Positions 1 through 64,000 of a stretch of DNA of 64,000 nucleotides are shown here, one piece after another. This stretch comes from Candidatus Latescibacterota bacterium (GTDB taxonomy: Bacteria; Latescibacterota; UBA2968; UBA8231): positions 17,825 to 81,824 of the forward strand of contig JAJDVZ010000156.1 in assembly GCA_022825835.1 (NCBI GenBank), in the 5' to 3' direction. The translations under genes were made by a program, and so were the position numbers. Numbering within the stretch: the first letter of the stretch is position 1; each line of letters starts with the position of its first letter. Under the pieces are notes generated by a model. The model was not told the DNA's origin. It did not search any database and was given only the letters and a program-made list of their open reading frames with translations.

Positions 1-515
1 ACGGACATGTCTATCCGCAGCTAGACCAAAGCTACGCCGATTTGCGCTATGCGCAGCGCAATTTGCTCTACCGCAACGAGGGCGGGCGGTTCAGGGAGGT
101 GGGAGAGCAAAGCGGGGCCGTGTGGAAGTTGCAGAAGGTGAGCCGCGCCGCGGCAGTAGGCGATTACGACAACGACGGCGATGTCGATGTTTTCATTATG
201 AACTTGAACGATACGCCGACCCTGCTGCGCAACGACAGCGAGGTCGCCAATCGCTGGTTGGGGCTGCGGTTGGTGGGGGCCGAAGGGCGGATTGCCATCG
301 GTGCTGAGGTGCGAGTGCGCGCTGGCGGCAGCGAGCAAGTGCGAGAGGTCCATCGAGGGTACAGTTTCCAAGCCCAAAACGACCCGCGCTTGTTGTTCGG
401 CCTAGGGCCGGTAGCAGCGGTGGAACAGGTGGAAATCCGCTGGCCTTCTGGGCGGCGGCAGGTTTTGTCGAGTCTGCCGACCGGGCGCTATGTGGAGGTG
501 GTGGAGCCGCCTTGA
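1..515 (+). CDS. CRTAC1-type FG-GAP / ASPIC-UnbV family protein, C-terminal part (5' end outside window)
   Basis: Frame 3 is open from the window edge (GHVYPQLDQSYADLRYAQRNLLYRNEGGRF). A DYDNDGDVDVF Ca-loop is followed by NRWLGLRLVG...EVRVRAGG...QAQNDPRLLFGLG...VEIRWPSG, as in the ASPIC/UnbV C-terminal domain. Paralogous to 16596-18410. Confidence 0.8.
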   Translation, partial: GHVYPQLDQSYADLRYAQRNLLYRNEGGRFREVGEQSGAVWKLQKVSRAAAVGDYDNDGDVDVFIMNLNDTPTLLRNDSEVANRWLGLRLVGAEGRIAIGAEVRVRAGGSEQVREVHRGYSFQAQNDPRLLFGLGPVAAVEQVEIRWPSGRRQVLSSLPTGRYVEVVEPP

Positions 516-2215
516 CTCGAAGGCGCGGGCGGGTCGAGCTGAATTTGCGGAATTGCCTCTGCAAAGATGTGCACCTGATCGGCGTATTCCTCTCGGTAGC
601 GGGCGACCAATTCATTGAAGCGCCGTTCTTGCTCTATGACGCGCAAGATCGCCGCTATGCGCTTGTGCACTGCTGCTAAGGGGGGAATTTCCCCGCCGCT
701 GCGCTCTTTGAGGCGGAAAATGGAATACCCGTCGGGCACTGCTACCGGGCCGACCAAGACGCCGATTTCGGCTGCCATAGCATGGTCCACCAACGCGCCG
801 TAGATCGCCTTCTGATACGAGTGCAGGTGAATCTTTCCCCGACCTTCTGGACCGCCGTGGCGCTGGCTCAGGGAGGCCAAATCGGCTATGGTTTCGCCGC
901 GGTCTAGACGCTGGCGCAGGGCCTTGGCTTGGTCGTGGTCGTCGATTAAGAGTTCGTCTAACCACAATTCTACCGGGGTGCGAAGTTGTTCCTGATGGTC
1001 TTGGTAATACTGGGCCACGGCCGCATCGGTTATGGTTATTTTGTCGCCAATCTCGCTTTGGCGCAGGGCGAGGATGAGCATTTCCTCGGTCTTGCGCTGC
1101 TTCCAGTAACGCATGGCCGGGCTCTCGGTGTAGCCGGCCTCTTTGGCCGCGTGCCAGACCAGCGATTTGGGAATGGGCAATTTCCAGGCCGCGCGGATTA
1201 TCTGCAAGCTGTCGCCCAAGGCCGGCACTTGGCGGCTGCGGCGAAAAGATTCAATGTAGTGCGTCGCGGTTATGCGGCCGCCGTCAAACATGAACAGTGG
1301 TGCCGCGCCTTCTTTGGGGGCGAGTTTGGGATAGGGTTCGACTGCGGGGTCTTGGGCCATGAGAACCGCCAGACCAGCGGAGTGCAGACGCAGATTTAAG
1401 GAAGTCGCCAATTCTTCGATCAGAGCCTGATGCTCGGCGACGAAGCGCTCTTTCCACACATTTTTGTACAGGTCTTGGCGATACTGAGCGAAATCGGCAC
1501 GGCGTTCAGCGGTACAAAAAATTAGCTGGTAATTTTTGCTCAGGGGCAGGATTTCGGACAGGGAACCTATCTCTAAGTTGGCAAAGGTTTGAACGGGAAT
1601 GCCGTGATTGGCGGCACCGACGCGGTTGACATAACCCAAATCGCCGCCATGCTCGGCGGATTGCAGGTCGAGTGAATGGGCCCGGGCCAAGGCGGCGAAA
1701 TCGTCGGCCGTGGCGATCTGCTGGCGCAATTTCACTGCTTTGTCGCGGGTGTTGACCAAAAGGCGGAGCAAGCGCTTTTCGCGCTGGAAGTCGCCGGCGA
1801 CAAATAGGTCCTCAAGTGCTTCGTCGGAAATCTCGATCTGGGCACTTACTTTGACGCTTTGGTAGGTGTTGATGACCTTTTCGCGAAATTTCCAGGCGAG
1901 TTTGTTCTTGAAGGTCAGCACCGTGTCCAAACCTTGGGCACGGGCCGCGTGGGCTAGCAGCTTCTGGTCTATGAGCGATTGCAGATAGTCGCGGCGCGCG
2001 GCATCGCCGCTCTCTTTGGATTTTAGACCGGGACCTAACGAGGCAATGAGACGCTCTACTTCAACCACGAAAATAGAATCGCTGCCGACTTGGGCGACGG
2101 CGATCTCCGGCGCGGAGGGAGGTTGTACAGCGGCGGGGGATTGGTCCTGTGGCGCACAGGCAGACAGAGCCCAACTAAGCGCTAAATACGGTATGAAAAC
2201 AATGGTGCGATACAT
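488..2215 (-). CDS. SurA-like periplasmic chaperone / parvulin-type peptidyl-prolyl isomerase lipoprotein
   Basis: 575-aa ORF with a signal peptide and lipobox-like LSAC. Parvulin motifs GGDLGYV...QLIF and a second degenerate PPIase-like segment. AAGGAA SD upstream of the ATG at 2215. Confidence 0.7.
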   Translation of the reverse strand: MYRTIVFIPYLALSWALSACAPQDQSPAAVQPPSAPEIAVAQVGSDSIFVVEVERLIASLGPGLKSKESGDAARRDYLQSLIDQKLLAHAARAQGLDTVLTFKNKLAWKFREKVINTYQSVKVSAQIEISDEALEDLFVAGDFQREKRLLRLLVNTRDKAVKLRQQIATADDFAALARAHSLDLQSAEHGGDLGYVNRVGAANHGIPVQTFANLEIGSLSEILPLSKNYQLIFCTAERRADFAQYRQDLYKNVWKERFVAEHQALIEELATSLNLRLHSAGLAVLMAQDPAVEPYPKLAPKEGAAPLFMFDGGRITATHYIESFRRSRQVPALGDSLQIIRAAWKLPIPKSLVWHAAKEAGYTESPAMRYWKQRKTEEMLILALRQSEIGDKITITDAAVAQYYQDHQEQLRTPVELWLDELLIDDHDQAKALRQRLDRGETIADLASLSQRHGGPEGRGKIHLHSYQKAIYGALVDHAMAAEIGVLVGPVAVPDGYSIFRLKERSGGEIPPLAAVHKRIAAILRVIEQERRFNELVARYREEYADQVHIFAEAIPQIQLDPPAPSSQGGSTTST

Positions 2216-2568
2216 GACGGTTCCTTTGCAGACTTAAGTAGGTGACAGCCGAGCGATCTGAGCCGTGGTTGAGCAAATTATAACCAATCGAAGGCGGCAG
2301 CAAACGAGCGTTTTAGTCGTGGTAAAGCGCTAGCCGGTGCATGCTTGGTTTGGCTTTTGGTTCCGCCTGCTCAAGTGCCCGCCTTTTATTTTGCTTGATT
2401 TTTAATTTTCAAATTTCGTACCTTGCAGTTAGAGGAGTAAAAATTGGGAAATTTTAGTAGAATCGGCTTTTGTCCCACTCAATCGCGGAAAGGAGGAGAA
2501 CGCATTAGGCTCAGAGCAGTATTTCAGTTAGAACGCAAACTTCATCGTTTTACGAGAAAGGAACTCAC

Positions 2569-3459
2569 ATGACTCGTCGCATCACAACGGCTGCTGTGGC
2601 TCTTACGTTGGGCCTAGCGGTCAACATTTCGGCGCACTCGCCCGAGGGTGCCATTTTTCCGGCCTTCCAGTGGCCAGCCGGCCTCGAGCCCGTCCTAGAC
2701 GGCGTCGGCAGCGAATACGATATCGTTCCCGAAGCGTACTGGCAGACCACCGAGCAGTTTCCCGATACCCAAGGTGGACGGGAAATAGACGCGTCCAATT
2801 TCGACGCCAAAGCCACGGTGACCTACAGCTTGGGGACCAACCGGCTCTATTTTTACAGCGAAGTATTCGACGATATCAACCGACCAGGCGATACCTGGCA
2901 AATTCTCCTCGACGCTGATCACAGCGGTGGTGAGTGCTATCCGGGTGATGAGCGCTTGGACGGCTCTCAGTGCTATCAGACCGAGACCTACAACAATATC
3001 GGCGACACGCTGTTGGGGTCGGAAATTGTCCACTTCTTCTGGGGCGCAGCGACTTGGCTGCCCGAGGAGGGCTGGTACAATGCGGTGGCCACCTTTGAGG
3101 GCGACCACTACGGTCCGGGGACGACCTGGCTAGAGATTCGTTTGGCTCCCACCGACGACATCAATCCCGCCGGTCCTGGAGAGTCGATCCTGCACGAGAT
3201 GCAAGAGAACAATATAATCGGCATCCACTACAACTGGATGGATTACGACGTCGGCTGCCGCCAAGCACGCGAAGGCGAAGAGTGCGGCGGTTGGGACGCT
3301 TTCTACAACCTGAGCCAGAGCGACATTGGCTTTAGGAACGCCGATGGCTGCAGCGACTTCTTCTTGTCGCCCGTTGATGAGAGCGTTGACTTCGGCGCTA
3401 TGACCACTTCGGTTGAAGCCACGACTTGGGGGCGGCTCAAGGCCGGTTTCGTCGATTAA
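2569..3459 (+). CDS. Secreted CBM9/DOMON-like putative carbohydrate-binding protein
   Basis: Signal peptide MTRRITTAAVALTLGLAVNISA. PVLDG...W...ATVTYSLGTNRLYFYSEVFDD resembles CBM9-like domains and the paralog at 54024-54845. The C-terminus ends in TTWGRLKAGF. SD GAAAGGAA. Confidence 0.55.
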   Translation: MTRRITTAAVALTLGLAVNISAHSPEGAIFPAFQWPAGLEPVLDGVGSEYDIVPEAYWQTTEQFPDTQGGREIDASNFDAKATVTYSLGTNRLYFYSEVFDDINRPGDTWQILLDADHSGGECYPGDERLDGSQCYQTETYNNIGDTLLGSEIVHFFWGAATWLPEEGWYNAVATFEGDHYGPGTTWLEIRLAPTDDINPAGPGESILHEMQENNIIGIHYNWMDYDVGCRQAREGEECGGWDAFYNLSQSDIGFRNADGCSDFFLSPVDESVDFGAMTTSVEATTWGRLKAGFVD

Positions 3460-3544
3460 GCTATCCTCCTCCATTCCTAGTGTTGTTTTCGCTGCCTGGC
3501 GTACCGAGAGGGTGCGCCAGGCAGCACATTTTAACCCAATAAGT

Positions 3545-5407
3545 ATGAAAGCCGCGATGCTTCGCCTAGCGCTGCTGTCTTTGCTGATCCCGAATTTGTC
3601 TTGGGGGCTCACCATTTATCGAGTTGGTGGCTACGAGCTTCCCCAGCCCGAATTGGCGGACAATCCAGACGTGGAGTTTGTTCAGTTGAGTTGGGAGGAC
3701 TTCGCCGCTGGAGCCGAGGGCGTGATGGTCGGCTTGGAGGTCGGCAATGAGGGACGGCTCGCCCCTGTCTTCATTCCTTCGGACGAGAATATGGCGGTAT
3801 CTTCCTTTGCCCGGGGCGGCGGTCCCGGCAGTTGGAAATACAATTTTCTCACCAAGGGCGAAGAAATCGATTTGATTGCCGACGGCGACTCAACCACTTT
3901 TCTCGACCCAGCGGTTCTAGTCGCACGCTCGGAGTCGTCGCTGGTGTACCTCGACTTGGGCGGCCGCTTCCTAGTGAATCGGGTCGTCGTCTATCCCCGG
4001 CCAAACTATCCCGACCGCTTGATCGAGGGCTATACCCTGTACTCATTGCCCAAGGGGACGATAAGGCCACAGGGCAAAAATGTAATCGCGCGGGGTATCG
4101 ACAACCGAAATCCGCGGCTCGAAATCAACTTTGTCCCTCGCCTGCTCGACCAGATACAACTCAATATCCACCAAAAAGAGGGTTGGGAAATCGCCGAGTT
4201 GGAAGTCTATGGCGAGGGGTATGTATCCAGTGCTCTGTACGCTTCTGGAGCGTTCGATCTCGGCCAGCCGTCCAGTCTGGGTGAGATCCGCTGGGCGGGC
4301 TTCCAAGATACCGGTGCCAAATTGATCCTCCGCACGCGCAGCGGCCATACGGTAGATCCCAACCGCTACTGGCGTTTTACTGGCCGTGGCGAGGAAAAAA
4401 CCTTCCGCAATGCCCGAGGTGTGCCCTTGACCGCGGCGGACTACAACAATCTGAAGGGCAACAAAGCCGAAATCACCACGGATCTGGACAATTGGAGTTC
4501 GTGGTCGGGGCCCTACGATTGGGCCGACAGTCTTGGCACGCCGATTATCTCGCCGGGTCCCCGACAATTCATCCAAATGCAGTTGGACTTCGCGCCTAGT
4601 GGGCTGGATGGTGCGGCCATCGATTTTATCGAATTCCGCGTCACGCAGCCGCCGGTGGCCGGCCGGGTGCTCGGCGAGATCTGGCCGATTGAAGTAAAGC
4701 CAGGGGAAGAGACGGCCTTTGTCTATGCCATGCGGCCGGATTTTGTCGGGGGCGAAAGCGGTTTTGATCGTTTGGTGTTGGAGACTGCCGGCCAGTTCAC
4801 CAGTGTCGATTCCGTGCGCGTCAACGAGGAATTGCAGGATTGGCGACTCGCCGAGCCTTTGGCGGACCAGCGGCTGGTATTGGAAGTGGTGCGCATGGAC
4901 CGGAGCAAGACTGGCCGCGTGGTGGAAATTTTCTTCAAGGGCCGGGTGTTCCGCTTTGGCACGGTCTTCGCTGCGCAAGTCTTCGATAGCCAACGCCCGC
5001 TAGAAGTGGGGCAGTTGGTGGAAGACGGCGATGCGACCTTCCGTCTAGACAGCAACCAGCGCTCGGTGGGGATTGAATTGGACCGCGAGATCGTCAGTGA
5101 GTTGGTGCTCAGTGCACGGGTATTCACGCCCAATGGCGATCAGGTCAACGATCAGGTCCATATCGAGTACATCCTACTCGAATTGGCCGGGACCGGAGCG
5201 GTGGAAGTGGGCATATTCGATCTGGCGGGTCGCCGGGTGCGCCAGCTATACCGGGGCGCAGACACCAGCGGTCAATACGCCCGGACCTGGGACGGCAGGG
5301 GAGATGGCGGGAGCGTGGTGGCACCGGGTCTCTATCTTTACCGAGTGCAGGTGGATACAGACGAGGGACAGACCGAACGCAGCGGACTAGTAGCCGTCGT
5401 GTATTGA
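3545..5407 (+). CDS. Secreted discoidin (F5/8 type C)-like domain protein with FlgD-Ig / T9SS type-B-like C-terminal domain (paralog 1)
   Basis: Start moved to the ATG at 3545 (MKAAMLRLALLSLLIPNLSWG signal peptide). Discoidin-like block ends in WEIAELEVYGEGY. Shared WSSWSGPY...SPGPRQFIQ block. C-terminal FTPNGDQVND...WDGRGDGGSVVAPGLYLYRV. Confidence 0.8.
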   Translation: MKAAMLRLALLSLLIPNLSWGLTIYRVGGYELPQPELADNPDVEFVQLSWEDFAAGAEGVMVGLEVGNEGRLAPVFIPSDENMAVSSFARGGGPGSWKYNFLTKGEEIDLIADGDSTTFLDPAVLVARSESSLVYLDLGGRFLVNRVVVYPRPNYPDRLIEGYTLYSLPKGTIRPQGKNVIARGIDNRNPRLEINFVPRLLDQIQLNIHQKEGWEIAELEVYGEGYVSSALYASGAFDLGQPSSLGEIRWAGFQDTGAKLILRTRSGHTVDPNRYWRFTGRGEEKTFRNARGVPLTAADYNNLKGNKAEITTDLDNWSSWSGPYDWADSLGTPIISPGPRQFIQMQLDFAPSGLDGAAIDFIEFRVTQPPVAGRVLGEIWPIEVKPGEETAFVYAMRPDFVGGESGFDRLVLETAGQFTSVDSVRVNEELQDWRLAEPLADQRLVLEVVRMDRSKTGRVVEIFFKGRVFRFGTVFAAQVFDSQRPLEVGQLVEDGDATFRLDSNQRSVGIELDREIVSELVLSARVFTPNGDQVNDQVHIEYILLELAGTGAVEVGIFDLAGRRVRQLYRGADTSGQYARTWDGRGDGGSVVAPGLYLYRVQVDTDEGQTERSGLVAVVY

Positions 5408-5432
5408 GCGGCATCCCACGGGAGGAAATAAT

Positions 5433-6302
5433 ATGGACAGCATTTATCTGCGATGGGCCGGATGTGGACACTTTGAGGCGTTGTTGGGCGATATCAACGT
5501 GTGTTTCGATCCCTATCTCTTCGGCGAGGATCTCGAACGGGCCGAGCCGATATTCGACTATATTTTTATCAGCCACGAGCACTTCGACCACTGTCATCCC
5601 AAGACCCTGCGCAAGCTCTGCGCGGGCGATCGCTGGAAAAAACTCTTCGTCCCCATCGGCTGTCTGACGCCCAACGAACCCGTTGACGAAAAGTACGGCG
5701 ATGCCGCTTTTGCGCGCGACCTGCCCATCACCAAGCACATCCCCGCAAACAAGGTCCAGGTGGTTTATCCCAAGTACCAGGATGTCGAGCGCTATGGCCG
5801 CCGCGAATTTCCCGGCCCCTTTGAGTTCGATTTGGGGCCGATTCAGGTTGAAGTGTACGAAAGCGGCGAAAGCGCCCGGCCGGACCTGCCCACTTGCGCC
5901 TATCTAGTTACCCATGCTGCAAGAGACGTAGCCATTTTTCACACCGGGGATTTGCACGGGGCCTATCCGCCGCTGGAGAATCTGCGCGGCCGCGTCGATT
6001 ACCTGGTACACATGAAGACGCCGATGGAGCCGCTCATCAAGGCGGTGCAGCCCAAATTTGTCGTTCCCACCCACTACCGCACCGACCGCCAGGCCGAGCC
6101 GATTCCAGCCGGTCATTGGCCGCCCAATCTGACCGACGTCAATGCCTTCCTAGAAGACTTGCGGGAGCAAATTGACGGCAAGGCCCAATTGCTGCCTTTT
6201 ACCGCGCCGATTCAATACGAAGTGGAGATGCCGGCCAAGAAGGTCAAGTGGAAGTGGGAATGGTACAATTCATGGGATGTTCCGGCTTGGCGAGAAGAGT
6301 AG
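5433..6302 (+). CDS. MBL-fold metallo-hydrolase
   Basis: 289 aa with SHEHFDHCHP (a variant of HxHxDH) and downstream His/Asp ligands (HTGD, PTHY). No signal peptide. SD GGGAGGAA 7 nt upstream. Confidence 0.8.
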   Translation: MDSIYLRWAGCGHFEALLGDINVCFDPYLFGEDLERAEPIFDYIFISHEHFDHCHPKTLRKLCAGDRWKKLFVPIGCLTPNEPVDEKYGDAAFARDLPITKHIPANKVQVVYPKYQDVERYGRREFPGPFEFDLGPIQVEVYESGESARPDLPTCAYLVTHAARDVAIFHTGDLHGAYPPLENLRGRVDYLVHMKTPMEPLIKAVQPKFVVPTHYRTDRQAEPIPAGHWPPNLTDVNAFLEDLREQIDGKAQLLPFTAPIQYEVEMPAKKVKWKWEWYNSWDVPAWREE

Positions 6303-6324
6303 GGGCAATCCCTTGTGGTTGCCC
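6302..6324 (+). repeat. REP-like hairpin GGGGCAATCCCTTGTGGTTGCCC directly after the MBL stop codon
   Basis: 8-bp stem with a 6-nt loop. The same motif family recurs at 42970-42991 (same orientation) and at 43006-43027 and 43079-43100 (reverse orientation). Confidence 0.6.
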
Positions 6325-6459
6325 AATCCCCTATGGACGGTGTATAGCCATCCTAAATCCTTCACCAGACGATCCGCAGATGGACGCAGAATAGTAGAAA
6401 CAAGACGATCCGCAATCTGAATCGTTTAAGTCATGCAGGACTGTTATAAAAAGAAAAGT

Positions 6460-8580
6460 ATGAGTAGGAAAATGTACGGCCTGCTCGCCTTGGCGTTGCT
6501 GTCGTTGGCAGCCGATGCCCCAGCGCAGACAATCGCCTTGGGGGGAGAGGGGCGTGCGTGGCCGGGTGGTGGGGAAGAAATCGACCCGCAATTCCGCTTG
6601 TCCAATACTGAGTTGGCCGTTGGCAATACGCCGGGCGGCGTCATCGACTTCGCATTTGCCGAGGGGTGGATTTTTCCGCAACAGATCGACACCGGGCGGA
6701 ATCTGGCACTAGGCGCGGCCGACAGAGGCGGCGGCATGAGCTCGCCCCTGCCCTCGATCAGCCAAGAGTCGCTGGCGGCCATCATCGACGAGGATGCAGA
6801 AACGGCCTTTCGCCGCAAGGCCAGTGCCGCCGGGGAAGTGGTCATCGCCCGCGGCATTATTATGGACTTGGATTTGGGCGCGCGCTTTGGTGTCAACCGG
6901 ATCCGGTTTTTTCCGCGCAACACGGTTCGCGCCAATGAGGAGTTCAAGTTCGAAAACGACTTTATGCGAGGCTATTCTCTAGAACTGAACGACGGCAGCG
7001 AAGAGACGTCCGTAGAAGGCCGCCCGCAGTACACTACCTTCGTCCGGGTCGAGGACAATACGGATGCAGTCGTCGATTTGTCTTTGCCCCTGCAATTTGT
7101 GCGCTATGTGCGGCTGGTATCGCTGTCCAATATCGGCTTTGAAGTCGATGAGTTGGAAGTATTCGGCGCGGGCTTTGTGCCCGAAGCCCAGTACCTGTCG
7201 GATATCTTCGACTTAGGCGATCTGGCCAACTGGGGCAACCTGCGCTGGAGCGAGCGGCGCGAGGGCATAGCCGGCTTGTCGGATATTCGCGTCTTCACCC
7301 GTTCCGGCCGCGACACCACGCCCTTTGTCTTCAATCGCTTTAACGCCGATTTGCAGGAAGTGCCCTGGAAGGCGTCGGCCGAAATCAACGGCGTCTTGCT
7401 CGATGACTTGCCCATTGACGGGGCTTTTGACCAGTTCAATTCCCAACCCGAATCCGTCCGCCAGGCCCTCACCCTCTCCCAGGCCGATCACGCCAGTCTC
7501 CCCCTCCAACAAAAAGCGCCCATCCGGGACGACCTAATCAACTGGAGCAATTGGTCGCCCCCCTATCCGTTAGAGGGCACGACCCCGGCTGGTACGCCTA
7601 TTGTCTCGCCTGGTCCGCGGCAGTACTTCCAGTTCAGGATCGATTTTGTCAGCCGCGATTTTCTCGCCGCGGCCGGAGTCGGCACCCTGTCCTTTGATGT
7701 GGCCAGACCCGTGCCAGCCGAAAAAATTGTCGGCGAAATCTTCCCCCGCGACGTCGCCGCCGGAGAGGTGGTGGAGTTCACCTATGGGGCGCGGGTGGGA
7801 GTCCGGCCGCAGGATACGGGTTTCAATCGCTTTGAAATATCCTCGCCGAGCATCTTTGAAAAAATCGGTCGCATAGAGGTGCTCAACGCCCGGGACGAGC
7901 TTATCGCGGGGGAGGATTTTGACGTGGCCCTCGCGGCGGCGCAATTGCCGCTGCACAAGGGCGAATTCAGCATTGAAAGCGCCGAGGATGGCCGCTTTGT
8001 GGTGGGCTTTCCACCTGTCGGCGATGGCGATTTGCTCAAGATCACTTTTACGACCTCGGTCCTGCGCTTTGGGCAGGGATTTGCCGGTCGGGCTTGGCTG
8101 GTCGATCCCAGCGTGGCAGACGAAGGGCAATTGCCGCAGTTGGTCGTGCCGGGCAATGCAGCCCAACTGGGAGCCGCAGATGTGGATCCCAGGCCGGTGG
8201 GCAGCGAGGACCTAACCGCGGTGGATAACAATCTAGCGGTGCGCATTGCCATCAAGGGATCGCTGCTGGGCCAGCTCCAAGTGACCCCCGAGATTTTTAC
8301 TCCCAACGGCGACGGAATCAACGATGCGGCTGCGGTCCATTTCGAGGTGCTGCGGCTGGGCGTAGGTGCTCCGCTGAGGGTGGAGATTCGCGATCTAAGC
8401 GGGCGTTTTATTGCCGCGGCCTTTGCTGACGACCGAGCTAGCGGTCGCTTTACAGCCACTTGGGATGGGCGGGATGGCAACGGCGCTGTGGTGGCACCTG
8501 GCATCTATTTGGTCCGCGTCTTGCTCGATACCAATGTCGGCTCCGAGGCAAAAACCGGCCTCGTTAGCGTGGTGTACTGA
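6460..8580 (+). CDS. Secreted discoidin-like domain protein with FlgD-Ig / type-B-like C-terminal domain (paralog 2)
   Basis: Signal peptide MSRKMYGLLALALLSLAADAPAQ. The start could also be 6433 or 6472. Discoidin-like block ends in VDELEVFGAGF. WSNWSPPY...SPGPRQYFQFR block. C-terminal FTPNGDGINDAA...WDGRDGNGAVVAPGIYLVRV. Confidence 0.8.
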   Translation: MSRKMYGLLALALLSLAADAPAQTIALGGEGRAWPGGGEEIDPQFRLSNTELAVGNTPGGVIDFAFAEGWIFPQQIDTGRNLALGAADRGGGMSSPLPSISQESLAAIIDEDAETAFRRKASAAGEVVIARGIIMDLDLGARFGVNRIRFFPRNTVRANEEFKFENDFMRGYSLELNDGSEETSVEGRPQYTTFVRVEDNTDAVVDLSLPLQFVRYVRLVSLSNIGFEVDELEVFGAGFVPEAQYLSDIFDLGDLANWGNLRWSERREGIAGLSDIRVFTRSGRDTTPFVFNRFNADLQEVPWKASAEINGVLLDDLPIDGAFDQFNSQPESVRQALTLSQADHASLPLQQKAPIRDDLINWSNWSPPYPLEGTTPAGTPIVSPGPRQYFQFRIDFVSRDFLAAAGVGTLSFDVARPVPAEKIVGEIFPRDVAAGEVVEFTYGARVGVRPQDTGFNRFEISSPSIFEKIGRIEVLNARDELIAGEDFDVALAAAQLPLHKGEFSIESAEDGRFVVGFPPVGDGDLLKITFTTSVLRFGQGFAGRAWLVDPSVADEGQLPQLVVPGNAAQLGAADVDPRPVGSEDLTAVDNNLAVRIAIKGSLLGQLQVTPEIFTPNGDGINDAAAVHFEVLRLGVGAPLRVEIRDLSGRFIAAAFADDRASGRFTATWDGRDGNGAVVAPGIYLVRVLLDTNVGSEAKTGLVSVVY

Positions 8581-8597
8581 ACGGGAGGGCGTTTTCT

Positions 8598-11327
8598 ATG
8601 TATGGCAAATACGGGTTGGTTTTCCTGCTCCTCAGCAGCTTGATGAGTCCAGATTGGCTCCAGGCGCAGGATTACGGCTCTCGCCTCGGAGTGCAGCGCG
8701 GTGGTCGGGTGTCGTATGAACCTCGGGGCCCAGGCGTCCTCTTTGACGCTCTCGATCCAACCCTCAAACGCTGGTACGTGCCCCAGGAACTCTACAACGA
8801 GTACCGCTGGCGGCCTTGGCAGTACAACAACTACGCCCGCGAGAATTACCAGCGCTACGTCAATACAGCCATAGAGGGCAACTACTTCTACGACCTATAC
8901 GGCAATTTTGTCACCCAAGGTTGGCTGATATACGACATGCGCCGGCAACAACCGGCCGAGTTCGGCAGCACCGTATTCAAGGACAGCCGCTATGGCTCGT
9001 GGTTTAACAACGTCTTGATCGCCTCCGACAGCAAGGGCCAGAATCACTATGCGGTGACCATTGGCAATAGCATCCGCACGACGCTGACGCCGCTGACTTT
9101 TTCCAAGCCGGCCTTCAACGGCATCCAAGCCGATTTTGCCTCGGACAAGTACCAAGCTACGGTGCTGATGTCGCGCATTAGTGCCCCCAATCAAGTGGGC
9201 GTCGCCGTTGGTGCCGTGCCCACGGGCGTGTCGAATACCACCGACTTTCTCGGCGGCCATTTCACTGCCCAAGTGGGCGATTTCGTCACCTTGGGGACCA
9301 CCTATATCAACGCCCATCAGTCCAATACGCTGTTGGAGAGCTTTTTAGGCGGTCGTGCCCAAGGCGATTTGACCGTCGATCAAAACAGCAGCGCCGTCAC
9401 CCGCATCGAAATCCTGCTCGAAGACGACTCGCCGGCCGACGGTCGGGGAGGGGCGGCGCTGTTTTCGCAAAATATCATCATCACGGCGATCCGGGATTTC
9501 AATACCGGCGAGCGCGAAACCGTCACGGGCAAGGAGATCAACTTTGCGCCTCTCGTCCAGGGCGGTTTCCAGCGGCAGGGGGGCTTTTTGGCTGCGGACG
9601 GGGACGAGACCATTCGCCTCATCTACGACTTTTCCGACCGCGCCTATCTGGGCCCCGATCCCTCGACCATTGTAGAAGTCACTTTCGAGTTGGTGCTGGC
9701 CAACGACTACAAGGTGTCGATGGCTTCCAATCGCCAACTGAGCCGCGCCGGAGAATTCCATCCCCTGCTAATCGCCCGGGCCGACGGCAATGTGCGCGAC
9801 ACTTCGAATCAGCGGCTCGTGCGCTTTGACTACGGTCTGCCCACAGCCAACCAAATTTTTGGTTTCCACCTCGCCACGACGAGCTTCTTGGGCTTTGATA
9901 CCTATGCCGAGTACGCGGTCAACCACCAGTTTAGGAAGTACCCCAACCCCAATGTAGAAGGCGACCACGAATCGGCTTCGCGGCGCGCCGACGCTTGGAT
10001 GCTAAACGCGGCGAAAAACGCCTATCCGTGGTTTGTCTATGGCGAGGCCTTCAGCATGGGCAAAGACTACGCGACCAGCATTTTTCTCAGCGACCAGCGG
10101 GGCGTAATCGACTATGCGACCCAGAACCGATTCTTCGAGTTCGTCGAGGACAACGACGACCAAGACCGCACCCCCGACTGGGGGCGCGCCTTTCAGGCCG
10201 GTCCCGATATCGAGGTCTTTCCAGGCTGGGACGAGAACAACGATTTCATCAACGACTTCAACCAAAATGACAACCGCACGCGCGAGAATCAGTTGCCCGA
10301 TTACGAAGAACCCTTCCTGCGCTATCACAGCGACCGGCCCGAGTTTCTCTTTGGCATTGATCTCAACAACAACGGCTGGATCGACCGCTTTGAGAACGAC
10401 ACCGAGCCAGACTTCCCCTACAAACGCGACCATCGGGGGTACAATGCCTATGGCGGTGTCCATCTGACGCCGGAGACTCGGCTGACTGCGGGGCGCACCC
10501 GGCAGTGGTTGATTGCGTCTGCGCGGCGCAGCGAGACCAGTTACGCTCTCTTCACCTTTGACAAGGATATCGCCGACTTGGGGCGCATCCGGGTTTTTGA
10601 ACATCTGAAACGGGCGCACGACAATATAGCCGACGACCGCATTGCGCCCCTGCCCTTTTTCCGCGGGCCGCAGCTACCCGTCCAAGATGTGCTGTCGGCC
10701 CGAGACACTTGGATCAACACCGTGTGGCTGGGCTTCAGCTACACGGGCACGGCCAACCTGACGGTGGAAAACAAGCTCAAATACGAATTTTTTCATCAAT
10801 TGCTCGATGATGAGGTGCTGGCAGAGTTGGGCGCTCGGCGGGACTCGCGCTTTTTCGGGCTAATCAATAAAGCCGAGTATTCCCTCAATGTAGCAGGGGT
10901 GAAATTGATGCCACGGGTCAAAAGCGAGTACCTGATTGACTCGCCCTTTCTGCGCTCCGAAGACGAGCGCAAGCAGTGGACTCCGAGTTTGTTTTTCATC
11001 ACCCGCCTGCCGCTGATGCCGCGCACCCAGATCGAAGCGGGCTTGGAACAGAGCTACCGCTGGGAGTTGCTAAGCGACGAGAAGGCCCTAGTTGAGACTG
11101 GGGCCGAAGGAGTGGGTACCGGGGATCAGCGCGAGACGATTTTGGCAATTCAGGCGACCAATATCACCGACTATTTGGGCTATAAACTGATTACTCAGCT
11201 CGGTTTCCAATACGAGCGCCGGGCCGCGGAAATCGTCGAAAAGAAAAACACTGATTTCGGCTTGGGAAACAGGACCTCGACCGGTTTCACAACCTTTATC
11301 ACGGTGTACGCCGGTCTGGGTCTCTAG
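8598..11327 (+). CDS. Large (909 aa) signal-peptide protein, putative outer-membrane beta-barrel with EF-hand-like acidic insert (paralog A)
   Basis: N-terminal signal peptide ends in LQAQ. Long stretches of alternating hydrophobic/polar pattern. Acidic block at 10138-10458 includes DLNNNGWIDRFE. SD GGGAGGG. I recognise no named family. Confidence 0.75.
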   Translation: MYGKYGLVFLLLSSLMSPDWLQAQDYGSRLGVQRGGRVSYEPRGPGVLFDALDPTLKRWYVPQELYNEYRWRPWQYNNYARENYQRYVNTAIEGNYFYDLYGNFVTQGWLIYDMRRQQPAEFGSTVFKDSRYGSWFNNVLIASDSKGQNHYAVTIGNSIRTTLTPLTFSKPAFNGIQADFASDKYQATVLMSRISAPNQVGVAVGAVPTGVSNTTDFLGGHFTAQVGDFVTLGTTYINAHQSNTLLESFLGGRAQGDLTVDQNSSAVTRIEILLEDDSPADGRGGAALFSQNIIITAIRDFNTGERETVTGKEINFAPLVQGGFQRQGGFLAADGDETIRLIYDFSDRAYLGPDPSTIVEVTFELVLANDYKVSMASNRQLSRAGEFHPLLIARADGNVRDTSNQRLVRFDYGLPTANQIFGFHLATTSFLGFDTYAEYAVNHQFRKYPNPNVEGDHESASRRADAWMLNAAKNAYPWFVYGEAFSMGKDYATSIFLSDQRGVIDYATQNRFFEFVEDNDDQDRTPDWGRAFQAGPDIEVFPGWDENNDFINDFNQNDNRTRENQLPDYEEPFLRYHSDRPEFLFGIDLNNNGWIDRFENDTEPDFPYKRDHRGYNAYGGVHLTPETRLTAGRTRQWLIASARRSETSYALFTFDKDIADLGRIRVFEHLKRAHDNIADDRIAPLPFFRGPQLPVQDVLSARDTWINTVWLGFSYTGTANLTVENKLKYEFFHQLLDDEVLAELGARRDSRFFGLINKAEYSLNVAGVKLMPRVKSEYLIDSPFLRSEDERKQWTPSLFFITRLPLMPRTQIEAGLEQSYRWELLSDEKALVETGAEGVGTGDQRETILAIQATNITDYLGYKLITQLGFQYERRAAEIVEKKNTDFGLGNRTSTGFTTFITVYAGLGL

Positions 11328-11329
11328 TC

Positions 11330-14062
11330 GTGGCACGTGCGGTTATTATCACACTCGCCCTATTGGTACTCAATCCTGGCGATCTCCGCGCCGAGGAATA
11401 CGGCAATCGCTTGGGGCAGGGGCACGGCGTCGGACTGCAATATGTCACGCGCAGCCGCAGCACGCTCATCAACGCCATCGATCCAAGGGTGCAGAAGTGG
11501 TACATGCCCCAAGAATTGTACAGCGAATACCGCCTGAAGCAGTGGGAGTACACCAACTATTCGAGGAATTTCTATCGCAGCTATTTATCGGCGACGCTCG
11601 AAGGAGATTACTTCTACGATCTGTTTGGTCGTCGCGTGATGCACGGGTGGTTGGTCTATGAGGCGCGAAAAGAACAACCGAGGGCCTCAGAGGGCAATAG
11701 TTTGCTCAAGGGCCTGCCCTACGGCGGCAATTTCCAGAACCTGATCATTGCCTCTGACTCCAAGGGACAGCACCATTTCTCTTTGACGATAGGCGATGAG
11801 ATCGCTACGACGCTCACGCCGATGACGTTCCGCAAGGCCGTCTTCAACGGCGTCCAGTTTCACTATCTGCGGGATCGCTACGCTGGTACGGTGCTGTTGT
11901 CGCGGATCAGCGCGCCGCTGGTTACTACCTCGTCGTTCGACGTGGGGCTGACCAATGCCACGGAATTGACCGCTGGGCGTCTCACCGCCGAGGTGGGCGA
12001 ACACGTCACGGTCGGCGGCACGTACGTCAACAGCCACAATAGCCGCGCCACCTTGGAGCGCTTTGCCGGCAATATGTTCAAGGGATTTCTCACCACCGAC
12101 CAAGCCGGCAACGCCGTTACTTTTGTCGAGGTGCGCCTCGGCGACGATTCGCCCGAAGATGGCGAGAATGGGGCCGTACTTTTCGCCGAGAACATCATCC
12201 TAAAGGATGTAAACGGCCATCAGTGGAATGGCGCACAGGTCGGTTATGTGCCGTCGCGCACAGGCGGTGAACTGCGCGACGGTTTTGCAGTGGCAGACGG
12301 CGGCGACCGCATTGTGCTGCGCTACAATCTCGAAGCCTTGGCCGCGGCACGGGTCGTGGAGGTAGAAGGCGAGCCTATGTGGCTCCCAACTACGGTCGAT
12401 TCCCTCGCCGAGGTGGGCTTTGAATTGGTCTTGGCCAACGATTATCGAGTTGAGATCGCTTCGAATCGCCAAACCAATATAGAGGCGCAGCCGGTCTTCC
12501 TCTTGGTCGAGAGCGCGCCGGGCAATGTCGGCGATACTTCCAACCGGCGCACCGTGCGTTTTGACTACGGTCTGCCCACGGCTAACCAGATCGCTGGCCT
12601 CACCTTGGAAGTGCGCCAAGTGTGGGGTTTTGACCTGTACGCCGAATTAAACGTCAACCACCGCTTTGCGCAGTACCCCAGCCCTTTGCTGACGACCCAC
12701 CGAACGTCCGCTAGACAGGCCCAAGCGTGGATGGTCAATCTAGCGCAAATACGCGCGCCCTATTTTTTGCACGGCGAAATTTTCAGCATGGACCCGGATT
12801 ACACCACCAGCGTCTTTATGACCGAGACCAACGGACGGGTCGATTACGTCGATCAAGAGTCCTTTTTGTACGACTATGTTGATGACAACGACGATTTGGA
12901 TCGCTTGCCGGACCAAAAACGCCGGTGGCAGTCATCGTGGCTGGGAGAAACTATTTCTACTGGTGAGGGGGCAGCCGATCCGGCCGTGTTCCCCGGTTGG
13001 GACGAAAACGGCGATTTCATTTCCGATTTCAATCAGAACGATACGCCGACGCGCCGCAATGCACTGGCCGATTACGAAGAGCCCTTTTTGCGCTTCAACG
13101 TCGATCGACCCGAGTTCCTTTTTGGCGTTGACATGAACAACAACGGCTGGATCGACCGCTTTGAAGACGATGTTGATCCCGATTATCCCTACGACCGGAA
13201 TCTGCGGGGATACAATGTGTACGGCGGCGTCGATGTCGTGCCCAAAGTACGCCTGACCGTGGGCCAGACGCGGCAATGGCAGTTGTCAACTAAGCGGCGC
13301 AGTGAGGCTGCGTATGGTCTTTTCGTCTTGGAACGGGACTGGCCCGGCATTGGTCGCCTGCGCGTCTTTGAGCATTTGAAGAAAGTGCGCGACAATATAG
13401 CAGACGACCGCTTGGCGGCCTCGCAGGCCATTGGCGCTCAGCAGGCCGTGGTGGAAGATCCGCTAGCAGCCCAGAACACTTGGATCAACACCGTGTGGCT
13501 GGGGTTCGATTACACCGGCCTAGGCGCTCTGCAGGTAATCAACAAATTCAAGTACGAAATCTTGCACCAGCGCGCCGAGCAGCAGGTGCTCACCGAGCGC
13601 GGTGCCCGCCATCGCGGGCGTTTTTTGGGTGTGGTCAACAAGGCCGATTACGGCCGCAATATTGGCCGAATACACATCCGGCCGCGCCTTAAAAACGAGT
13701 TCTTCTGGGACGTTCCCTATCTCGAACGGGCAAGCGAGCGCCAGTGGTGGAAACAGATGCTGTCGTTCAGCGTGCGCTTCCCCATTCTCAAGGAGTCGTG
13801 GATTGAGACAGGCGTTGAACAGGTTTTTATCACTGACCTAGCGACGGACGCAAAGCAAATGGCTGCGGGCGAGCGCACGGGCGATGGCCAACAGACGATC
13901 CTAGCGCTCCAGTTGACTAACTACGGTACGTACATGGGCTACCGCTCGATCATGCAGTGCGGCTTGCGCTTTGATCGGGACCAGTTTGAGCGCGTTGACT
14001 GGAAGTCCGAAACCAAGACGGGCAGCCTCGTCTTTGTCTCGTTCTACGCTGGTCTGGAGTAG
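11330..14062 (+). CDS. Large (910 aa) signal-peptide protein, tandem paralog B of 8598-11327
   Basis: GTG start 2 nt after the upstream stop. Collinear similarity to paralog A from the N-terminus (EEYGNRLG vs QDYGSRLG) to the C-terminus (FYAGLE vs VYAGLGL). Acidic block at 12875-13228 includes DMNNNGWIDRFE. Confidence 0.75.
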   Translation: MARAVIITLALLVLNPGDLRAEEYGNRLGQGHGVGLQYVTRSRSTLINAIDPRVQKWYMPQELYSEYRLKQWEYTNYSRNFYRSYLSATLEGDYFYDLFGRRVMHGWLVYEARKEQPRASEGNSLLKGLPYGGNFQNLIIASDSKGQHHFSLTIGDEIATTLTPMTFRKAVFNGVQFHYLRDRYAGTVLLSRISAPLVTTSSFDVGLTNATELTAGRLTAEVGEHVTVGGTYVNSHNSRATLERFAGNMFKGFLTTDQAGNAVTFVEVRLGDDSPEDGENGAVLFAENIILKDVNGHQWNGAQVGYVPSRTGGELRDGFAVADGGDRIVLRYNLEALAAARVVEVEGEPMWLPTTVDSLAEVGFELVLANDYRVEIASNRQTNIEAQPVFLLVESAPGNVGDTSNRRTVRFDYGLPTANQIAGLTLEVRQVWGFDLYAELNVNHRFAQYPSPLLTTHRTSARQAQAWMVNLAQIRAPYFLHGEIFSMDPDYTTSVFMTETNGRVDYVDQESFLYDYVDDNDDLDRLPDQKRRWQSSWLGETISTGEGAADPAVFPGWDENGDFISDFNQNDTPTRRNALADYEEPFLRFNVDRPEFLFGVDMNNNGWIDRFEDDVDPDYPYDRNLRGYNVYGGVDVVPKVRLTVGQTRQWQLSTKRRSEAAYGLFVLERDWPGIGRLRVFEHLKKVRDNIADDRLAASQAIGAQQAVVEDPLAAQNTWINTVWLGFDYTGLGALQVINKFKYEILHQRAEQQVLTERGARHRGRFLGVVNKADYGRNIGRIHIRPRLKNEFFWDVPYLERASERQWWKQMLSFSVRFPILKESWIETGVEQVFITDLATDAKQMAAGERTGDGQQTILALQLTNYGTYMGYRSIMQCGLRFDRDQFERVDWKSETKTGSLVFVSFYAGLE

Positions 14063-14072
14063 GAGGATTTCT

Positions 14073-16586
14073 ATGACGAGCAGACATTGGGCGAGCTGGA
14101 TTTTAGTCGTCGCGCTCGGTTGCCGAGCCGCAGTGGCTCAAGAGGGGTACGCGATCCAAGGCAACCGCATTGTCACCCAAGGTGCAGACCAGTGGCACCA
14201 ATGGATTTTTCCCTTTGGCACGGTCGATATCGCCTCCGAAGGCGCTAGACCGCACTTTGTGGCGTCGGAACTCAATGCCTGCCTCAATGCGCACCGCTTT
14301 CCCCTATGGGCCGACGAAGATGAAAAGGAAGGGGGGATCTTGTCGGCTGGATCGGGGCTGGCTGGAGCAGTGCGCATCCTCGACGGCAATGTAGATACCT
14401 ACTGGGAGCCCGATCTAGACGATCCACAAGATCTGTGGTGGGTGGCGATTGACTTGGGGCGGATCGTATCGGCCAAGCACATTGTTTTGCGCTTTGCCCG
14501 GGAAGGTGAAGGCGATCCGTTTTACCAATTTCGCCTGATGGTGGCCGACGGCGAAGGCAAAGTAGGCGATAATCTCGATTATCACTTGGTCGGCAAGACC
14601 GAGCGGCCCAATGTCGATCAACGCGAATTTTCGTTTGATCTACAGCCCTTTCAAAGTGCCGATCCCCATTTTACCGGCGATGCCTTTCGCTTTGTGCAGG
14701 TGGTGATGACGGACAGCCGCTTGGGCAAGGCCGAGGAAGTGGACAGCTTGGCCTATCAGAGTTTGCCAGCGGCTTTGCAGGGCGCAGTGGAGTACTTCGG
14801 TCGCAGTCGCAGCGGGAGCGAGTGGCTTCTCGACAGGGAGGCCTATGAACTGCTCGATCAGTCCGAGCGGGGTTCAATCCGCTATTACCGCCGCGAACAA
14901 CCGCGCCTCGCCGAGGTCGAAGTCTGGACCTTGGGCGAGAATATATCGCTGGGGGCGATCCAGCGGGGCGGCACGGTGGAAGGGCACGGCTTTAATCCCA
15001 CCCGCAGCCTCGATGGGGACTACACAACTTGGTACGGTCTGCAGCAGAGTTACACCCGCGAGGCGGCCGAGCCCGAGCGGCAAGTCCTCTTTGACCTAGG
15101 GGCTTTGTACTGGCTGGATCTATTCCACTTTCTGCCGCCAGCGGCCCGCAGCGCCGGCGGCACGCTGGGCAATTATCGGATGAAACTGTCGGACGGTTCG
15201 CTCGCCCCGGACGGGAGCTTGCAGTGGGTGCAGGTCGAAGAGCGGCGCGTCTTCCGCCAGCCTCGGTTCCAAGAGGTGCGCTTTGAGTTGCAAAAGGTCC
15301 GCTACATCGCCTTCGACTACCTAGTGGGTAGGGGGGGCAACAGAGCTGGATGGTCCGAACTCCAAGCCTACGGCGAGGGCTATCAGCCGGAGGTGGTGTT
15401 GGAATCGCCGTTGATCGATTTGAGCAGTAGCATGAATTTGACCACGCTCCACTGGGAGGCCGACGTCCCGCCCGGTACGCGCATTGAGGTGGCCACCCGC
15501 ACCGGCGATCAGACCAAAGTCAACACCACGTATTATCGGAGCGACGGCGCCGAGGTGGACAAAAAAGCGTACCATAAATTGATTGCCGCGCTCAAGGGGG
15601 ATTCGCTCAATGTGTTGGTCGTTGACGAAGAAACTTGGAGCCCTTGGAGCAAACCGCACTTGCTGTCAGGCCAAGTCATCACTTCGCCGTCGCCGCGCCG
15701 CTTCCTCAAGACCCAGGTGCGGTTGAGTAGCGACGACCCGCAAAATGCCGTGCTATTGCGGCGCTTGGAGGTGTCGTTTTCTCAACCGTGGGTGGGTAGA
15801 GCTTTGGGCGAGGTATTCCCGGTGCAAGTGGAACATCCGGGAGAGGACACGCGGCTGACCTTTTTCGTGCGGCCTGTGCGGCGGGCGGGCGATCCGGGCA
15901 TTGACGAGGTGTTATTGGTCAGTTCAGGGGAGACGCCGCTGGCGCTACGGGAGGTACGTCTTGGCTCGGCAGCAGAAGTAGCTGCCGGAGGTGGCGAAGC
16001 GCTGGGCCTAGATGTGGTAGAAGTGCTCGAGACCGCGACCGATTCGCTGTGGGTACGCCTACCCGACGCGGTTGACCGCAACGAGGTCCTCGCGGTTGAT
16101 GTATTGACCGCGCTATTTGGCCACGGCGTTTCCTTTGCCGGACGGGTGGGCAACCGCGATGATTCGGGAACTTGGCAATTGGTCGAAGCCGATCAAGAGG
16201 CTGTGGCCGAAGTGGAAAGCGGCGTCCTGCGGGTGTTGGTGCCCTCGGGTCAGGTGGGTTTGGCAGACCTGACGCTGGACACAGCGGTTGTGACGCCCAA
16301 TGGGGATGGGATCAACGACGCAGCGCGGATTGGCTTTGAAGTGCTGCGCTTGGATGGAGCCCAGGTGGTGATCGTCTCGGTGCACGATCTGGCCGGTCGC
16401 CGCCTTTGGACCCTGGAGCAGGTGCGCGAGCGGGCGAGCGGGCAATACGAGGTGGTTTGGGAGGGGGTGGATGATGCGGGCGAGCGGGTGCCGCCGGGGA
16501 CGTATATTTTGCGGGTGGAGGTGGATGCGGATGCGCGCAGCAATGTGCGGACTAAGATAATGCGACTAGCTCACGTGGTGTATTGA
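14073..16586 (+). CDS. Secreted protein with two discoidin-like domains and FlgD-Ig / type-B-like C-terminal domain (paralog 3)
   Basis: Start moved to the ATG at 14073 (SD AGGAGGA at 14061; signal peptide MTSRHWASWILVVALGCRAAVAQ). LDGNVDTYWEP...WWVAIDLG... and LDGDYTTWYG...SELQAYGEGY. WSPWSKPH...SPSPRRFLK block. C-terminal VTPNGDGINDAA...WEGVDDAGERVPPGTYILRV. Confidence 0.8.
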   Translation: MTSRHWASWILVVALGCRAAVAQEGYAIQGNRIVTQGADQWHQWIFPFGTVDIASEGARPHFVASELNACLNAHRFPLWADEDEKEGGILSAGSGLAGAVRILDGNVDTYWEPDLDDPQDLWWVAIDLGRIVSAKHIVLRFAREGEGDPFYQFRLMVADGEGKVGDNLDYHLVGKTERPNVDQREFSFDLQPFQSADPHFTGDAFRFVQVVMTDSRLGKAEEVDSLAYQSLPAALQGAVEYFGRSRSGSEWLLDREAYELLDQSERGSIRYYRREQPRLAEVEVWTLGENISLGAIQRGGTVEGHGFNPTRSLDGDYTTWYGLQQSYTREAAEPERQVLFDLGALYWLDLFHFLPPAARSAGGTLGNYRMKLSDGSLAPDGSLQWVQVEERRVFRQPRFQEVRFELQKVRYIAFDYLVGRGGNRAGWSELQAYGEGYQPEVVLESPLIDLSSSMNLTTLHWEADVPPGTRIEVATRTGDQTKVNTTYYRSDGAEVDKKAYHKLIAALKGDSLNVLVVDEETWSPWSKPHLLSGQVITSPSPRRFLKTQVRLSSDDPQNAVLLRRLEVSFSQPWVGRALGEVFPVQVEHPGEDTRLTFFVRPVRRAGDPGIDEVLLVSSGETPLALREVRLGSAAEVAAGGGEALGLDVVEVLETATDSLWVRLPDAVDRNEVLAVDVLTALFGHGVSFAGRVGNRDDSGTWQLVEADQEAVAEVESGVLRVLVPSGQVGLADLTLDTAVVTPNGDGINDAARIGFEVLRLDGAQVVIVSVHDLAGRRLWTLEQVRERASGQYEVVWEGVDDAGERVPPGTYILRVEVDADARSNVRTKIMRLAHVVY

Positions 16587-16595
16587 GGCGCAGGG

Positions 16596-18410
16596 GTGGG
16601 CCGCCAAGTCCAACGATTGACAGCTATCTTGGCGCTTGGCTGGTCTATGGGCTGCCAAAGCGAGCCGCCGCCGGTGCGTTTTACCGACGCCACCGACCAA
16701 GCGGGCCTTTCTTTTATCCACGAAAACGGTGCCGCCGGGCAGTACTTTCTCATCGAGACTATGGGTGCAGGTGGGGCGCTGGCCGACTTTGACGAGGACG
16801 GCGACTTAGATATCTATCTGGTCAACGGTTTCGATTTAAGAGGCTTGGACGCCCCGCCGATCAACTTGGTGCATCGAGAAGACGGCCTCTATTGGGTGGC
16901 CCCATCGGCCCCCAGTGCCGCGGACCGCTCTGCGGACCCAGCCGATTACGCGGTCGCGCTGGCCCCCGTAGCTGGGGTGGAACCAAGGGGCAATGCGCTC
17001 TACCGCAACGAAGGGACTGGTACTTTTGTCGAAGTGCCCAATGCTGGTGGGGCTGCGGACCTAGGTTATGGCATGGGCGTGGCTGTGGCCGATGCCGACA
17101 ACGACGGCGATCAAGACCTGTACGTGACCAACTACGGGCCCAATGCTCTCTATTGCAACCGAGGGGACGCCACCTTCACCCGCAGCCGTGGCGTCGAGGC
17201 CCCCCAATGGAGCGCCAGCGCTGCCTTTTTCGACCGCGACAACGATGGTGCGCTCGATCTGTACGTGGTCAATTATCTCGATTTTACCCTAGCTACCAAC
17301 AAAATCTGCGGCGGCTTCATCCGCACCGACGACGCGGGCTTGCGCGCGATTGGGGAAGATACGCGCTCGTACTGCGCGCCCAGCGAGTACGGGGGCGTGC
17401 CCGATGTGCTCTATCACAACGAGGGGGAAGGCACTTTTACCGATGTATCCATTGCCGCGGGTATTGCCAATTCCAATGGCAAGGGCTTGGGCGTGGTGGC
17501 TTGGGACTGGAACGAGGACGGCTACCAGGATCTATACGTGGCCAACGACGGGGTGGCCAACTTCCTCTACCAAAACGCCGGCGATGGCACCTTCCGCGAG
17601 ATAGCCCTACAAGCCGGGGTGGCCTACAATGTGCGCGGCCAAGCCGAGGCTGGCATGGGGGTGGACATCAGTGATTGCGACCGCGATGGCGATTGGGATC
17701 TGTTCGTCACCAATTTCTCCCGCGAAACCAATACGCTCTACCGCAATGAAGGAACCTACTTCAAAGATGTGACTGCGACGTCGGGCTTGGGCCGGCCGAG
17801 TTGGCTCTATTTGGGCTTTGGCACTGCGTTTTTCGATTACGACCACGACGGCGACCAAGATCTGTACGTGGCCAACGGCCACGTCTTGGACCGCGTCCAT
17901 ATACTGCAACCTGGGGTGCGCTACGCCCAAGAGCATCAGCTATTTCGCAACGACGGCTCCTGCCGCTTCGCCGATGTGGCAGACAGTGCGGGGAGTTGGT
18001 TCGCGCAAGAGCAGATAAGTCGAGGGTTGGCCCAAGGCGATTGGGACGGTGACGGCGATTTGGACCTGCTGGTGACCAATTGCGGAGGCCCAGCCAAGCT
18101 AGTGCGCAATCACGACGGCAACGGGCGCAATTGGATCTCAATCAAGCTGGTGGCTACAGCGGCCAATCGGGATGCGGTGGGAGCCGAGGTGCGGCTGGTG
18201 ACTGGTTCGTTGGAACAGCGCCGCCTAGTGAGAAGTGGGAGCAGCTATTTATCGGCTGGCGACCGGCGACTCCACTTTGGCTTGGGAGGCCACGAGCGCA
18301 TTGACCTGCTGGAAGTCCAATGGCCGGATGGGACCATTGAGGGATTTCGGGATCTATCCGCCGAACAAAATTTGCTAATTGAGCAAGGACGGGGTGTGCA
18401 GGATGAATAG
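16596..18410 (+). CDS. CRTAC1-type FG-GAP/VCBS repeat + ASPIC/UnbV domain lipoprotein
   Basis: GTG start with a lipobox-like GWSMGC. Repeated DxDxDGDxDLYV loops (DEDGDLDIY, DNDGDQDLY, DRDGDWDLF, DHDGDQDLY, DGDGDLDLL). C-terminal NWISIKLV...GAEVRLV...GSSYLSAGDRRLHFGLG...VQWPDG. Confidence 0.85.
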   Translation: MGRQVQRLTAILALGWSMGCQSEPPPVRFTDATDQAGLSFIHENGAAGQYFLIETMGAGGALADFDEDGDLDIYLVNGFDLRGLDAPPINLVHREDGLYWVAPSAPSAADRSADPADYAVALAPVAGVEPRGNALYRNEGTGTFVEVPNAGGAADLGYGMGVAVADADNDGDQDLYVTNYGPNALYCNRGDATFTRSRGVEAPQWSASAAFFDRDNDGALDLYVVNYLDFTLATNKICGGFIRTDDAGLRAIGEDTRSYCAPSEYGGVPDVLYHNEGEGTFTDVSIAAGIANSNGKGLGVVAWDWNEDGYQDLYVANDGVANFLYQNAGDGTFREIALQAGVAYNVRGQAEAGMGVDISDCDRDGDWDLFVTNFSRETNTLYRNEGTYFKDVTATSGLGRPSWLYLGFGTAFFDYDHDGDQDLYVANGHVLDRVHILQPGVRYAQEHQLFRNDGSCRFADVADSAGSWFAQEQISRGLAQGDWDGDGDLDLLVTNCGGPAKLVRNHDGNGRNWISIKLVATAANRDAVGAEVRLVTGSLEQRRLVRSGSSYLSAGDRRLHFGLGGHERIDLLEVQWPDGTIEGFRDLSAEQNLLIEQGRGVQDE

Positions 18411-20418
18411 CCCGTCCTCGGCAGCCTCTATGGGCCGGCGCGAGTTGGGGATGGCAGGCGGTCTCTTGCTCTTGGCTTTGGTCGTGCGGCTGGTCTATCT
18501 GGAGCACAGCCAAGACAATCCCTTTTTCTCGGCACCGGTAGTGGACGCCCACTCCTATGTGGCGCAGGCGCGGCAGCTCGTTGAGGTGTCTTGGGTGGGA
18601 GACAAGCCCTTTTGGCAGCCGCCTTTATACCCCTATTTTCTCGCCCTGATCTACGCCGTTTCCGGCGACTTGTTCTGGACGCCCCGATTTATTCAGTTCC
18701 TCTTGGGGGTAGCCTCCTGTGCCTTGGTGTTTGGCATCGGTCGGCAGGTATTTGGTACCCGAGTCGGTCTCTTAGCTGGGGCTATGGCCTGTCTATACGG
18801 ACCCTCTATCTATTTTGAGGGAGAGTTGCTACCCACCGCGCTGGCCGTTTTTCTCAATCTCCTGTTGCTCTTTGTCCTGCTCCAGCCCGACTGGGGACGG
18901 GGACAGGCTCTAGTCTCGGGCCTCGTCCAAGGCTTGGCCATAGTCGCCGTGCCCAATGCGGCCCTGTTGGCTCCTTGCGCCTGCCTGTGGTACTGGAAAA
19001 GCACCGAGCGAGCCGTGCGGAGCAAGCTGGTCTGGTGCCTGCTTTTTGCGGCGACCGCCAGTGCAGTGGTCGGCGCAGTAACGGCGAGAAATTGGGTGGT
19101 CAGTGGCGAGTTCATCCCCTTGTCTTGGAACGGCGGTGTAAATTTCTACTTGGGCAACCATCCCGATTACGACCGCTTGGTGGGGATCCGCCCAGGGCCG
19201 GAATGGGAGGGCTTAATGGAGCAGCCGATGGCAGCGGGCTATGAGGGATACGCCGAGCGGTCGGCCTATTTCTACCGACAAGCCGGCGACTGGATCGCCA
19301 GTGCGCCTGGGGATTTTGTGCGGTTGTTGGGGTACAAGGTGTTTTTGTTGGCGCGGGGCGAGGAGATCAAGCGCAACCAAGACGTGTACTTCGCCCGCAC
19401 CTATTCCTCGCTGATGAGCGTCTTGCTGTGGAAAACCCACCACTTTGCCTTTCCTTTTGGGCTGCTGGGGCCCTTGGCTGCTGTGGGTATAGTGCTGGCT
19501 TGGCGGCACCGACCCGAGGCGAGTTTGCTGCTACTCTGCACCGGCGCGTACAGCGCCTCGCTCCTGCTCTTTTTTATAACCGGACGCTATCGCCTGCCCT
19601 TGGTGCCGCTGCTGCTGCTCTTTGCCGGGTACGCCCTGATCTGGCTGGTGCAACAGGGGCAGGCCCGACAGTGGCGTCCCTTGGGGATCGGTGTGGCTTT
19701 GGTCGTCTTGCTGGGGATCGCCGCCAACGCTGGCCTGCGTCCGGTCGATCCCTTGGCCGACGCGGAAATACACTTTGATTTGGGACGCGTCCAAGCCCAA
19801 CAGGGACAGTATGCGGCTGCGGTGCACTCCTTTGGGACAGCCGTGCAACTCGATCCAAATCACCTGCGCGCCCACCACAATCTGGGCGCGGCGCTGGCGG
19901 TGATGAAGCGCTACGACGAGGCCGAGGCAGTTTATCAGCAGGCCCTGGCGCAAGCGCCCGAAGATCGGGGGCTGCACCTCAACCTGGCGGCTCTGTACCG
20001 AGCTACGGGACGCTACGAGCAAGCGGTGGAGCACTACCGCCGAATTTTGGCAATAAAGGCCGACGCAGCGGTTTTTCTGGCGTTGGGAAGGGTTTATAAG
20101 AGAATGGGGGTAACAGAGCAGGCCCGGGAAGCCTTTGCGGCGGCGCTACGTGGCGACGAAGTGCGGGCGCAGGCGGCCAATGAACTGGGCTTGATCGAGG
20201 TCCGACAAGGGGCGTTGGAGCGGGCGGTTGATTATTTTGCCATGGCACTAAAAGCCGCGCCCGGCAATCACTTGATTGCCTTTAATTTGGGGGCGGCCTA
20301 CCACGACTTGGGCCGATTCGACAAGGCGGCCGAGTTCTATCGCCTAACCCTGAGCTTGGCCCCTGAGTACGCCAAAGCCCAGCGCGCGTTAGCGCGATTG
20401 CAGCGGCATCAGCCCTGA
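18403..20418 (+). CDS. Polytopic GT39/ArnT-like membrane protein with C-terminal TPR repeats
   Basis: The ATG at 18403 overlaps the upstream stop (ATGAATAG). The N-terminal half has many TM helices plus PLYPYFLALIY and FGIGRQVFG, typical of GT39/PMT_2-like proteins. The C-terminal third has at least 5 TPR-like A/Y/L-rich repeats. Confidence 0.7.
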   Translation: MNSPSSAASMGRRELGMAGGLLLLALVVRLVYLEHSQDNPFFSAPVVDAHSYVAQARQLVEVSWVGDKPFWQPPLYPYFLALIYAVSGDLFWTPRFIQFLLGVASCALVFGIGRQVFGTRVGLLAGAMACLYGPSIYFEGELLPTALAVFLNLLLLFVLLQPDWGRGQALVSGLVQGLAIVAVPNAALLAPCACLWYWKSTERAVRSKLVWCLLFAATASAVVGAVTARNWVVSGEFIPLSWNGGVNFYLGNHPDYDRLVGIRPGPEWEGLMEQPMAAGYEGYAERSAYFYRQAGDWIASAPGDFVRLLGYKVFLLARGEEIKRNQDVYFARTYSSLMSVLLWKTHHFAFPFGLLGPLAAVGIVLAWRHRPEASLLLLCTGAYSASLLLFFITGRYRLPLVPLLLLFAGYALIWLVQQGQARQWRPLGIGVALVVLLGIAANAGLRPVDPLADAEIHFDLGRVQAQQGQYAAAVHSFGTAVQLDPNHLRAHHNLGAALAVMKRYDEAEAVYQQALAQAPEDRGLHLNLAALYRATGRYEQAVEHYRRILAIKADAAVFLALGRVYKRMGVTEQAREAFAAALRGDEVRAQAANELGLIEVRQGALERAVDYFAMALKAAPGNHLIAFNLGAAYHDLGRFDKAAEFYRLTLSLAPEYAKAQRALARLQRHQP

Positions 20419-20517
20419 GAAGCTGAGCGCCACACTTAGGGCTATCAGACATTTGATGCTGCGGCTGGTGCGGGCCGGAGTTGCCTCGGGCAGTTGACTA
20501 AGGGACTACTAGAACCA

Positions 20518-20934
20518 CTAACACTTAGGAAGCCACTCAATGGCGACGAGGGATTCGACCCGGCTAAATTCCTCGTCGCCGGTCACGAGAGGGACGCTCT
20601 TGGTCTGAGCCAGAGCAGCAGCGAAGGCATCGGCGTAGGAGAGCGGGAAACGGGCCTTGATATGGGCGGCAGACAGGGTATGGGTGCGGTCGGCTATTAC
20701 CATGTCCACCGGCAATTGTTCTACAGCCGCTAGAACGTTGCGGCTGTGGGCTAATCCCCGTTCGCGCTCGGTGATGTAGAGAACTTCCCCCAAGTTGACG
20801 ATGGACATCCACAGGCGGCTTGGGCCTGTTGCTGCCTGGCTGAGCAGGGATTTAACCTGAAGGGCACCCGCTTCATTCTCCAGATAGGCTAAGAGCGCGT
20901 AACTGTCGAGCACGCGGTCTCCGGGATCATTCAA
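20518..20934 (-). CDS. vapC: PIN-domain toxin (VapC family)
   Basis: VLDSYALLAYLENE...NLGEVLY...SYADAFAAALA...LVTGDEEF places the conserved PIN acidic residues. Overlaps the upstream antitoxin gene by 8 nt. Confidence 0.85.
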   Translation of the reverse strand: MNDPGDRVLDSYALLAYLENEAGALQVKSLLSQAATGPSRLWMSIVNLGEVLYITERERGLAHSRNVLAAVEQLPVDMVIADRTHTLSAAHIKARFPLSYADAFAAALAQTKSVPLVTGDEEFSRVESLVAIEWLPKC

Positions 20935-21160
20935 TACGACGGTCCTCGGCGCGCTGGGTGAGGAGGGCTTCCACTAGGGATGTTGGACCCGCGAGCATTC
21001 CTTGGGCTTCTTCGATGGGATCGCCGAGGGCGGGCACGAGGGCTAAGCCACCGCCGTAATCGACAATACGCACTTGGTCGCCGGGCTGCAGGCGGTATTT
21101 CTTGCGCAGCGGTGCCGGAATGACGATCCAGCCTTTGGCCGATATGCGGGCCGATGCCAT
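20927..21160 (-). CDS. vapB: AbrB/SpoVT-type antitoxin (VapB family)
   Basis: Start moved to the ATG at 21160 (MASARISAKGWIVIPAPLRKKYRLQPGDQV is an AbrB swapped-hairpin motif). Translationally coupled to vapC. Confidence 0.8.
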   Translation of the reverse strand: MASARISAKGWIVIPAPLRKKYRLQPGDQVRIVDYGGGLALVPALGDPIEEAQGMLAGPTSLVEALLTQRAEDRRIE

Positions 21161-21206
21161 ATTGCTCCGTTCTGTTGGGTTAATCCATCGATAGCGGGAT
21201 ATAGAT

Positions 21207-21233
21207 GTTATACATTTCACAAAAAAGTATAAC
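21207..21233. promoter_or_regulatory. Inverted repeat GTTATAC-N13-GTATAAC upstream of vapB (candidate operator/promoter)
   Basis: 7-bp perfect inverted arms in an AT-rich stretch 47-73 nt upstream of the vapB start. TA antitoxins commonly autoregulate through such sites. Confidence 0.3.
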
Positions 21234-21345
21234 AAACGACGAATAGAGTCAATGAGTGCAGTTGTTGAGCAAGACAGTATGGCCCGCTACATTTATGCGG
21301 TCTTTGGGTGGGATAACTCTTGCTAACGGGCCAAATTGGAGAGCT

Positions 21346-22059
21346 ATGAACTTACTGCGAAAATGCGCCGCCGAATTCATCGGCGCGTTTGCCATTGTCT
21401 TTGCTGGCTGCGGCGCTGTGGCCATTGACCAGATTTCCGGAGGGGCGGTTAGCCACGTGGGTGTTGCCGCCACGTTTGGGTTGGTCATTATGGTGATGAT
21501 CTATGCCACCGGCCACATTTCTGGGGCGCATTTCAACCCGGCGGTGACCCTTGCATTCGCGCTGACTCGACATTTCCCGAAAAGGGAGATTGCGCCCTAT
21601 ATCTTGGCTCAGTGCGCCGGGGCCGTGGTGGCTAGCTATATACATGTGGCGAGTTTGTCGTCGGTGCTGGCCGTCACTCAACCTAAGCAGGTACTGAATT
21701 TAGGGGTCACCCTGCCGGTGGACGGCCTGTTCACCACGGCTCTAGTGTGGGAATTCATGCTGACTTTTTTGCTGATGCTGGTCATTATGAGCATGGCGAC
21801 CGATTTTCGCGCTGTGGGACCGGCGGCTGGTTTGGCCATTGGCGGCACTGTGGGGCTGGAGGCCATGTTCGCCGGGCCGCTGTGCGGGGCCTCGATGAAT
21901 CCAGCCCGCAGCTTGGGTCCGGCCCTAGCGGCCGGCGAATGGACGGCTTTTGCTGCATACATCATTGGCCCAGTGCTAGGAGCTGCGGCTGGTGCGCTAT
22001 TCTACGAATTCATTCGCTGCCAAGCGCCTTCCGACCAAGAAGTGAAGGGCTGTTGCTGA
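21346..22059 (+). CDS. MIP-family channel (aquaporin/glyceroporin-like)
   Basis: Two NPA boxes (HISGAHFNPAVTLAF and GASMNPARSLGPA) and six hydrophobic helices. Start set at the ATG at 21346 (MNLLRKCAAEFIG). Confidence 0.9.
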   Translation: MNLLRKCAAEFIGAFAIVFAGCGAVAIDQISGGAVSHVGVAATFGLVIMVMIYATGHISGAHFNPAVTLAFALTRHFPKREIAPYILAQCAGAVVASYIHVASLSSVLAVTQPKQVLNLGVTLPVDGLFTTALVWEFMLTFLLMLVIMSMATDFRAVGPAAGLAIGGTVGLEAMFAGPLCGASMNPARSLGPALAAGEWTAFAAYIIGPVLGAAAGALFYEFIRCQAPSDQEVKGCC

Positions 22060-22082
22060 AGCCGATTAGCACAACATAAAAA

Positions 22083-22115
22083 GCCCTGCATCCCTCGACG
22101 GAGTGCAGGGCTTTT
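22083..22115. terminator. Bidirectional intrinsic terminator hairpin between convergent genes
   Basis: GCCCTGCA-N13-TGCAGGGC, flanked by AAAAA on the 5' side and TTTT on the 3' side. Confidence 0.7.
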
Positions 22116-22134
22116 GGTCTTAGGGCCGCTAGCG

Positions 22135-24918
22135 CTATAGATCGAAACTCAAGCGCCCGTAGTAGAATCCACCGTTGGTGCCAAACTGCGTCACTCGTCG
22201 GCTGTACACAAAACCACGAGAGCCGATATTGGCGTCTTTTTCATGTTCATCTGGGAAGGTATTCAACAGATTGTTGGCACCTACCGACAGACGCAGACCC
22301 GGCAACATTTGGTACGACACATCTACATCGAGTAAGGTTTTAGCCGAGAAGGTCTCGTCGTTGGCTTCATTGTTGGGCTTGTACTCGACCGGCCCGTAAT
22401 TGGTGGCCCGGATTAGGGCGCTAAATTCATCTTGGGAATAGCGCGCCGACAAGCTGACCTTGGTGCGCGGCAGGGCGTCTTCGAGGCGGTTGCGCGCCTC
22501 CCGATCGAATAGCAGGCCTTCGATGGCCGTGCGCTCTTCAGCCGTGGCTTGCCGATTGTTGGCCTTCTCAAAGGCCGCGATAAGCCCCTCGGGAATCATG
22601 ATCTCGTCCACTGAGGTCTGGGTGAAATTGGCCGCTGCCGATAGGCCTAGGGCACCTGCCCCCACGGGAGCGCTATACGAGGCGACTAAGTCCACGCCGC
22701 TGGTTGAGGTGTTTACAGAATTGGTAAAGAACTGGGCTGCTGTCGCCCGGAAAGGGGCCAAAATGGCGGCGTAGCCCTCGTTGCTATCGGAGAAGCGCCC
22801 GGTCAACACGATCCGGTCTTCGATGGCAATCTGGTAGTAGTCGGCAGTAAGTGAAAAATTGTCCATCAGTTGGGCGGTGATGCCCGCGCTGGCATTGACC
22901 GAGGTTTCTGGCTCCAGCGCCCCGATGCCGAAGGCTTTGGCAACGGGGCTGCTGTTGTTGGCGGTAAGCACCTCGCGAGGCACCAACTCGCCGGTGACCT
23001 CATCGGCGACGAATTGGGTACTGACGCTATTGAACCACACTTGGTGCAGGGATGGGGCGCGGAAGCCGTTGCTGGCAGTCGCGCGCAGGGCCAGCGCGTC
23101 GCTCAGGGCTAAGCGCAAGGCCAGTTTACCGGTGGCTGTGCTGCCAAAGTCGCTGTACTGCTCAAAGCGTCCGCCCACATCGACCGTCAGCATGGCCGAC
23201 GCTTGCGTTTCCAAGCCGGCGTAGGCGCTGATGCTGTTGCGGAAGCGATTGAGCGCGCTGGCCGGGGAAAATCCCCGAAATACCTGTGCACCGGAGGCTT
23301 TGCCCTCTTCAAAATTGGTTCCGTCCACTGGCCCGCGACCATAGGAGTAGGACTCGAACTGGCCAGCTTCAATCTGGTAGTTTTCGACGCGGAACTCGCC
23401 GCCGAGCACCAGGGAAGTGCGCTCGAACATGTCTGTGTCGAGGGGCCGCACCAAGTCCAAGTTCCCCGAGGTCTGGTTGAAACCAAGCCGCCCGGCGTTG
23501 ACGGAGGTAGGGCTGTCGGCCCCCATGGAAGCGTTGTTGGTGTTTTCGATATTCCACTTGAAGCCGTTGCCGCCTTGGGTCACGCTGAAGTCCACGTCCC
23601 ACTTCCCCTTAGCCCCGCGTACGCCCGCGCTGAACGAGCGGTCTTCGATGTCTGGATTGATCTGGGGCAGGAAGCCGTTGGGGTACAGCTCAAAGACCAC
23701 CCGATTCGGCTGGCTTCCCGGCAGGCGATAGAAGCCCGTCGCCTCGCCCCGGCGGTACGACAGCCCGCCAAAGCTGTAGAATTCGGCATCGCCAGCTAGG
23801 GGATACGCGGCGTTGTAGAAGGCCCCACCCACCGTGGCTTTGCTCTGGCCGATGTTCATATTGAAAGCATCGTCCGGCAAGTTGTTGTCTTTGATCCACT
23901 GGATGTTGGCGTCATCCGCGTCTGCGGTGTACTGGCCGCCGCGGCGCGTGCGATCGCGCTTTAAAAATTCGCCGGTGACGTTGATGTAGCCACCGTCGCC
24001 CAGACCGAAGCCATAGTTTACATCGGTCTTGACTTGATCGCCATCGCCTTCGCCCGTAGTGCCGACCAAGTTGTTGATCTGGATTCCTTCGGTGTCGTCT
24101 TTGAGGACGATGTTGATCACTCCGGCGATGGCGTCCGAGCCGTACTGGGCTGCGGCACCGTCGCGCAGAATCTCAATGCGCTCGACCGCGGCTTTGGGAA
24201 TGGAATTGAGATCGACGCCCACGGTGCCGCGACCGAAGGTGCCGTTGACGTGTACTAAGGCGCTGGAGTGGCGGCGCTTGCCGTTGATTAGCACTAGCAC
24301 TTGGTCAGGCCCCAAGCCGCGCAGGCTGGCTGGGTTGATGTGATCGGTGCCGTCGGAAATCGTCTGATGCGAGGCGTTGAAGGAGGGAGCCAATTGGCGC
24401 AGCGTCTGGTTGATCTCGGTTTGGCCGGATTGGCGAATCTCGAGTTCGGAGATGACATCGACCGGGGCCGGCGTCTCAATAGCGGTGCGCACCGTCCGCG
24501 AACCGACGACGACGAATTCTTCGCCCAAGGCGACGGGGCTAGCATTCAGGGAAAAATCAACAGTCGATGTCTCCCCGACAGTGACTTCGACGCTTTGCTT
24601 GGCGGCTTGGTAGCCGATGAAGGTCGCTTGTAGGGTATAGGAGCCGGGCGGGACCGCTAGGAAAAAGGTGCCGTCGTCGCCGGTCATCGTGCCCCGCACC
24701 GTGCCTACTAGGTTTAAATTGGCGTTGGGCAGCGGCGTGGCGTCTTCGCCATCGGTCACCGTGCCACGGATAATGCCCTGTTCTTGTCGCGCCGCTATGT
24801 CGAGTGCCTTGAGGACGTCGGTCACGGCGTCTTGGATGGTACCCTGTTGGGCCCAGGCAGGTAGTGTCGCCAGCAGCACTGCGCCCAACGACGCGCGGAA
24901 AAAGGATTGCAAATTCAT
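22135..24918 (-). CDS. TonB-dependent receptor with N-terminal carboxypeptidase-regulatory-like domain
   Basis: Start moved to 24918 (MNLQSFFRASLGAVLLATLPAWAQ; SD GGGAGGAC). GTVTDGEDATPLPNANLNL...YTLQATFIGY matches CarbopepD_reg. Plug motifs (VVVGSR, LRGLGPDQVLVLINGKR, IEILRDGAAAQYGSDAIAGVINIV) and a long beta-barrel. Confidence 0.9.
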   Translation of the reverse strand: MNLQSFFRASLGAVLLATLPAWAQQGTIQDAVTDVLKALDIAARQEQGIIRGTVTDGEDATPLPNANLNLVGTVRGTMTGDDGTFFLAVPPGSYTLQATFIGYQAAKQSVEVTVGETSTVDFSLNASPVALGEEFVVVGSRTVRTAIETPAPVDVISELEIRQSGQTEINQTLRQLAPSFNASHQTISDGTDHINPASLRGLGPDQVLVLINGKRRHSSALVHVNGTFGRGTVGVDLNSIPKAAVERIEILRDGAAAQYGSDAIAGVINIVLKDDTEGIQINNLVGTTGEGDGDQVKTDVNYGFGLGDGGYINVTGEFLKRDRTRRGGQYTADADDANIQWIKDNNLPDDAFNMNIGQSKATVGGAFYNAAYPLAGDAEFYSFGGLSYRRGEATGFYRLPGSQPNRVVFELYPNGFLPQINPDIEDRSFSAGVRGAKGKWDVDFSVTQGGNGFKWNIENTNNASMGADSPTSVNAGRLGFNQTSGNLDLVRPLDTDMFERTSLVLGGEFRVENYQIEAGQFESYSYGRGPVDGTNFEEGKASGAQVFRGFSPASALNRFRNSISAYAGLETQASAMLTVDVGGRFEQYSDFGSTATGKLALRLALSDALALRATASNGFRAPSLHQVWFNSVSTQFVADEVTGELVPREVLTANNSSPVAKAFGIGALEPETSVNASAGITAQLMDNFSLTADYYQIAIEDRIVLTGRFSDSNEGYAAILAPFRATAAQFFTNSVNTSTSGVDLVASYSAPVGAGALGLSAAANFTQTSVDEIMIPEGLIAAFEKANNRQATAEERTAIEGLLFDREARNRLEDALPRTKVSLSARYSQDEFSALIRATNYGPVEYKPNNEANDETFSAKTLLDVDVSYQMLPGLRLSVGANNLLNTFPDEHEKDANIGSRGFVYSRRVTQFGTNGGFYYGRLSFDL

Positions 24919-25121
24919 GGGTCCTCCCGTTAAAAATGAATGGATTTTGCGCCTCCAACGGCGCAAAAAGGTCAAACTATAGACCATAGGGAAATACGTG
25001 GTTTTAGCAAGAGCATTTGGTAACAAAATAAAGGCTATGACGTTTCGGTTTCAGCACTATCTTATATGCCAACGATTGCATCCTTGAAATTCACATTCCG
25101 ACGATTTGAGGAGAACGAATA

Positions 25122-25937
25122 ATGCGCGTGTTGATCATGTCCGACATGGAGGGCGTAAGTGGCATTGTGGTGTGGGATCAGGTCAGCGGTGGTGCCGCGA
25201 TGTTTGAAGAGGGCCGACAGCTCTACACGGAAGAAATCAACGCCGCGGTGCGCGGGGCCAAAGCCGCTGGCGCGACGGAAATTGTCGTGGTCGATTGCCA
25301 CGGTGCGGGCAAAGGATGGAGCTTTAATTCGCTCATCCCCGACAAAATTGATCCCGATTGCGAATGGGTCGCCCATCATGGGTGGGGACGCTACGACGAG
25401 TTGTGGGAGCAAGGATGCGACGCCTGCCTGCTCATCGGCATGCACGCCCGCGACGGCACCCCCGACGGGGTGCTGTGCCATACCATCTCCAGCGTCCAGT
25501 ATCGAAATCTTTGGTTCAACGACGATCTCGTCGGGGAGACCGGCGTCAACGCCGCGCTCAACGGGCACTATGGGGTGCCGATTGCCCTCGTTACCGGCGA
25601 TGAGGCCGTCTGCCGAGAAGCCAAAGTCCTGCTCGGCGAAGCGCTGCCAACCGTGGCTGTTAAAAAGGGACTGAGTCGGTTTAGCGCGCGCCAGCTACCA
25701 CCCGTCCGCGCTCGTCAGTTGATCGAAGACGGGGCTAAAAACGCGCTTGCCGATCTGACCCAGACTAAGCCGTATGTCCCGGCAAAGCCAACGACCATAA
25801 AAATCGAACTCGCCAGTGTCGATCAACTCGCCGAGTTCAAGGGACGACCTGGCGTTGAGATTACGGGGCCGCTCTCGGTTGAAAGCCGCGCAGAAGATTG
25901 GCTGACCGCGTGGAATCAATTCTGGCCTCATGCTTAA
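25122..25937 (+). CDS. Peptidase M55 (DppA-type D-aminopeptidase) family protein
   Basis: N-terminal MRVLIMSDMEGVSGIV resembles Bacillus DppA (SxDMEGxxG). 271 aa. SD GAGGAGAA. Confidence 0.8.
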   Translation: MRVLIMSDMEGVSGIVVWDQVSGGAAMFEEGRQLYTEEINAAVRGAKAAGATEIVVVDCHGAGKGWSFNSLIPDKIDPDCEWVAHHGWGRYDELWEQGCDACLLIGMHARDGTPDGVLCHTISSVQYRNLWFNDDLVGETGVNAALNGHYGVPIALVTGDEAVCREAKVLLGEALPTVAVKKGLSRFSARQLPPVRARQLIEDGAKNALADLTQTKPYVPAKPTTIKIELASVDQLAEFKGRPGVEITGPLSVESRAEDWLTAWNQFWPHA

Positions 25938-25998
25938 GCGAAGACACACTGCGCGATCTGTTCGGGATTGGAACGAGGTTTAAACGAGGAGCTGAGCG

Positions 25999-27006
25999 AT
26001 GTCGAGTGAAGCGAGAAAGGTTTACGACGAGGCGATTGTCATAGACGGTTTGAACGTCAGCAACTGGGAGAGCGACGCGGTGTTCGAGCGTTTGCGAGTC
26101 GGCAATATCACCGCCATCAACGCCACGGTGGCAACGTGGGAGAATTTCGTGCAGACCATGGCGCACCTAGCGGCGTGGATGCGGCGTTTTCGCGAGCGCC
26201 AAGACATCTTGCAGGTGAAGGAGACGGCCGACATTTACGCCGCTAAGAAACTCGGCAAAACCGGGATCATCCTCAGTTTTCAGAACGCCTCGCCCATCGA
26301 GAACGAGTTGGATCGCCTGGGGTTGTTCCTCGCCCTCGGGGTGCGGGTGATTCAACTGACCTATCACGAGACCAATCTGCTGGGCAGCGGCTGTTGGGAG
26401 CGGAACGATTGTGGCCTGAGCAACTTCGGCGTCGATGCAGTGCGCGAGATGAACCGGCTTGGCATTGTCATCGACTTGTCGCACGTCGGCCCGAAGACGA
26501 CGATGGACGCCATTGAGATGTCCGAGCAGCCGGTTGCGATCACCCATGCCAATGCCCGCAGTTTTTGCGGCCACCCGCGCAACAAGGAAGAAGAGGCGCT
26601 CAAGCTCCTCGCCGAAAAGGGGGGCGTCGTGGGTGCCACGTCGTTCGCCAACTTTCTTCCCAAGGGATTCGATTCGACGGTCGAGGATTTCGTCGATGCC
26701 ATCGACGACATGGTGGAGCGGATCGGCCTCGATCACGTGGCCATCGGCACGGATTCCACCCACGATCAGCCGCTCGAATTCTGGCATTACATCGTATCGC
26801 AGCAGGGCACGAAATTCCCCTCGACCTTTGCCGATGGGTCGGTGCCGTACACGGAGCTGAGTTTTCAACCCAAGGGGATCGACAGCCCAGCGGAGTTCCC
26901 CAATTTGGCGGAGACCCTCGCCAATCGCGGGTACCGGGCCGAGGAGATCACCAAGCTGTTGGGCGGAAACTGGATGAGTCTCTTCGAGCGGGTGTGGAAC
27001 GTCTGA
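25999..27006 (+). CDS. Peptidase M19 (membrane/renal dipeptidase) family protein
   Basis: DLSHVG...PVAITHANAR...HPRNK, GGVVGATSF and DHVAIGTDS match the M19 core. The N-terminal motif reads IDGLNVSN rather than the canonical IDGHND, so it may belong to a divergent subfamily. Confidence 0.75.
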   Translation: MSSEARKVYDEAIVIDGLNVSNWESDAVFERLRVGNITAINATVATWENFVQTMAHLAAWMRRFRERQDILQVKETADIYAAKKLGKTGIILSFQNASPIENELDRLGLFLALGVRVIQLTYHETNLLGSGCWERNDCGLSNFGVDAVREMNRLGIVIDLSHVGPKTTMDAIEMSEQPVAITHANARSFCGHPRNKEEEALKLLAEKGGVVGATSFANFLPKGFDSTVEDFVDAIDDMVERIGLDHVAIGTDSTHDQPLEFWHYIVSQQGTKFPSTFADGSVPYTELSFQPKGIDSPAEFPNLAETLANRGYRAEEITKLLGGNWMSLFERVWNV

Positions 27007-27077
27007 AGGAGGAGGGCACTCCAGTGAGCAGGGCTATAGCAGTGGCCGTCGCCGCACAGCCGACCTGTGGGACGCGG

Positions 27078-28010
27078 TCAGGGCGCGAACTCGTGTAGAT
27101 CCGCAATCCAGTTGTATCCCTCTCGGTCCTCCCATTTGTGGGCCCCGCCCATGACGAACGGTCGCTTGTCCACTACGCAGGCCGACAGCCAGGCCTTGCC
27201 CACTGGCATGGGCGCGTCTTCGAACCAGCGGTCGGCTTGGATGTCGTAGATTTCGGTGGCTGCTGAGTAGTGCGGGTCTTTGCCGCCAAAGGTGTAGAGC
27301 AGATCGCCCAATACGCAGGAGCCGGACGATTCGCGTCCAGTAGGCACCGGTGCCAGCGCTTCCCAGCGGCCCACCGCTGGATCGAGCACATAGGTCTCGC
27401 TGCGGCAAGGCCGCTGTGGATCTTCGTCGCTGATGCCGCCGGTCAGGTAAATGCGGTCGTCGTGAGTCACTACGGTGGGACCCTGCGTGGGACGGGGTAG
27501 GGCCGGCCCTGGGGCCCAAGTGTCAGTGGCGATGTCGTACACTTCGACGCGGTCGAGGATGCGCTGGTCTTCGCGGAGCATGGTGTTGCCTCCGATGGCC
27601 CATATCTGGTCCTGACAGGCGGTGACGGCCAAGCCGGCGCGGGGTCCGCCGGGCATGGGTGCCAGCGCCGACCAGGTCTGCTCGTCCAAGTCGAGCATTT
27701 CCAAGTTGTCGCGGGAAGTGAAATGATAGTCGTGGCCGTAGGCTTTCTTTTCTTCAGGCGTGCGGATGGTTTTGCCGCCGGCCACGTAGATCCTGCGGTC
27801 GATGCGGGCGGCACCCAGCCATCCTCGCTTAGTGGGAATGGGCGGTCCTTGGGTCCAGGTGTCGCTGGCCACATCGTAGATCTCGACCGCATCGACCGTG
27901 AGATCGTCGGCACCGGAAATGGCGTAGATGGTGCCGTCGACCGCAATGGACTGTAGGTCGTGGCGGGGGGTGGGCATAGGGGCGCGTTGAATCCAAGTTC
28001 CCATGGTCAA
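27078..28010 (-). CDS. Kelch-repeat beta-propeller protein
   Basis: Six repeats of the R..h..a.....IYv.GG......v..YD...d.W pattern. No signal peptide. Confidence 0.8.
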   Translation of the reverse strand: MTMGTWIQRAPMPTPRHDLQSIAVDGTIYAISGADDLTVDAVEIYDVASDTWTQGPPIPTKRGWLGAARIDRRIYVAGGKTIRTPEEKKAYGHDYHFTSRDNLEMLDLDEQTWSALAPMPGGPRAGLAVTACQDQIWAIGGNTMLREDQRILDRVEVYDIATDTWAPGPALPRPTQGPTVVTHDDRIYLTGGISDEDPQRPCRSETYVLDPAVGRWEALAPVPTGRESSGSCVLGDLLYTFGGKDPHYSAATEIYDIQADRWFEDAPMPVGKAWLSACVVDKRPFVMGGAHKWEDREGYNWIADLHEFAP

Positions 28011-28092
28011 CTCCTAATGTCGGTTCGGTTTAGTGTGGTGGCGCAGCCAATTCTGCCGGGAAACCGCTCTCTTGTCTGTCGTCCTCGGGCTT

Positions 28093-29079
28093 CTACCGAG
28101 CCAGCGGCAGCGCGACTTTTGCGTTGTTCTGCCGCTGCGATTGCAGGCAGGCGATCATCATCTCCACAACGGTCAGACCATCGCGGCCGGTACACGACAG
28201 CTCACCTTCGCCGTCGAGCGCGCGCACGAGTTCGTGCACACCCGCGGCGATTCCATCGACTTCCCACGGGCGCGGTTCAACCAACTCTCGCTCTCCGTCT
28301 CGCTCGATGTACGCATCGCCTTCCCGCTCGATGAAAATATTCCCCGTGGTGCCCGATATGGTGAAGTCGAGTCGGTTGGGGGCTTGCTTTTCTCCGAGAT
28401 AGACCCCGCGCACGCCGTTGGCAAAGTGGATGTAGGCGTTGGCGCTCGGCTCGGTGGCGGGGTCGTGCCCGCCGTCGCCGCGATACTCGCTGTAGTCCTC
28501 GTACCCGTCCTCTAGCTCGGCGACGAGCCACGCTGGGTTGCTGCCAGCGTACCACATGATGGCGTCGAGCAGGTGGGTGCCGTTGCGGAACAGCATTGAG
28601 CGCGTGCCGTAGTGTTCGCACAAGACCGCTCTCACGTCGCCAATCTCGCCCTCGGTCACTAGCTCGTGGCAGCGATGCCAGACGGGCATCCAGTGGCGAG
28701 TGTGGTCGACGGACAGCAGGGTGTTGTGGCTTTCTGCGGCCGCCACCATGCGGTCGGCGTCCTCCACGCTGGTGGCCAGCGGTTTTTCGCAGAAAATCCC
28801 CTTGGCACCGGCGTCGGCTGCGGCCACCACTAGGTCGGCGTGTCGGTTGTCGCCGGTGGCTACCGTGACGATGTCGAGCTGTGCCTTTTCCAGCATCTCT
28901 CGGTAATCGGCGTACATCTCTAGCCCGGGATTGGTCGCCTTGAACTGCGCGGCAAATTCGTCGCGTTGCTCTGGCACGAGGTCGCAACCGGCCACGACCT
29001 CGGCGTTTGCTAGGCTCTCGGCCCCTTGGGCGTGCCGATTGCCAATGCCTCTACAGCCGATGACTCCTACTCTGTACAT
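28093..29079 (-). CDS. Gfo/Idh/MocA family oxidoreductase
   Basis: MYRVGVIGCRGIGNRH Rossmann N-terminus and the EKP motif (IFCEKPLA). Start set at 29079 behind AAGGAGGCA. Confidence 0.85.
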   Translation of the reverse strand: MYRVGVIGCRGIGNRHAQGAESLANAEVVAGCDLVPEQRDEFAAQFKATNPGLEMYADYREMLEKAQLDIVTVATGDNRHADLVVAAADAGAKGIFCEKPLATSVEDADRMVAAAESHNTLLSVDHTRHWMPVWHRCHELVTEGEIGDVRAVLCEHYGTRSMLFRNGTHLLDAIMWYAGSNPAWLVAELEDGYEDYSEYRGDGGHDPATEPSANAYIHFANGVRGVYLGEKQAPNRLDFTISGTTGNIFIEREGDAYIERDGERELVEPRPWEVDGIAAGVHELVRALDGEGELSCTGRDGLTVVEMMIACLQSQRQNNAKVALPLAR

Positions 29080-29099
29080 GATGCCTCCTTTGAGCAATT

Positions 29100-29172
29100 G
29101 GGAATTAGGAATTAAGAATTAAAAATTATCTCTTCGCAATTCCTAATTTTTAATTTTTAATTTTTAATTCTA
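29100..29172. repeat. AT-rich composite inverted/tandem repeat
   Basis: AGAATTAAAAATTA (29115-29128) pairs with TAATTTTTAATTCT (29157-29170). Three tandem AATTTTT units. AATTAGGAATT has its complement AATTCCTAATT. Confidence 0.6.
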
Positions 29173-29874
29173 AGATCGCACCGCGTAGAGTCTGTTTACT
29201 GCCGCTAGGGACACCAGCTTGGAATAGTGATACACCTGCTCGTCGCCTACGCGGGTCGGCGCTTCGAGGACGAAGTCGGCAAAGTGCGGTGCGTTGAAGA
29301 CCACAAAGGCTAGGGATAGAGAATCGACGTGGCGGGCGTGGCGCTGGCTCAGGTCGGGGAAGGCCACCGGGCCGGTGTCCACTTGGTAGATATCGTTGGC
29401 GCGATTGGTGTTCATGGTTTTGACCGGGCACTCCATGATCGCCTGTAACCCGGTGTCCTCGTTCTGCACTTGGGTCTGCGCGACGATTGGCACTAAGTCG
29501 TAGGTTGCTTCGCGCACTGCCGCATCGCTGGTCAGTTCCTCCACATCGCTTCCGACAATCAAATGATACTGCTGTCCGTTCCACCACTCCGCTGAGCGGC
29601 GGATTTCTCGATAGCTGTCGCGTAGGTTGGCATGACGCCGATAGACGACCGACCACTCCGGGCCAAAGACGGGCAGGAAGTCGTAGTTGTCCTCGTGCAG
29701 GAGATTGTCTTTGGCAAAGGTGTGCTCGCTCTTGCACGACCCCACCTGCACGTAGTCCTCGCTCTGGCCGGAGGTTTGGTCGATAATGCGCGTCCGCGAC
29801 TCGACCCAAAACCGCACTTCGTTTTCCGGGGCATTGCCGATTAGAAATGATCGCCCGTAGTCTAGTGGTGTCAC
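29170..29874 (-). CDS. Hypothetical protein (234 aa), no family recognised
   Basis: GTG start 7 nt after AAGGAGG. Non-repetitive composition typical of a real protein. Co-oriented with the downstream oxidoreductase. Confidence 0.6.
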   Translation of the reverse strand: MTPLDYGRSFLIGNAPENEVRFWVESRTRIIDQTSGQSEDYVQVGSCKSEHTFAKDNLLHEDNYDFLPVFGPEWSVVYRRHANLRDSYREIRRSAEWWNGQQYHLIVGSDVEELTSDAAVREATYDLVPIVAQTQVQNEDTGLQAIMECPVKTMNTNRANDIYQVDTGPVAFPDLSQRHARHVDSLSLAFVVFNAPHFADFVLEAPTRVGDEQVYHYSKLVSLAAVNRLYAVRS

Positions 29875-30027
29875 AATAGCGCCTCCTTTGGAAGCTGTCT
29901 GAAAGTCCCCGGTGGCAAAAGTATCCGCAGATAACGCAGATGAGCGCAGAAGCTCTACGGTGGAAGGTTGGGACGCGAGAAAAATAAGGCTACATTAAAG
30001 CGGCTCCAAACAAGAGAAACGATTCCC

Positions 30028-30813
30028 ATGACCTTAAAAATCACCGACGACGTATTCTTAGATCAGGACGGTCGCCCGCGGCGGATACGCGGCGTCACTG
30101 TCAACAGCGCCTCGCCCCTGCTCGTCTCGCTGGCGGCGCAGGTTGGTTTTGAAGCGGTGTGGATCGAAAGCGAGCACGGTCCGGTCGGCTTTGAACGGGC
30201 TGAGACCTTGTGCTTGGCCGCGGAGGCCGGCGGCATTTTTCCGCTGATTCGCCTGCCCGATGGCGAGCGCCACCACGTGCTGCGAGCACTCGAAATCGGG
30301 GCGCGAATCATTCTCGTCCCGATGGTAGATGATGCGGAGTATGCGCGCCGCATCGTCGAGGTGGGCAAGTACCCGCCGTTGGGCCGACGCGGCTTTAATG
30401 TGCGCACGCGCGGCATGGGCTTTGGCATGGAGAACCTGCCCGACGTCCTAGCCCGCGCCAATGCGCGCACCCACCTCTTTGTCCAGATTGAGACCGTGGA
30501 GGCCGTGGCGAATGTCGATGAGATACTCGCCGTGGAGGGCCTCGCTGGGATCTTCATGGGGCCGGGGGACCTAGCGGTCGATATGGGCTGCACCGGCCAG
30601 ATGGGCGATCCTCGTCTGCGCGAGGCCGTGCTCTCGTGTTTAGCCAAGGCGCGGGCCGTCGGCAAGCTGAGCGGCATCTTCACCTTGCCCGGGCCACTGC
30701 TTACGGCCGCGATGGATGCGGGCTGCGACTTGGTAATCTGCGGCGGGGACGTGATGAATCTGGGCGCGGCTTGGAGCGAATTGCTGTGCCAGATCCCGGC
30801 CGAGCGCGGGTGA
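30028..30813 (+). CDS. HpcH/HpaI family (class II) aldolase
   Basis: GFEAVWIESEHGP...IRLP...LEIGARIILVPMV...YPPLGRRG...VQIETVEA...IFMGPGDL is the typical HpcH/HpaI motif series. Start set at the ATG at 30028. Confidence 0.85.
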   Translation: MTLKITDDVFLDQDGRPRRIRGVTVNSASPLLVSLAAQVGFEAVWIESEHGPVGFERAETLCLAAEAGGIFPLIRLPDGERHHVLRALEIGARIILVPMVDDAEYARRIVEVGKYPPLGRRGFNVRTRGMGFGMENLPDVLARANARTHLFVQIETVEAVANVDEILAVEGLAGIFMGPGDLAVDMGCTGQMGDPRLREAVLSCLAKARAVGKLSGIFTLPGPLLTAAMDAGCDLVICGGDVMNLGAAWSELLCQIPAERG

Positions 30814-30848
30814 GGTCTGGTCCCTTCGACAAGCTCAGGGATCAGACC
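30814..30848. terminator. Hairpin between convergent genes (GGTCTGGTCCC-N13-GGGATCAGACC)
   Basis: 10 of 11 arm positions pair. Lies directly after the TGA at 30811-30813. No clear U-tract, so it may be REP-like rather than a canonical terminator. Confidence 0.5.
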
Positions 30849-30878
30849 CGGTCGAGCGCAGGTGAGGGCGCGGCGCGG

Positions 30879-31610
30879 TCAATCGGAGCGCACCGGCACT
30901 CCTTCCAACAATCCGCTCTGGTGCATATCGACCCACTCGTCCATAAAGGTCTTGTTCCACTGCGCGGTTAGCGGGTGATCCATCATGTCGCGGTACACCG
31001 TCCACATGGTGACGAGTTCGTCGGCCCCGTCGCGGAAGGCGGCGTGCGCGGTTTCTACCGAGCGGATGAGGGCGGCCATAATGAAGGGACGCTGGCCCCA
31101 GCCGCTGAACACTTGGGCACACTCGCGGATCAGCTTGGTCGGCTCGCCGCCTACTTCCTTGACCGGCTCGCAAAAAGGCAGGATGTGGTTAGCCCCGGCT
31201 TGGGCGACGGCTACAGCTTGCGTCAGCGAGAACACCGTGGTGCAGAAGGTCTCGACGCCTTGATCCTTGAGGATGCTAAATGCCTTGAGTCCGTTGACGT
31301 TGCAGGGGATCTTGAGGATGATCTGCTCCGACATGTTGGTAAAAACTTGCCCGACTTCTAATAGCTCTTCAACGGAATGGCCGTCGATTTCCATCACCAC
31401 GGGCTTGTCGGTGAGCTTGAGATATTCCTCTATCAGGCTGATGACCGAGCCGTATTGTTTGGCGTATTGGTTGAGCACTACCGTATTGGTGACGATTCCG
31501 GCGATTCCGAGGGGCATCCACTCCTTGAGCTCGTCGGGCGAGCCAGCCAGCCAGATGGTGGGGCCGCGGCCTTGGGCGCGGGCGGTGGGAACGGGTCCAT
31601 TTGCTGCCAT
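30879..31610 (-). CDS. Transaldolase-family protein (Fsa/TalC-type, short form)
   Basis: Start moved to 31610 (SD AGGAGA). GIVTNTVV (cf. GVTTNPS). ILKIP contains the Schiff-base Lys context. TTVFSLTQAVAVAQAGANHILPF. Confidence 0.8.
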   Translation of the reverse strand: MAANGPVPTARAQGRGPTIWLAGSPDELKEWMPLGIAGIVTNTVVLNQYAKQYGSVISLIEEYLKLTDKPVVMEIDGHSVEELLEVGQVFTNMSEQIILKIPCNVNGLKAFSILKDQGVETFCTTVFSLTQAVAVAQAGANHILPFCEPVKEVGGEPTKLIRECAQVFSGWGQRPFIMAALIRSVETAHAAFRDGADELVTMWTVYRDMMDHPLTAQWNKTFMDEWVDMHQSGLLEGVPVRSD

Positions 31611-31706
31611 GACAGGTCTCCTGTGGTTTTGCAATGGGCGTTGATAGGTGGGCCAATATAGAAAAAACGCCCTGCAAAAGCGAGTAGGTAGAAGAGAGGA
31701 GAGTCC

Positions 31707-32870
31707 GTGAAAACCAATCAGACCAAGGCCGCCCTGCTCGGGGGAGCGACCGTAGAAATAGTCGAAGTCAACCGGATCTTTGACCCGGTCGTAGTTGAGC
31801 TCGCGGCGCAAGCGGGCTTTGGCTGCGTCTGGATCGACATGGAGCATTCCCATCTCGGGCTCGACGGGCTGTCGCAGTTGATTTTGGCGGCGCGGGCCAC
31901 GGGGGTCGATACAGTGGTCCGCATCCCCAAGGGGCCGTACAATCAGGTGATTAAGCCGCTGGAGTTAGGGGCGGGAGGATTGGTTTGGCCCCATTGCAAG
32001 AGCGCCGACGAAGCGCGGGCCTTCGTGCAGATGGCCAAGTTCCGGCCGCTGGGCTTGCGCGGCTTGGGCTGTGGCCGGGATTCGGACTACGGGACGTTGG
32101 ACTTCGCCGAGTACATGGGCCGGGCCGATGCCGAGACTATACTGGGCGTGATGATCGAAGACGCCGAGGGCGTGGAGGAAGTGGAAGCGATTGCCGCTAT
32201 CGAAGGGATCGACTTGCTCTTTGTGGGGCCGAGCGACTTGGCGCACAGCTACGGCGTCGAGCGAGAGGGAATCCCCCACATAGACCACGACCGCGTGCTG
32301 GCGGCCTTTGACCGCGTGGGGGCCGCTTGCGCGGCCAACGGCAAGGCTATGGGCACGGCCGTCGGCCCGGGCGACTCCATGCGCCGCGTGGTCGCTAAAG
32401 GCACGCGCTGGCTCAATTGCTGCCACGATATGTCAGCCCTCACCAGTGGCTTGCGCAGTGCGCGGCAAGCAACCCTTGGGGCGAAGCAACGCACGATCAC
32501 CCAGCAGTTGTTGGACTTGTATCACCGGGGAGAGTTGGACCTCGGCGACGTATCCGGCACGGCCAAGCGGCACGACTTTAGCCGCAGCATGGTCAATCAC
32601 TTGGCCAACTTTGTCATTCAAAAGGCAAAGTGCGTCGAAGCCTTGCCCGAAATGACTCGGTTCGTCGAGCGCATGGAGCAAGCCCTCGTGGATGGGCGGC
32701 GGGGCTTGGCGTTGACCGATGCCTATTACGTCTGTCTATCGGTGCAAAATTTGCCCCAAGAGCGTTGGCTAGCAGTGCTGCAAGCGACCTTCGACCGCTG
32801 GGAGGATGCCGCCACAGGTTCCTTTAAGACGTTCTTTGACGAGGTTGAAGAACGGTTGCAGGCCGAGTAG
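31707..32870 (+). CDS. HpcH/HpaI-family aldolase with ~130-aa C-terminal extension
   Basis: GTG start after AGAGGAGAG. GFGCVWIDMEHSH...VRIP...LELGAGGLVWPH...FRPLGLRG...VMIEDAEG...LFVGPSDL. The residues after about 255 form a helical region of unknown family. Confidence 0.8.
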   Translation: MKTNQTKAALLGGATVEIVEVNRIFDPVVVELAAQAGFGCVWIDMEHSHLGLDGLSQLILAARATGVDTVVRIPKGPYNQVIKPLELGAGGLVWPHCKSADEARAFVQMAKFRPLGLRGLGCGRDSDYGTLDFAEYMGRADAETILGVMIEDAEGVEEVEAIAAIEGIDLLFVGPSDLAHSYGVEREGIPHIDHDRVLAAFDRVGAACAANGKAMGTAVGPGDSMRRVVAKGTRWLNCCHDMSALTSGLRSARQATLGAKQRTITQQLLDLYHRGELDLGDVSGTAKRHDFSRSMVNHLANFVIQKAKCVEALPEMTRFVERMEQALVDGRRGLALTDAYYVCLSVQNLPQERWLAVLQATFDRWEDAATGSFKTFFDEVEERLQAE

Positions 32871-32963
32871 GGATAGCTCTGGCCCCGCGTCAGATCGCGA
32901 CTCCGCCGCAGACGGAAATGCACAACCGGTCACTAGCGCGACCTTGTCGGTGAGCTTTTTCAT
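32769..32963 (-). pseudogene. Possible remnant of an SDR gene (N-terminal MKKLTDKVALVTG only)
   Basis: An SD AGGAAG plus ATG lies 13 nt after the upstream Gfo stop. The first 13 aa match the SDR Rossmann start, but GxxxGIG does not follow, and the ORF overlaps the 3' end of 31707-32870 in antisense. Confidence 0.3.
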
Positions 32964-32975
32964 CTTGGCTTCCTG

Positions 32976-34280
32976 TTAGCCGATGCCCAGTGCCGCGTCG
33001 ATTTCGGCTTGGTACTCATAGACGGCTCCGCTTTCTACCTCGCTGAGCTGCACCGTCCGCCCCAGCCGACTCGACTCGAAAATCGCGTACACCGCGGCCA
33101 CGTCTTTTAGGCCCTCTATTCCATCCACCTCGATTTTCCGCCCGTTGAGAATGGCCTCGGCTAGTTCAAAGTACTCTAGCGCCAACAGTTTCCAGTCGAT
33201 ATCTGGGTCGGCGACCCGCTCGGGGAAAAAGTGCTCGGCCAATGGCTCTAGGGCGAATGCTTCTGCGTCAGCCACGAGCGCGGCGTGGTCGAGCGTTGTG
33301 CCGTCGGCTCGTTGCAGGCACGCCCTAGCGCCGCGTGTACCAAATCCTTGCATCACGCCCTCGGACCCGAAAATCACCTCGCCGCCGCAAGAGCCGTAGC
33401 CCCCCAAGCCCACCACCCAGTTGACCGCGAGGCCGCTTTCCATCCGAAACATTGCCATAGAGGTGTCTTCGGCCGTGGCTTCGACTTGCTGCTCCATCTC
33501 GGCGAAGCGGGTTTGGTAAAACTCATAGGGCGAGTTGACGGCTTCGGGCTTGTGGCGCACCGGCGAGGCTAATTCGACGGCCCCGTAGGCTTCCTTGATG
33601 TCCCCGAGTTGGTAGCGAATCATGTCGGTGAAATGGACGCCGAGATCCAACAGCAGCCCGCCCCGATCCTTCATGTGCCGCCAAGGCGTGATGAACACCT
33701 CGCGATGCGGGGCTAGCGAGTGGAAGATCGCCATGTAGGGGCGGCCAATGGCCCCCTGCTCCAGCAGGTGATGCACCAGCCGCGACGAGGGATCGCGGCG
33801 GTAATTTTCCGCCACCGACAGGATGCGCTGGTTGCGCTCGGCGGCCTCGATCATCTGCTGGCAGCCCTTAACGGTAATGGCCATGGGCTTTTCCACCATT
33901 ACGTGCAGCCCCAGATCGAGCGCTTGGCAGACCACGGCGTGATGCACCGACGGGTCCACCACGACATCCACGGCCATGAGGTCGGGGACCTCGCGGTGCA
34001 TGGTTTCGAGGTCGGTGAACACCGCGGGCCGCTGGCCCACGAGTTTTTCGGCTTCTGTGGCCGCTAGCTCGGCGTTGTCGCGCCGGATGTCGCATACGGC
34101 GACTAGGTCCACATTGTCAAACGGGGTTTTGGCGAGTGTTGCTAAGCCGTATAGGTGCCGCGTTCCCATGCCCCCGCAGCCTACTAATGCCAGTCTGATT
34201 TTGTCCAAAGTCGCCTCTCTTTCTGTGGGGAGTACAACGAATGAAATGCCCGAGGGCGTTGAAATCGAGCGTCCTTGCAT
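32976..34280 (-). CDS. Gfo/Idh/MocA family oxidoreductase (long form)
   Basis: IRLALVGCGGMGTRH Rossmann motif and the MVEKPMA motif. 434 aa. Confidence 0.85.
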   Translation of the reverse strand: MQGRSISTPSGISFVVLPTEREATLDKIRLALVGCGGMGTRHLYGLATLAKTPFDNVDLVAVCDIRRDNAELAATEAEKLVGQRPAVFTDLETMHREVPDLMAVDVVVDPSVHHAVVCQALDLGLHVMVEKPMAITVKGCQQMIEAAERNQRILSVAENYRRDPSSRLVHHLLEQGAIGRPYMAIFHSLAPHREVFITPWRHMKDRGGLLLDLGVHFTDMIRYQLGDIKEAYGAVELASPVRHKPEAVNSPYEFYQTRFAEMEQQVEATAEDTSMAMFRMESGLAVNWVVGLGGYGSCGGEVIFGSEGVMQGFGTRGARACLQRADGTTLDHAALVADAEAFALEPLAEHFFPERVADPDIDWKLLALEYFELAEAILNGRKIEVDGIEGLKDVAAVYAIFESSRLGRTVQLSEVESGAVYEYQAEIDAALGIG

Positions 34281-34295
34281 GGACGACCGGGAGGG

Positions 34296-34638
34296 TCACT
34301 TGGCCCACAACGTCAAGCGTAGCTCATCGCCGAACAGCTCGTACTTTGGGCGTCGGCCCGCGTGTGCTTCGCCATCCTCTAGAATCTTCCGCACGCCTTC
34401 GCCGCGCGATTCGAGGAATACCTGTCCGGTGCACTTGCTGCGAATCCTCGATAGGAAGCTGACCAAGAGCTGATTGCGGGTGAACGTGCGGTAGGCCATA
34501 TCGGCGATCGTGATGGTGTTGGGCAATTTGCCGGGGCTGTACAATTCCAGTCCCGAAGCGCACTTCTTTGAACTCGGCGCGGCCGTCTTCGCCAGCGCGG
34601 AGTTGGTGCAGTATCTGATCCGTAGTATCGAACATCAA
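34296..34638 (-). pseudogene. Degraded AlbA_2 / HATPase_c_4-type putative regulator (frameshifted, internally deleted)
   Basis: One frame gives an N-terminal-like ILHQLRAGEDGRAEFKEVRF. Another frame gives a C-terminal-like RNQLLVSFLSRI...ESRGEGVRKILED...RPKYELFGDELRLTLW. Together they span only about 340 nt, against more than 1.2 kb for intact genes. Confidence 0.5.
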
Positions 34639-34710
34639 CCTACTCTCTTGGTTGGATGCTGATCGGGGTGCTGGGCGGCTTCTCCATCCCCCAAGTGGAG
34701 TAGCCGATTT

Positions 34711-35643
34711 TCACGCGTGCTCCTCGCGGGTGGCGCGGACCTCGTCGATGGCCTTGCAATGCCGCAGCCCCACGGACTTGGCTGGCGTTTGATAGCCCTT
34801 CCAGGCGTAGGGGTCGGTGCCGGCCACGGGCACGATGTTGCGCCGGTCAGCGCGGGCGGGCGACTCGCCTTCTTCAATGCTCCAAGGCAACAGGCTCCAG
34901 GCGTTGCAGTAGTGGTTGACTAAGACGCGGCGATAGGTGTCGCCGCGGTTTTTGTACGAGCGGTGGAGGAGATAGCCGTTGAAGAATACGAGGGCACCGG
35001 CCTCCACTTCAACCGGGATCTCGACGCTCTCGTCAAAGCCGTAGCTTTCGGGCGCGAAGTCGAACTCGTCTGGATTTTCGTGGGACCGCTGCGGGTAGAG
35101 GTACCCGGGTCGGTGCGATCCCGGAATGACGTACAGGCAGCCGTTTTCCACGGTGGCGTCGTCCACGGCGATCCACGCGCCGATTAGCGAGCGATCCCGC
35201 GTGGGGATGTAGATCTCGTCTTGGTGCCAAGCCTGCCCTTGGAAGTTGGGCGGCTTGACGAAGTACATGGACTGCATGCACTTGACGCTGCCGTCCCAAA
35301 AGGGCAGGTGCGCGGCGGTGATCTGGCTCAGGATGCCGCAGATTTTGGGGTGGCAGACGTACTTTTCGATGACTGGACTGACGTAGTGCGGCTGGTGGAT
35401 GCAGAGGATGCTCTCCAGCACCGCTTGGTCGCTCATGGTAGGATCGACCGGCTCGATGTTATCGCACTCGTAGCGGCCGCGCGCCACATCTACGAGATCG
35501 CCTTTGAGTTCGTCGAGTTCGGCTTCTTCCATCAGGCCCGGCACGACGAGATAGCCATCGTCGATAAAGGACTGCACTTGGGTGGGGGTGAGCGGCTTGG
35601 GGACTTTAATTGCCGGACTGGGATTCATCTTAATTGCTTCCAT
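34711..35643 (-). CDS. Phytanoyl-CoA dioxygenase (PhyH) family Fe(II)/2-oxoglutarate oxygenase
   Basis: FIDDGYLVVPGL..., WHQDEIY (HxD), VIPGSHR and FFNGYLLHRSYKN motifs. Confidence 0.85.
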   Translation of the reverse strand: MEAIKMNPSPAIKVPKPLTPTQVQSFIDDGYLVVPGLMEEAELDELKGDLVDVARGRYECDNIEPVDPTMSDQAVLESILCIHQPHYVSPVIEKYVCHPKICGILSQITAAHLPFWDGSVKCMQSMYFVKPPNFQGQAWHQDEIYIPTRDRSLIGAWIAVDDATVENGCLYVIPGSHRPGYLYPQRSHENPDEFDFAPESYGFDESVEIPVEVEAGALVFFNGYLLHRSYKNRGDTYRRVLVNHYCNAWSLLPWSIEEGESPARADRRNIVPVAGTDPYAWKGYQTPAKSVGLRHCKAIDEVRATREEHA

Positions 35644-35740
35644 AATTCGATTTGCTCCGTTTAAGTCGTTGGCAATTGGCCGATATTTTGATACCCTTAC
35701 CTCGCTTTGTCAAACAAATATAGAGAAAGGAGCGCGTATC

Positions 35741-36580
35741 GTGAATCTGACGTATATCGCATTTACTAAACACTTAGAGGGCCTCGATGTCCCGCAACTC
35801 ATCGACGCCTTGCAGTCCATGGGCGTGCAGGGGGCCGACCTGTGCGTGCGCGACGGCTACCCGGTCAACCCGGACAATGTGGCCACGGCTCTGCCGGAGG
35901 CTGCGCGCCGCTTTGCCGACACCGGTCTTTGCATCCCCTTGGTCACGGCTCCGGGCGACTTCAACCGCCCGGACATCGACTATGCGGAAAGGTATTACGC
36001 GGCCTTGGGCGAGGCTGGCGTGGCTCACGTCAAGTTAGGCTACTGGCACTGGGAGCCGGATACGCCCTACTGGACGCAGTTAGACGAGGTGCGCGGTTTT
36101 ACGCAGGGGTTTCAGGCGCTGTCGGAAAAATACGGCGTCAAGACCGTTATTCACAATCATTCGGGCGCGTCTATGGGCCTCAATGCCTGCGCTGCGATGA
36201 ACATCGTCAAAGACTGCGATCCGCAATACGTGGGTGTCTTTGCCGACCCTGGGCATTTGTCGGTGTGTGGAGAGCCGGTCTCCATGGCCCTCGACATCGT
36301 GCGTTCGCACTTGTGTCTGGTCGCGTTTAAGGATCTGGCCCGCCAGCGGTCTTTGAGTATCACGCAGCAGGGTAATCCCGCTACCGGCGTCGTGCGGATG
36401 GGGCAAGGTTTTGTCGATTGGCCTGCGGTGATTGCGACCTTGAAGCGGTTGGACTTTTCCGGCCCGGTCAGCTTCCACAGCGAGTACAGCGGCGAGCCGG
36501 TGGAATCCGTCATCGACTTGGCGCGGATTGATGTGCGCTTTTTTACGGCTTTGTGCCAGAAAGGGGAAGATCATGCTTAA
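35741..36580 (+). CDS. Xylose isomerase-like TIM-barrel (sugar phosphate isomerase/epimerase) protein
   Basis: GTG start at 35741 after AAAGGAG. IHNHSG..., DPGHL and FHSEY motifs typical of the AP_endonuc_2 fold. The upstream part of the track ORF overlaps the PhyH gene and was discarded. Confidence 0.75.
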   Translation: MNLTYIAFTKHLEGLDVPQLIDALQSMGVQGADLCVRDGYPVNPDNVATALPEAARRFADTGLCIPLVTAPGDFNRPDIDYAERYYAALGEAGVAHVKLGYWHWEPDTPYWTQLDEVRGFTQGFQALSEKYGVKTVIHNHSGASMGLNACAAMNIVKDCDPQYVGVFADPGHLSVCGEPVSMALDIVRSHLCLVAFKDLARQRSLSITQQGNPATGVVRMGQGFVDWPAVIATLKRLDFSGPVSFHSEYSGEPVESVIDLARIDVRFFTALCQKGEDHA

Positions 36581-37538
36581 AGCGGGATTTATCGGCGCGG
36601 GGGGCCGCGGTCAGAGCGCCCACTACCCATCGGTCCATCGCCTCGCCGACCGGGTGGAGATGGCTGCGGTTTGCGAATTGGACGAAGAGCGCCTCAAGCA
36701 AGTGGTCGCAAAGCACGGCTTTACGCGCACGTACCAAGACCACCGCGCCATGCTCGACGAGATCGACCCGGACATTGTCTATTGCGTGATGAACGAGAAG
36801 TGGCTCCTGCAACCGGCTCTCGATTGTATCGCCGCGGGCAAGCACCTGTTTATCGAAAAGCCGCCCGGGGCCAACAGCGACGAGACGCGGGCGATTTTGG
36901 CGGCGGCCGAGCGTCAGGGCGTCTGGGTGATGGTCGGTCTCCAACGCCGCTACACCGCCGTCACCCGCGAGGCTATGCGCCTAGTGGCGACCAAAGGCCC
37001 GGTGTCGCTGGCGACTACTACTTTCAACAAACAGCTTCCGCAGCGCGCCGACGAATTTACCACGACCTTGTGGAACGATTTGGTCCACATCGTCGATCTG
37101 CTGCGCTACATGGCTAGCGGCGAGCCGGTGGAAGTTACCGCCTACCAAGACAAATTCGGCGGCGAGGGCTTCAACCACTACACGGCGCTGGTGCGCTTTG
37201 ACAATCGCGCGACCGGCGTGATGCTCGGCAACCGCGCCTCTGGCGGGCGGGTGTTGCGCTCGGAGCTACACGGCGTGGGCGTTGGCTGCTACATGAAAAT
37301 TCCCAGTGAAATCGAAATCCACGAGGACAACCAAGCCCGCACCCTCGGCGGCTGGGAAATCGACGGCGTGCCCCAAGACGATGTGCCTCGCTACGAGGGG
37401 GTCTTGACTATGCACGAGCACTTCCTCGATTGCGTGGTTGAAAACCGGCAGCCGATCACCGACATTCGCGACGTGATTCACTCAATCGCGCTAGTGGATC
37501 AGATTGAGGCGGCTGAGATTATGGCGGCGAAGACATAG
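36573..37538 (+). CDS. Gfo/Idh/MocA family oxidoreductase
   Basis: MLKAGFIGAGGRGQSAH and FIEKPPG. The ATG overlaps the upstream stop by 8 nt. Confidence 0.85.
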   Translation: MLKAGFIGAGGRGQSAHYPSVHRLADRVEMAAVCELDEERLKQVVAKHGFTRTYQDHRAMLDEIDPDIVYCVMNEKWLLQPALDCIAAGKHLFIEKPPGANSDETRAILAAAERQGVWVMVGLQRRYTAVTREAMRLVATKGPVSLATTTFNKQLPQRADEFTTTLWNDLVHIVDLLRYMASGEPVEVTAYQDKFGGEGFNHYTALVRFDNRATGVMLGNRASGGRVLRSELHGVGVGCYMKIPSEIEIHEDNQARTLGGWEIDGVPQDDVPRYEGVLTMHEHFLDCVVENRQPITDIRDVIHSIALVDQIEAAEIMAAKT

Positions 37539-37570
37539 GCTATGTCGAAAATGGTGTAGTAGTAATAAAT

Positions 37571-37605
37571 CGGCCTCCGCGTCGTCGCACATGACGCGGA
37601 GGCCG
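37571..37605. terminator. Strong GC hairpin between convergent genes
   Basis: CGGCCTCCGCGTC-N9-GACGCGGAGGCCG gives a 13-bp perfect stem. A T-rich stretch lies a few nt downstream. Confidence 0.6.
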
Positions 37606-37691
37606 GTCGTTAGCTTTTCGTCGATTTTTTCTCCGCTTTCTCGAATCACCTCCGTCGGTATAATCCCCAATTCTCACAGAACACCTGCGCC

Positions 37692-38822
37692 TTAAAATTC
37701 CACATACGGTTCAGACTCAATCGGCGTAAACGATTTCGGCGGATGTTGTTCCATAACATCTTCTCGCAACTCTACGCCCCAACCCGGCCCTGCCGGTGGC
37801 ACACAGTGCCCATCGATCACTTCAATAGGCTGCGTAAGGACCTTGTTGTATCGATCAATGGACGACACGAAAATTTCCTGCATCAAACTGTTGTGAATGC
37901 AAAGATCCAAATGTAAGCTGGCGATTGTTGAAATCGGCCCATTGGAATTGTGTGGGGCGACCGTCACATAATACGTCTCGGCCATTGCGGCAATTTTCTT
38001 TAATTCAGTGATGCCGCCTGCGTGACAAATGTCCGGCTGAATAATCCCAACCGCATTCAGTTCCAACAACGCGCGAAAATCCCAGCGAGTGTACAACTGC
38101 TCACCCGTCGCAATTGGCACATTTACTTCACGGGTAAATTGCGCTAGCGCTTCTGGATTATCCCACAAAATCGGCTCTTCCATCCACGCAATGTTATAGG
38201 GTTCTAATTCTTGCGCCACGCGTCGTGCGCTCCATATATTCAAGCGCGCGCGAATGTCGATTCCTATTTCAATTTGCGACCCGGCAGCTTCGCGTGCCGC
38301 TTCCACAAGGGCGACGCCGTGCTGAATGCGCTCGATGGTGGCCACCTGTGCGCCTCTAAAAGGGTAAAACTTCAACGCCTCATAGCCTTGATCCACTACT
38401 CGTTTTACGCCCTCGGCGATCCCTTCAGGTGTGTTGTTCTTTCGCGGCCAGCCATTGGCGTACATGCGAATTTTGTCGTGCGATTTTCCACCTAACAGTT
38501 CATACACTGGGACGCCCAAGGCTTTGCCTTTGATGTCCCACAACGCCAGATCAATCGCACTGATCGCACTCGTTGTCACCGCTCCCCCTGACCACGTTAC
38601 GCGCCGATACAGCGAAGTCCAGATCCGCTCGATCTCAAATGGATTTTTGCCTAGCAGGAAACGCTTGAACGCCGCAAACTCGCCGAGCAATGCGTCGTCT
38701 TTGTATTGCAAACTCGCCTCGCCCCAGCCATGAATACCGGCGTTGGTCTCAATTTTCACGAACAGCCAATTGTTGGTCCCTTCCGACCCCATCCGCATCA
38801 CTTGCAAATCAGTGATTTTCAT
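37692..38822 (-). CDS. Enolase-superfamily dehydratase (D-galactonate/mannonate dehydratase-like)
   Basis: MKITDLQV...NWLFVKIETNAGIHGWGEASL resembles the DgoD N-terminus. MR/MLE C-terminal barrel with GIDIR..., WMEEP and QPDICHAGG. Confidence 0.85.
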   Translation of the reverse strand: MKITDLQVMRMGSEGTNNWLFVKIETNAGIHGWGEASLQYKDDALLGEFAAFKRFLLGKNPFEIERIWTSLYRRVTWSGGAVTTSAISAIDLALWDIKGKALGVPVYELLGGKSHDKIRMYANGWPRKNNTPEGIAEGVKRVVDQGYEALKFYPFRGAQVATIERIQHGVALVEAAREAAGSQIEIGIDIRARLNIWSARRVAQELEPYNIAWMEEPILWDNPEALAQFTREVNVPIATGEQLYTRWDFRALLELNAVGIIQPDICHAGGITELKKIAAMAETYYVTVAPHNSNGPISTIASLHLDLCIHNSLMQEIFVSSIDRYNKVLTQPIEVIDGHCVPPAGPGWGVELREDVMEQHPPKSFTPIESEPYVEF

Positions 38823-38853
38823 TTTTTTCTCCGTTGTATGTTAGATAGTAGTT

Positions 38854-40083
38854 TCAGACCACGCGCCACCACGGTGCGGCGAGTACGCGGTCAGTGAGCC
38901 AGAACGTCTCTTCGCCATCGTAGAGAATGATTCCACACTGCGCCATATCGGAGTACTCATCTAGGAACGTATGTAGATGTCGCACATCCCCGGGATGGAC
39001 GCTCGCGGCGGCCTTCACTTCTACGGGCAGCAGACGGCGGCCCGTTTCAATGACGAAATCGACCTCAGCACCCTTGGTAGTCCGCCAAAAGAGAATCTCT
39101 GTTCTTTCGATACGAGTAGTCGCCCAAGCGAGCAGATCGCAGAGTACCATGTTCTCTAGATGTGCGCCACGGGGATGTGCCTCGCCCGCTAAGTGCAAAG
39201 CCAACCCGGTATCACCCCAATAGAGTTTGGATGACTTAACCAGCCGTTTCGTCCTGTTGACAGAATAGGATGGCAGGCGCACCAATTGGAACGACACCTC
39301 TAGCAAGTTGAGATACCGCTGCACTGTGGAGGGGGCAAGATGCACGTCCCGAGCTAGGTCTGCTTGGTTTAATAGCCCTCCAACGCGCAGACAGGCTGCT
39401 GTCATCAACCTCCGCAGGTCGATTATGCTTGCGATAGGGGACAGACGCGGGATGTCCCGCTCCAAGTAGGTAGCCGCGTAGCCTTCGAACCATAGCTGCC
39501 TGTCGTCATCATCGCTCAACTCATGGGCTGGGACAGGATAACCTCCGCGTCGAGCAAGGGCCTGCCACGGCTCTGCTTCGGCTGGCTCCGCGAGCAGCAC
39601 ATCCCGCCATGCAGTAGGGGGCTCATCTACAAGCTCTGTCCACAGACCAGGCCTAGCCAATCCGCGTTGCTCACGACGGGTCATGGGCCAGAGCGTCAAG
39701 TAGCTAGCGCGGCCAGCCAGCGTTTCACCCACCTCCTTCATAAGCAGCAGATTCGCCGATCCAGTCAGGAGGAAACGGCCAGCAACCCGATCTTCGTCAA
39801 CGAGCCGCTTGATGGCGAGCAGCACATGCGGCACCCGCTGCACCTCATCAAGCGTGATCTGCACGGCCCGAGCAACAAGAGCATCTGGTTCGCGTTGAGC
39901 TTGTTCGAGGACGCCGTAATCGTCTAGGGTGAAGTAAGATCGGCTTGCCCCGATGGGATGCATGCGGGCGAGGGTGCTCTTGCCGGTCTGTCGTGCGCCA
40001 GTGAGAACAGCCACAGGCATAACCCGCAGCGCTCGCTCCACGCTCACGGAAGCAAATCGAGGTAGCAGTCGATTCGTGTTCAT
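38854..40083 (-). CDS. AAA-family ATPase with DUF4143-type C-terminal domain
   Basis: Start moved to 40083. Walker A GARQTGKST, Walker B/DEVQ (ITLDEVQRVP) and LLTGSANLLL. The C-terminus resembles a restriction-endonuclease-like DUF4143 (EVDFVIE). Confidence 0.8.
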   Translation of the reverse strand: MNTNRLLPRFASVSVERALRVMPVAVLTGARQTGKSTLARMHPIGASRSYFTLDDYGVLEQAQREPDALVARAVQITLDEVQRVPHVLLAIKRLVDEDRVAGRFLLTGSANLLLMKEVGETLAGRASYLTLWPMTRREQRGLARPGLWTELVDEPPTAWRDVLLAEPAEAEPWQALARRGGYPVPAHELSDDDDRQLWFEGYAATYLERDIPRLSPIASIIDLRRLMTAACLRVGGLLNQADLARDVHLAPSTVQRYLNLLEVSFQLVRLPSYSVNRTKRLVKSSKLYWGDTGLALHLAGEAHPRGAHLENMVLCDLLAWATTRIERTEILFWRTTKGAEVDFVIETGRRLLPVEVKAAASVHPGDVRHLHTFLDEYSDMAQCGIILYDGEETFWLTDRVLAAPWWRVV

Positions 40084-40096
40084 ATATCCATGATAT

Positions 40097-40133
40097 GGGT
40101 GATTATCACCCACGTCAAGGGTGATTATCACCC
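40097..40133. promoter_or_regulatory. Two direct copies of the 15-bp palindrome GGGTGATTATCACCC (candidate operator)
   Basis: Copies at 40097-40111 and 40119-40133, 7 nt apart (centre-to-centre 22 nt). They lie 14-50 nt upstream of the AAA ATPase start. Confidence 0.45.
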
Positions 40134-40143
40134 AAAAGACGAC

Positions 40144-41760
40144 CTATACGCCCGCAGCCCAGCCATTGCCTCCAGCGCGTACCTTGCCCTCGCTTTTGAG
40201 TACTTCCGCGCCGTGCGCACCGCCGGCCACGGCTTCTCTTACCAGCACCCGGTGGCCCATTTCTCTTAGGGTTTGCACAATCGCCGGGTCGATGCCGCGT
40301 TTTAGTTCGAGGGGTTCTTGGGCTTCGGCGTTGAGTCGGAGGGCTGTGGCCGCTCCCAAGGCGGTGGCGTTGAAGTCGATAATGCGCTGCCCGAGTTGGG
40401 CACCGACGCTGATGATGCGGCGACCGCCGGGTAGGCCGATGGCCACGTCGCGCTGGGGCCGGCGCAAGATCATGGGAACCACGTTGTTGAGCGGACGCTT
40501 GTGCGCGGCCACGGAGTTAGCTCGACCGGGACGGGGGTCCAAACGGCACATGCCGTGGCCCAAAATAATGCCTGTGCCCGGTACTGTGAGACAGGAGCCA
40601 AAGGCCCCGCCTTGGGTTATGGTAATGCCGACGAGATTGCCTTCGGCATCTGCAGCCGATACGTGCAGGGTTTCGGACACGGCTGGACCCGAGGCTTCGT
40701 ACACTTGCTGATCGACCTGCTCGGGGAATTGTTGCAGGGCTTCGACGCGACCGGCGGCGTAGTCCTTACTCAGCAAGCGCTCGACTGGTACATCGACGAA
40801 ATCGGGATCGCCGACGTAGCGCAGGCGGTCGCGCCAAGCCTGTTTGACGACTTCGGCTAGCTGGTGCCAGTACAGGGCTTGGTCGTCGGGTACTATGGGC
40901 AGGCATTCCAACATGTGGAGAATCTGGAGGGCAGAGAGGCAGCCGTTGGGCAAAATCGGCCCGTACACTGGCACGTCGCGGTAGGTGATTTGGTACGGCT
41001 CGGTCAGGCGCGGCGCAAAAGCAGCCATATCCTCGCGGGTGAGAGCACCGCCGCTGGCTTGGACATAATCGCCGATGGTGCGGCCCAATTCGCCGTCGTA
41101 AAAGTCGCGCCAGCCGGCTTGAGCCAAACGCGCCAGGGTGCGCTCCATGTCGGGGCGATGCCAAATGTCGTCGGGGCTAGGCAACTCGCCTTGCGGAGCG
41201 AGGTGGCTGAAAGTTGCGGGGAAGCGGCGCAGAATGGCTTCTTGGCTGCGGATGGTACCGGCTAGGGCTGGGCCGTAGGGAAAGCCGTCGGCGAGCAGCC
41301 CTTGGGCCGGGGCGACAATCGCGTCCCAAGGCAACTTTCCCCAGCGCTCGTGCAAGAAGCCCATGCCAGCCATTTGGCCGGGGACGGCTACGGACTGGGG
41401 GCCGTACACGTTGGCATCGTCGCGGACGCTACAGGCGTATTCCTTTTCGTTGGTGCACATGTTGTCGCGGCGGGCTGGCAGAATATCGTACATGTGCTCG
41501 TGGGCAGCGGCTGGAGCCACGGCATTGGCGTCGAGCGACCAGACGCGGCCAGTGGAACCTTCTAAGACGACCGCCGCCGACATGTAGCCGCCGATGCCAT
41601 TGGATTGGGGGGCCAACATGCAGCAGGCCAAACTGGTGGCCGCGGCCGCATCCATGGCGTTGCCGCCTTGGGCCAATATCTGTGCGCCAATGCGCGCCGC
41701 AGCCGGCTGCTGGGCGGATACAGCGCCGCGGTCGGCTAGTACTTGGTGTCCTTCGGTCAT
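40144..41760 (-). CDS. Gamma-glutamyltransferase family protein (no signal peptide)
   Basis: GAQILAQGGNAMDAAAATSLACCMLAPQSNGIGG, autoprocessing-site-like SETLHVSAADAEGNLVGITITQGGAFGS, and LNNVVPM. Confidence 0.85.
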   Translation of the reverse strand: MTEGHQVLADRGAVSAQQPAAARIGAQILAQGGNAMDAAAATSLACCMLAPQSNGIGGYMSAAVVLEGSTGRVWSLDANAVAPAAAHEHMYDILPARRDNMCTNEKEYACSVRDDANVYGPQSVAVPGQMAGMGFLHERWGKLPWDAIVAPAQGLLADGFPYGPALAGTIRSQEAILRRFPATFSHLAPQGELPSPDDIWHRPDMERTLARLAQAGWRDFYDGELGRTIGDYVQASGGALTREDMAAFAPRLTEPYQITYRDVPVYGPILPNGCLSALQILHMLECLPIVPDDQALYWHQLAEVVKQAWRDRLRYVGDPDFVDVPVERLLSKDYAAGRVEALQQFPEQVDQQVYEASGPAVSETLHVSAADAEGNLVGITITQGGAFGSCLTVPGTGIILGHGMCRLDPRPGRANSVAAHKRPLNNVVPMILRRPQRDVAIGLPGGRRIISVGAQLGQRIIDFNATALGAATALRLNAEAQEPLELKRGIDPAIVQTLREMGHRVLVREAVAGGAHGAEVLKSEGKVRAGGNGWAAGV

Positions 41761-41828
41761 GTTCTCCTCACAATGGGAAATTTCAACGCAACAATAGCTT
41801 TACTCGCCACGAATACAGGAATGTTCAT
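41757..41828 (-). CDS. Possible 23-codon upstream ORF coupled to the GGT start (MNIPVFVASKAIVALKFPIVRRT)
   Basis: The ATG is preceded by GAGGAG. Its TGA overlaps the GGT ATG (ATGA). It lies between two copies of a 29-nt SD-containing direct repeat. Confidence 0.2.
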   Translation of the reverse strand: MNIPVFVASKAIVALKFPIVRRT

Positions 41829-41874
41829 ATATCTAACTTCTCCTCATAACGGGGAATTTTAGCGCACCACTACG

Positions 41875-42903
41875 CTAGCCAAAACGCACGCCCGTTGGGA
41901 TAATTCCCACGTCTTCGCCGCGCCGCATGGCCTCAGCCGCGTCGAGGATGCTCGCCAAGTCGTGCTTGGGTTCAAACCCCAACTTTTGCTTGATGTTGGT
42001 CAAATCCAGTTCAAAGTAATTCCAATCCGGCCGCCGCGCATCGGCGTACCCCAATCCGAAGCGTTCGGCGAGATAGGGCACGGTCTCGCTCCAATCGAAC
42101 AGCGCGGCCCCGCCCAGATTGAACACCTCGCCCACGGCCTCGTCCCGCTCCAGCGCCAACACCAGCCCTTGGACGATGTCGCGCACGTCGGCATACACCT
42201 GCCGAAAGGGCCGCCCGTCTGGATTGCGCGATAGCAGGAACTGCTCCTCGCCCGTCCACAGCGCCTTGATCTCCTCGGCTCCCTCTCGGTCCTTGAACTG
42301 CTCGTAAACTGGCCCGAACAAAAACAGGTGCGGCAAGCCGTTTTCGTCGAGGAATTCCCCCGGCTCGATTATCGTGGCAAAGCGTGTGGTCACCGACGGT
42401 AGCCCGAACTGGAGGTTGTAGCTCATCACCAGCTCCTCGCCAATCCACTTGGTCAGGAAGTAGGGCATCGTCTGGTAGCGGGCGACTTGGTCTTCGCGGA
42501 TTGGCTCTTCAAAGCAGCGGCCGTTGTAGGGGTTCTCCCAGTAGATCGCCTCGGTGGAGGCATAGACCAAGCGGTGTAGATTGGGCGTCAGCTCGCGGAT
42601 GGACTCCAGCACGTTGATGGTGCCCATGCCGTTGATTTCGAGGTATTCGCGGTTGTCGAAGGGGCCGCCAAAGGCCGCGGCAATGTGGTACACCGCATCG
42701 ACTCCCGCGACGGCGCGGCGCACGTCGGCGAGATTGCGCAAGTCGCCTTCGATGGTCTCGACGCGGTCAAAGTCGTCGAGTTTGTGGGCACGGCTTTGGT
42801 CGCCGGGATAGACAAACGAGCGGATGTCGTGCCCTTTGTCGAGCAAAGCGCTGGCTAAGTTGGCTCCGACGCGGCCGGTGCCGCCAGTGATTAGGATTTT
42901 CAC
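41875..42903 (-). CDS. NAD-dependent epimerase/dehydratase (extended SDR)
   Basis: MKILITGGTGRVGANLA Rossmann motif and a YxxxK context (YFLTK). Confidence 0.85.
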   Translation of the reverse strand: MKILITGGTGRVGANLASALLDKGHDIRSFVYPGDQSRAHKLDDFDRVETIEGDLRNLADVRRAVAGVDAVYHIAAAFGGPFDNREYLEINGMGTINVLESIRELTPNLHRLVYASTEAIYWENPYNGRCFEEPIREDQVARYQTMPYFLTKWIGEELVMSYNLQFGLPSVTTRFATIIEPGEFLDENGLPHLFLFGPVYEQFKDREGAEEIKALWTGEEQFLLSRNPDGRPFRQVYADVRDIVQGLVLALERDEAVGEVFNLGGAALFDWSETVPYLAERFGLGYADARRPDWNYFELDLTNIKQKLGFEPKHDLASILDAAEAMRRGEDVGIIPTGVRFG

Positions 42904-42939
42904 GTTGCACCTCTCAGTGGTTAGGGACTACATAAGATA

Positions 42940-43100
42940 ATCCGCAGATGGACGCAGCCCCGGATTGTAGGGGCAACCCTCGTGGTTGCCCAGGTCCTAA
43001 AGCAAGGGTGCCCACAAGGGATGCCTCAATTAGTCTATGGCGTCCCCCACGCTACTGACATACTAGGTCCTAAAACAAGGGCGCCCACAAGGGACGCCCC
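42940..43100. repeat. Cluster of short intergenic repeats (CGCAGAT motif plus three REP-like hairpins and a 34-nt direct repeat)
   Basis: ATCCGCAGATGGACGCAG at 42940-42957. GGGGCAACCCTCGTGGTTGCCC at 42970-42991. AGGTCCTAAARCAAGGGYGCCCACAAGGGAYGCC at 42992-43025 and 43065-43098. Confidence 0.65.
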
Positions 43101-44584
43101 TACATGGGCAGGGCGCTGGCCAAAAGTTTTTCCGGCGTGGCCTCGGCCCTTTCGTACTCGGCGGCGATCCGCCCCTCGCGCATCACGTACACTCGGTCGC
43201 ACAGCCCTAGAATTTCGGGCATTTCCGAGGAGAGGACCACGATTGCCAGCCCTTGGCGCGCCAGCCCGTCTAGCAATTGGTAAATCTCGGCTTTGGCACC
43301 GACGTCTATTCCTCGGGTCGGCTCGTCGACGAGCAGCACTCGCAAGTTTTCCTTGAGCAGCCAGCGGGCCAGCAGTGCCTTTTGCTGATTGCCGCCGCTG
43401 AGCCGCGCGATGGTCTGCTCTTGGTCGGGGGGACGCAGGCGCAGGCGTGCGACGAGTGCGCCGACTTGCTGCCGCTCCATGCCTACCTGCACGTGGCCGG
43501 CGCGGCAGAATTGCTCTAAGGCCGCGACGCTCGCGTTTGCGCGCACGCTTTGCTGTGCGAAGAGGCCGTCGGCCCGGCGATCTTCCGGTACTAGGCCCAA
43601 CCCGAGGGTGCGCGCTTGCGGCGGTGCATTTGCCGGTACGGCGATTCCGTCGATGGTGATAGTTCCAGCGCGGCGGCGATCTGCGCCCATCACGGCTCGC
43701 GCTAGTTCCGTCCGTCCCGCGCCCATCAGCCCGGAAAACCCGACGATTTCCCCGGCGCACACCCGGAAGGAAATATCCTGCACTCGGTCCGTGGTCAACC
43801 CTTCCACTTCTAGCGCGCACGGCCCTGGCGTGCGATCGGCCGCGGGAAAACCTTGCCCCAACTCCCGCCCGACCATCAGGGCGATGAGCTGCTCCTCGTC
43901 GAGGTCGGTAGCCTGTTCGCAGGCGACGCGCTCTCCGTCGCGCAAGACCGTCACCCGGTCGGCCAGCGCCATGACCTCTGAAAGCTTGTGCGATACATAG
44001 ACTACGCCGACGCCTCGCGCCTTGAGCCGGGCAATGAGCGCAAAGAGCTTGTCGATCTCGCGCGTACTCAGGGCCGAGGTTGGCTCGTCCATGATGATTA
44101 TCTGGGCGTCGCACGCCAGCGCTCGCGCGATCTCGACCAATTGCTGCGAGGCCACGCCAAGGTGGCCGACCTTGGTCTGCGGATCAACTGCTAGCCCGAC
44201 CTCGGACAATAGCGTTGCTGAAGCGTCATAGAGCGCGTTCCACTGGACGCGGCCGCCGCGTCCGTGCGGCAGGCGACCGAAGAACAAATTCTCAGCCGCC
44301 GATAGCGAAGGGACTAGTTCTAACTCTTGGTAAACGACCGTAAGGCCGTGGTCTATGGCTTGGCGCGGATGGCGAATATCTACGGGACGGCCCGCAATCT
44401 GGTAGCGGCCTTGGTCGCGGTGGTACACGCCAGCCGCAATTTTGATCAAGGTGCTCTTGCCCGCGCCGTTTTCGCCGACTAGCGCGTGGACTTCTCCCGG
44501 TTGCACTTCAAAGTCAACGCCCTTGAGTGCATAGACGCCGGGGAAGCGCTTGTGGATATCCTCTAGGGACAGTAGCGGCGTCAT
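43100..44584 (-). CDS. Sugar ABC transporter ATP-binding protein (two fused ABC domains, RbsA/MglA type)
   Basis: Walker A GENGAGKST, a second degenerate P-loop GLMGAGRT, signature LSGGNQQK, and Walker B motifs IIIMDEPT and LLVDEPT. Confidence 0.9.
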   Translation of the reverse strand: MTPLLSLEDIHKRFPGVYALKGVDFEVQPGEVHALVGENGAGKSTLIKIAAGVYHRDQGRYQIAGRPVDIRHPRQAIDHGLTVVYQELELVPSLSAAENLFFGRLPHGRGGRVQWNALYDASATLLSEVGLAVDPQTKVGHLGVASQQLVEIARALACDAQIIIMDEPTSALSTREIDKLFALIARLKARGVGVVYVSHKLSEVMALADRVTVLRDGERVACEQATDLDEEQLIALMVGRELGQGFPAADRTPGPCALEVEGLTTDRVQDISFRVCAGEIVGFSGLMGAGRTELARAVMGADRRRAGTITIDGIAVPANAPPQARTLGLGLVPEDRRADGLFAQQSVRANASVAALEQFCRAGHVQVGMERQQVGALVARLRLRPPDQEQTIARLSGGNQQKALLARWLLKENLRVLLVDEPTRGIDVGAKAEIYQLLDGLARQGLAIVVLSSEMPEILGLCDRVYVMREGRIAAEYERAEATPEKLLASALPM

Positions 44585-45552
44585 GTCGGAGGTGCGAGTA
44601 AACGCCGCAAGAGGCTTTGCTTGCGGCGGGTGTCCAGATACACGGCGAGGATAATTACCGCGCCGCGCGCAATGTCGTGGTAAAAGGACGACACGTTCAG
44701 CAGCACCAAGCCGTTGGAGAGCACCGTCAGAATTAAGATGCCGATAAAGGCACCGCCGAGCGTGCCCACGCCGCCCGTCAGGCTGATGCCGCCCAAGATC
44801 ACCGCGGCGATCACCTGCAACTCAAACCCGAGGCCGGCATTCGGCTGCCCGGAGTTGAGGCGCGAGGCCAAGATGAAAGCGCTCAGCGCCGCCAGTACGC
44901 CACCGAGCACGAAGACCAAGACGCGCGTGCGATCTACGGCCAAGCCCGCGAGCCGCGCCGCTTGGATATTGCCGCCGATGGCGTAGATATAGCGGCCGAG
45001 GATGGTGTGGTGGAGGACGTAGTAAAACAGCCCCAAGAGGACAAAGGTAGCCAGCACTGGGATCGGGATCGGCCCCAAGTGTCCGGTTCCCACTTCGATG
45101 AAGCCTTCTACTTTGCCTTGGATCGACACCGCTTGGGTGCTGACCATAGCTGCGCCGCGCAAAATGGCCATCATGCCCAAAGTCGCGATCAGGGAGTTGA
45201 TGCCGGCCTTGGTGACCAACAAGCCGTTGCACAGCCCGACGAGCGCTCCGGCGGCGAGTGCGGCGATGAGTGCCAGCGTTACGCTTTCAAACTGATTGAG
45301 CACGGCCACGGCGATGATCCCGGCCACCGCTTGGGTCGAGCCGACGCTTAGGTCGATCTCGCCGAGCAGGATGATCATCACCATGCCGATTCCGGCGATG
45401 GCTACCAGCGAGGCGTCGCGCAGCACGTTCTTGATATTGACGGCGGTAAAGAAGACCGGCGTCAGCAGGGAAATCCCCACGCAGAGCAAGACTAGCGCCA
45501 ACAACAGCCCGGCCTGCTCGCTGTGGAGCATCCGCGACAGTAAGCGACTCAT
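44581..45552 (-). CDS. Sugar ABC transporter permease (RbsC/BPD_transp_2 type)
   Basis: About 9 TM helices, with GEIDLSVGS and GGISLTGGVGT motifs. 4-nt overlaps with both neighbours. Confidence 0.9.
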   Translation of the reverse strand: MSRLLSRMLHSEQAGLLLALVLLCVGISLLTPVFFTAVNIKNVLRDASLVAIAGIGMVMIILLGEIDLSVGSTQAVAGIIAVAVLNQFESVTLALIAALAAGALVGLCNGLLVTKAGINSLIATLGMMAILRGAAMVSTQAVSIQGKVEGFIEVGTGHLGPIPIPVLATFVLLGLFYYVLHHTILGRYIYAIGGNIQAARLAGLAVDRTRVLVFVLGGVLAALSAFILASRLNSGQPNAGLGFELQVIAAVILGGISLTGGVGTLGGAFIGILILTVLSNGLVLLNVSSFYHDIARGAVIILAVYLDTRRKQSLLRRLLAPPT

Positions 45553-46535
45553 TGCGGCATCAAGGCCCGCACCGCATCCACCTTGAGCGCGAAGGGCGGC
45601 TCGGTGCTCGTGTCGTAGAAGCGGCTGAGATTGTCGCGGGTGACGACGATGGTCGGCGTCTCGTAGTGGGGGGGTAGCTGTTCGCCGCGCGCTAGTTGCA
45701 CCGCCGCATCGATGAGCGCACCACCGACGAAATTGGGAAACATCGCCAGCGCCGCCGCGTAAGGCGTGTCGCCGGTGAGGGCCGTCTGTCCCACGGTGCC
45801 CTCGAAGCCGAAGCCGATTGCCGTCAGCGCTGCTTCGTCCAATCCGGCCGCCTTGTAGGCCGCCATGCCGCCGGTCATCGAATCGTCGTTGATACCGTAG
45901 ATCACGTTGATCTGCGGGTTGGCCGTCAGCGCGTCTTGCGCCACCTTGAACGCCTTTTCCTTGAGGCCCTGCCCATCGACTTCTTGGACGATCTCATGGG
46001 TCAGACCCGAAGCGGCGAGCGCGTCTTTGAAGCCATCGACCCGTTGCCGACAGTCCTCAAAGTTGGGGAAGCCGACGATGAGGATCTTGGGATCGAGACC
46101 CTTCTCCGCCGCGTAGCTGGCAAACCACTCGCCGGCCTTGACCCCACCCGCGTAGTTGTCGATTCCCACGTAGCTGACGGCCTCGGACACGGGGTTGGAC
46201 TCGGTAATCACGTGTACTCCCGCCGCTTTGGCCTGCCGTACTATCGGCCCCATTGCCTTGGCATCCACCGGCGATAGGACCAGCACCTCGACCCCTTGAG
46301 CGAGCAAGTTTTCGGCTTTGGAGATTTGCGCTGCCACGTCGAGGTTGGCATCGGCGACGATCAGCTCGACATCCAACTCGGCCGCCCGCGCTGTCGCCGA
46401 TTTGCTGATGTTTTGATACCACTCGTGCGACATGAAGTTGATGACGTAGCCGATCTTGAGTTTGTCGGGCGCGTCGTCCGGCTGTCCGCAGGCGACCAAT
46501 AGGGCGCACAGCAGCCATGTTTTAGTCTTACTCAT
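45549..46535 (-). CDS. Sugar ABC transporter periplasmic binding lipoprotein (RbsB/Peripla_BP_4 type)
   Basis: Lipobox LLVACG, followed by a type I periplasmic-binding fold pattern (KIGYVINF...VLSPVD...VITESN...IYGINDD). Confidence 0.85.
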   Translation of the reverse strand: MSKTKTWLLCALLVACGQPDDAPDKLKIGYVINFMSHEWYQNISKSATARAAELDVELIVADANLDVAAQISKAENLLAQGVEVLVLSPVDAKAMGPIVRQAKAAGVHVITESNPVSEAVSYVGIDNYAGGVKAGEWFASYAAEKGLDPKILIVGFPNFEDCRQRVDGFKDALAASGLTHEIVQEVDGQGLKEKAFKVAQDALTANPQINVIYGINDDSMTGGMAAYKAAGLDEAALTAIGFGFEGTVGQTALTGDTPYAAALAMFPNFVGGALIDAAVQLARGEQLPPHYETPTIVVTRDNLSRFYDTSTEPPFALKVDAVRALMPQ

Positions 46536-46543
46536 TTGTTCTC

Positions 46544-47392
46544 CTATCCTTTTACGGCGCCAGCCGTCAATCCCTGGACAAAATACCGCTGCAATCCCAC
46601 GAAGAGCGCGATTGGCGGCAGGCTAAAGATCAGCGATGCGGCGAATAGCTGGTCGTATTTGTTGACGTATTGCCCCAAAAACGCGGCGCGCAATCCCACC
46701 GGAATGGTCAGGGCCTGCGATTTGGTAAACACAAAAGCGAACAAGAATTCATTCCACGAAAGCAAAAAGGCAAAAGTCCCCACTGCCACGATCGCCGGTG
46801 CGGCCAGCGGCAGAACGATTCGGTAGAGTAGCTGGAGGCGGTTGCAGCCGTCGATGAGCGCGGCCTGCTCTAGATCGGTGGGGATGGCGCGGAAATAGCC
46901 GTTGAGCAGCCAGGTGCAAAACGGGATGGCAAAGCCCGTGTAGATCAGCACCATGCCCACGTGCGTGTCGAGCAAGCCGAACGAGCGAATTACCTGAAAG
47001 AGCGGGATGAGGATCGAAGAGCCGGGCAGCATTTGCGACATCACCACCACCATCAGCAACAAGGTGTTGCCGCGAAAGCGGAAGCGGGCAAAGGCATACG
47101 CCGCGCAGACGCTAAACGCGAGGGCGATTAGGGCCGTTGAAAGGGAAATTACCATGCTGTTGGCAAAGTACTTCACAAACGGCCCGGTGTCCCACATCTC
47201 GACGTACGCGTGGAAGGTGAGGGAGCGGGGGAAGACCAAAGGCGGCGTCTGCGTCATCTCGGACAGGGGGCGCACCGAAGTCGTGACCACCCATATCAGC
47301 GGCATCACCAGCGCGAGTACAAAGACCGAGCCCAAGCCGTAGGCGAGATAGGCGCGGACTTTTTCTTGGGTTTTAATCGGAATAGACATCAT
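46544..47392 (-). CDS. Carbohydrate ABC transporter permease (MalG-like, BPD_transp_1)
   Basis: EAA loop EQAALIDGCNRLQLLYRIVLPLAAPA and 6 TM helices. Confidence 0.85.
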   Translation of the reverse strand: MMSIPIKTQEKVRAYLAYGLGSVFVLALVMPLIWVVTTSVRPLSEMTQTPPLVFPRSLTFHAYVEMWDTGPFVKYFANSMVISLSTALIALAFSVCAAYAFARFRFRGNTLLLMVVVMSQMLPGSSILIPLFQVIRSFGLLDTHVGMVLIYTGFAIPFCTWLLNGYFRAIPTDLEQAALIDGCNRLQLLYRIVLPLAAPAIVAVGTFAFLLSWNEFLFAFVFTKSQALTIPVGLRAAFLGQYVNKYDQLFAASLIFSLPPIALFVGLQRYFVQGLTAGAVKG

Positions 47393-47404
47393 CTGTATGG
47401 CCTA

Positions 47405-49432
47405 TTACTTGAGCAAGAGCATCTGGCGGGTCTGCCCGCCGCCGGGGTGGAAAAGCCGCGTCAGATAGACGCCCGCGGCCACCGCCGCCCCGCGCTGGTC
47501 GCGGCCATCCCAGGGGACTTGGTAGAAGCCTGCGGGCTGGTATTGATCCACGAGGGTGCGCACCGGCTGCCCCAAGGCATTGTAAATTTTCAGCCGCACT
47601 GCACCGGGGGTGGCTATACGGTAGATAAGATAGGTGCTGGCGTTGAACGGGTTGGGATAATTGGGATCTAGGCTGCTGACGTCCGGTAGCAAGCGCGGTG
47701 CCGAAGATTGAATCGCCGTTGGTTCAGCGGGGGTGATGTAGGGCGACATATCCCATAGCAGCATTATGTTGTCCCAACTGCCACTGGCGAGAGTAGTCCC
47801 ATCGGGCGAGAACGTCACTGAATAGACCCAACTATGATGTCTTGTGAGAGTGTTTATTAGTTGTCCAGCTTCCACGTCCCATAGCCGCACTGTGCTGTCC
47901 TCACTGCCACCACTGGCGAGGATGGTTCCATCCGGTGAGAACGCCACGGAACAGACCAGATCCGTATGGCCTGTGAGAGTGTTTATTAGTTGTCCAGCTT
48001 CCACGTCCCATAGCCGCACTGTACCGTCCCAATGGGCACTGGCGAGGGTGGTTCCATCGGGCGAAAACGCCACGGAATAGACCGCATTTCCTCTATGGTC
48101 TAAGGTGTTTATCAGTTGTCCTGCTTCTACCTTCCACAACCGCACCGTGCCGTTGTCCCAATCGGCACTGGCGAGGGTGGTTCCATCGGGTGAAAACGCC
48201 ACGGAATGGACCGGAGTCCTAGTATAAGCCGGAGCCCTAGTATTACCTAAAGTGTTTATTAGTTGTCCTGCTTCTACGTCCCATAACTGCATCGTGCCGT
48301 CCAAACTGGCACTGGCGAGGATGGTTCCATCGGGCGAAAACGCCACGAAAGTCACATAATCCGTATGGCCTGTGAGTGTGTTTACCAGTTGTCCTGCTTC
48401 TACGTCCCATAATTGCACCGTGCCATCCCGAATGGCACTGGCGAGGATGGTTCCATCCGGTGAAAACGCGACGGAATGGATCGCCCCCCCATGACCTAAG
48501 GCTTTTACCCATTGTTCTGACTCCACGTTCCACAGCCGCACTGTGCTGTCCAAGCTAGCACTGATGAGGGTGTTTCCATCGGGTGAGAAGGCCACGGCAT
48601 AGACCAGATCCGTATGGCCTGCGAGAGTGTTTATTAGTTGTTCTGACTCCACGTTCCACAGCCGCACTGTGTAGTCCCAACTGCCACTGGCGAGGATGGT
48701 TCCATCGGGTGAGAAGGCCACGGACAAGACAGAACTCGTATGGCCTGTGAGAGTGTTTATTAGTTGTCCAGCTTCTACATCCCATAGCCGCACTGTGTAG
48801 TCCGAACTGGCACTGGCAAGGGTTTTTCCATCGAGCGAGAACGCCACGGAACGGACTCCACCCGTATGGCCTGTGAGAGTGTTTATCAGTTGTCCAGCTT
48901 CTACATCCCATAGTCGCACTGTGTAGTCCGAACTGGCACTGGCAAGGGTTTTTCCATCGGGCGCAAACGCCACGGAATGAACTCTATCCGTATGCTCTAA
49001 GGTGTTTAGTAGTTGTCCAGATTCCACATTCCATAGCCGCACTGTGCGGTCTCGACTGGCACTAGCGAGGGTTTTTCCATCCGGCGCAAACGCCACGGAA
49101 TAGACCGAATCCGTATGGCCTCTGAGGGTGTCTATCCATTGTCCAGCTTCCACATCCCATAGTCGCACTGTGCCGTCCCGACTGGCACTGGCGAGGGTTT
49201 TTCCATCCGGCGCAAACGCCACGGACCAGACAACACCCATATGGCCTGTGAGTAGAGCGATTTCAGCACTGGTGTTCGCATCGTCGAGCGAGACGCCTGC
49301 ACTGGTGCTCACCTTGCCCGAGCGGGCGAGGGCTTCTGCGGGCCAAGGGGTGTAGTCTTGGGCGAAACTGCTCTGCACCCATAAGGCACAGACGACCAAG
49401 AAGCTGACGTTGGACAACCGGATCTTGTTCAT
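47405..49432 (-). CDS. Secreted WD40-repeat protein (12 recognisable blades) with T9SS type-A-like C-terminal domain
   Basis: True start is the ATG at 49432 (SD AAGGAGGA; signal peptide MNKIRLSNVSFLVVCALWVQSSFAQ). Repeats read GHT..V.SVAFSPDG..LASAS.D.TVRLWDVEAGQLINTL. C-terminal NYPNPFNASTYLIY...LKIYNALGQPV...WDGRD..G..VAAGVYL...MLLLK. Confidence 0.85.
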   Translation of the reverse strand: MNKIRLSNVSFLVVCALWVQSSFAQDYTPWPAEALARSGKVSTSAGVSLDDANTSAEIALLTGHMGVVWSVAFAPDGKTLASASRDGTVRLWDVEAGQWIDTLRGHTDSVYSVAFAPDGKTLASASRDRTVRLWNVESGQLLNTLEHTDRVHSVAFAPDGKTLASASSDYTVRLWDVEAGQLINTLTGHTGGVRSVAFSLDGKTLASASSDYTVRLWDVEAGQLINTLTGHTSSVLSVAFSPDGTILASGSWDYTVRLWNVESEQLINTLAGHTDLVYAVAFSPDGNTLISASLDSTVRLWNVESEQWVKALGHGGAIHSVAFSPDGTILASAIRDGTVQLWDVEAGQLVNTLTGHTDYVTFVAFSPDGTILASASLDGTMQLWDVEAGQLINTLGNTRAPAYTRTPVHSVAFSPDGTTLASADWDNGTVRLWKVEAGQLINTLDHRGNAVYSVAFSPDGTTLASAHWDGTVRLWDVEAGQLINTLTGHTDLVCSVAFSPDGTILASGGSEDSTVRLWDVEAGQLINTLTRHHSWVYSVTFSPDGTTLASGSWDNIMLLWDMSPYITPAEPTAIQSSAPRLLPDVSSLDPNYPNPFNASTYLIYRIATPGAVRLKIYNALGQPVRTLVDQYQPAGFYQVPWDGRDQRGAAVAAGVYLTRLFHPGGGQTRQMLLLK
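47800..49230 (-). repeat. Near-identical in-frame tandem repeats encoding the WD40 blades
   Basis: Strings such as GAGAGTGTTTATTAGTTGTCCAGCTTC recur at roughly 42-codon spacing (for example near 47845, 47975 and 48750). Confidence 0.8.
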
Positions 49433-49464
49433 CGGCGTATCCTCCTTAGTCATTTTCTTGAATT

Positions 49465-49659
49465 TTAATTCGCATTCGCATCTCTCCTCTCCTCGCGGAA
49501 GAGCACGCGGATGAAGACGATGCTCATGGCCAACAAAAAGAGTAGCAGAATGAGCGCCGCGCCCGCGCCCTTGCCGAGCCGCAGGTGTTCGAAGGCGATG
49601 CGATAGACTGTAATCGGCACCACCTGCGTGGCCTTGGCCGGGCCGCCTTCGGTCATTAT
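49465..49659 (-). pseudogene. Orphan 3'-terminal fragment of a MalF-like permease gene (duplicate of 50863-51051)
   Basis: Encodes MTEGGPAKATQVVPITVYRIAFEHLRLGKG.AALILLLFLLAMSIVFIRVLFREERRD, almost identical to the C-terminus of the 299-aa permease. No N-terminal part is present. Confidence 0.75.
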
Positions 49660-50877
49660 TACGGCTAAAATCAGCCCTTTTTCGCATTCTGGATCAGCAG
49701 GGCTTCACTCGGCGGTTATCTCATCCAACAAGCGCGTGAACTCGGCCAGTTCCGCCACCTGGATGGCGGCGCGCAGCAAGACTTGGAGTTGCTCGACTGC
49801 TTCAATACTCTCCAAGCGCTCCGACAACGCCTTGGCCGCATCCGCATCAAACCGAAGCGCCAAGGCTTCTTGGATACTTTGCCGAAGCCCTTGCTCCAGC
49901 CCTTGCTCCAGCCCCTCCTCATGTCCCTCCTCACGTCCCTCCTCACGTCCCTGCTTCAGCCCTTCCTCATGCCCCTGTTCCAGTGCTCGCTTGCGCAAAG
50001 ACTCAAGTAACGGAAACTCAGTCATGATCTCCTCCGATATAAAAGAAAAAACGGTTGATTCCTCGCATACCAATGAACTCAACATCCCCATGTGTGCCAA
50101 CACACTATGCTTAACGGCACGAGATACAGCTAACTCCTCGGTCGTTTCCACACACTGACGCAACCACGCATCCACATCCATCCCTTGAGGACGCCCCATC
50201 AGCGGCGTAAAGGGCAGCACCCCCACATTGCCCGACGACAAATACGTCATCCCATCCAACGCAATCAAACGGATCACCTTATAGCGCAGCAGTACCTCAA
50301 AGCCCGTATGCTCTTGAATATAATGCCCCGGATCGCGCCGTCCGGCCTCGGGACGCAGGTAGATCACGTAGGAAAACAGGGGCAAGCCGTACTCGGCAAT
50401 GCAGCGTCCCATGTAGCTGGCCATGCGGCGCGGCATGGGCACGGCCGTGCTATCGGTAGTTTGAAACTCGCAATGAACTAACGCTTCCTCGCCTTGGATT
50501 TGCACGTGCAGTAAGCTGTCCATCACCTGCGTCTCGACGGTGGGTTGCTCCGGGTTGAGCATATCCAGTAGCTGCACCTGTGAGTGCCCCAGCAGGAAGG
50601 TCAGAAAGCTCTGCGGATGAGTGCTGAGCAGGGATTTAGAAACGCTGTCAAATTCGGCCATCGGTCCGTTCTCCTGAGAAGCGTTCTTAAAACTCGCGTC
50701 GGACGATAGGTGTATTCGTGGCTACGGACCACGGCGAATTTTAAGACAGCTTCTAAGAGTGGACGCGATGTGATGTAGAGAAATATATCCGATTGGCACA
50801 CCAAGACAAAGGGCATAGCACAGCCCACCGAGGCCATCAAGCACCTTGGCATCTGACGATTTTCAATCGCCGTCCCG
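49660..50877. mobile_element. 1.2-kb inserted segment carrying an Rpn/YhgA-like nuclease gene, bracketed by 174-bp direct repeats
   Basis: The direct repeats at 49486-49659 and 50878-51051 are offset by exactly 1392 bp with no indels and about 9 mismatches by eye. Confidence 0.6.
49705..50661 (-). CDS. Rpn-family recombination-promoting nuclease / putative transposase (PD-(D/E)XK, with DUF4351-like tail)
   Basis: N-terminal D...LVHCEFQT (D...ExQ nuclease core) and RRMASYMGRC. C-terminal low-complexity EQGHEEGLKQGREEGREEGHEEGLEQGLEQGL followed by a helical tail, as in YhgA/Rpn-like proteins. Confidence 0.75.
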   Translation of the reverse strand: MAEFDSVSKSLLSTHPQSFLTFLLGHSQVQLLDMLNPEQPTVETQVMDSLLHVQIQGEEALVHCEFQTTDSTAVPMPRRMASYMGRCIAEYGLPLFSYVIYLRPEAGRRDPGHYIQEHTGFEVLLRYKVIRLIALDGMTYLSSGNVGVLPFTPLMGRPQGMDVDAWLRQCVETTEELAVSRAVKHSVLAHMGMLSSLVCEESTVFSFISEEIMTEFPLLESLRKRALEQGHEEGLKQGREEGREEGHEEGLEQGLEQGLRQSIQEALALRFDADAAKALSERLESIEAVEQLQVLLRAAIQVAELAEFTRLLDEITAE

Positions 50878-51762
50878 CCTCTCCTCGCGGAATAGTACGC
50901 GGATGAAGACGATGCTCATGGCCAGCAAAAAGAGCAGCAGAATGAGCGCCGCGGCCGCGCCTTTGCCGAGCCGCAGGTGTTCGAAGGCGATGCGATAGAC
51001 CGTAATCGGCACCACCTGCGTGGCCTTGGCTGGGCCGCCCTCGGTCATTATGAAGATCAGCGCGAAGTCGTTGACCATCCAGATGGTGGCGAAGAGGAAG
51101 ACCACCCCGATCACGTGTTTGAGCTGCGGCAGCGTCACGTGGAAGAAGCGCCCGAACACATTGGCTCCATCGACGTGCGCGGCCTCGTACAGCTCGGCGG
51201 ACACGCCCTGCAAACCCGCTAGCAGCATGATGGTGATGTAGGGCATGAAGCGCCAGACATTGGCCACCACCACCGCGCCCATAGCCGCGTCCGGCTGCGC
51301 CAACCAGGGGACATTGGCGTCGATGAAGCCGAGGCTCAGGAGCGTATGATTGACGAGGCCGAAGCTGTCGTGGAACAGCCAGCGCCACATGTAGCCGGTC
51401 ACCACCGGGGCGATGGCCCAGGGGATGAGCAGAAAGCCGGTAAAGACGGGTCGGTACTTCTTGATCTCGTTGAAGATCAACGCCATTCCCAAGCCTAGGA
51501 CGAAGGCGACCGGCAGGGAGTAGAGCGTAAAGCGCACCGAGCTCCAGATGCTGTTGACGAAGGTGCGGCTGCCGAAGAGCTTGGCGTAGTGAGTCAGGCC
51601 GATGAACTCGTCGCCAGCGCCGCGAAAGAGCTTCACCTTGTACAAGCTCATGATCAGGTTGCTGAACACCGGGTAGAGGATGACGACCACCAAGACCAGC
51701 AGGGCCGGCAGCAAGAAATAGTACGGCGTCAGGTTTTTGCGCAGCGCACCTTTAGTAATCAC
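50863..51762 (-). CDS. Carbohydrate ABC transporter permease (MalF-like, BPD_transp_1)
   Basis: 6 TM helices and EAA loop YEAAHVDGANVFGRFFHVTLPQL. Overlaps the SBP gene by 11 nt. Confidence 0.9.
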   Translation of the reverse strand: MITKGALRKNLTPYYFLLPALLVLVVVILYPVFSNLIMSLYKVKLFRGAGDEFIGLTHYAKLFGSRTFVNSIWSSVRFTLYSLPVAFVLGLGMALIFNEIKKYRPVFTGFLLIPWAIAPVVTGYMWRWLFHDSFGLVNHTLLSLGFIDANVPWLAQPDAAMGAVVVANVWRFMPYITIMLLAGLQGVSAELYEAAHVDGANVFGRFFHVTLPQLKHVIGVVFLFATIWMVNDFALIFIMTEGGPAKATQVVPITVYRIAFEHLRLGKGAAAALILLLFLLAMSIVFIRVLFREERRDGD

Positions 51763-53020
51763 TCAATACCTCGTTTACTTCTTCGGCGGCAAAGTCCAGC
51801 GCCTCCTTGGGGCTTAGCGTGCCGGTCAGCGCCATATTGACCGCGTCGGCAATGTGCCGCTGGATCTGGGTAATCGCCGGATGGCCCGGCCAACCCAGCC
51901 CATTGGCCCCGGCGATGGCGAGTTGATCTAGGTCGATGTAATCGGACTGCACGCCTTCGGCATAGGCCGCTTTTAGCGTGGGAATGCCGCCCATGGTCGG
52001 GTTGGGGTTGCGCCAGACCGGATGGTCCAAATCCAGCGCCTTGACCACTTCCCAAGCTTCGTTGGGAACCTTGGTGTAGCCCGTTATGGCAATCATAATT
52101 ACGTCGAGCAATGTCCGCGATGGATGCGGCCCGATGTGCTCTGTGGGCGTGGGAATTTGCGCCAGCGCCAGATTGTTCAAATCGAAGTCGTAGTTGCCGT
52201 GGACGATATCCTGCCACCACGGCCCTTCAATCGATAGCGCGGCCTTGCCGGTTGACCAGTGCGCGGCGTTTTCGTCGAAGCGATAGGCCGCGCTGCCGGG
52301 AGGCAAATAGCCCTTGTTTTTCATCTCCACTAGAAACTCCAGCGCCGCCTGCCCGGCCGGGCCGTTAAAGGCGGCGGCCGACCAATCCTCGTCAAAGACG
52401 CGCCCACCCGCTTTGTACAGCAGCGGCAAAAAGCGGTAGGCTGTGTCCAGATTGACGCCCCCAGGCATGGTAAAAGGCTCGATCCCCGTGCCTGCGAATT
52501 GCGGCCCCAGCGCCAGCATCTCGTCCCAAGTCTTGGGCACTTCGAGTCCCATCCGACCCATAATGTCGGTGTTGACCGCCAGCACGAAGGGCAGCATGGT
52601 CACTGGCAGGCCGTAGTGCTTGCCGTCGTATTCGACCAGTTCCCAGACGTTGTCGAGGATGCGCTCCTTGACTTGGGGAAAATCGGGGAAATTCTCCAGC
52701 GCGTACAGCCCTCCCAACTCGCCGAACTCCACCGAGTACTTGTGATGCACTCGCACAATATCCGGCCCATCGCCGACGATGGTGGTGCTGATCAGGCTCT
52801 CGCGCTGCGTTGCCCAGTCGCGGAATTCCAACTCGATCTGGATGTCGCTGTGGGAGGCGTTGAAGTCGGCCACGGCCTGCTGCACCCATTCGCGCAGACC
52901 CGGCACGCCTCCGAACTCCCACAACACCACCGTGGTCGGCTCGCCGGGACGCGGGCGGTCGTCGCCTCCGCAGGCGATCAGGCCGACAAGGAGCGGAAAT
53001 AGTATTCGTTTCAAGTGCAT
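51752..53020 (-). CDS. ABC transporter extracellular solute-binding lipoprotein (family 1, CUT1 type)
   Basis: Lipobox LIACGG. 422 aa with a typical SBP_bac_1 pattern (VVLWEFGG..., PDIVRVH, WWQD). Confidence 0.85.
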   Translation of the reverse strand: MHLKRILFPLLVGLIACGGDDRPRPGEPTTVVLWEFGGVPGLREWVQQAVADFNASHSDIQIELEFRDWATQRESLISTTIVGDGPDIVRVHHKYSVEFGELGGLYALENFPDFPQVKERILDNVWELVEYDGKHYGLPVTMLPFVLAVNTDIMGRMGLEVPKTWDEMLALGPQFAGTGIEPFTMPGGVNLDTAYRFLPLLYKAGGRVFDEDWSAAAFNGPAGQAALEFLVEMKNKGYLPPGSAAYRFDENAAHWSTGKAALSIEGPWWQDIVHGNYDFDLNNLALAQIPTPTEHIGPHPSRTLLDVIMIAITGYTKVPNEAWEVVKALDLDHPVWRNPNPTMGGIPTLKAAYAEGVQSDYIDLDQLAIAGANGLGWPGHPAITQIQRHIADAVNMALTGTLSPKEALDFAAEEVNEVLSDY

Positions 53021-53053
53021 AATCTATCGCAACCCTACATCATTCAAGACTGG

Positions 53054-53073
53054 ATTCCCGCTTTCACGGGAAT
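53054..53073. repeat. Short hairpin ATTCCCG-CTTTCA-CGGGAAT
   Basis: 7-bp perfect stem in the divergent intergenic region. It resembles widespread REP-like GGAATCCCGC...GCGGGAAT-type elements. Confidence 0.4.
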
Positions 53074-53127
53074 GACGTATAGGTAAAAGAGACCGTGTCG
53101 ATGAACGCATGCTTGCAAATCATGTAG

Positions 53128-53143
53128 GACTGTTATAACAGTC
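53128..53143. promoter_or_regulatory. Perfect 16-bp palindrome GACTGTTATAACAGTC (candidate operator for the divergent ABC / epimerase genes)
   Basis: Self-complementary over all 16 nt. It lies about 108-123 nt upstream of the SBP start and 123-138 nt upstream of the epimerase start. Confidence 0.4.
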
Positions 53144-53265
53144 TATTTTCGCGCCGATTTATAGTAGCCAAAGCGCCAGTGGCCCACAACAAGGGCCGCG
53201 CCCGCTGGACACGTCTGGCCGTATTCCTTACTAATGAGAGCCAACCTTCACCCCCCAATAGGCTT

Positions 53266-54012
53266 ATGCAAAATATTCTCATCACAGGTGCTACGGGTCT
53301 GATCGGCACGGCCGCGGTCGCCAGCCTCCGCACCCGCTATAACTTGCGCGCCCTCAACCGCCGCCCGCTCCCAAACATCGACTGCCACCAAGCCGATATC
53401 GCCGATCTCGATGCCATCCGGCCGGCCTTTGCCGGGATCGACGCGGTCGTCCATCTCGCCGCCCATATTGAAAACGATATAGCGGCGATCTTCCGCGCCA
53501 ACTTGCAGGGGACGGGGAATGTTTTTGCCGCAGCTCACGAGGCCGGGGTGCGGCGCGTCCTCTTCGCCAGCAGCGGGTCGGTCATGGGCGGCTATGCCGC
53601 GCTCTCGCCATACAAGGAGCTGTTGGCCGGTGAGTACGACCAAGTGCCGGCTGAGTGGCCGATGCTGACTGCGCAATCGCCCCTGCGGCCAACGGGACTA
53701 TACGCAGCTAGCAAGGTCTGGGGCGAAGAGCTGGGCCGCGAGTACGCTTCGGCCCACGGCATGTCCGTCTTCTGCTTGCGCTTTGGCCGCGTCAATCCGG
53801 AAAACCGCCCGACCCATTCCCGCGAGTTCTGCGTCTGGTGCAGCCAGCGCGACGCCGTGCAGATGATCGAAAAGAGCCTTGCCGCTCCCTTTGACTTGCC
53901 CTTCGACACCTTCTTCGTCAACTCGGACAACAAATGGGGCTACCGCGACTTAGAACATGCTCGCCAGACGGTGGGCTTTGTGCCCGCAGACCAAGCCGAA
54001 GACTACCGCTGA
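53266..54012 (+). CDS. NAD-dependent epimerase/dehydratase family protein
   Basis: Start moved to 53266 (MQNILITGATGLIGTA). YAASK catalytic YxxxK. Confidence 0.8.
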   Translation: MQNILITGATGLIGTAAVASLRTRYNLRALNRRPLPNIDCHQADIADLDAIRPAFAGIDAVVHLAAHIENDIAAIFRANLQGTGNVFAAAHEAGVRRVLFASSGSVMGGYAALSPYKELLAGEYDQVPAEWPMLTAQSPLRPTGLYAASKVWGEELGREYASAHGMSVFCLRFGRVNPENRPTHSREFCVWCSQRDAVQMIEKSLAAPFDLPFDTFFVNSDNKWGYRDLEHARQTVGFVPADQAEDYR

Positions 54013-54023
54013 GGAGAAAATTT

Positions 54024-54845
54024 ATGCTGCCTTTTGCTATATGTGCGATTTTGCTCGCTGCCTCCGCCGTACGCGCGGATATGAACATCAACGCTCCCTT
54101 GTTGGAGACGGCCCCGACCATTGACGGCGACCTTGCCGAGTGGAAGGACCTCGCCCACAACGACGGCATCTGGGACATGCGCCGCATCAGCGAGGCTGGC
54201 TTCTATCGCCTCGATCGCGGTGCGCGCAACCGCCTCACCGACCACGGCGACGAGCCGCATCTCGAAGACGACTTGCGCGCCCGCTACTACATTGCTTGGG
54301 ACGCGCAAAATTTCTACTTCGGGGCCGAGGTCTGGGACAATGTCAATGATCTCGACGACCCCGATCCGGCGGACAAGCGCTGGTATTTCAAGGATGCGAT
54401 TTGTTGGTTTATGGAAGGCCCGCGCGACCGGGCCAACGAGCGCTTCGGCCAAGGCGACAATGCCTTCTGCTTTGTCGCCGATCCGCAGCGCACGCCGCAA
54501 AACGCTTGGTGGCGGCACGGCGCGCCCGGCCAGAGCTACATTGAAGAGCCGATCCCCGAGGCAGCTTGCGACTACGTGGTGCGCATGGATCCTTGGGGCC
54601 GGAGCGCGGCTGATTTTATTTTGGAGGCCCGCGTGGATATGCACGCGACGTTTGCCCACAGCGACCCTCGCTGGCAGCCGCCGCAAGTGGGCGACGAATA
54701 CAGCATGGAAATCGTCCACACCGACCCGGATGGCGGCGCATACGGCGGGCACTTCATGATCTACGGCAATGGCGATGACGACAACACGTGGGGCCGGATG
54801 ATTTTAGTCGGGCCGCGGATGCCGATTGGGCGGCTCGCCGAGTAG
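54024..54845 (+). CDS. Secreted CBM9/DOMON-like putative carbohydrate-binding protein
   Basis: SD GAGGAG, then the ATG at 54024. Signal peptide MLPFAICAILLAASAVRA. APTIDGDLAEWKD...RYYIAWDAQNFYFGAEVWDN is a typical CBM9-like start. Confidence 0.65.
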   Translation: MLPFAICAILLAASAVRADMNINAPLLETAPTIDGDLAEWKDLAHNDGIWDMRRISEAGFYRLDRGARNRLTDHGDEPHLEDDLRARYYIAWDAQNFYFGAEVWDNVNDLDDPDPADKRWYFKDAICWFMEGPRDRANERFGQGDNAFCFVADPQRTPQNAWWRHGAPGQSYIEEPIPEAACDYVVRMDPWGRSAADFILEARVDMHATFAHSDPRWQPPQVGDEYSMEIVHTDPDGGAYGGHFMIYGNGDDDNTWGRMILVGPRMPIGRLAE

Positions 54846-54855
54846 GAGAAAGAAA

Positions 54856-55392
54856 ATGCACCGTAGCGCAGTACTTCTGTCCTTGGTAACTGCGACCCTC
54901 ATCGCCCTCGTCGGCTGCAGGTCCAATCCGGTCTCCACGGGCGGTCAAGCGCCTGAATTCACCTTACCTGCGGCAGATGGGACTTCTGTTTCCCTGTCCG
55001 ACTTACTCGACAACCGCACGGCGGCGGTACTGCTGTTCTACAGAGGATTCTTCTGAGGTTCCTGTCGGAGCCAACTAGGTGAGTTGGCAGATGTGTATCC
55101 CGAGTTTCTAGAGCGCAACGTGTCACTTGCGGCGATCAGTACTGATGACATGGCCGACGCGCTGAAAATGGTGGAGCTCACCGGCGCTGAATTCGCCATT
55201 CTGTCAGATAAGGACGCCGAGGTCGCCAAGGACTACGGAGTTTACAACCTGCTGAATGACGGTGTCGCGACGCCGTCCGCCGTCATCGTCTCCCCCGAGG
55301 GAGACATCGAATGGAAATACGTAGGGAGAAGTATATCCGACCGGGCGACGCCTGATGCAATTTTGGCTCAAGTTGACCGGCTGATACAGTGA
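54856..55392 (+). CDS. AhpC/TSA (peroxiredoxin-like/redoxin) lipoprotein with in-frame TGA at the first CxxC position (candidate selenoprotein, U-G-S-C)
   Basis: Track ORFs 54826-55056 and 55084-55392 are in the same frame, separated only by the TGA at 55054-55056. The joined product reads APEFTLP...AAVLLFYRGFF[TGA]GSCRSQLGELADVYPEF...AISTD...ILSD, a continuous redoxin fold. Lipobox LVGC. SD AGGAGAA. Confidence 0.6.
55070..55088 (+). promoter_or_regulatory. Candidate bacterial SECIS-like hairpin
   Basis: GCCAACU-AGGUG-AGUUGGC gives a 7-bp stem. The loop contains GGU. The stem starts 13 nt after the TGA. Confidence 0.4.
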
Positions 55393-55484
55393 GTCGCCTT
55401 CATTCAGGCTCTGTCGATCTGAATGCTCGACAGACCACCCCCGCAAAACGATATTAAACGCGGTACTCACTCGGAAGGAGTCAA

Positions 55485-55715
55485 ATGAACCTACAACACA
55501 CAATCAAAGCGTTCATCAGGTCGGGCGAGACCCACTACATTGCCGAGTGCGTCGAGTTGGCCGTTGTAACGCAAGGCGTCACTTTGGACGAAACCTTGGA
55601 CAACCTCCGCGAAGCGGTCGCACTACATATAGAGGGCGAAGACCTCTCGACTTTCGGTCTAATGCCAGACCCGACGATCTTGGTCACCATGGAATTGGAA
55701 CCAGCGGTTGCCTAG
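55485..55715 (+). CDS. hicB: HicB-family antitoxin (UPF0150 fold)
   Basis: 76 aa. IRSGETHYIAECVELAVVTQGVTLDETLDNLREAVALHIEG is typical of short HicB proteins. SD GGAAGGAG. Confidence 0.85.
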   Translation: MNLQHTIKAFIRSGETHYIAECVELAVVTQGVTLDETLDNLREAVALHIEGEDLSTFGLMPDPTILVTMELEPAVA

Positions 55716-55953
55716 GCTAAGACGACTCTCTGGGGACCAAGTCGTTCGTATCCTAGCGAAATTCGGGTTCCGCGTTCACTCCCAGCGCGGGAGTCACATC
55801 AAACTACGGCGAACTTTAGAGGCTGGCACATCTCAAACGCTCACGGTACCTCGGCACCGCGAGTTGGACATCGGAACGCTGAATGCCATCATGCGTCAGG
55901 CGTCCCGGTTTATTCCTGAAGACGAACTGTGGCGAGAGTTTTACACAGATTGA
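55708..55953 (+). CDS. hicA: HicA-family mRNA interferase toxin
   Basis: The TTG start overlaps the hicB stop. LSGDQVVRILAKFGFRVHSQRGSHIKLRR...LTVPRHRELDIGTLNAIMRQA matches the YcfA/HicA motif with the catalytic His in GSH. Confidence 0.85.
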   Translation: MPRLRRLSGDQVVRILAKFGFRVHSQRGSHIKLRRTLEAGTSQTLTVPRHRELDIGTLNAIMRQASRFIPEDELWREFYTD

Positions 55954-55992
55954 TTAAACGCGGCAAATCTTCTTTTCGACAAGGAGCAACAC

Positions 55993-57600
55993 ATGAGTAG
56001 GGTAGATCAGATCGGCTGGCAGGCCGAGAGCAAAACCGGTGTCATTGCGGCCGGCGGCGCTGGCGCTGTAGCCGCTGGTATTGAAATTCTCGGCGCGGGT
56101 GGCAATGCGGCCGATGCCGCAGCCGGTGCGATTATAGCGCTCAACGTCACTGATCACGGGGCCTGTTCCATCGGCGGGGAAGTGCCGGTGCTCGTCTGGG
56201 ACGGGAAGGCGGTTAAGTCGCTGTCCGGTCAGGGGCGCGCGCCGTTGTCGCCGGAAGCTATTGCTTGGTACATGGAACACGGCATCCCAGACCGCGACAT
56301 CAAGATGGCTCCGGTGCCCTCGGTGGTGGATTTGTGCATTACCCTTTTGCAGCACTACGGCACGCAGAGCTTTGCCGTGATTGTCGCGCCGACCTTGGCC
56401 CTGCTCGACGAAGGCGAGGAGGCGTGGCATACCGACTTGGCGCGGACGCTGCGGCGCATGGTGGAGGAGGAGCACCGCGCTACTGGCAATCGCCAAGAGA
56501 AGTTGCAAGCGGCTTGCGATCACTTCTATGGCCGCCGCGCCGAACACGGCGATATAGCTGAGGACTTAGAGGAATTTTACATAGAGCACGGCGGGTTCTT
56601 GCGCCGCTCGGACTTGGCCGCTCATAGGACTTTGATCGAAGAGCCGGTGGCAGTCGATTACCAGGGCTACCAAGTGTACAAGTGCGGCCCCTGGACCCAA
56701 GGCCCCTATCTGTGCCAAGCCCTGCGCCTGCTCGAAGGGTTTGATCTCAAAAGTATGGGGCATTGCTCGGCCGACTACGTCCACGCGGTCGTCGAAGCGA
56801 TGAAGCTGGCCATGGCCGACCGCGACGCGCACTACGGCGATCCCCTGTTCGTGGACGTGCCTATGGACGCCCTGCTGTCCGACGAATATACCCAGCTACG
56901 GCAGCCCCTGATCGACATGGAGCAAGCCGCGCTGGACGCTCGTCCTGGAGACCCGCTCGGCATGAGGGCACTACAAGAAGGAGGCGCGTTCCAGCCCGGA
57001 GTCGGCGGCACCACCACGTGCGTAGTGGCCGATCGCTGGGGCATGGTCGTATCGGCCACGCCGAGCGCGAATGTCTATCACGCTGGCGGCACCGGCAGCA
57101 CGGGCGTCTCGTATGGCAACCGCCTGCGCAGTCTCAATACGACTCCTGGGCATCCCAACTGCATCGCGCCGGGCAAGCGTCCGCGCATCACCCTGACCCC
57201 CACGCTGGTGCTCAAAGACGGCGCGCCCGTGTTGGCCATCAGCGTGGCTGGCGGCGACTTGCAAGATCAGGCGGCCTTGAACCTCTTGCTCGACTTTGTG
57301 GAGTTTGGAATGCAGCCGGCCGACGCAGTTGTTGCACCGCGCTTTGCCACGGACCACCACGAGGACTCGTTTGACCCCAATCCGGTGCGCGAGCAGACGT
57401 TTATCGAGGCCGGCTCGCTGGCCATCAGCTCGGCTGTCGATGCAGAGGTCCGCGACGAACTGGCGCGGCGCGGCCACCAAGTCGAGGCCCGCAACGGTCC
57501 CATCGCCACCCCAGTCATGCTGTGGGCCGACGCGGGCACGTACTATGCGGCCGGCGATCCGGCTGCGGGTCGCCACGCCGCTGGGCTAGCTGGAGACTAG
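55993..57600 (+). CDS. Gamma-glutamyltransferase family protein (second copy, no signal peptide)
   Basis: GIEILGAGGNAADAAAGAIIALNVTD and nucleophile context GGTTTCVVADRWGMVVSATPS. SD AAGGAG. Confidence 0.85.
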   Translation: MSRVDQIGWQAESKTGVIAAGGAGAVAAGIEILGAGGNAADAAAGAIIALNVTDHGACSIGGEVPVLVWDGKAVKSLSGQGRAPLSPEAIAWYMEHGIPDRDIKMAPVPSVVDLCITLLQHYGTQSFAVIVAPTLALLDEGEEAWHTDLARTLRRMVEEEHRATGNRQEKLQAACDHFYGRRAEHGDIAEDLEEFYIEHGGFLRRSDLAAHRTLIEEPVAVDYQGYQVYKCGPWTQGPYLCQALRLLEGFDLKSMGHCSADYVHAVVEAMKLAMADRDAHYGDPLFVDVPMDALLSDEYTQLRQPLIDMEQAALDARPGDPLGMRALQEGGAFQPGVGGTTTCVVADRWGMVVSATPSANVYHAGGTGSTGVSYGNRLRSLNTTPGHPNCIAPGKRPRITLTPTLVLKDGAPVLAISVAGGDLQDQAALNLLLDFVEFGMQPADAVVAPRFATDHHEDSFDPNPVREQTFIEAGSLAISSAVDAEVRDELARRGHQVEARNGPIATPVMLWADAGTYYAAGDPAAGRHAAGLAGD

Positions 57601-57684
57601 CGCAGCGGAATTGCGAGTGCGGGGCATTGGAACCATATTGTCCGCGTTTAATCCCGATAAAATCGCCTCTGAAGCTGGCTTTTA

Positions 57685-59682
57685 ATGACGTCGCCGACTG
57701 CGACCCCTACATATCGAGAAGAGCATACTCGCCAAGGCCCGGCTAGCGGCCTCACGCTCCGCTCCTTGGTGCTCGGCGTCATCCAAGTCCTCGTGGTGTG
57801 CTTGGGCGCGCCCTACGCTATCTGGGTCTTGGGGTCGTCCGAAATCACGTGGTCGTTCTTTCCGATTGCCGTCGGCTTCTCGTTCTGTTGCCTCATCCTG
57901 CTCAACATCCTGCTCAAGACGATCAACCCCGGCTGGGCCTTGCGACCGGCCGAGATGATCACGGTAGTAGTAATGGGCTTGGTGACGACCGGCATCCCCA
58001 TCTTTATGATGGGCTACGTGCTGTCGATCCCCACCACGCCCTATTACTTTGCCTCGGCTGAAAATCAGTGGGGTACCTACGTGTTGCCCTACCTGCCGAC
58101 GTGGCTGTTGCCGAGCAACGACGGCTTGGCCATGACTTGGTTCTTTGAGGGGCTGCCCCTTGGTGAGCCGATGCCTTGGGGCACGCTGCTCGATGCGTGG
58201 GCCATGCCGCTGTTTTGGTGGCTGAGCTTTATCTGGACCTTGTACGCGGTTTGTTTTTGCCTCGTCGTCATCTTGCGCAAGCAGTGGGTCGAGCGCGAGC
58301 GGTTGGCCTATCCGCTGATGGAGGTGCCGCAAGCTCTGGTGGCGGATGCCGATGGTCCGGCGCGCGTGCCGGCCATTTTGCGCAACAAGGTCTTTTGGAT
58401 GGGAGCGGCGATCCCTCTGTGCATCGTATTGTGGAACATCGTCGGCTTTTTCTTTCACTTCTTTCCCAAGATCGAATGGAACCATCCCATCCAAATCGCG
58501 CACGGCTTTCCGACCATTAACATCCGCTTCTACTTTCCGGTCGTTGGCTTCATGTATTTTGCCAACCTCAACGTCACCTTCAGCATCTGGTTTTTCTTTT
58601 TGTTACTGTTGGTCGAAGAGGGTTTGTTTAACCGCTTTGGCGTTGGCGTGACTGAGGCGGACAACTTCGTGTGGGGCTTGCCTTCGACGTCGTGGCAGTG
58701 TTGGGGAGCTTTTGTGGTGCTGGTGCTGTGGGGCTTGTGGATGGCGCGGGATCATCTAAAGGATGTGTTCCGCAAGGCGTGGAATCCCGCGCATCCGGTT
58801 GACGACAGCCGCGAGCTGATGTCCTATCGCAGCGCAGTCGTCGGTCTGCTGGTCGGGATCGTCTATATGCTGGCGTGGCTCAACAAGGCCGGCATGGAAA
58901 TGTCGGTGGCGGCGTTTTTCTTGGGCGGCGTGCTGATTGCCTACTTGGGCATTACCCGCTTGGTGGTGCAGGCTGGCGTCTTTTACCTGACGACGCCCGT
59001 GGTCAGCCAAGCCATGACCATGATGACTTTTGGTACGAGTGCGATTTCGCCGACGGGCTTGGCGGCCTTGGGGATGAGCTATGGGTTCTTCAGCGATGTG
59101 CAGTCGATTTTTATGCCGTCGGCTGCCCATGCCACCCGGCTGCACGACGCCATGCGCATGAGCCGCCGCGGCCTGTGCTTGGCTATTGCGCTGGCCCTGT
59201 TGATCGGCTTTATCGCCGCCATTGTGTACGTTATTGTCATGGCCTACGAGCAGGGGGCTTCCAACTTCAATTCTTGGTTTTTCCGCGTCTCCTCGGGCGC
59301 GGGAGTGCGCTCCTTTGAAGACGCAATGAGCAAAATAAAAACCCCGGCCGATTTCCACGCGCAAAAGTTAGGCTTCTTTGGTATCGGTGCGGCAGCTATG
59401 ACGGTTTTGACGTTTATGCAGTATCGCTTTCCGTGGTGGCCTCTGCACCCGGTAGGTTTGGCGATCTCCGCGATCTGGATGGTGCGCAACCAAGCCCCGG
59501 CGATTTTCGTGTCTTGGGCGGCCAAGAGCCTGATCATGCGCTTTGGCGGCATCGAGCTATACCGCAAGGCCGCACCCTTCTTCATCGGCCTGATTCTCGG
59601 GCACTTTTTTGGGGTGGGGATCTCGTTTATCGTCGATATGATTTTCTTCCCCGGCAACGGCCACCCCATCCTCCACGGCTGA
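57685..59682 (+). CDS. Polytopic membrane protein of unknown function (665 aa, about 14-16 TM helices), paralog 1
   Basis: Long hydrophobic helices throughout. Conserved blocks include PTTPYYFASAENQWGTYVLPYLP, ERERLAYPLMEVPQAL, YFANLNVTFSIWFFF and FFPGNGHPILHG. I recognise no named transporter signature. Confidence 0.8.
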   Translation: MTSPTATPTYREEHTRQGPASGLTLRSLVLGVIQVLVVCLGAPYAIWVLGSSEITWSFFPIAVGFSFCCLILLNILLKTINPGWALRPAEMITVVVMGLVTTGIPIFMMGYVLSIPTTPYYFASAENQWGTYVLPYLPTWLLPSNDGLAMTWFFEGLPLGEPMPWGTLLDAWAMPLFWWLSFIWTLYAVCFCLVVILRKQWVERERLAYPLMEVPQALVADADGPARVPAILRNKVFWMGAAIPLCIVLWNIVGFFFHFFPKIEWNHPIQIAHGFPTINIRFYFPVVGFMYFANLNVTFSIWFFFLLLLVEEGLFNRFGVGVTEADNFVWGLPSTSWQCWGAFVVLVLWGLWMARDHLKDVFRKAWNPAHPVDDSRELMSYRSAVVGLLVGIVYMLAWLNKAGMEMSVAAFFLGGVLIAYLGITRLVVQAGVFYLTTPVVSQAMTMMTFGTSAISPTGLAALGMSYGFFSDVQSIFMPSAAHATRLHDAMRMSRRGLCLAIALALLIGFIAAIVYVIVMAYEQGASNFNSWFFRVSSGAGVRSFEDAMSKIKTPADFHAQKLGFFGIGAAAMTVLTFMQYRFPWWPLHPVGLAISAIWMVRNQAPAIFVSWAAKSLIMRFGGIELYRKAAPFFIGLILGHFFGVGISFIVDMIFFPGNGHPILHG

Positions 59683-59689
59683 GCCCGCG

Positions 59690-61657
59690 TTGTCAATCCA
59701 TCCCGCACAGCAAGAGGGCACAGGCGTCACCGTGCGCTCTTTGCTCGTGGGCTGCGCGGTGGTGGTGTTGATCAGCTTGGGGGCACCGCACTCGATCTGG
59801 ACGTTTGGCTCGTCTGAGATGACGTGGTCGTTCTTTCCGATTGGGGTGGGGTTTCTCTTTGTCTGCCTCATCTTCGCCAACGCCCTGCTGAAGACCTTCA
59901 ATTTTAGCTGGGCACTGCGCCCTGCCGAGCTGATCACCGTCGTCGTCATGGGCTTGGTCTGTACAGGCATTCCGGTTTTTCTAATCGGCTACTTCCTAGC
60001 CATACCGACGACGCCGTATTACTTTGCGTCGGCGGAGAATCAATGGGGCACGTACGTGTTGCCCTACCTACCGACGTGGCTGTTGCCGAGCAACGACGGC
60101 TTGGCCATGACTTGGTTTTTTGAGGGCCTGCCCATCGGCGAACCGACCCCTTGGGGCACCTTGCTAGCCGCTTGGGCCATGCCGCTGTTTTGGTGGCTGA
60201 GCTTTCTATGGACTTTGTACTTGGTCTGCTTCTGCGTGGTGGTCATCCTCCGCAAGCAGTGGATTGAGCGCGAGCGGTTGGCCTATCCGCTGATGGAGGT
60301 GCCGCAAGCCCTCGTCGCCAATGCCGATAGCTCCCGCCGACTGCCAGCGGTCATGTACAGCAAAGTCTTCTGGGCGGGGGCGGCCATTCCGCTTGGCATT
60401 GTCTTGTGGAACATCGTCGGCTTTTTCTTTCACTTCTTTCCCAAGATCGAATGGCAGCATCCCATCCAAATTGCGCACGGCTTTCCGACCATTAACATTC
60501 GCTTCTATTTTCCGGTCATCGGTTTCATGTATTTCGCCAATCTCAATGTCACTTTTAGCATCTGGTTCTTCTTTTTGCTAACGCTGATTGAGGAGGGTTT
60601 GTTCAACCGCTTTGGCCTCGGCGTCACTGAGGCGGATAAATTCGTTTGGGGGCTACCATCGACCTCGTGGCAGTGTTGGGGGGCGTTCGTGGTGTTGGTG
60701 CTGTGGGGATTGTGGATGGCGCGCGACCACCTCAAGGATGTGGTCCGCAAGGCGTGGAATCCGGACTACCCGATTGACGATCGGCGCGAGTTGATGTCCT
60801 ACCGCGCCGCGGTGCTGGGCCTCGTGCTGGGTGTTTGCTACATGCTAACTTGGCTGCACGAGTCTGGCATGGAATGGTCGGTGGCGATGCTCTTTTTGGC
60901 TGGCGTACTCATCGCCTATTTGGGCATTACGCGCTTGGTGGTCCAGACGGGCGTGTTTTATCTGACCACGCCTGTCGTCAGTCAGGCGATGACCATGATG
61001 ACGCTGGGCACTAGCGCCATTTCGCCGACGGGGTTGGCGGCCTTGGGGTTGACCTATTCTTTTTTTGGCGATGTGCAATCCATCTTCATGCCCTCGGCAG
61101 CGCACGCGGCCAAGTTGCAGCACAGTCTGCGCATTGCCCGCCGCGGCTTTGTTTTGGCCATTGCCTTGGCCGTGGTGCTGTCCTTTGCGGTTTCGCTGAC
61201 CAATCTCATAGCTATGGCCTACGAGCAGGGGGCTTCTAACTTCAATTCTTGGATCTTCCGCGTCTCCTCGGGAGCAGGCGTGATGGCCTTTGGCGACGTG
61301 ATGGCCAAGATCAAGGCTCCAGCCGATTTCCACGCGCAAAAGTTAGGCTTCTTCGGCATCGGCGCGGCGGCGATGTCGGTTTTGACGTTTATGCAGTATC
61401 GCTTCCCGTGGTGGCCTCTGCACCCGGTGGGCTTGGCCATTTCCGCGATCTGGATGGTGCGCAACCAAGCACCGGCCATCTTCGTGGCGTGGGCGGCCAA
61501 GAGTTTGATCATGCGCTTTGGCGGCATTGAGCTATACCGCAAGGCTGCGCCGTTCTTCATCGGCCTGATTGCGGGCTACTTTCTCGGCGTTGGTCTCTCT
61601 TTCCTCGTGGATGTGGCGTTCTTCCCCGGCAATGGGCATCCGATCCTGCACGGCTGA
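59690..61657 (+). CDS. Polytopic membrane protein of unknown function (655 aa), tandem paralog 2
   Basis: TTG start 7 nt after the upstream stop. Collinear with paralog 1 and, by eye, roughly four-fifths identical to it. Confidence 0.8.
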   Translation: MSIHPAQQEGTGVTVRSLLVGCAVVVLISLGAPHSIWTFGSSEMTWSFFPIGVGFLFVCLIFANALLKTFNFSWALRPAELITVVVMGLVCTGIPVFLIGYFLAIPTTPYYFASAENQWGTYVLPYLPTWLLPSNDGLAMTWFFEGLPIGEPTPWGTLLAAWAMPLFWWLSFLWTLYLVCFCVVVILRKQWIERERLAYPLMEVPQALVANADSSRRLPAVMYSKVFWAGAAIPLGIVLWNIVGFFFHFFPKIEWQHPIQIAHGFPTINIRFYFPVIGFMYFANLNVTFSIWFFFLLTLIEEGLFNRFGLGVTEADKFVWGLPSTSWQCWGAFVVLVLWGLWMARDHLKDVVRKAWNPDYPIDDRRELMSYRAAVLGLVLGVCYMLTWLHESGMEWSVAMLFLAGVLIAYLGITRLVVQTGVFYLTTPVVSQAMTMMTLGTSAISPTGLAALGLTYSFFGDVQSIFMPSAAHAAKLQHSLRIARRGFVLAIALAVVLSFAVSLTNLIAMAYEQGASNFNSWIFRVSSGAGVMAFGDVMAKIKAPADFHAQKLGFFGIGAAAMSVLTFMQYRFPWWPLHPVGLAISAIWMVRNQAPAIFVAWAAKSLIMRFGGIELYRKAAPFFIGLIAGYFLGVGLSFLVDVAFFPGNGHPILHG

Positions 61658-61698
61658 GAATTTTGGATTTAATGGGTTGATTCTTTAGATTCTACACT

Positions 61699-62073
61699 AT
61701 GACCACAGAGACAACCAAAAAGACCAACCAAACGCTCGAACTCGTCGTAGAGACCCTCGTCCGTGCACACCCCTTCGAGCGGATCGTTCTATTCGGCTCC
61801 CATGCCACGGGTCATAGCCAATGGGACAGTGATTTGGACTTACTCGTAGTCTGGCAGACGGATTTGTCCCCGTTGGAACGAGCCCTTGAAATGCGCCGTC
61901 TGCTTGAAGGCATCAATTGCCCCTTGGATATTGTCGTGTACACCCCCGCCGAACTGGACTATTGGAAAGAAGCTCCGTCTTCATTTGCGTCCCAGATATT
62001 GGCCGAGGGGATGACTTTATATGAGCGAAACCCCGCAAAAAATTCTAGTGCGGCAGTGGATCAGCCGGGCTGA
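61699..62073 (+). CDS. Nucleotidyltransferase-domain protein (MNT-type antitoxin)
   Basis: LFGSHATGHSQWDSDLDLLVV matches the GSxxxG...DxD minimal NTase motif. Confidence 0.8.
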   Translation: MTTETTKKTNQTLELVVETLVRAHPFERIVLFGSHATGHSQWDSDLDLLVVWQTDLSPLERALEMRRLLEGINCPLDIVVYTPAELDYWKEAPSSFASQILAEGMTLYERNPAKNSSAAVDQPG

Positions 62074-62485
62074 AAATGACCTGCTAAACGTCAGGAATAA
62101 TCTGGCGGCCCAAGAAATTCCTTGGGATACGATCTGTTTCCACAGTCAACAGGCGGCTGAAAAATACCTCAAAGCCATTCTGGTGTTCCATGCCCAGGCG
62201 GTTCCGCGTACCCACGATCTAGAACATCTGCTGGGCATGGTTGTCCAGTGGATTCCCCAAATCCAAGAGCAACAGGAGGCGTTGCGCTGGCTGACGACGT
62301 TTGCGGTTGCCAGCCGTTACCCAGTCGAGACGGTCGAAGGTGTGGATGAGCCGCAAGGTCGGCGTTCACTGGATATTGCCCAAGCCATTCGCCGGGATTG
62401 CCGCGCCTACCTGATGGAGTTGGATCCAACGCTTTTTGACCAATCGACCGCTACTGACCCGCCGCCCCCTTCTTCATCGGACTAA
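62021..62485 (+). CDS. HEPN-domain protein (HEPN toxin of an MNT/HEPN pair)
   Basis: The RTHDLEHL motif fits Rx4-6H in a helical protein of about 150 aa. It overlaps the MNT gene by 53 nt, so the true start is uncertain. The last ~8 codons run into the duplicated membrane-gene remnant. Confidence 0.7.
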   Translation: MSETPQKILVRQWISRAENDLLNVRNNLAAQEIPWDTICFHSQQAAEKYLKAILVFHAQAVPRTHDLEHLLGMVVQWIPQIQEQQEALRWLTTFAVASRYPVETVEGVDEPQGRRSLDIAQAIRRDCRAYLMELDPTLFDQSTATDPPPPSSSD

Positions 62486-62556
62486 TCGTCGGCCTCTCCT
62501 TCCTCGTGGATGTGGCGTTCTTCCCCGGCAACGGGCATCCGATTTTGCACGGCTGA
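62461..62556 (+). pseudogene. Orphan 3'-terminal remnant of a third copy of the 57685/59690 membrane-protein gene
   Basis: Encodes AAPFFIGLIVG-LSFLVDVAFFPGNGHPILHG plus a stop. Compared with 61544-61657 it is over 90% identical at nucleotide level, with one in-frame 18-nt deletion. Confidence 0.75.
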
Positions 62557-62757
62557 TTTACAGCAGATCGTACGGGATGACGAGTATTTCGTCGCGGAGT
62601 TGGGATACCTCTTCTACGGGGGAGATTATGATTCTAGGGCCATTTACAAGGTAAAATGCCTTTTTCGGCTTCCGTCCACCGCGCCCGGCCCTTGCCGCCA
62701 GCGACACCATCTTTATTCTCTCACTATTCCTTTCCACAGATTGACGAAGAGGAGCAG

Positions 62758-64000
62758 ATGAAAAATCATCAGAGCTTACTTATGGCCGCGCCTATCGCGA
62801 TTGCAGCGTTTCTTTTGGCCGCGTGCCCAACATTTGGCCAAGCCCCCCATCCCAGCGACGCTTACTACGCGCTCGACCGAGTGCTCGACGTGAGCATTGA
62901 AATGGAACCCGAGGATTGGGACCGGCTGCGCGCTCAGACGCGGACGCTTGTGGATATATTCGGCGGTGCCGACTGCCTCGACAGCCCCCCGGATGATGTG
63001 TTCTCTTGGTTCGAGGCGACTGTAACTGTCGATGGCGAAACTCACACCCAAGTCGGCGTCCGCAAAAAAGGGTTCTTGGGATCGCTAAGCAAGGTGAAGC
63101 CCTCGCTCAAGGTCCGCTTTGACAAGTTCGTCGATGGGCAGGTCCTCGGCGGCGCAATGAAGCGCCTGACCTTGAACAATGTCCAGCAAGACCCGTCTAT
63201 GCTCAATACCTGCATGGCCTACCACGTCTTCGCTGCCGCTGGCCTGCCAGTGCCGCGCTGCAACTTTGCCACTGTTGCGGTAAACGGCGAAAACTTGGGC
63301 TTGTACGTCCACGTCGAGAGCATGAAAACCGCCTTTTTGGATCGCAATTTCTCCGATCCAAGCGGCAATTTGTACGAAGGCACTGTCAGCGATTTTCGTC
63401 CCAAGTGGCGCGGTACTTTGCAAAAGAAAACCAATGAGACGGAAGCGGACTGGTCGGATATCGACGCGGTTGTCGCCGCGCTGCAGGACCCTTCCCCGGC
63501 CGGTCTTGAAGCCCTTGCCGACATCATAGATATCGACCGCTTTCTCACCTTCTGGGCTGTCGAGGTGCTCATTGGGCATTGGGATGGGTACGCTGGCAAC
63601 CGCAACAACTTTTACCTCTACCGCGAGCCGGGTGCGCCGTTTGTATTCATACCTTGGGGCGCGGATCAAGTTTTTACCTCGATCGATGGCCCCTTCGACG
63701 ATTTTGTGTCGCCGCCTTCAGTGACGGCGCACGGGGCCATTGCCCATCGTTTATACCGCGACGACGCGATGAGAGCCGCCTATGTAGCCCGCGTCAAGGA
63801 ATTGCTCGACACAGTTTGGAACGAAGAAGAACTGCTCAGCCTCGCCGACGACATGGCGGCGATCGTCCAGCAGCACATACTGGACAAAAGGCAAGCCAGC
63901 GCAGCCCGCGACGCCGAGCGGATGCGCGAGTTCATCCGCGAGCGGCGAGCGGTAATTTTGGCCGATCTCGATCCAGAGCCACCCGCTTGGCCTTGGCCGC
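62758..64000 (+). CDS. CotH kinase-like family lipoprotein (3' end outside window)
   Basis: Not in the ORF track because no stop lies in the window. My translation from the ATG at 62758 (SD GAAGAGGAG) reads MKNHQSLLMAAPIAIAAFLLAAC..., VRKKGFLGS...KPSLKVRF, LNNVQQDPSMLNTCMAYHVFAAAGLPVPRCNFATVAVNGENLGLYVHVE and IGHWDGYAGNRNNFYLY...FIPWGADQVF. The frame stays open to 64000. Confidence 0.8.
   Translation, partial: MKNHQSLLMAAPIAIAAFLLAACPTFGQAPHPSDAYYALDRVLDVSIEMEPEDWDRLRAQTRTLVDIFGGADCLDSPPDDVFSWFEATVTVDGETHTQVGVRKKGFLGSLSKVKPSLKVRFDKFVDGQVLGGAMKRLTLNNVQQDPSMLNTCMAYHVFAAAGLPVPRCNFATVAVNGENLGLYVHVESMKTAFLDRNFSDPSGNLYEGTVSDFRPKWRGTLQKKTNETEADWSDIDAVVAALQDPSPAGLEALADIIDIDRFLTFWAVEVLIGHWDGYAGNRNNFYLYREPGAPFVFIPWGADQVFTSIDGPFDDFVSPPSVTAHGAIAHRLYRDDAMRAAYVARVKELLDTVWNEEELLSLADDMAAIVQQHILDKRQASAARDAERMREFIRERRAVILADLDPEPPAWPWP

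Follow-up and report, generated by a model that had tools for sequence, protein, structure and literature searches.

A recurrent surface module of Latescibacterota combines proteins bearing a type-B-like C-terminal domain with predicted giant outer-membrane beta-barrels

As described in Bacteroidota, the gene for a type-B cargo protein of the T9SS is followed by the gene for an outer-membrane (OM) partner of the PorP/SprF family (PMC9143113, PMC12618676), and on Bacteroidota plasmids this order was found with a spacing of tens of nucleotides. SprB/SprF of Flavobacterium johnsoniae and PG1035/PorP of Porphyromonas gingivalis are such pairs. The Latescibacterota locus analyzed here resembles this system in several respects: its proteins B, D, and G likewise carry a Sec signal and a C-terminal beta-sandwich of ~90 aa with the motifs PNGDxxN...DxxG...W(D/E)G...GxY; a predicted OM barrel gene lies within tens of nucleotides behind the cargo gene; several cognate pairs occur per genome (PMC12618676); and the passengers are large, multidomain, and adhesin-like. 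However, the Latescibacterota barrels E and F are ~910 aa long, compared with ~300 to 450 aa for PorP/SprF, are unrelated to them by HMM and profile-profile comparison, and often form tandem pairs or triplets. In addition, the C-terminal domains (CTDs) of B, D, and G are ~10 residues longer than Bacteroidota type-B CTDs, with Tyr in place of a basic residue at the end, and the Latescibacterota modules add a PPIase, an A protein, and a GT39-TPR enzyme.

In the T9SS Extended Translocon, the 36-strand barrel SprA is combined with a PPI, PorV/Plug, and the TPR lipoprotein SprE/PorW, and a proton-driven motor is required (PMC10994853). Like this machine, the locus unites CTD substrates with a TPR protein, a peptidyl-prolyl isomerase, and a giant barrel whose N-terminal extension is conserved; a PorV/Q-like small barrel and proton-channel motor genes are shared by divergent relatives of the locus only. 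E and F did not match SprA in sequence and are smaller by a factor of about 2.5; they belong to a barrel type with many paralogous copies per genome, whereas the translocon is one core machine. The motor genes of the relatives are ExbB/ExbD rather than GldL/M and are missing from the canonical loci. Bacteroidota PULs (SusC/SusD) similarly form many paralogous loci per genome, with an OM barrel of ~900 to 1,000 aa, CBM/Ig-like surface proteins, and frequently linked inner-membrane transporters. In contrast, the modules lack Plug/TonB-dependent receptor domains, SusD, and recurrent glycoside hydrolases, and their surface proteins carry a CTD where PUL surface proteins have a lipid anchor. MtrB (26 strands), LptD (26), the PapC/FimD ushers (24), and Deinococcus SlpA (30), which are of similar size and strand length, were the best structural matches to the model of E, and ushers also have a beta domain inserted early in the barrel. 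Compared with these large barrels, however, E has no usher NTD/CTDs, LptD jelly-roll, or SLH, and no HMM match was obtained.

Latescibacterota are widespread, uncultured bacteria thought to degrade complex polymers. The window, that is, the whole stretch of 64,000 nucleotides that was analyzed, contains the following features of the locus and its upstream flank:

1 to 515, + strand: 3' end of a second FG-GAP/ASPIC gene, truncated by the window edge
488 to 2215, − strand: P, SurA-like periplasmic PPIase with two parvulin-type rotamase domains
2569 to 3459, + strand: A, secreted protein of ~300 aa (alignment of 27 members)
3545 to 5407, + strand: B, secreted paralogue (620 aa) of D and G, with an ATG start and a type-B-like CTD (nt 5108 to 5404)
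5433 to 6302, + strand: C, cytoplasmic metallo-beta-lactamase-fold hydrolase (Lactamase_B_3, 1.7e-10)
6460 to 8580, + strand: D, secreted protein of 706 aa with CBM32/discoidin, FN3, and Ig domains and a type-B-like CTD (nt 8281 to 8577)
8598 to 11327, + strand: E, 909-aa giant predicted OM beta-barrel with a signal peptide (AF2 model, Foldseek)
11330 to 14062, + strand: F, 910-aa second giant predicted barrel, paralogue of E
14073 to 16586, + strand: G, secreted paralogue of 837 aa that has an additional discoidin domain at the N-terminus and ends in a type-B-like CTD (nt 16287 to 16583)
16596 to 18410, + strand: H, FG-GAP/ASPIC (CRTAC1-like) protein (FG-GAP_3 ×7 plus UnbV_ASPIC)
18403 to 20418, + strand: I, predicted polytopic GT39/PMT_2-type glycosyltransferase with C-terminal TPR (PMT_2 and TPR matches)

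Genes A to I (2569 to 20418) thus run in a single direction, with gaps of 17 nt (D-E), 2 nt (E-F), 10 nt (F-G), and 9 nt (G-H) and an 8-nt overlap between H and I. On recheck, the ORFs, starts, and junctions were the same as those given in the earlier note, and HMM searches agreed with nearly all of its domain assignments, the weak one being "CBM9-like" for A.

The gene set was compared with 81 related loci, most of them in MAGs of Latescibacterota, and at least 4 to 5 loci were present per genome, a multiplicity that is new relative to the earlier note. In practically all copies, the barrel gene is preceded by a D-type gene, which lies directly upstream with a spacing of <80 nt in 69 cases, and a tandem second barrel is present in 45 loci, mostly −4 to +5 nt away. 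B-like genes were found in 68 of the 81 loci, A-like genes in 57, G-like genes in 53, SurA-like PPIase (P-like) genes in 46, and H-like genes in 21. TPR or GT39-TPR (PMT_2-TPR) proteins are encoded in 37/81 loci, 10 of them being detectable full-length homologues of I. A DUF6785/6784 membrane protein with at least 10 TM segments occurs in 28/81 loci, and the window holds two copies of this polytopic protein. Genes for an ABC system of the sugar type (binding protein and permease) flank one module subtype. No recurrent glycoside hydrolase or lyase genes were found in the modules among the related loci, and ExbB/ExbD was found neither in the window nor in the 81 canonical loci. The gene set recurs in several rearranged orders, with a protein identity of only 35 to 55%, and the CTD class is also carried by other proteins within the related loci. 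Homologues of the 910-aa proteins, whose gene neighborhoods the earlier note had suggested comparing, very consistently lie beside discoidin/CTD genes, and no characterized system matches the whole locus. The present locus represents a single copy of a conserved, hitherto undescribed surface module that occurs several times per Latescibacterota genome. Gene C, which was found in just 3/81 loci, all near-identical relatives, is therefore probably a lineage-specific passenger outside the module.

B, D, and G are mutually paralogous (31 to 33% identity; B versus D, 33%), Sec-exported proteins in which CBM32/discoidin-type sugar-binding domains and FN3/Ig spacers are joined to a CTD bearing the motifs of T9SS type-B sorting domains. 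Their alignment revealed a common WSxWS...SPGPRQ block and a C-terminal FTPNGDG..WDG..G.Y domain. The AF2 model of D (pLDDT 87.7) matched CBM32 in Foldseek (4a41, TMt 0.73; 4zz5, TMt 0.80), with further matches to FN3/Ig arrays and PorU. For G, the discoidin scores exceeded the cut-offs (F5_F8_type_C PF00754, 29.7 bits versus 28.2; F5_F8_type_C_2 PF22633, 32.3 versus 27.8), and B is assigned discoidin/CBM32 only via its 33% identity to D. In the CTDs of B, D, and G, FlgD_ig scored 34.1, 32.2, and 33.5 bits and CHU_C (PF13585) scored 41.8, 21.0, and 25.1 bits, respectively, so that the curated CHU_C cut-off of 27 was reached by B only; the TIGR04131 cut-off of 35 was reached by none (22.5, 13.5, and 13.5). 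Most D homologues have precomputed PF13585 matches, with PF13860, and NCBI and JGI give some of them the name [quoted passage not shown] When aligned with two annotated Bacteroidota type-B CTDs, those of B, D, and G agreed motif for motif (invariant P-N-G-D..N, D..G, W.G, and G.Y), which supports their earlier description as type-B-like CTDs. The terminal Tyr is present in 214/222 B/D/G-like proteins. In the same window, an unlinked WD40 protein ends in this CTD class, suggesting that CTD proteins are served by a general pathway encoded elsewhere in the genome; the module is thus not self-contained in any obvious sense.

E and F share 46% identity along their entire length and gave no sequence match in Pfam, NCBIfam, or the PDB, in agreement with the earlier statement that the large proteins fit no characterized family. 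More than 1,128 homologues of E were found, and the E/F superfamily comprises ~1,000 clusters at 50% identity, all labeled "hypothetical." The AF2 model of E (pLDDT 71, pTM 0.69) contains ~24 to 28 long antiparallel strands of 10 to 22 residues. Its top 50 Foldseek matches were exclusively OM barrels (MtrB, SlpA, ushers, LptD, and TBDTs), with TM-scores to solved barrels of 0.13 to 0.33 (PapC/FimD, 0.18 to 0.29) and 6 to 9% identity, and no hydrophobic helices were found in E or F. On the basis of this model, E and F are predicted to be large OM beta-barrels of a new family, as had been supposed.

E also has a conserved N-terminal extension (residues 24 to 95), a beta domain inserted at about residues 269 to 395, past the first ~8 strands, and an acidic loop (residues 506 to 612, nt 10113 to 10433) that holds the EF-hand-type loop DLNNNGWIDRFE (nt 10359 to 10394). 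The corresponding loop of F is DMNNNGWIDRFE (nt 13130 to 13165), and an EF-hand-type loop is invariant in the barrels. The best-conserved segments of E are those that AF2 fails to place, namely, the N-terminal extension and the acidic loop, as would be expected for partner- or metal-binding regions. Adhesion may be Ca2+ dependent, an idea to which the invariant loop adds.

Three described families were considered for E/F and rejected. For PorP/SprF, there was no Pfam/NCBIfam match, and the E-family profile, aligned by hhalign with two PorP/SprF proteins, gave a probability of <1%. For TonB-dependent transporters/SusC, neither PF07715 nor PF00593 matched, although a genuine TBDT in the window (22135 to 25026) matches both strongly. 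For chaperone-usher ushers, no Pfam match was obtained, and the PapC/FimD TM-scores were only those given above. HMM similarity of E/F to SprA, ushers, or TpsB was not found. No scanned window protein matched PF11751/TIGR03519 (PorP/SprF), and phmmer searches of the window and 83 loci (1.72 Mb in total) with two PorP/SprF queries and two PorV/Q-like ones found nothing, at the limited sensitivity of single sequences. T9SS core genes (SprA/Sov, PorK/L/M/N, PorV, and PorU) were not seen among the 30 larger proteins of the window that were scanned, and no T9SS in Latescibacterota was documented in the literature searched.

Protein A has an invariant His right behind the signal-peptidase site (H23, nt 2635 to 2637), a DADHSGG motif, and a C-terminal VE..WGR[IL]KA tail (nt 3412 to 3456); only A-like proteins have the WGxIK tail. 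A is secreted, as stated earlier, but its CBM9 label is weak: there was no PDB profile match and, in A and 26 homologues, no Pfam match, including CBM9 PF06452/PF16011 (E ≤ 1). The link is a remote one, through a match of the A-family profile (hhalign 97.7%, E 2.5e-12) to a relative with a weak precomputed CBM9_1 match. P matched Rotamase_2 (2.9e-15), Rotamase (1.5e-11), and, weakly, SurA_N_3. H matched FG-GAP_3 PF13517 in 7 stretches (7.5e-42, 142 bits) and UnbV_ASPIC PF07593 (6.4e-19, 68 bits), and SMGC near its N-terminus suggests that it is possibly a lipoprotein. The product of 1 to 515 matched H residues 428 to 582 (phmmer, E 3.5e-30), as expected from the second ASPIC C-terminus previously placed there, and the near-identical loci L004, L005, and L007 have an H-like gene at the matching position. 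I exceeded the PMT_2 PF13231 cut-off (39.3 bits versus 26.1), matched many TPR families, and has ~9 hydrophobic segments; it is predicted to be a GT39/PMT_2 glycosyltransferase with TPR.

The best explanation of the whole, which we hold tentatively and at rather less than even confidence, is that CTD-tagged glycan-binding proteins are displayed on cognate giant E/F barrels. The CTD proteins B, D, and G would cross the inner membrane via Sec, be chaperoned in the periplasm by the module's own PPIase, possibly be glycosylated there by the GT39-TPR enzyme, and arrive at the cell surface by a CTD-dependent route. By analogy with Bacteroidota type-B cargo and its co-encoded OM partner, the CTD would keep them bound to the cognate E/F barrel(s). 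Protein A would join via its conserved C-terminal WGRIK strand, the complex would present glycan-binding domains on a Ca2+-stabilized barrel platform, and each paralogous module would probably be tuned to its own ligand. This explanation is supported by the barrel prediction of E, the architecture of D, and the shared CTD motifs; by the cargo-then-barrel order (<80 nt), which mirrors the cargo-then-PorP/SprF order of Bacteroidota; by a composition conserved over 81 loci with at least 4 to 5 copies per genome; and by the Tyr ends of B/D/G-like proteins, the A-confined WGxIK tail, and the invariant EF-hand-type loop. Against it, E/F are unlike PorP/SprF in sequence and three times larger, no T9SS core genes were seen in the window, and only B passes CHU_C and none TIGR04131. 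In addition, in the divergent relative L095, the CTD cargo gene is separated from three E-like barrel genes by the gene for a PorV/PorQ/PorP-like small barrel. Thus, the giant barrels are not simply a replacement for a PorP-type partner, and the carrier or anchor role may belong to another protein. Of the "cargo-plus-anchor" proposal in the earlier note, with the 910-aa proteins as OM partner, the barrels and the synteny held, whereas no relationship to PorP/SprF was detectable.

Since several diverged copies occur per genome, PUL-like nutrient capture is a serious alternative, if a doubtful one. B, D, and G would act at the cell surface as glycan-binding proteins, like SusD/SGBPs, and E/F would be plug-less or differently gated uptake channels of a new transporter family, energized in trans by ExbB-ExbD, with a DUF6785/6784 or ABC inner-membrane permease and different substrates for the many modules. 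The CBM32-type domains favor this, as do the DUF6785/6784 protein (28/81 loci, twice in the window), the sugar-type ABC genes beside one subtype, and the prediction that Latescibacteria degrade polymers (PMC4454575); the conserved N-terminal extension of E could serve gating or energy coupling. ExbB-ExbD(-ExbD) adjoins E-like barrels in 3/7 divergent loci, but no TonB gene was seen beside these sets, and ExbB/D is absent from the window and the 81 canonical loci. Moreover, E/F have no Plug or TonB-dependent receptor signature, the modules have no recurrent glycoside hydrolase/lyase genes, and the dedicated PPIase and glycosyltransferase are left unexplained.

The PPIase would have a place in dedicated export, an unlikely reading in which E/F are cargo-specific OM translocons (usher, two-partner pore, or small T9SS translocon-like) for the neighboring CTD proteins, with PPIase/TPR proteins as periplasmic subunits and an ExbBD-type motor in some lineages. 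The size of E fits protein-conducting or -holding barrels (MtrB, ushers, and LptD), its beta domain is inserted like an usher plug, and modules carry their own PPIase (46/81 loci). The T9SS translocon is likewise a giant barrel with a PPI subunit, a TPR lipoprotein, and a proton-driven motor (PMC10994853), and the divergent relatives also encode a TPR protein of ~1,090 aa that partially matches PorW/SprE (E about 1e-34, under the cut-off), a PorV/Q-like barrel, and ExbBD. However, the TPR matches may be mere generic repeat similarity, E/F have no HMM similarity to SprA, ushers, or TpsB, and the TM-scores to solved barrels reach at most 0.33. The CTD class on the unlinked WD40 protein and others also suggests a general pathway, not a pore per cargo. 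It is quite improbable that E-type barrels and the module PPIase/TPR proteins form cargo-dedicated export/display machines, with a PorV/Q-like carrier and ExbB-ExbD in some lineages, as an independent, multicopy T9SS-translocon counterpart outside Bacteroidota, and with A as a new extracellular N-terminal-histidine (possibly copper) protein acting on captured substrate.

Incidental clustering of unrelated co-oriented envelope genes, with E/F as general porins or SlpA-like envelope tethers, would agree with the Foldseek matches to Deinococcus SlpA, a weak SlpA_C Pfam match in one relative, and the lack of promoter or terminator signals above background across the locus region, but it is highly improbable because chance or vertical inheritance of one operon is insufficient to explain a gene set found in 81 loci, in rearranged orders and at 35 to 55% identity.

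In general, the module defines a large unannotated family of predicted OM proteins that deserves an HMM in domain databases, and it ties this barrel family to a type-B-like CTD sorting signal, sugar-binding domains, a dedicated chaperone, and a glycosyltransferase. The D-E and A-E pairs are concrete protein pairs to test. If the barrels partner or carry the CTD proteins, the logic of type-B cargo handling would not be limited to Bacteroidota and would here involve a non-homologous partner; if they import, the module would follow a PUL-like strategy with different components.

An ORF map combined with start-codon inspection reproduced the gene list of the earlier note, with nine genes (here A to I) on the + strand from 2569 to 20418, and the junctions downstream of D were again found to be 17, 2, 10, and 9 nt, followed by an 8-nt overlap. 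The start codon of B is the ATG at 3545, which gives a product of 620 aa. Pfam and NCBIfam searches established the gene content as it had been described: C-terminal CHU_C and FlgD_ig domains in the secreted proteins B, D, and G (with B alone above the curated cut-off for CHU_C), a discoidin domain in G, seven FG-GAP matches plus UnbV_ASPIC in H, and PMT_2 plus TPR in the GT39-TPR membrane protein I. B, D, and G are paralogous and have the WSxWS...SPGPRQ block and the C-terminal domain (CTD) in common. A promoter and terminator scan gave nothing above the shuffled background; thus, co-transcription is argued only from spacing and synteny. Neither an Rfam nor a tRNA scan gave any match in the window. 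The window DNA is ~97% identical to a closed "Candidatus Latescibacterota" MAG chromosome (OZ244790.1). Three further genes confirmed at the locus were as follows.

5' window edge: end of a second ASPIC gene
488-2215, opposite strand: SurA-like PPIase with two parvulin domains (Pfam, NCBIfam)
5433-6302, + strand: C, cytoplasmic hydrolase with an MBL fold (Pfam, NCBIfam), between B and D

The giant proteins E and F share 46% identity, and neither had a match in Pfam, NCBIfam, or the PDB by sequence or profile; with E, sequence and profile searches of the PDB gave no match even at E ≤10. More than 1,128 homologs of E, all unnamed and typically ~50% identical over their full length, were found in a 90%-clustered protein collection, and an E-profile search of 1.84 billion representatives returned 1,035 clusters with E ≤1e-3, of which 367 reached E ≤1e-30. 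An AlphaFold2 model of E with 40 homologs as input (pLDDT 71, pTM 0.69) contained ~24-28 long antiparallel strands (residues 95-245, 396-490, and 612-907), an inserted beta domain at residues ~269-395, and two low-confidence segments. When this model was compared with the PDB by Foldseek, only outer-membrane (OM) barrels were matched (MtrB, Deinococcus SlpA, PapC/FimD, LptD, TonB-dependent transporters, and porins), with TM-scores to solved barrels of ≤0.33. Because of the modeled strands and these exclusively OM-barrel matches, E and F are very likely OM barrels of large size outside any solved or curated family, which bears out the barrel idea put forward for the ~910-aa proteins. At the sequence level they have no homology to PorP/SprF, SusC, ushers, or SprA, and their assignment as PorP/SprF, TBDT, usher, or SprA homologs was ruled out.

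The two low-confidence segments of the model are the most conserved in the family. The N-terminal extension (residues 24-95) has a mean column identity of 0.80, and the acidic loop (residues 491-611) one of 0.75, with Asp/Glu/Asn making up 32-37% of the latter. Within the acidic loop of both E and F lies a canonical EF-hand-type loop (D-x-N-x-N-G-x-I-D-x-x-E), the key positions of which are invariant across the barrel-family alignment. The surrounding Asp/Asn-rich segment was modeled at a pLDDT of <50; Ca2+ would stabilize this loop of the barrels.

10359-10394, + strand: EF-hand-type loop of E, DLNNNGWIDRFE, inside a ~100-residue Asp/Asn-rich segment
13130-13165, + strand: EF-hand-type loop of F, DMNNNGWIDRFE, inside a ~100-residue Asp/Asn-rich segment

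The structure model of D was confident (pLDDT 87.7). By Foldseek it fell into three parts, namely a CBM32/discoidin-type jelly roll (4a41, TMt 0.73; 4zz5, TMt 0.80; and the galactose oxidase N-domain), FN3/Ig arrays (ScpA, RbmA, and PrgB), and a C-terminal Ig-like domain to which PorU was also matched, which sets out a CBM32/FN3/CTD architecture. Most D homologs carry precomputed PF13585 and PF13860, and some are named "gliding motility-associated C-terminal domain" proteins by NCBI and JGI. The W-S-x-W-S motif, followed by SPGPR(Q/R), falls in the region modeled as FN3/Ig-like, at approximately 4580-4640 in B, 7530-7600 in D, and 15780-15830 in G. This five-residue signature is a mark of FN3 domains in class I cytokine receptors.

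Aligned against two type-B CTDs annotated on Bacteroidota plasmids, the CTDs of the window had the invariant PNGD..N, D..G, W(D/E)G, and G.Y residues in common with them but were ~10 residues longer and ended in Tyr, as did 214 of 222 B/D/G-like proteins. A plasmid tblastn search with the D CTD gave no match at E ≤1e-3; with the B CTD, only weak matches were obtained, the best of them in annotated type-B CTD proteins. A CTD of the same FlgD_ig/CHU_C-like class (E 1.5e-7) was also found 27 kb away on a protein with no E-type barrel adjoining its gene, as well as on further proteins close to related loci. The CTD thus seems to act as a general tag for sorting in the source organism.

47405-49687, - strand: WD40 beta-propeller protein, 760 aa, with a CTD as in B, D, and G

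A type-B CTD protein of Bacteroidota needs a cognate barrel of the PorP/SprF family, to which it remains attached; the barrel gene is often a neighbor of the cargo gene (PMC9143113, PMC12618676). In two plasmid records, the cargo gene was followed 11-23 nt on by a PorP/SprF gene, the same order as in the D-then-E arrangement. The PorP/SprF sequences used for testing E were taken from the plasmids matched by the B CTD; E gave no HMM match, and the profile-profile probability was <1% against both PorP/SprF proteins. No PorP/SprF-like or PorV/Q-like ORF was found in the 1.72 Mb comprising the window and related loci.

The arrangement around the giant barrels recurs widely. Two look-ups of distant E homologs found the same neighbors as in the window, and when one genome of each GTDB species was scanned, at least 543 E-type genes were confirmed, with up to five separate E-type loci on one chromosome (e.g., OZ220690.1). 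Of the 80 best loci, 56 were labeled Latescibacter* and 24 Gemmatimonadota or other. Among the latter, 22 came from MAGs, possibly mislabeled, assigned to Gemmatimonadota/Gemmatimonadaceae, Handelsmanbacteria, or Planctomycetota (L011, L014, L017, L019, L020, L025, L030-L032, L036, L039, L042, L053, L055, L059, L060, L066, L071, L072, L077, L079, and L082), and L008 and L074 were labeled "uncultured bacterium" only. The Gemmatimonadaceae-labeled sources include "Gemmatimonas phototrophica" MAG bins. ORFs were called in every locus and labeled with the window proteins.

Components found in 81 loci (lower bounds, as many contigs are short)
E: at least 76
D: at least 74
B: at least 68
A: at least 57
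G: at least 53
PPIase: at least 46
Second barrel: at least 45
TPR or GT39-TPR: at least 37
ASPIC: at least 21
MBL: 3

In 69 cases D was the gene directly before the barrel, usually at a distance of <80 nt, and in most of 45 cases the second barrel followed the first at -4 to +5 nt. The expected synteny of the 910-aa family with discoidin/CTD genes is thus strong, and the locus represents a conserved, multi-copy module. Gene order varies among module subtypes and protein identity is just 35-55%; therefore, the association is maintained by selection and not by recent common descent. C occurs within the module only in the copies of its own lineage, was ruled out as a module member, and looks like an insertion into the operon. 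The sole other recurrent neighbor (28 of 81 loci) is a DUF6785/6784 polytopic membrane protein with at least 10 hydrophobic segments, which may be an inner-membrane partner of the modules. No PDB relative of the DUF6785/DUF6784 proteins was found, and DUF6785 was absent from the open-access literature searched. No recurrent glycoside hydrolases were found among the module loci.

57685-59682 and 59690-61657, + strand: two tandem DUF6785/DUF6784 membrane proteins, at least 10 TM segments

The ~300-aa secreted protein A had no Pfam or NCBIfam match, its family homologs had none in Pfam, and a profile search of the PDB gave none even at E ≤10. Its description as CBM9-like therefore found no direct match in A; what remains is a remote profile link to a distant relative with a weak CBM9_1 match, which the A profile fits at 97.7% (E 2.5e-12) and which has the same tail without the N-terminal His. 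In an alignment of A with 26 homologs, His was the predicted first mature residue, right after the AxA signal-peptidase site, in 27 of 27 members (H23, at 2635-2637 in A). A second invariant His lies ~95 residues on, in DADHSGG (residue ~118 of A), and several Asp/Glu are invariant as well. These residues are reminiscent of histidine-brace copper sites and provide a lead toward a possible N-terminal-His metal site, as in an LPMO-like protein. The C-terminal tail, TAVE..SWG(R/Q/H)IKA.F (3412-3456), is conserved; among 919 ORFs of related loci, its only carriers were 58 A-like proteins and 2 unlabeled A-like ORFs. In relatives outside the module, the N-terminal His and DADHSGG are retained, but the tail is swapped for a PKD domain or for one of the T9SS type-A/FlgD_ig kind. 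This swap indicates that the A domain is extracellular and that the tail is likely the element tying A to the module, perhaps as a strand for docking or sorting.

The contexts of seven more distant E-superfamily members were also examined, and five of these loci were composed as follows.

L095, 150-14799, in this order: discoidin-CHU_C protein, 308-aa PorV/PorQ/PorP-like barrel (NF033709, 84 bits against a cut-off of 90), three tandem E-like barrels, 1,083-aa TPR protein
L089, 311-9968: small barrel homologous to that of L095; FG-GAP-FlgD_ig proteins on either side of an E-like barrel
L087, 1916-22976 (MAG also holding a canonical module): two E-like barrels, B/D-like protein, 1,095-aa TPR protein, ExbB-ExbD-ExbD, PPIase like that of the window, DUF6785
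L092, 1462-9559, and L093, 1-9906: ExbB(-ExbD-ExbD) just downstream of tandem E-like barrels

DUF4159, DUF5683, and DUF4340 are also present among these five loci. The large (~1,090-aa) TPR proteins gave a partial PorW/SprE match (E ~1e-34, below cut-off), and their YbgF/BamD-type repeat matches were stronger. A TonB gene was not seen next to any of the ExbBD sets. The invariant principle is therefore a CTD-tagged surface protein with one to three E-type barrels, with small barrels of the T9SS type and a proton-driven motor as optional neighbors. These neighbors argue that the giant barrels are more than a stand-in for PorP and make an energy-dependent function plausible, either import or extraction/export. 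The T9SS Extended Translocon comprises a giant barrel, a PPI subunit, a TPR lipoprotein, a carrier barrel, and a motor (PMC10994853), a striking parallel to the parts of the divergent loci, but an analogy only.

Elsewhere in the window, 20 larger ORFs (21256-61657) were scanned and gave no match to T9SS, Exb, or Tol families. The remaining genes also include a PhyH dioxygenase, sugar-acid enzymes, and an ABC/SBP set.

21256-22059: aquaporin gene, between the module and the TonB-dependent receptor
22135-25026, - strand: TonB-dependent receptor, 963 aa, N-terminal CarboxypepD_reg, SusC/RagA-like architecture, just downstream of the module
25122-27006: M19 and M55 peptidases
40144-41760, - strand, and 55993-57600, + strand: two gamma-glutamyltranspeptidase genes

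Three mutually compatible readings were ranked. We tentatively place first a cargo with a dedicated barrel platform for glycan capture, in which the CTD proteins would reach the cell surface by a CTD-dependent route and act in complex with their cognate barrels, and the PPIase and GT39-TPR protein would act on them in the periplasm. A PUL-like import channel is rather less probable, and a dedicated export machine is the least likely of the three. No characterized system matches the locus. E/F and A fall outside every curated family, and the open-access literature searched contained no description of the locus genes. In that literature, Latescibacteria/Latescibacterota and T9SS did not occur together, nor did Latescibacterota, polysaccharide utilization, and outer membrane; the locus genes go unmentioned in the 2015 Latescibacteria genome paper, and nothing of use emerged on how T9SS is distributed among phyla. 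The finding would be either a CTD cargo with its co-encoded OM partner or a PUL-like surface module, in both cases around a new barrel family.

Follow-up and report, generated by a model that had tools for sequence, protein, structure and literature searches.

A lineage-restricted family of large predicted outer-membrane barrels with a conserved Asp/Asn-rich block in Latescibacterota

The Latescibacterota are widespread and uncultured, and to our knowledge nothing is known of their cell envelope. In a stretch of 64,000 nucleotides from a Candidatus Latescibacterota bacterium (contig JAJDVZ010000156.1; hereafter the window) two adjacent genes, here termed A and B, encode related proteins of about 910 residues which share one strikingly Asp/Asn-rich block. 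This locus raises the question to which kind of protein A and B belong, what the block could be doing in them, and whether the surrounding genes give a clue to their role.

Two old paralogues without a named family

The two genes are the following:

8598..11327, + strand: barrel A, 909 aa, ATG start; A-type clade; putative signal peptide, aromatic-rich N-terminal domain and predicted β-barrel of about 22 strands
11330..14062, + strand: barrel B, 910 aa, GTG start; B-type clade; ancient paralogue of A

They lie on the same strand with only 2 nt between the stop codon of A and the start of B. A BLASTP alignment over the full length gave 431 identities in 928 positions (46%, E=0), and both open reading frames were found to be as an earlier reading of the sequence alone (the sequence-only reading) had described them, namely collinear but diverged paralogues. 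By eye, both N-termini show a hydrophobic stretch followed by LQA-QD or LRA-EE. The C-termini, ...YAGLGL in A and ...YAGLE in B, indeed lack a terminal aromatic residue. They conform to ...[FY]AG[LV]x(x) with the aromatic residue four to five positions before the end, and a C-terminal β-signal with a terminal aromatic residue was accordingly not found in A or B.

When identity was calculated in 40-residue windows, it peaked at 70-75% in A 535-614 / B 548-627 and amounted to 28-65% in the rest. The peak falls inside 10138-10458 (A 514-621) and 12875-13228 (B 516-633), which is the block that had been singled out as conserved far above the remainder of the proteins; its consensus and the segments DLNNNGWIDRFE and DMNNNGWIDRFE are present in A and B, respectively.

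Neither A nor B matched any entry in Pfam or NCBIfam (E≤1) or any PDB sequence, with a single protein or with the family profile as query. Plug (PF07715) and TonB_dep_Rec (PF00593) were not matched (0 Pfam and 0 NCBIfam matches at E≤1), and no TonB box was recognised; a true TonB-dependent transporter encoded in the same window (22135-25026) matched the Plug and TonB_dep_Rec models strongly. The LptD, usher and DUF5916 profiles gave no Pfam match, and the PorP_SprF profile no match in Pfam or NCBIfam. Since Pfam, NCBIfam and PDB sequences yielded no match, the readings of A and B as a TonB-dependent receptor, LptD or a DUF5916-type protein fall, and an usher identity was likewise rejected on missing profile matches and, as for the others, low TM-scores.

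The family of A and B is therefore unnamed in the databases searched; it is small and nearly confined to the uncultured phylum Latescibacterota. Within this phylum it is numerous, with at least 4-5 barrel loci on each chromosome and at least seven genes on one chromosome of 6.3 Mb. For the family statistics we used 142 members from 85 loci which were picked by similarity to A, so that the numbers are biased to A-type genes. The members fall into six sequence clades with 35-54% identity between clades.

In other genomes A has A-type counterparts that are closer to it than B is, which means that the split between A and B is old, and a recent tandem duplication was rejected. In other genomes B-type counterparts are situated downstream of the A-type genes, and the order A-then-B is fixed. 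Such pairs make up about two thirds of the loci, the remaining third or so having a lone A-type gene; among the 56 loci with full flanks a lone A-type barrel was found in 18. Homologs do not, then, always occur as tandem pairs. The proposal that the tandem duplication points to a heteromeric pair is weakened by this: the duplication is old and its order fixed, yet an obligatory heteromer was rejected because modules with a single A-type barrel exist. An A-B heteromer is possible but not required.

Predicted fold and location

AlphaFold2 returned a confident all-β model of A (pTM 0.73) with barrel strands at pLDDT 82-94. Counting from the DSSP string of this model, not from its coordinates, we found 22 long strands, whose connectors alternate between 2-6 and 2-171 residues, the longer set comprising at least 5 residues in all cases but one. 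On the model, this alternation of short and long connectors looks like that of outer-membrane barrels. The predicted strands are long and project past the membrane; for this reason a crude test of the alternation of hydrophobic faces was uninformative.

The best 50 Foldseek matches listed from the PDB comprise MtrB, SlpA, LptD, ushers, TonB-dependent transporters and porins, with probabilities up to 1.0. With TM-scores of 0.14-0.25 and an rmsd above 17 Å, these are generic large outer-membrane barrels only. The best of them, MtrB (6r2q_B), Deinococcus SlpA (8ae1_A) and LptD (E 3e-9 to 5e-7), share with A the general architecture of a very large barrel; they differ by TM-scores of 0.14-0.30, by an identity of 6-10%, and by the cytochrome, SLH domain and LptE partner, which have no equivalent here. 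A search against viral structures gave weak porin-like noise and nothing else. The suggestion of a new outer-membrane protein family thus held: no known family matches, the model is of barrel type, and the Foldseek matches listed are all outer-membrane barrels. The outer-membrane location of A and B and their topology are predictions from the model.

The following parts lie outside or between the barrel strands:

8670..9044, + strand: N-terminal domain of A, aa 25-149; conserved, Tyr/Trp-rich, no Pfam match at E≤10
9324..9836, + strand: β-sandwich insert of A, aa 243-413, flanked by barrel strands 5 and 6
10138..10458, + strand: Asp/Asn-rich block of A, aa 514-621, in the 124-residue connector of strands 9 and 10; net charge about -18
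12875..13228, + strand: Asp/Asn-rich block of B, aa 516-633, located by the A/B alignment and the identity windows

The N-terminal domain of A has a conservation of 0.64-0.71, and at pLDDT 30-50 it is in effect not modelled by AlphaFold2; it could be periplasmic or a plug. The β-sandwich insert was predicted with about ten strands at pLDDT 82-93 and gave no Pfam match at E≤10. By strand count it would lie in extracellular loop 3, and the acidic insert would lie in loop 5, also on the extracellular side.

The Asp/Asn-rich block

The conservation of the block extends well beyond this gene pair. Among the 142 members from 85 loci it is the best-conserved stretch, the fraction of the majority residue being 0.78-0.87 at A 541-615 versus 0.34-0.74 elsewhere. 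It is retained in all six clades and is confined to this family (236 representatives among 1.84 billion proteins). Searched in isolation, the block gave no Pfam match at E≤10 and no PDB sequence match. Its pLDDT was 31-70 across two AlphaFold2 runs, on the full-length protein and on a fragment; for the fragment (A 459-660), which was run with a wider alignment of 123 sequences, it was still 31-56.

The block carries two register-identical 14-residue loops of the form D-x-N-N-[DN]-x-x-x-D-x-x-[EQ]-[ND]-D and, as its third acidic stretch, V-[DE]-D-N-D-D-Q-D. The loops are located as follows:

10230..10271, + strand: A loop 2, DENNDFINDFNQND; D545, N547, D549, D553 and Q556 invariant
10359..10400, + strand: A loop 3, DLNNNGWIDRFEND, EF-hand-like; D588, N592, D596, R597, F598, E599 and D601 invariant
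13001..13042, + strand: B loop 2, DENGDFISDFNQND
13130..13171, + strand: B loop 3, DMNNNGWIDRFEDD

N590 of A loop 3 is present in 65 of the 66 sequences of alignment A1. In the 142 sequences the ligand positions 1, 3, 5, 9 and 12 of the loop are at least 99% conserved. Invariant ligand positions favour metal binding, and judged from its sequence the acidic block probably binds calcium.

The block had been taken to contain a canonical EF-hand loop. The 12-residue loops of A and B do carry D, N, N, G, I, D and E at positions 1, 3, 5, 6, 8, 9 and 12, and to this extent, above all in the ligand positions, the assignment stood. In other respects it did not. Gly6 is a conserved feature of A, B and the B-type clades, whereas alignment A1, made up almost wholly of A-type sequences, has it in just 27 of 66; the second loop copy has Gln at position 12; and the strict PROSITE pattern PS00018 was matched by 0 of the 142 family sequences. 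The EF-hand, dockerin and TSP3 profiles did not match the block even at E≤10. Helices flanking the loops were predicted in neither AlphaFold2 run, at low confidence in this region, and prolines follow the loop. A role of the block as a Ca2+ sensor, with the helix-loop-helix fold of a canonical EF-hand, is on these grounds highly improbable.

Ca2+ loops of the DxDxDG type are reportedly found in EF-hand, dockerin and integrin/FG-GAP proteins. The block resembles them in its acidic or amide side chains at positions 1, 3, 5 and 9 and in the Glu at position 12 of loop 3. In register it agrees with the loops D-x-[DN]-x-D-G-x-x-D-[LI]-[YF] in the FG-GAP protein whose gene lies 2.5 kb downstream. Unlike the known loops of this type, it is associated with neither a helix-loop-helix nor a propeller, in addition to the variable Gly6, the Gln12 of copy two and the missing profile match. 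A pair of DxDxDG-type loops without helical surroundings describes it better. From the further proposal of a Ca2+-binding extracellular insert, the position in a long extracellular loop is backed by the strand count of the model, and calcium binding is likely from the ligand pattern. As a compact motif of some 100 residues that is strictly conserved and unique to the family, the block is a specific sequence marker for it and lends itself well to tests of Ca2+ binding and structure.

The surrounding gene module and the role of the barrels

The barrels are part of a conserved multi-copy gene module, of which the sequence-only reading had made no mention. In the window its other members and accessory genes are:

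488..2215, - strand: SurA-like periplasmic chaperone with two parvulin PPIase domains (Pfam); in 42/56 modules
2569..3459, + strand: p296, secreted module protein of about 300 aa with a conserved T-W-G-R-I-K near the C-terminus; in 51/56 modules
3545..5407, + strand: c664, third paralogue of c715/c871; CHU_C (T9SS type B) C-terminal domain (Pfam, synteny)
6433..8580, + strand: c715, secreted, C-terminal FlgD_ig / CHU_C-like domain, ends ...VVY; paralogue of c871 (Pfam)
14073..16586, + strand: c871, F5/8 type C (discoidin) and FlgD_ig / CHU_C-like C-terminal domain (Pfam, synteny)
16596..18410, + strand: FG-GAP/ASPIC (CRTAC1-like) protein, accessory (Pfam); in 20/56 modules
18379..20418, + strand: protein with PMT_2 glycosyltransferase-like domain and TPR, accessory; in 13/56 modules

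The stop codon of c715 lies 17 nt upstream of A, a position which it occupies in most loci, and c871 begins 10 nt downstream of B. Intergenic distances this short (17, 2 and 10 nt) suggest that c715, A, B and c871 are co-transcribed; a scan for promoters and terminators between 2000 and 21500 gave counts not above those of shuffled sequence. With CHU_C (PF13585, cutoff 27 bits) c664 scored 41.5, above the cutoff, and c715 and c871 scored 21 and 25, below it; with TIGR04131 all three remained below the cutoff of 35 (scores 13-22). For p296 no Pfam match (E≤10) and no PDB match in a profile search was obtained. An MBL-fold gene at 5433-6302 was rejected as a module member, being present at only 3 of 56 loci.

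All module counts refer to the 56 full-flank loci. At every one of these the barrels have C-terminal-domain proteins as neighbours, and 55 have at least three. The three are paralogous secreted proteins with discoidin domains and an Ig-like C-terminal domain that resembles T9SS type B. The SurA-like gene was seen within 10 kb in 42 modules and not in the other 14. Tyr is the last residue in 196 of 200 C-terminal-domain proteins, within a motif v-x-v-a-Y. Glycoside hydrolases or other enzymes do not recur in the modules. With median identities of 51% for barrel A and 42% for B, as compared to 26-39% for the other components, the barrel is the best-conserved component and forms the conserved core of the module. 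The same partner families were found at all 56 loci, in several gene orders and across clades with 35-54% identity. Synteny this strict across diverged clades is hard to explain without functional coupling.

The explanation which we consider best overall, with a probability of about 0.45, is that the lineage-restricted barrel anchors or translocates the three surface proteins and that the Ca2+ block serves in docking or gating; the gene neighbourhood points to this tie between barrel and neighbours. The SurA-like chaperone would carry the clients through the periplasm. The barrel, single or as an A-B pair, would then hold or pass the C-terminal domains of the three proteins, leading to their display on the surface. 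The acidic insert most likely folds around several Ca2+ ions, if its ligand pattern is a guide, and such a fold would be a rigid and strictly conserved platform or gate, situated above the mouth of the barrel or within it and serving docking or gating.

A precedent exists in the PorP/SprF-like barrels of Bacteroidota which anchor T9SS type B proteins (PMC9143113, PMC12618676); PorP/SprF is an outer-membrane barrel encoded next to the type B C-terminal-domain proteins that it holds on the cell surface (PMC9143113). By analogy only, the barrel genes described here also adjoin genes for secreted proteins with CHU_C / 'FTPNGDGIND'-type Ig C-terminal domains, every set of cargo genes comes with a barrel of its own, and a genome contains several such sets. 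At 909 aa the barrel of the present module is, however, about three times as large, carries two sizeable inserts in its loops and lacks sequence or profile similarity to PorP/SprF, and its module has three cargo paralogues, usually a SurA-like chaperone, and a terminal Tyr on the cargo. Similarity of the barrel to ushers or Slam was not detectable either. In the literature searched, no paper was found that links Latescibacter* to T9SS.

It is conceivable, but doubtful, that the module is an unrecognised Latescibacterota system for surface-protein assembly or secretion, made up of one or two barrels, the three C-terminal-domain proteins ending in Tyr, p296 and the SurA-like chaperone. In it the barrel itself would be both translocon and anchor, the C-terminal v-x-v-a-Y strand of the cargo would dock by β-augmentation, the Ca2+ block would be gate or docking platform, and A and B would form a heteromeric twin pore where both are present. 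The family would in any case be an expanded component of the Latescibacterota envelope that is nameless in all databases searched. As a display or secretion device it would represent a new route for placing proteins on the diderm surface in the FCB group, akin to the PorP/SprF-type B branch of T9SS by logic, not by sequence.

We weighed three other roles for the barrel. First, it could take up nutrients as the channel of a Sus-like surface complex, being either a TonB-independent or an otherwise gated pore. The discoidin proteins and p296 would then be surface ligand binders, as SusD/E/F are for SusC, and the copies in a genome would each have a substrate of their own. BtuB has Ca2+-ordered extracellular loops, and the Ca2+ loop here would order the binding site in the same way. 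Like SusC loci, the modules are multi-copy and encode surface proteins with carbohydrate-binding modules (F5/8 type C), and the partners are more diverged than the barrel. About 22 strands after an N-terminal domain of about 125-150 aa (about 125 in A) also recall TonB-dependent transporters, which figure among the Foldseek matches. Yet Plug and TonB_dep_Rec were not matched even at E≤1, no TonB box was recognised, there is no SusD-like partner, and the TM-scores to these transporters are 0.15-0.21; moreover, enzymes do not recur in the modules, and Sus systems feature neither a dedicated SurA-like chaperone nor type-B-like C-terminal domains. We therefore regard this role as unlikely.

Second, in a sharper version of the preferred explanation, the barrel could be a dedicated translocon, comparable to ushers, Slam or two-partner secretion, which exports the three C-terminal-domain proteins independently of T9SS with the SurA-like protein as cognate periplasmic chaperone. 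The chaperone gene in 42/56 modules would fit, as would the cargo motif v-x-v-a-Y, which resembles a β-augmentation signal. Ushers are among the Foldseek matches, and the chaperone-usher systems (FimD/PapC) likewise combine a large barrel with an inserted β-sandwich, a dedicated periplasmic chaperone and Ig-domain clients from the same operon. Here, though, the chaperone is of the parvulin/SurA type and not a PapD-like Ig chaperone, the insert is apparently extracellular by strand count, unlike the usher plug, the Usher profile does not match, the TM-score to ushers is about 0.2, and 14/56 modules have no SurA-like gene within 10 kb. Ranked after the uptake channel, a pure translocon is likewise unlikely.

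Third, A and B could be structural outer-membrane proteins or general porins, with the divalent cations of the acidic loop bridging LPS or a surface layer and the neighbouring genes unrelated. The envelope-tethering barrel SlpA is among the top Foldseek matches, and acidic loops that bind cations are common in outer-membrane proteins. This reading is improbable, since it leaves unexplained the strict synteny at 56/56 full-flank loci, which persists through diverged clades and several gene orders.

The tandem barrel proteins A and B

The two tandem genes noted in the sequence-only reading are real and collinear:

8598-11327, + strand: barrel protein A, 909 aa
11330-14062, + strand: barrel protein B, 910 aa, after a 2-nt gap

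A and B could be aligned end to end with 46% identity (431/928, E=0). In 40-residue windows the identity was 28-65% over most of the length versus 70-75% at A 535-614 / B 548-627. This peak falls within both intervals of the Asp/Asn-rich acidic block (A 514-621, 10138-10458; B 516-633, 12875-13228), confirming that one block is conserved above the rest. The quoted consensus, the segments DLNNNGWIDRFE and DMNNNGWIDRFE and the C-terminal ends ...YAGLGL and ...YAGLE, which leave both barrels without a terminal aromatic residue, were all found. By eye, both N-termini look like Sec signal peptides.

Neither protein matched any Pfam or NCBIfam model at E<=1, and searches of the PDB sequences gave no match, either with single sequences or with a 66-sequence profile. 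All homologues in a collection of 5.8 billion proteins are without a Pfam domain and, where the source gives a name, are called 'hypothetical protein'. TonB-dependent receptors, LptD and DUF5916, families that would have explained the architecture, gave no match, and the proposal of a new outer-membrane protein family is thereby upheld. A genuine TonB-dependent receptor 8 kb downstream (22135-25026, - strand, 962 aa; CarboxypepD_reg, Plug and barrel) was matched, which shows, as an internal positive control, that such transporters of this genome do not escape the profile searches. Near this receptor lie an aquaporin (21256-22059) and M55 and M19 peptidases (25122-27006).

The AlphaFold2 model of A, built on the 66-sequence alignment, is all-beta (mean pLDDT 72.6, pTM 0.73), and 22 long strands were counted on its secondary-structure string in residues 150-906. 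The connectors alternate between 2-6 and 2-171 residues, all but one of the longer set having at least 5 residues. This is the pattern of outer-membrane barrels with short periplasmic turns and long extracellular loops. By this strand count, three further parts of A stand out:

residues 25-149: N-terminal segment, conserved and aromatic-rich, pLDDT 30-50
residues 243-413: beta-sandwich insert of ~170 residues within extracellular loop 3, confidently modelled
residues 488-611: extracellular loop 5 (124 residues by strand count), filled by the acidic block

Among the matches listed, Foldseek against the PDB returned only large outer-membrane barrels (MtrB, Deinococcus SlpA, LptD, FimD/PapC, TonB-dependent transporters, porins), with query-normalised TM-scores of 0.14-0.25 and identities of 6-10%. 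As all matches listed are large barrels and the scores are low, the fold class is that of an outer-membrane barrel of no known family; A and B would accordingly be placed in the outer membrane with the topology of the model. None of the described families explains A and B. They represent a new family of large, lineage-restricted outer-membrane barrels whose acidic loop is unusually well conserved.

The acidic block

No other stretch is as well conserved as the block in the 142 barrels extracted from 85 loci: its majority-residue fraction is 0.78-0.87 (A 541-615) versus 0.34-0.74 elsewhere. It is kept in every barrel clade, a degree of conservation seldom seen in extracellular loops. When 1.84 billion cluster representatives were searched by phmmer with nothing but the block as query, only 236 matches came up. 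In those of about 830-1,060 aa the block mostly lies at residues ~475-770; the shorter ones look like gene fragments. On this basis the block looks private to the barrel family.

The block consists of 17% Asp, 10% Glu, 12% Asn and 18% aromatic residues, with a net charge of about -18. An internal repeat is formed by A 545-558 (DENNDFINDFNQND) and A 588-601 (DLNNNGWIDRFEND), which align without gaps to the consensus D-x-N-N-[DN]-x-x-x-D-x-x-[QE]-N-D, with a hydrophobic-x-G-x segment ahead of each copy. At 516-523 there is a third acidic run, V-[DE]-D-N-D-D-Q-D.

It had been claimed that the block contains a canonical EF-hand loop and that it may be a Ca2+-binding insert. In the 66-sequence alignment, both loops show little or no variation at positions 1, 3, 5, 9 and 12, which fits metal ligation, and to this extent the first claim stands. 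Its canonical status overreaches: Gly6 is present in 27 of the 66 sequences (almost entirely A-type), the strict PROSITE EF-hand pattern matches none of the 142 barrels, and the loop at A 545-558 has Gln at position 12. Moreover, EF-hand, dockerin and TSP3 profiles did not match the block even at E<=10, and no helices are predicted to flank the loops. The block is therefore not a canonical EF-hand. The FG-GAP protein encoded just downstream has D-x-[DN]-x-D-G-x-x-D-[LI]-[YF] loops whose register also fits, and on both grounds we class the block loops as DxDxDG-type.

Given the near-invariant ligand positions, a Ca2+-binding insert is still probable. The pLDDT of the block was 37-70 in the full-length model and 31-56 when a fragment was modelled on a wider alignment of 123 sequences; as it is low in both, Ca2+ binding is a property that we infer. 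The two most conserved parts of the protein, the N-terminal domain and the block, are exactly those that AlphaFold2 leaves unmodelled, as would be expected if they need ions or partners to fold.

The gene module around the barrels

The barrels sit in a repeated, so far undescribed gene module. The order of the genes is c664, an MBL-fold gene, c715, A, B, c871, an FG-GAP/ASPIC protein and a PMT_2-TPR protein, and this run is operon-like with gaps of 17, 2, 10 and 9 nt. The partners of the barrels are:

488-2215, - strand, opposite to the barrels: SurA-like double-parvulin chaperone, upstream
2569-3459: p296, a secreted protein of ~300 aa, upstream of c664
3545-5407: c664, secreted, with C-terminal domain
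6433-8580: c715, secreted, with C-terminal domain
14073-16586: c871, secreted, with C-terminal domain
16596-18410: FG-GAP/ASPIC (CRTAC1-like) protein, 9 nt after c871, with seven Ca2+-type loops of the pattern D-x-[DN]-x-D-G-x-x-D-[LI]-[YF]

The same gene set recurs phylum-wide in several gene orders.

Table. Module components in the 56 loci with full flanks
C-terminal-domain proteins: 56/56 (exactly three in 45)
p296: 51/56
SurA-like chaperone: 42/56
FG-GAP/ASPIC protein: 20/56
PMT_2-TPR protein: 13/56
MBL-fold gene: 3/56

The barrel is the most conserved component: median identities to the proteins of the window are 51% (A), 42% (B), 35-39% (C-terminal-domain proteins), 31% (p296) and 26% (chaperone).

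Similarity and shared motifs identify c664, c715 and c871 as paralogues, each ending in an Ig-like FlgD_ig / CHU_C domain. c871 has an F5/8 type C (discoidin) domain above the Pfam cutoff, and the Pfam model of the T9SS type B C-terminal domain recognises c664 above its cutoff; with the NCBIfam type B model the C-terminal-domain proteins stayed below the cutoff. In the 85 loci, 196 of 200 of these proteins (89/89, 60/62 and 47/49 in the three families) end in a Tyr, with the consensus v-x-v-a-Y-COOH. As the barrels have no terminal aromatic residue, a motif like the beta-signal of outer-membrane proteins is on the presumed cargo and not on the barrel.

For p296 neither a Pfam nor a PDB match was found. 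It shares with its homologues a conserved T-W-G-[RQ]-I-K motif near the C-terminus, and its N-terminal 'LDGxLxEWD ... DADHSGG' pattern is, we presume, reminiscent of CBM9/DOMON-like domains. Most modules have their own SurA-like chaperone, the least conserved component (median 26% between modules), suggesting that each serves its own clients and is no housekeeping SurA.

Age of the pair and possible role of the module

Scanning one genome per GTDB species yielded 543 relatives, nearly all from metagenome-assembled genomes labelled Latescibacterota or Gemmatimonadota. The window is 98-99% identical to the Latescibacterota chromosomes OZ244790.1 and OZ220721.1. Single chromosomes carry at least 4-5 separate barrel loci; OZ220721.1 has at least 4, with at least 7 barrel genes.

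The 142 barrels comprise one A-type clade (86 sequences sharing 54% identity on average), four B-type clades with 39-47% identity to the A-type and among themselves, and one divergent clade (35-37%). A of the window resembles the A-type genes found in distant genomes more closely than it resembles B next to it, which makes the pair an ancient one and rules out a recent tandem duplication. Every B-type gene follows an A-type gene downstream in the same orientation; in one contig family a SurA-like gene intervenes between the two.

From the tandem arrangement a heteromeric pair had been proposed. Two barrels occur in 37 of the 56 loci whose 10-kb flanks are complete, one A-type barrel alone in 18 and three barrels in one locus; as loci were chosen by similarity to A, these counts are biased towards A-type genes. 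The proposal overreaches: because loci with a single A-type barrel exist, an A-B heteromer is possible and not obligatory. Five loci (L070, L073, L076, L079, L085) show a variant module, c871 - divergent barrel - c715 - A-type barrel - c664, in which a cargo gene parts the two barrels and the divergent one is 35-37% identical to A and B.

Synteny points to a functional link between the barrel and its neighbours. In the proposed surface complex a single barrel, or an A-B pair of barrels, would form the outer-membrane core. Assisted by the dedicated chaperone, the barrel would anchor the three C-terminal-domain proteins or translocate them, and the block of loop 5, stabilised by Ca2+, could provide a platform for docking or gating. 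PorP/SprF offers the closest precedent in logic: this barrel holds type B C-terminal-domain proteins on the Bacteroidota surface and is encoded beside them (PMC9143113), although it has no sequence relationship to A and B. Alternatively, the barrel could be a Sus-like uptake channel with the neighbours as ligand-binding partners, a self-contained usher- or Slam-like translocon, or a purely structural cation- or LPS-binding barrel.

Elsewhere in the window, 57685-59682 and 59690-61657 encode tandem paralogous DUF6785+DUF6784 proteins of 665 and 655 aa, where the AT skew is strongly negative (-0.25 to -0.31). In loci L001 and L003 this family directly adjoins the barrel module, a hint that the two may be more loosely associated. 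A 759-aa protein consisting nearly entirely of WD40 repeats (at least 11; 47405-49687, - strand) is unusually placed between two ABC sugar-transporter gene sets.

Follow-up and report, generated by a model that had tools for sequence, protein, structure and literature searches.

A probable selenocysteine codon in the redox motif of a predicted AhpC/TSA-like lipoprotein from Candidatus Latescibacterota

Results

The in-frame TGA at positions 55054-55056 of the 64-kb stretch of DNA analysed here (the window) is almost certainly a selenocysteine (Sec) codon in the active site of a redox lipoprotein. The forward-strand sequence from 54856 to 55392 is very probably one gene, coding for a SECIS-decoded, Sec-containing lipoprotein with a thioredoxin fold on the AhpC/TSA scaffold, which would work outside the cytoplasm as an oxidoreductase of the ResA/TlpA type. 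Our data directly support a single gene, a TGA where homologues have Cys, selection on both halves of the gene, constraint at the RNA level on a hairpin after the TGA and the alignment of the fold and active-site motif.

A preliminary description of this DNA had noted two open reading frames (ORFs) in one frame, and these are found at 54826/54856-55056 and 55084-55392, with only the TGA at 55054-55056 between them. Read through, they give one AhpC/TSA-like protein, ...AAVLLFYRGFF-[TGA]-GSCRSQLGELADVYPEF..., as had been proposed, and its match to Pfam AhpC-TSA (PF00578; residues 29-153, E 2.9e-29, 102 bits against a cut-off of 26 bits) spans the TGA. The complete coding sequence (54856-55392, forward strand) has 178 codons, including UGA-Sec at codon 67, and ends with a TGA at 55390-55392. 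An AGGAG ribosome-binding site, read from the sequence, lies on the same strand at 54844-54848, 7 nt 5' of the ATG. Since this site shares bases with the TAG stop (54843-54845) of the preceding CBM9-like gene (53934-54845), which is syntenic in 20 Latescibacterota-type loci, the arrangement suggests that the two genes are co-transcribed. A scan for promoters and terminators around the selenoprotein gene gave nothing convincing.

Inspection by eye pointed to a signal peptide at 54856-54918 (forward strand; translation MHRSAVLLSLVTATLIALVGC), in which M-H-R is followed by a hydrophobic stretch and by L-V-G-C, in agreement with the lipobox pattern [LVI][ASTVI][GAS]C; Cys21 (54916-54918) is the predicted lipidation site. 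The lipobox reads LVGC, LAGC or LTGC in Latescibacterota-type orthologues, and elsewhere the signals are of the AAC/LAC form in Chloroflexota lineages and of the AxA type in Blastocatellia. The earlier proposal of a secreted lipoprotein is consistent with this lipobox and with the retention of a signal in orthologues, both judged by eye.

The UGA of codon 67 (55054-55056, forward strand) takes the first position of a U-G-S-C redox motif. Orthologues co-linear over the whole length of the gene were found in 30 distinct loci (21 of Latescibacterota type, the window included, 8 from Dehalococcoidia and 1 from Chloroflexota), and every one of them has TGA at codon 67, including Dehalococcoidia with dS > 1. 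UxxC is present in all orthologues, the tetrapeptide being UGSC, UGVC, USIC, UGDC or UGFC. Distant homologues have TGC (L033, from Blastocatellia) or TGT (L035) at this codon, or CPYC (P0096-P0098), and the site of the UGA-containing motif reads FYRGGWCPYC or FYRGYWCGAC in Cys homologues. The U therefore pairs with the Cys of these homologues, as the preliminary description had expected, and the TGA/TGC covariation that it had named as a test was also seen, TGA alternating with TGC/TGT at codon 67 while the terminal stop varies freely between TGA, TAA and TAG. No close Cys form was found, because all of the ~93 close database clusters are fragments that start after the TGA.

Purifying selection acts on the gene on both sides of the TGA. 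In the 36 codons before it, dN/dS was 0.13 in Latescibacterota and 0.12 in Dehalococcoidia, and in the 111 codons after it the values were 0.27 and 0.09, respectively. The decay 3' of the TGA that would have spoken against the original proposal is thus not seen (dN/dS 0.09-0.27).

The 7-bp hairpin with GGU in its loop that had been described earlier lies at 55070-55088 on the forward strand (stem GCCAACU/AGUUGGC, 5-nt loop AGGUG), exactly 13 nt past the TGA. Folding of local stretches of 29 and 42 nt gives it as the structure of minimum free energy, with a z of -2.7 and with 6 of 200 shuffles folding equally well; when 60-91 nt of the window sequence alone are folded, a competing structure takes that place. 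RNAalifold predicts the hairpin as the consensus for 28 sequences, and the stem is paired in 97.5% of cells, a value that falls to 8-45% when the partners are slid by 1-3 columns. Compensatory changes were seen at 2 of the 7 pairs (A-U to G-C at 21:31 and G-C to A-U at 17:35), and the covariation score was matched by 10-11 of 500 column shuffles. This covariation support is modest because the hairpin falls in a conserved QLGEL coding stretch.

RNA-level constraint acts on the hairpin. In Latescibacterota, synonymous divergence was 0.025 in the hairpin codons and 0.243 gene-wide (~10x lower in the hairpin), which ranks 3 among 142 seven-codon windows. All 30 sequences use GAG for the Glu and have G as the last base of the Leu codon, which preserves the stem pairs, and at least 90% of sequences have G at loop position 2. 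In Dehalococcoidia a lower stem begins directly after the UGA, with one more compensatory pair. The hairpin is kept, with its compensatory changes, wherever the TGA is present, and neither L033 nor L035, both of them Cys forms, makes it, so that its conservation follows that of the TGA as the initial proposal had anticipated.

Like the fdhF-type bacterial SECIS of Escherichia coli, the hairpin is a stem-loop that lies within the coding sequence, a short way downstream of the UGA, and it shares with fdhF a small apical loop with GGU. The minimal element of E. coli fdhF starts 11 nt after the UGA, and the upper hairpin here lies 13 nt after it. The lower stem that runs from the UGA in Dehalococcoidia is a further likeness to the fdhF-type SECIS. 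Unlike the E. coli element, however, the stem has no bulged U, and no Rfam family was matched at the gathering threshold.

TGA had been described as a normal stop in this DNA, and it does end 23 of the 48 long ORFs of the window, among them the selenoprotein gene itself and the three examples given previously. It is the commonest ordinary stop of the window, and a genome-wide reassignment of TGA was rejected for that reason. Unfiltered, the window holds 137 pairs of ORFs joined by a TGA, which is too noisy to be informative. Five TGAs in the 64 kb passed a filter that asked for 50 or more open codons both before and after the TGA and for a downstream hairpin of at least 6 bp; the stem is longest at 55054, and we judged this TGA to be the only one of the five in the frame of a real gene, so that the hairpin filter leaves one such locus.

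Genes for the Sec machinery (selA, selB, selD and tRNA-Sec) were not found within the 64-kb window or in the ~300 kb of related loci. ARAGORN reported no tRNA in the window and 34 loci, a Pfam scan of the ~48 window ORFs gave no SelA, SelB or SelD, and tblastn searches of the window and all loci with approximate E. coli SelA, SelB and SelD queries gave no matches. The COGs of SelA and SelB have been reported as enriched in the bins of sponge symbionts from several phyla (PMC5649159).

The active-site motif of the 178-residue protein is FYRGFF-U-GSC. The Sec aligns with the N-terminal, nucleophilic Cys of the ResA CxxC, and Pro140 (55273-55275, forward strand), invariant in alignment A1, aligns with the ResA cis-Pro. 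In alignments to the peroxiredoxins BCP 2cx3 and Prx 4kw6, Cys70 (TGT, 55063-55065, forward strand), the putative resolving partner in UxxC, aligns with the peroxidatic Cys, and columns T10 and G11 are invariant in alignment A2. The Sec sits where peroxiredoxins have Thr/Ser (S of FSPVC in 2cx3, T of FTFVC in 4kw6), and their catalytic Arg aligns with Pro140. The earlier placement of the Sec at the first position of CxxC is supported by these alignments, but its designation as peroxidatic has to be given up, since Cys70 and not Sec aligns with the peroxidatic Cys. A canonical peroxiredoxin was rejected, as the catalytic Thr/Ser and Arg are both absent. Because these two residues are missing, the alignments favour a thiol:disulfide oxidoreductase over a peroxidase.

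The surroundings of the gene differ between lineages. In 8/8 Dehalococcoidia loci the gene is followed directly by a CopC-CopD-cytochrome c fusion, and in Latescibacterota GGT lies immediately downstream where toxin-antitoxin modules are not inserted. No ccdA, dsbD or ccm genes were found nearby within the window.

Discussion

The gene very probably belongs to an already known selenoprotein family, and it reveals no new mechanism. Prx-like thiol:disulfide oxidoreductase selenoproteins have been described with pfam00578 domains and UxxC/UxxU motifs, with WP_010940744.1 as type (PMC9312934, PMC13188914), and the UxxC/UxxU naming rule for them is quoted in PMC9312934. Judged by that family description, the protein has the same PF00578 domain, with Sec first in a UxxC where homologues have CxxC, and it was likewise predicted from a Sec/Cys pair and a downstream SECIS-like hairpin. 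It differs from the family in its own motif, FYRGFF-U-G-x-C, in its lipoprotein signal and in its occurrence in metagenome-assembled genomes (MAGs) of Latescibacterota and Dehalococcoidia. Sec/Cys exchange in Prx-like CxxC motifs has been described since 2004-2005.

The selenoprotein scores below the cut-off of every curated NCBIfam model. The model for SelL-related redox proteins, NF040769, is among the three best NCBIfam matches of the Sec form and the best match for 3/4 homologues tested, and P0096 and L035 share the FYRG..C..C context of SelL-related/PRX_like2-type CxxC proteins (FYRGxWCPxC). However, the residues are FF-U-G-S/V-C here and GW-C-P-Y-C there, and membership was rejected with a score of 53.7 bits against a 120-bit cut-off (homologues 27-67 bits). 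The UGSC-containing selenoprotein family NF041046 has the identical U-G-S-C tetrapeptide, but there was no match at E <= 0.01 and the tetrapeptide varies within the clade, so membership was again rejected, and the resemblance in this short motif is coincidental. PrxU carries its Sec at the peroxidatic position (TxxU), whereas here the Sec stands three residues earlier (UxxC), and the PrxU model scored 44.5 against a cut-off of 270. ResA, TlpA and CcmG are membrane-anchored, outward-facing proteins of the thioredoxin fold, as is predicted here, and their CxxC and cis-Pro align with the UxxC and with Pro140; the CopC-CopD-cytochrome c neighbour of the Dehalococcoidia orthologues is another point in common. 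The protein differs from them in having Sec in place of the nucleophilic Cys, and its identity to ResA is only 27%, with an NCBIfam ResA score of 55.6 against a cut-off of 170.

We infer SelB-dependent insertion of Sec, lipidation, oxidoreductase chemistry and an electron donor as follows. At UGA-67 the hairpin 13 nt downstream would act as a bacterial SECIS and recruit SelB-GTP-Sec-tRNA(Sec), so that Sec is inserted and translation does not terminate. The product would be exported via its signal peptide, be lipidated at Cys21 and then act as a ResA/TlpA-type thiol:disulfide oxidoreductase. Its exposed nucleophile may be Sec67, directed at the disulfide of a substrate or perhaps at a sulfenate or peroxide; Cys70 would resolve the intermediate, leaving an intramolecular Se-S bond that a membrane reductant would recycle.

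The same decoding could also serve a different enzyme, a peroxidase of the peroxiredoxin or GPx-like kind in which peroxide oxidises Sec67 or Cys70 and the other residue resolves. The best match among solved structures is the BCP/PrxQ peroxiredoxin 2cx3 (E 2.9e-13), which has the same scaffold and places Cys70 at the peroxidatic position, the Pfam family is AhpC-TSA, and a GenBank fragment carries the name 'peroxiredoxin family protein'. Selenocysteine is moreover a good reductant of peroxide in GPx and PrxU. Nevertheless, we regard a peroxidase as possible but rather unlikely: 2 of the 3 peroxiredoxin catalytic residues are absent, with Sec in place of Thr and the invariant Pro in place of Arg, the motif and this Pro align with the CxxC and cis-Pro of ResA, and the CopC-CopD-cytochrome c fusion that adjoins the gene in all eight Dehalococcoidia is a setting typical of TlpA/ResA-type reductases. 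In another alternative, a near-cognate or suppressor tRNA would insert Cys, Trp or Gly at the UGA, with stimulation by the hairpin and no selenocysteine. This reading could draw on the lack of Sec machinery in the window and related loci, and a conserved downstream hairpin could promote generic read-through. We consider it very unlikely, as the site is the redox-active Cys of a CxxC, a classic Sec/Cys pair, and the spacing, size and loop G of the hairpin fit bacterial SECIS features. In addition, the codon is never TAA, TAG or a sense codon in the 30 loci, with TGC one step away, and all along the window TGA serves as an ordinary stop.

It is more improbable still that the TGA is a real stop, which would make the locus a pseudogene or a pair of genes for a 66-aa lipopeptide and a 99-102-aa C-terminal protein. 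Gene callers and GenBank do annotate it in this form, and the relative L023 has a 1-nt deletion just upstream of the TGA. Against this, the nonsense codon is kept in 30 loci and across lineages with dS > 1, with purifying selection in both halves, and synonymous sites are constrained exactly at the hairpin. A split would also cut the thioredoxin fold through its active site, and the downstream 'start' differs among relatives (products of 97, 99, 102 and 112 aa), with a TTG that falls within the hairpin in the case of the window. To turn TGC or TGT into TGA, an error of sequencing or assembly would have to change only one base, as in the L033/L034 pair, but the same TGA recurs in ~93 protein clusters and in assemblies of many samples, made independently from short reads and from long reads, and this recurrence effectively rules out an error.

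A predicted exported, lipid-anchored example would join a mostly cytoplasmic list of predicted thioredoxin-fold selenoproteins, and it suggests that selenocysteine is used in the Latescibacterota-type and Dehalococcoidia MAGs; a literature search for Latescibacteria and selenocysteine gave nothing relevant, and no report on Latescibacterota selenoproteins was found in it. The gene may represent a subfamily of extracytoplasmic Sec lipoproteins that lies outside all curated models and is characteristic of sponge and coral symbionts. It may also have moved laterally between unrelated phyla, those of the Latescibacterota/PAUC34f type and Dehalococcoidia. In Latescibacterota the selenoprotein may be linked to glutathione catabolism in the periplasm, as GGT is directly downstream where toxin-antitoxin modules are not inserted, and in Dehalococcoidia it may be linked to the handling of copper and cytochromes, given the fusion gene directly downstream in each of the eight loci. 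If these links hold, selenium would be used outside the cytoplasm, where it would keep metal-binding or glutathione-derived thiols reduced in oxidising host tissue. The joint reading of a distinct, laterally transferred Sec-lipoprotein subfamily of marine-holobiont (sponge or coral) symbionts, connected to glutathione and copper handling, is speculative, and we hold it to be doubtful as a whole.

Recognition of the complete gene corrects a systematic annotation error. The preliminary description had expected automated annotation to split the gene, and gene callers do cut it: the ~93 database clusters are C-terminal fragments of 97-112 aa that begin after the TGA and hold only the tail, and no NCBIfam model would rescue the gene. 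Such records, which include GenBank MYC74115.1 and MXY28274.1, do not contain the active site, and the 102-aa tail is labelled 'peroxiredoxin family protein' in GenBank, a name given to two fragments. Complete genomes that carry the gene include OZ244790.1, OZ220721.1, OZ253462.1, OZ241362.1 and OZ244561.1 from Latescibacterota and OZ253472.1, OZ242284.1, OY762634.1 and OZ241888.1 from Dehalococcoidia.

Results

The gene for the candidate selenocysteine (Sec) lipoprotein lies at 54856-55392 (+) and has 178 codons when its internal TGA is read through. An ATG at 54856, preceded by an AGGAG ribosome-binding site, opens a frame that is ended by the TGA at 55054-55056 (codon 67), with no other stop in the same frame before the terminal TGA at 55390-55392 (+). 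The preliminary description, of two ORFs in one frame with this TGA alone between them, was exact in coordinates and sequence, and the hairpin that it proposed, GCCAACU-AGGUG-AGUUGGC, is present at 55070-55088 (+), separated from the TGA by 13 nt. The N-terminus, MHRSAVLLSLVTATLIALVGC, is a signal peptide bearing an LVGC lipobox; read-through gives the active-site stretch ...VLLFYRGFF-[TGA]-GSCRSQLGELADVYPEF... If the TGA is translated as Cys, the Pfam AhpC-TSA domain (PF00578) matches residues 29-153 and spans the TGA (E 2.9e-29).

Searching protein databases with the product in which Cys replaces the TGA gave ~93 clusters (51-99% identity), with no full-length close relative; all are 97-112 aa long and cover the post-TGA part only, and therefore gene callers truncate this gene everywhere. 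On two fetched contigs their ORFs are of 66 or 82 aa and then 99 or 102 aa, read-through restoring FYRGFF-*-GSC and FYRGFF-*-GVC, and GenBank holds two truncated fragments of 102 aa named 'peroxiredoxin family protein'. The suggestion that annotation would split the gene is borne out by these tails and split ORF pairs.

A scan of species-representative genomes for orthologues gave 37 loci. Codon 67 is TGA in all 30 distinct orthologous loci, namely 21 of Latescibacterota type (the window included, some with submitter labels of Gemmatimonadota or Dehalococcoidia), 8 from Dehalococcoidia and 1 from Chloroflexota. The terminal stop varies between TGA, TAA and TAG across loci, as a real stop should, while the internal codon never does. 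The expected alignment of Sec with Cys, and alternation of TGA with Cys codons in other genomes, were both observed: the aligned codon is TGT in a Cellvibrionaceae homologue and TGC in the relative of a Blastocatellia MAG that has TGA, and distant homologues such as P0096 have FYRGGWCPYC at the active site.

Some individual loci deserve mention. At the active-site codon, one of two related Blastocatellia homologues has TGC (L033:4121) and the other TGA (L034:4142). The L034 TGA, on a contig of 4.7 kb, may represent an independent Sec/Cys switch, or else a nonsense mutation or an error; this lone Blastocatellia TGA form has a bulged, weak and statistically unremarkable hairpin with no G in its 5-nt loop. 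Within a 4.52-Mb Latescibacterota genome (OZ220478.1, L023:4150-4200), the loss of one nucleotide 13 nt before the TGA (TTCTAC to TTTAC) shifts the frame, and TGA, hairpin and downstream ORF are all intact despite it; the deletion is either a homopolymer assembly error or the mark of a very recent pseudogene. Near-identical copies of the gene (87-95% amino acid identity; L005, L006, L011, L012 and cluster members MYC74115.1 and MXY28274.1) carry the labels of four phyla, Latescibacterota, Gemmatimonadota, Dehalococcoidia and Poribacteria, which points to inconsistent taxonomic labelling, or to wrong binning of short contigs in MAG sets from holobionts.

By the Nei-Gojobori method, dN/dS over 36 codons upstream of the TGA was 0.13 in Latescibacterota and 0.12 in Dehalococcoidia, and over 111 codons downstream 0.27 and 0.09, respectively, so that no downstream decay is seen; dS was ~0.31 within Latescibacterota and >1 within Dehalococcoidia. 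To judge from these substitution patterns, both halves of the gene are translated.

When the local stretches of 29 and 42 nt are folded, the hairpin is the structure of minimum free energy (z = -2.7); a competing pairing is favoured in single-sequence folds of 60-91 nt. Independently, RNAalifold recovered exactly the proposed hairpin from 28 aligned sequences (23 distinct), with standard pairs in 97.5% of cells, a pairing that falls to 8-45% when the 3' partners are slid by 1-3 columns. Compensatory double changes affect 2 of the 7 pairs, each with G-U intermediates (21:31, A-U to G-C in L026, L027 and L031; 17:35, G-C to A-U in L014). Covariation is modest when taken alone (10-11 of 500 shuffles match the observed score) because the stem sits in the conserved QLGEL coding stretch. 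A test independent of covariation supports an RNA-level constraint: among Latescibacterota, codons +5 to +11, which hold the hairpin, have a synonymous divergence of 0.025, compared with 0.243 over the entire gene (the third lowest of 142 seven-codon windows), and in the hairpin the Glu codon is GAG in 30/30 sequences (58% elsewhere in the gene) and the Leu codon has G as its third base in 30/30 (54% elsewhere), choices that preserve the stem pairs. The loop has G at position 2 in at least 90% of sequences, and in Dehalococcoidia a lower stem beginning directly after the UGA extends the hairpin, with a further compensatory pair (7:45). Across the orthologous loci the hairpin is conserved along with the TGA; it is not formed in the Cys-encoding homologues L033 and L035. 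The minimal SECIS of E. coli fdhF, a 17-nt hairpin whose loop contains GGU, begins 11 nt downstream of the UGA, and the hairpin described here is alike in spacing and loop.

Discussion

Our results support the interpretation of this locus as a selenocysteine gene, through the conserved TGA, the selection on both sides of it and the constraint on the hairpin. Decoding of the TGA at 55054-55056 as Sec is very probable, and we regard the gene as a real and conserved selenocysteine gene that carries a SECIS-like hairpin and is mis-annotated systematically. Genome-wide reassignment of TGA is excluded, since more long ORFs of the window end in TGA (23 of 48, the Sec gene included) than in either of the other stops, in agreement with its reported use as a normal stop by neighbouring genes. 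A pseudogene, a sequencing error or a split into two genes is excluded by the retention of a nonsense codon at dS >1 together with the two-sided selection. As for chance occurrence, only 5 TGAs in the window combine a downstream hairpin with 50 or more open codons on each side; among them the stem is longest for the TGA at 55054, which in our judgement is alone in the frame of a real gene. At 32976-35643 (-), PhyH, a 104-aa ORF and a GFO/IDH/MocA oxidoreductase are consecutive in one frame and joined by TGA stops, and we judge them to be ordinary adjacent genes with no recoding. None of tRNA-Sec, selA, selB and selD was found in the 64-kb window or in the ~300 kb of loci from relatives. Support for such machinery is circumstantial: most sponge-symbiont bins from several phyla contain SelA and SelB COGs together (PMC5649159).

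Among solved structures the protein matches the BCP peroxiredoxin 2cx3 best (E 2.9e-13); next come ResA thiol-disulfide oxidoreductases and 2-Cys peroxiredoxins. The second Cys of the motif (C70) aligns with the peroxidatic position of peroxiredoxins and Sec with their catalytic Thr or Ser, so the earlier description of the TGA position as peroxidatic was inaccurate, and the catalytic Arg is replaced by Pro140, invariant in the family. In an alignment with B. subtilis ResA, Sec corresponds to the nucleophilic Cys at the N-terminal end of CEPC, and Pro140 to the cis-Pro. On these alignments, the protein combines the scaffold of a peroxiredoxin with an active site of thioredoxin type. The predicted product is an exported UxxC thioredoxin-fold lipoprotein, more likely a ResA/TlpA-like thiol:disulfide oxidoreductase than a peroxidase.

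By its published definition (PMC9312934), the family of Prx-like thiol:disulfide oxidoreductase selenoproteins (pfam00578, UxxC/UxxU) includes this gene. Every curated NCBIfam model scored below its cut-off, for the Sec form and Cys homologues alike (best scores: ResA, 55.6 of 170; Bcp, 54.1 of 140; SelL-related, 53.7 of 120). Membership in the 'UGSC-containing' family was rejected: UGSC is common to both, yet it varies within the Sec gene's own clade and the family model gave no match, so the shared tetrapeptide is coincidental. A literature search for selenoproteins in Latescibacteria returned no finding. The gene is arguably a new subfamily, an added member of an established selenoprotein kind whose mechanism itself is not new.

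Latescibacterota-type loci share the order solute-binding protein (-), epimerase, CBM9-like secreted protein, Sec gene and gamma-glutamyltranspeptidase (GGT), the stop of the CBM9-like gene overlapping the ribosome-binding site of the Sec gene. Toxin-antitoxin modules lie between Sec gene and GGT in the window (a HicB-like/HicA pair at 55485-55953) and some relatives; GGT follows directly in L007, L016 and L020, and other relatives have different insertions (DUF2442/DUF4160, AAA_15). Given this varied presence and identity, this site is apparently a hotspot where mobile toxin-antitoxin modules insert. The window has two GGT paralogues, at 40144-41760 (-) and 55993-57600 (+), one of them the conserved downstream neighbour, and a functional link of the Sec gene to periplasmic glutathione via GGT is possible. 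Tandem paralogues of a large protein with DUF6785 + DUF6784 (57685-59682 and 59690-61657, +; 665 and 655 aa) are conserved downstream of GGT in several relatives. The downstream neighbour in all 8 Dehalococcoidia loci is a CopC-CopD-cytochrome c fusion of 732 aa, ~15-70 nt past the Sec-gene stop (L002:3323-5521; equivalent position in L025-L029 and L031), which may be a common setting of extracytoplasmic thiol reductases; upstream are conserved 195-aa and 590-aa proteins without a Pfam domain.

In GC content (59%) and genes the window is what a Latescibacterota (PAUC34f-type) genome typically shows: sugar ABC transporters, many GFO/IDH/MocA oxidoreductases, PhyH, an enolase-superfamily protein, toxin-antitoxin pairs, a 760-aa WD40-repeat protein (47405-49687, -) and a 310-aa Kelch-repeat protein (27078-28010, -), a repertoire resembling the 'sponge symbiont group II-enriched' COG list (PMC5649159, Table S4). 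A run of very large secreted-looking proteins, flanked by FG-GAP/ASPIC proteins, occupies 3413-16586 (+); two adjacent members of 909 and 910 aa had no Pfam match, and three end in a FlgD_ig domain, accompanied in one case by a CHU_C (type IX secretion) domain.
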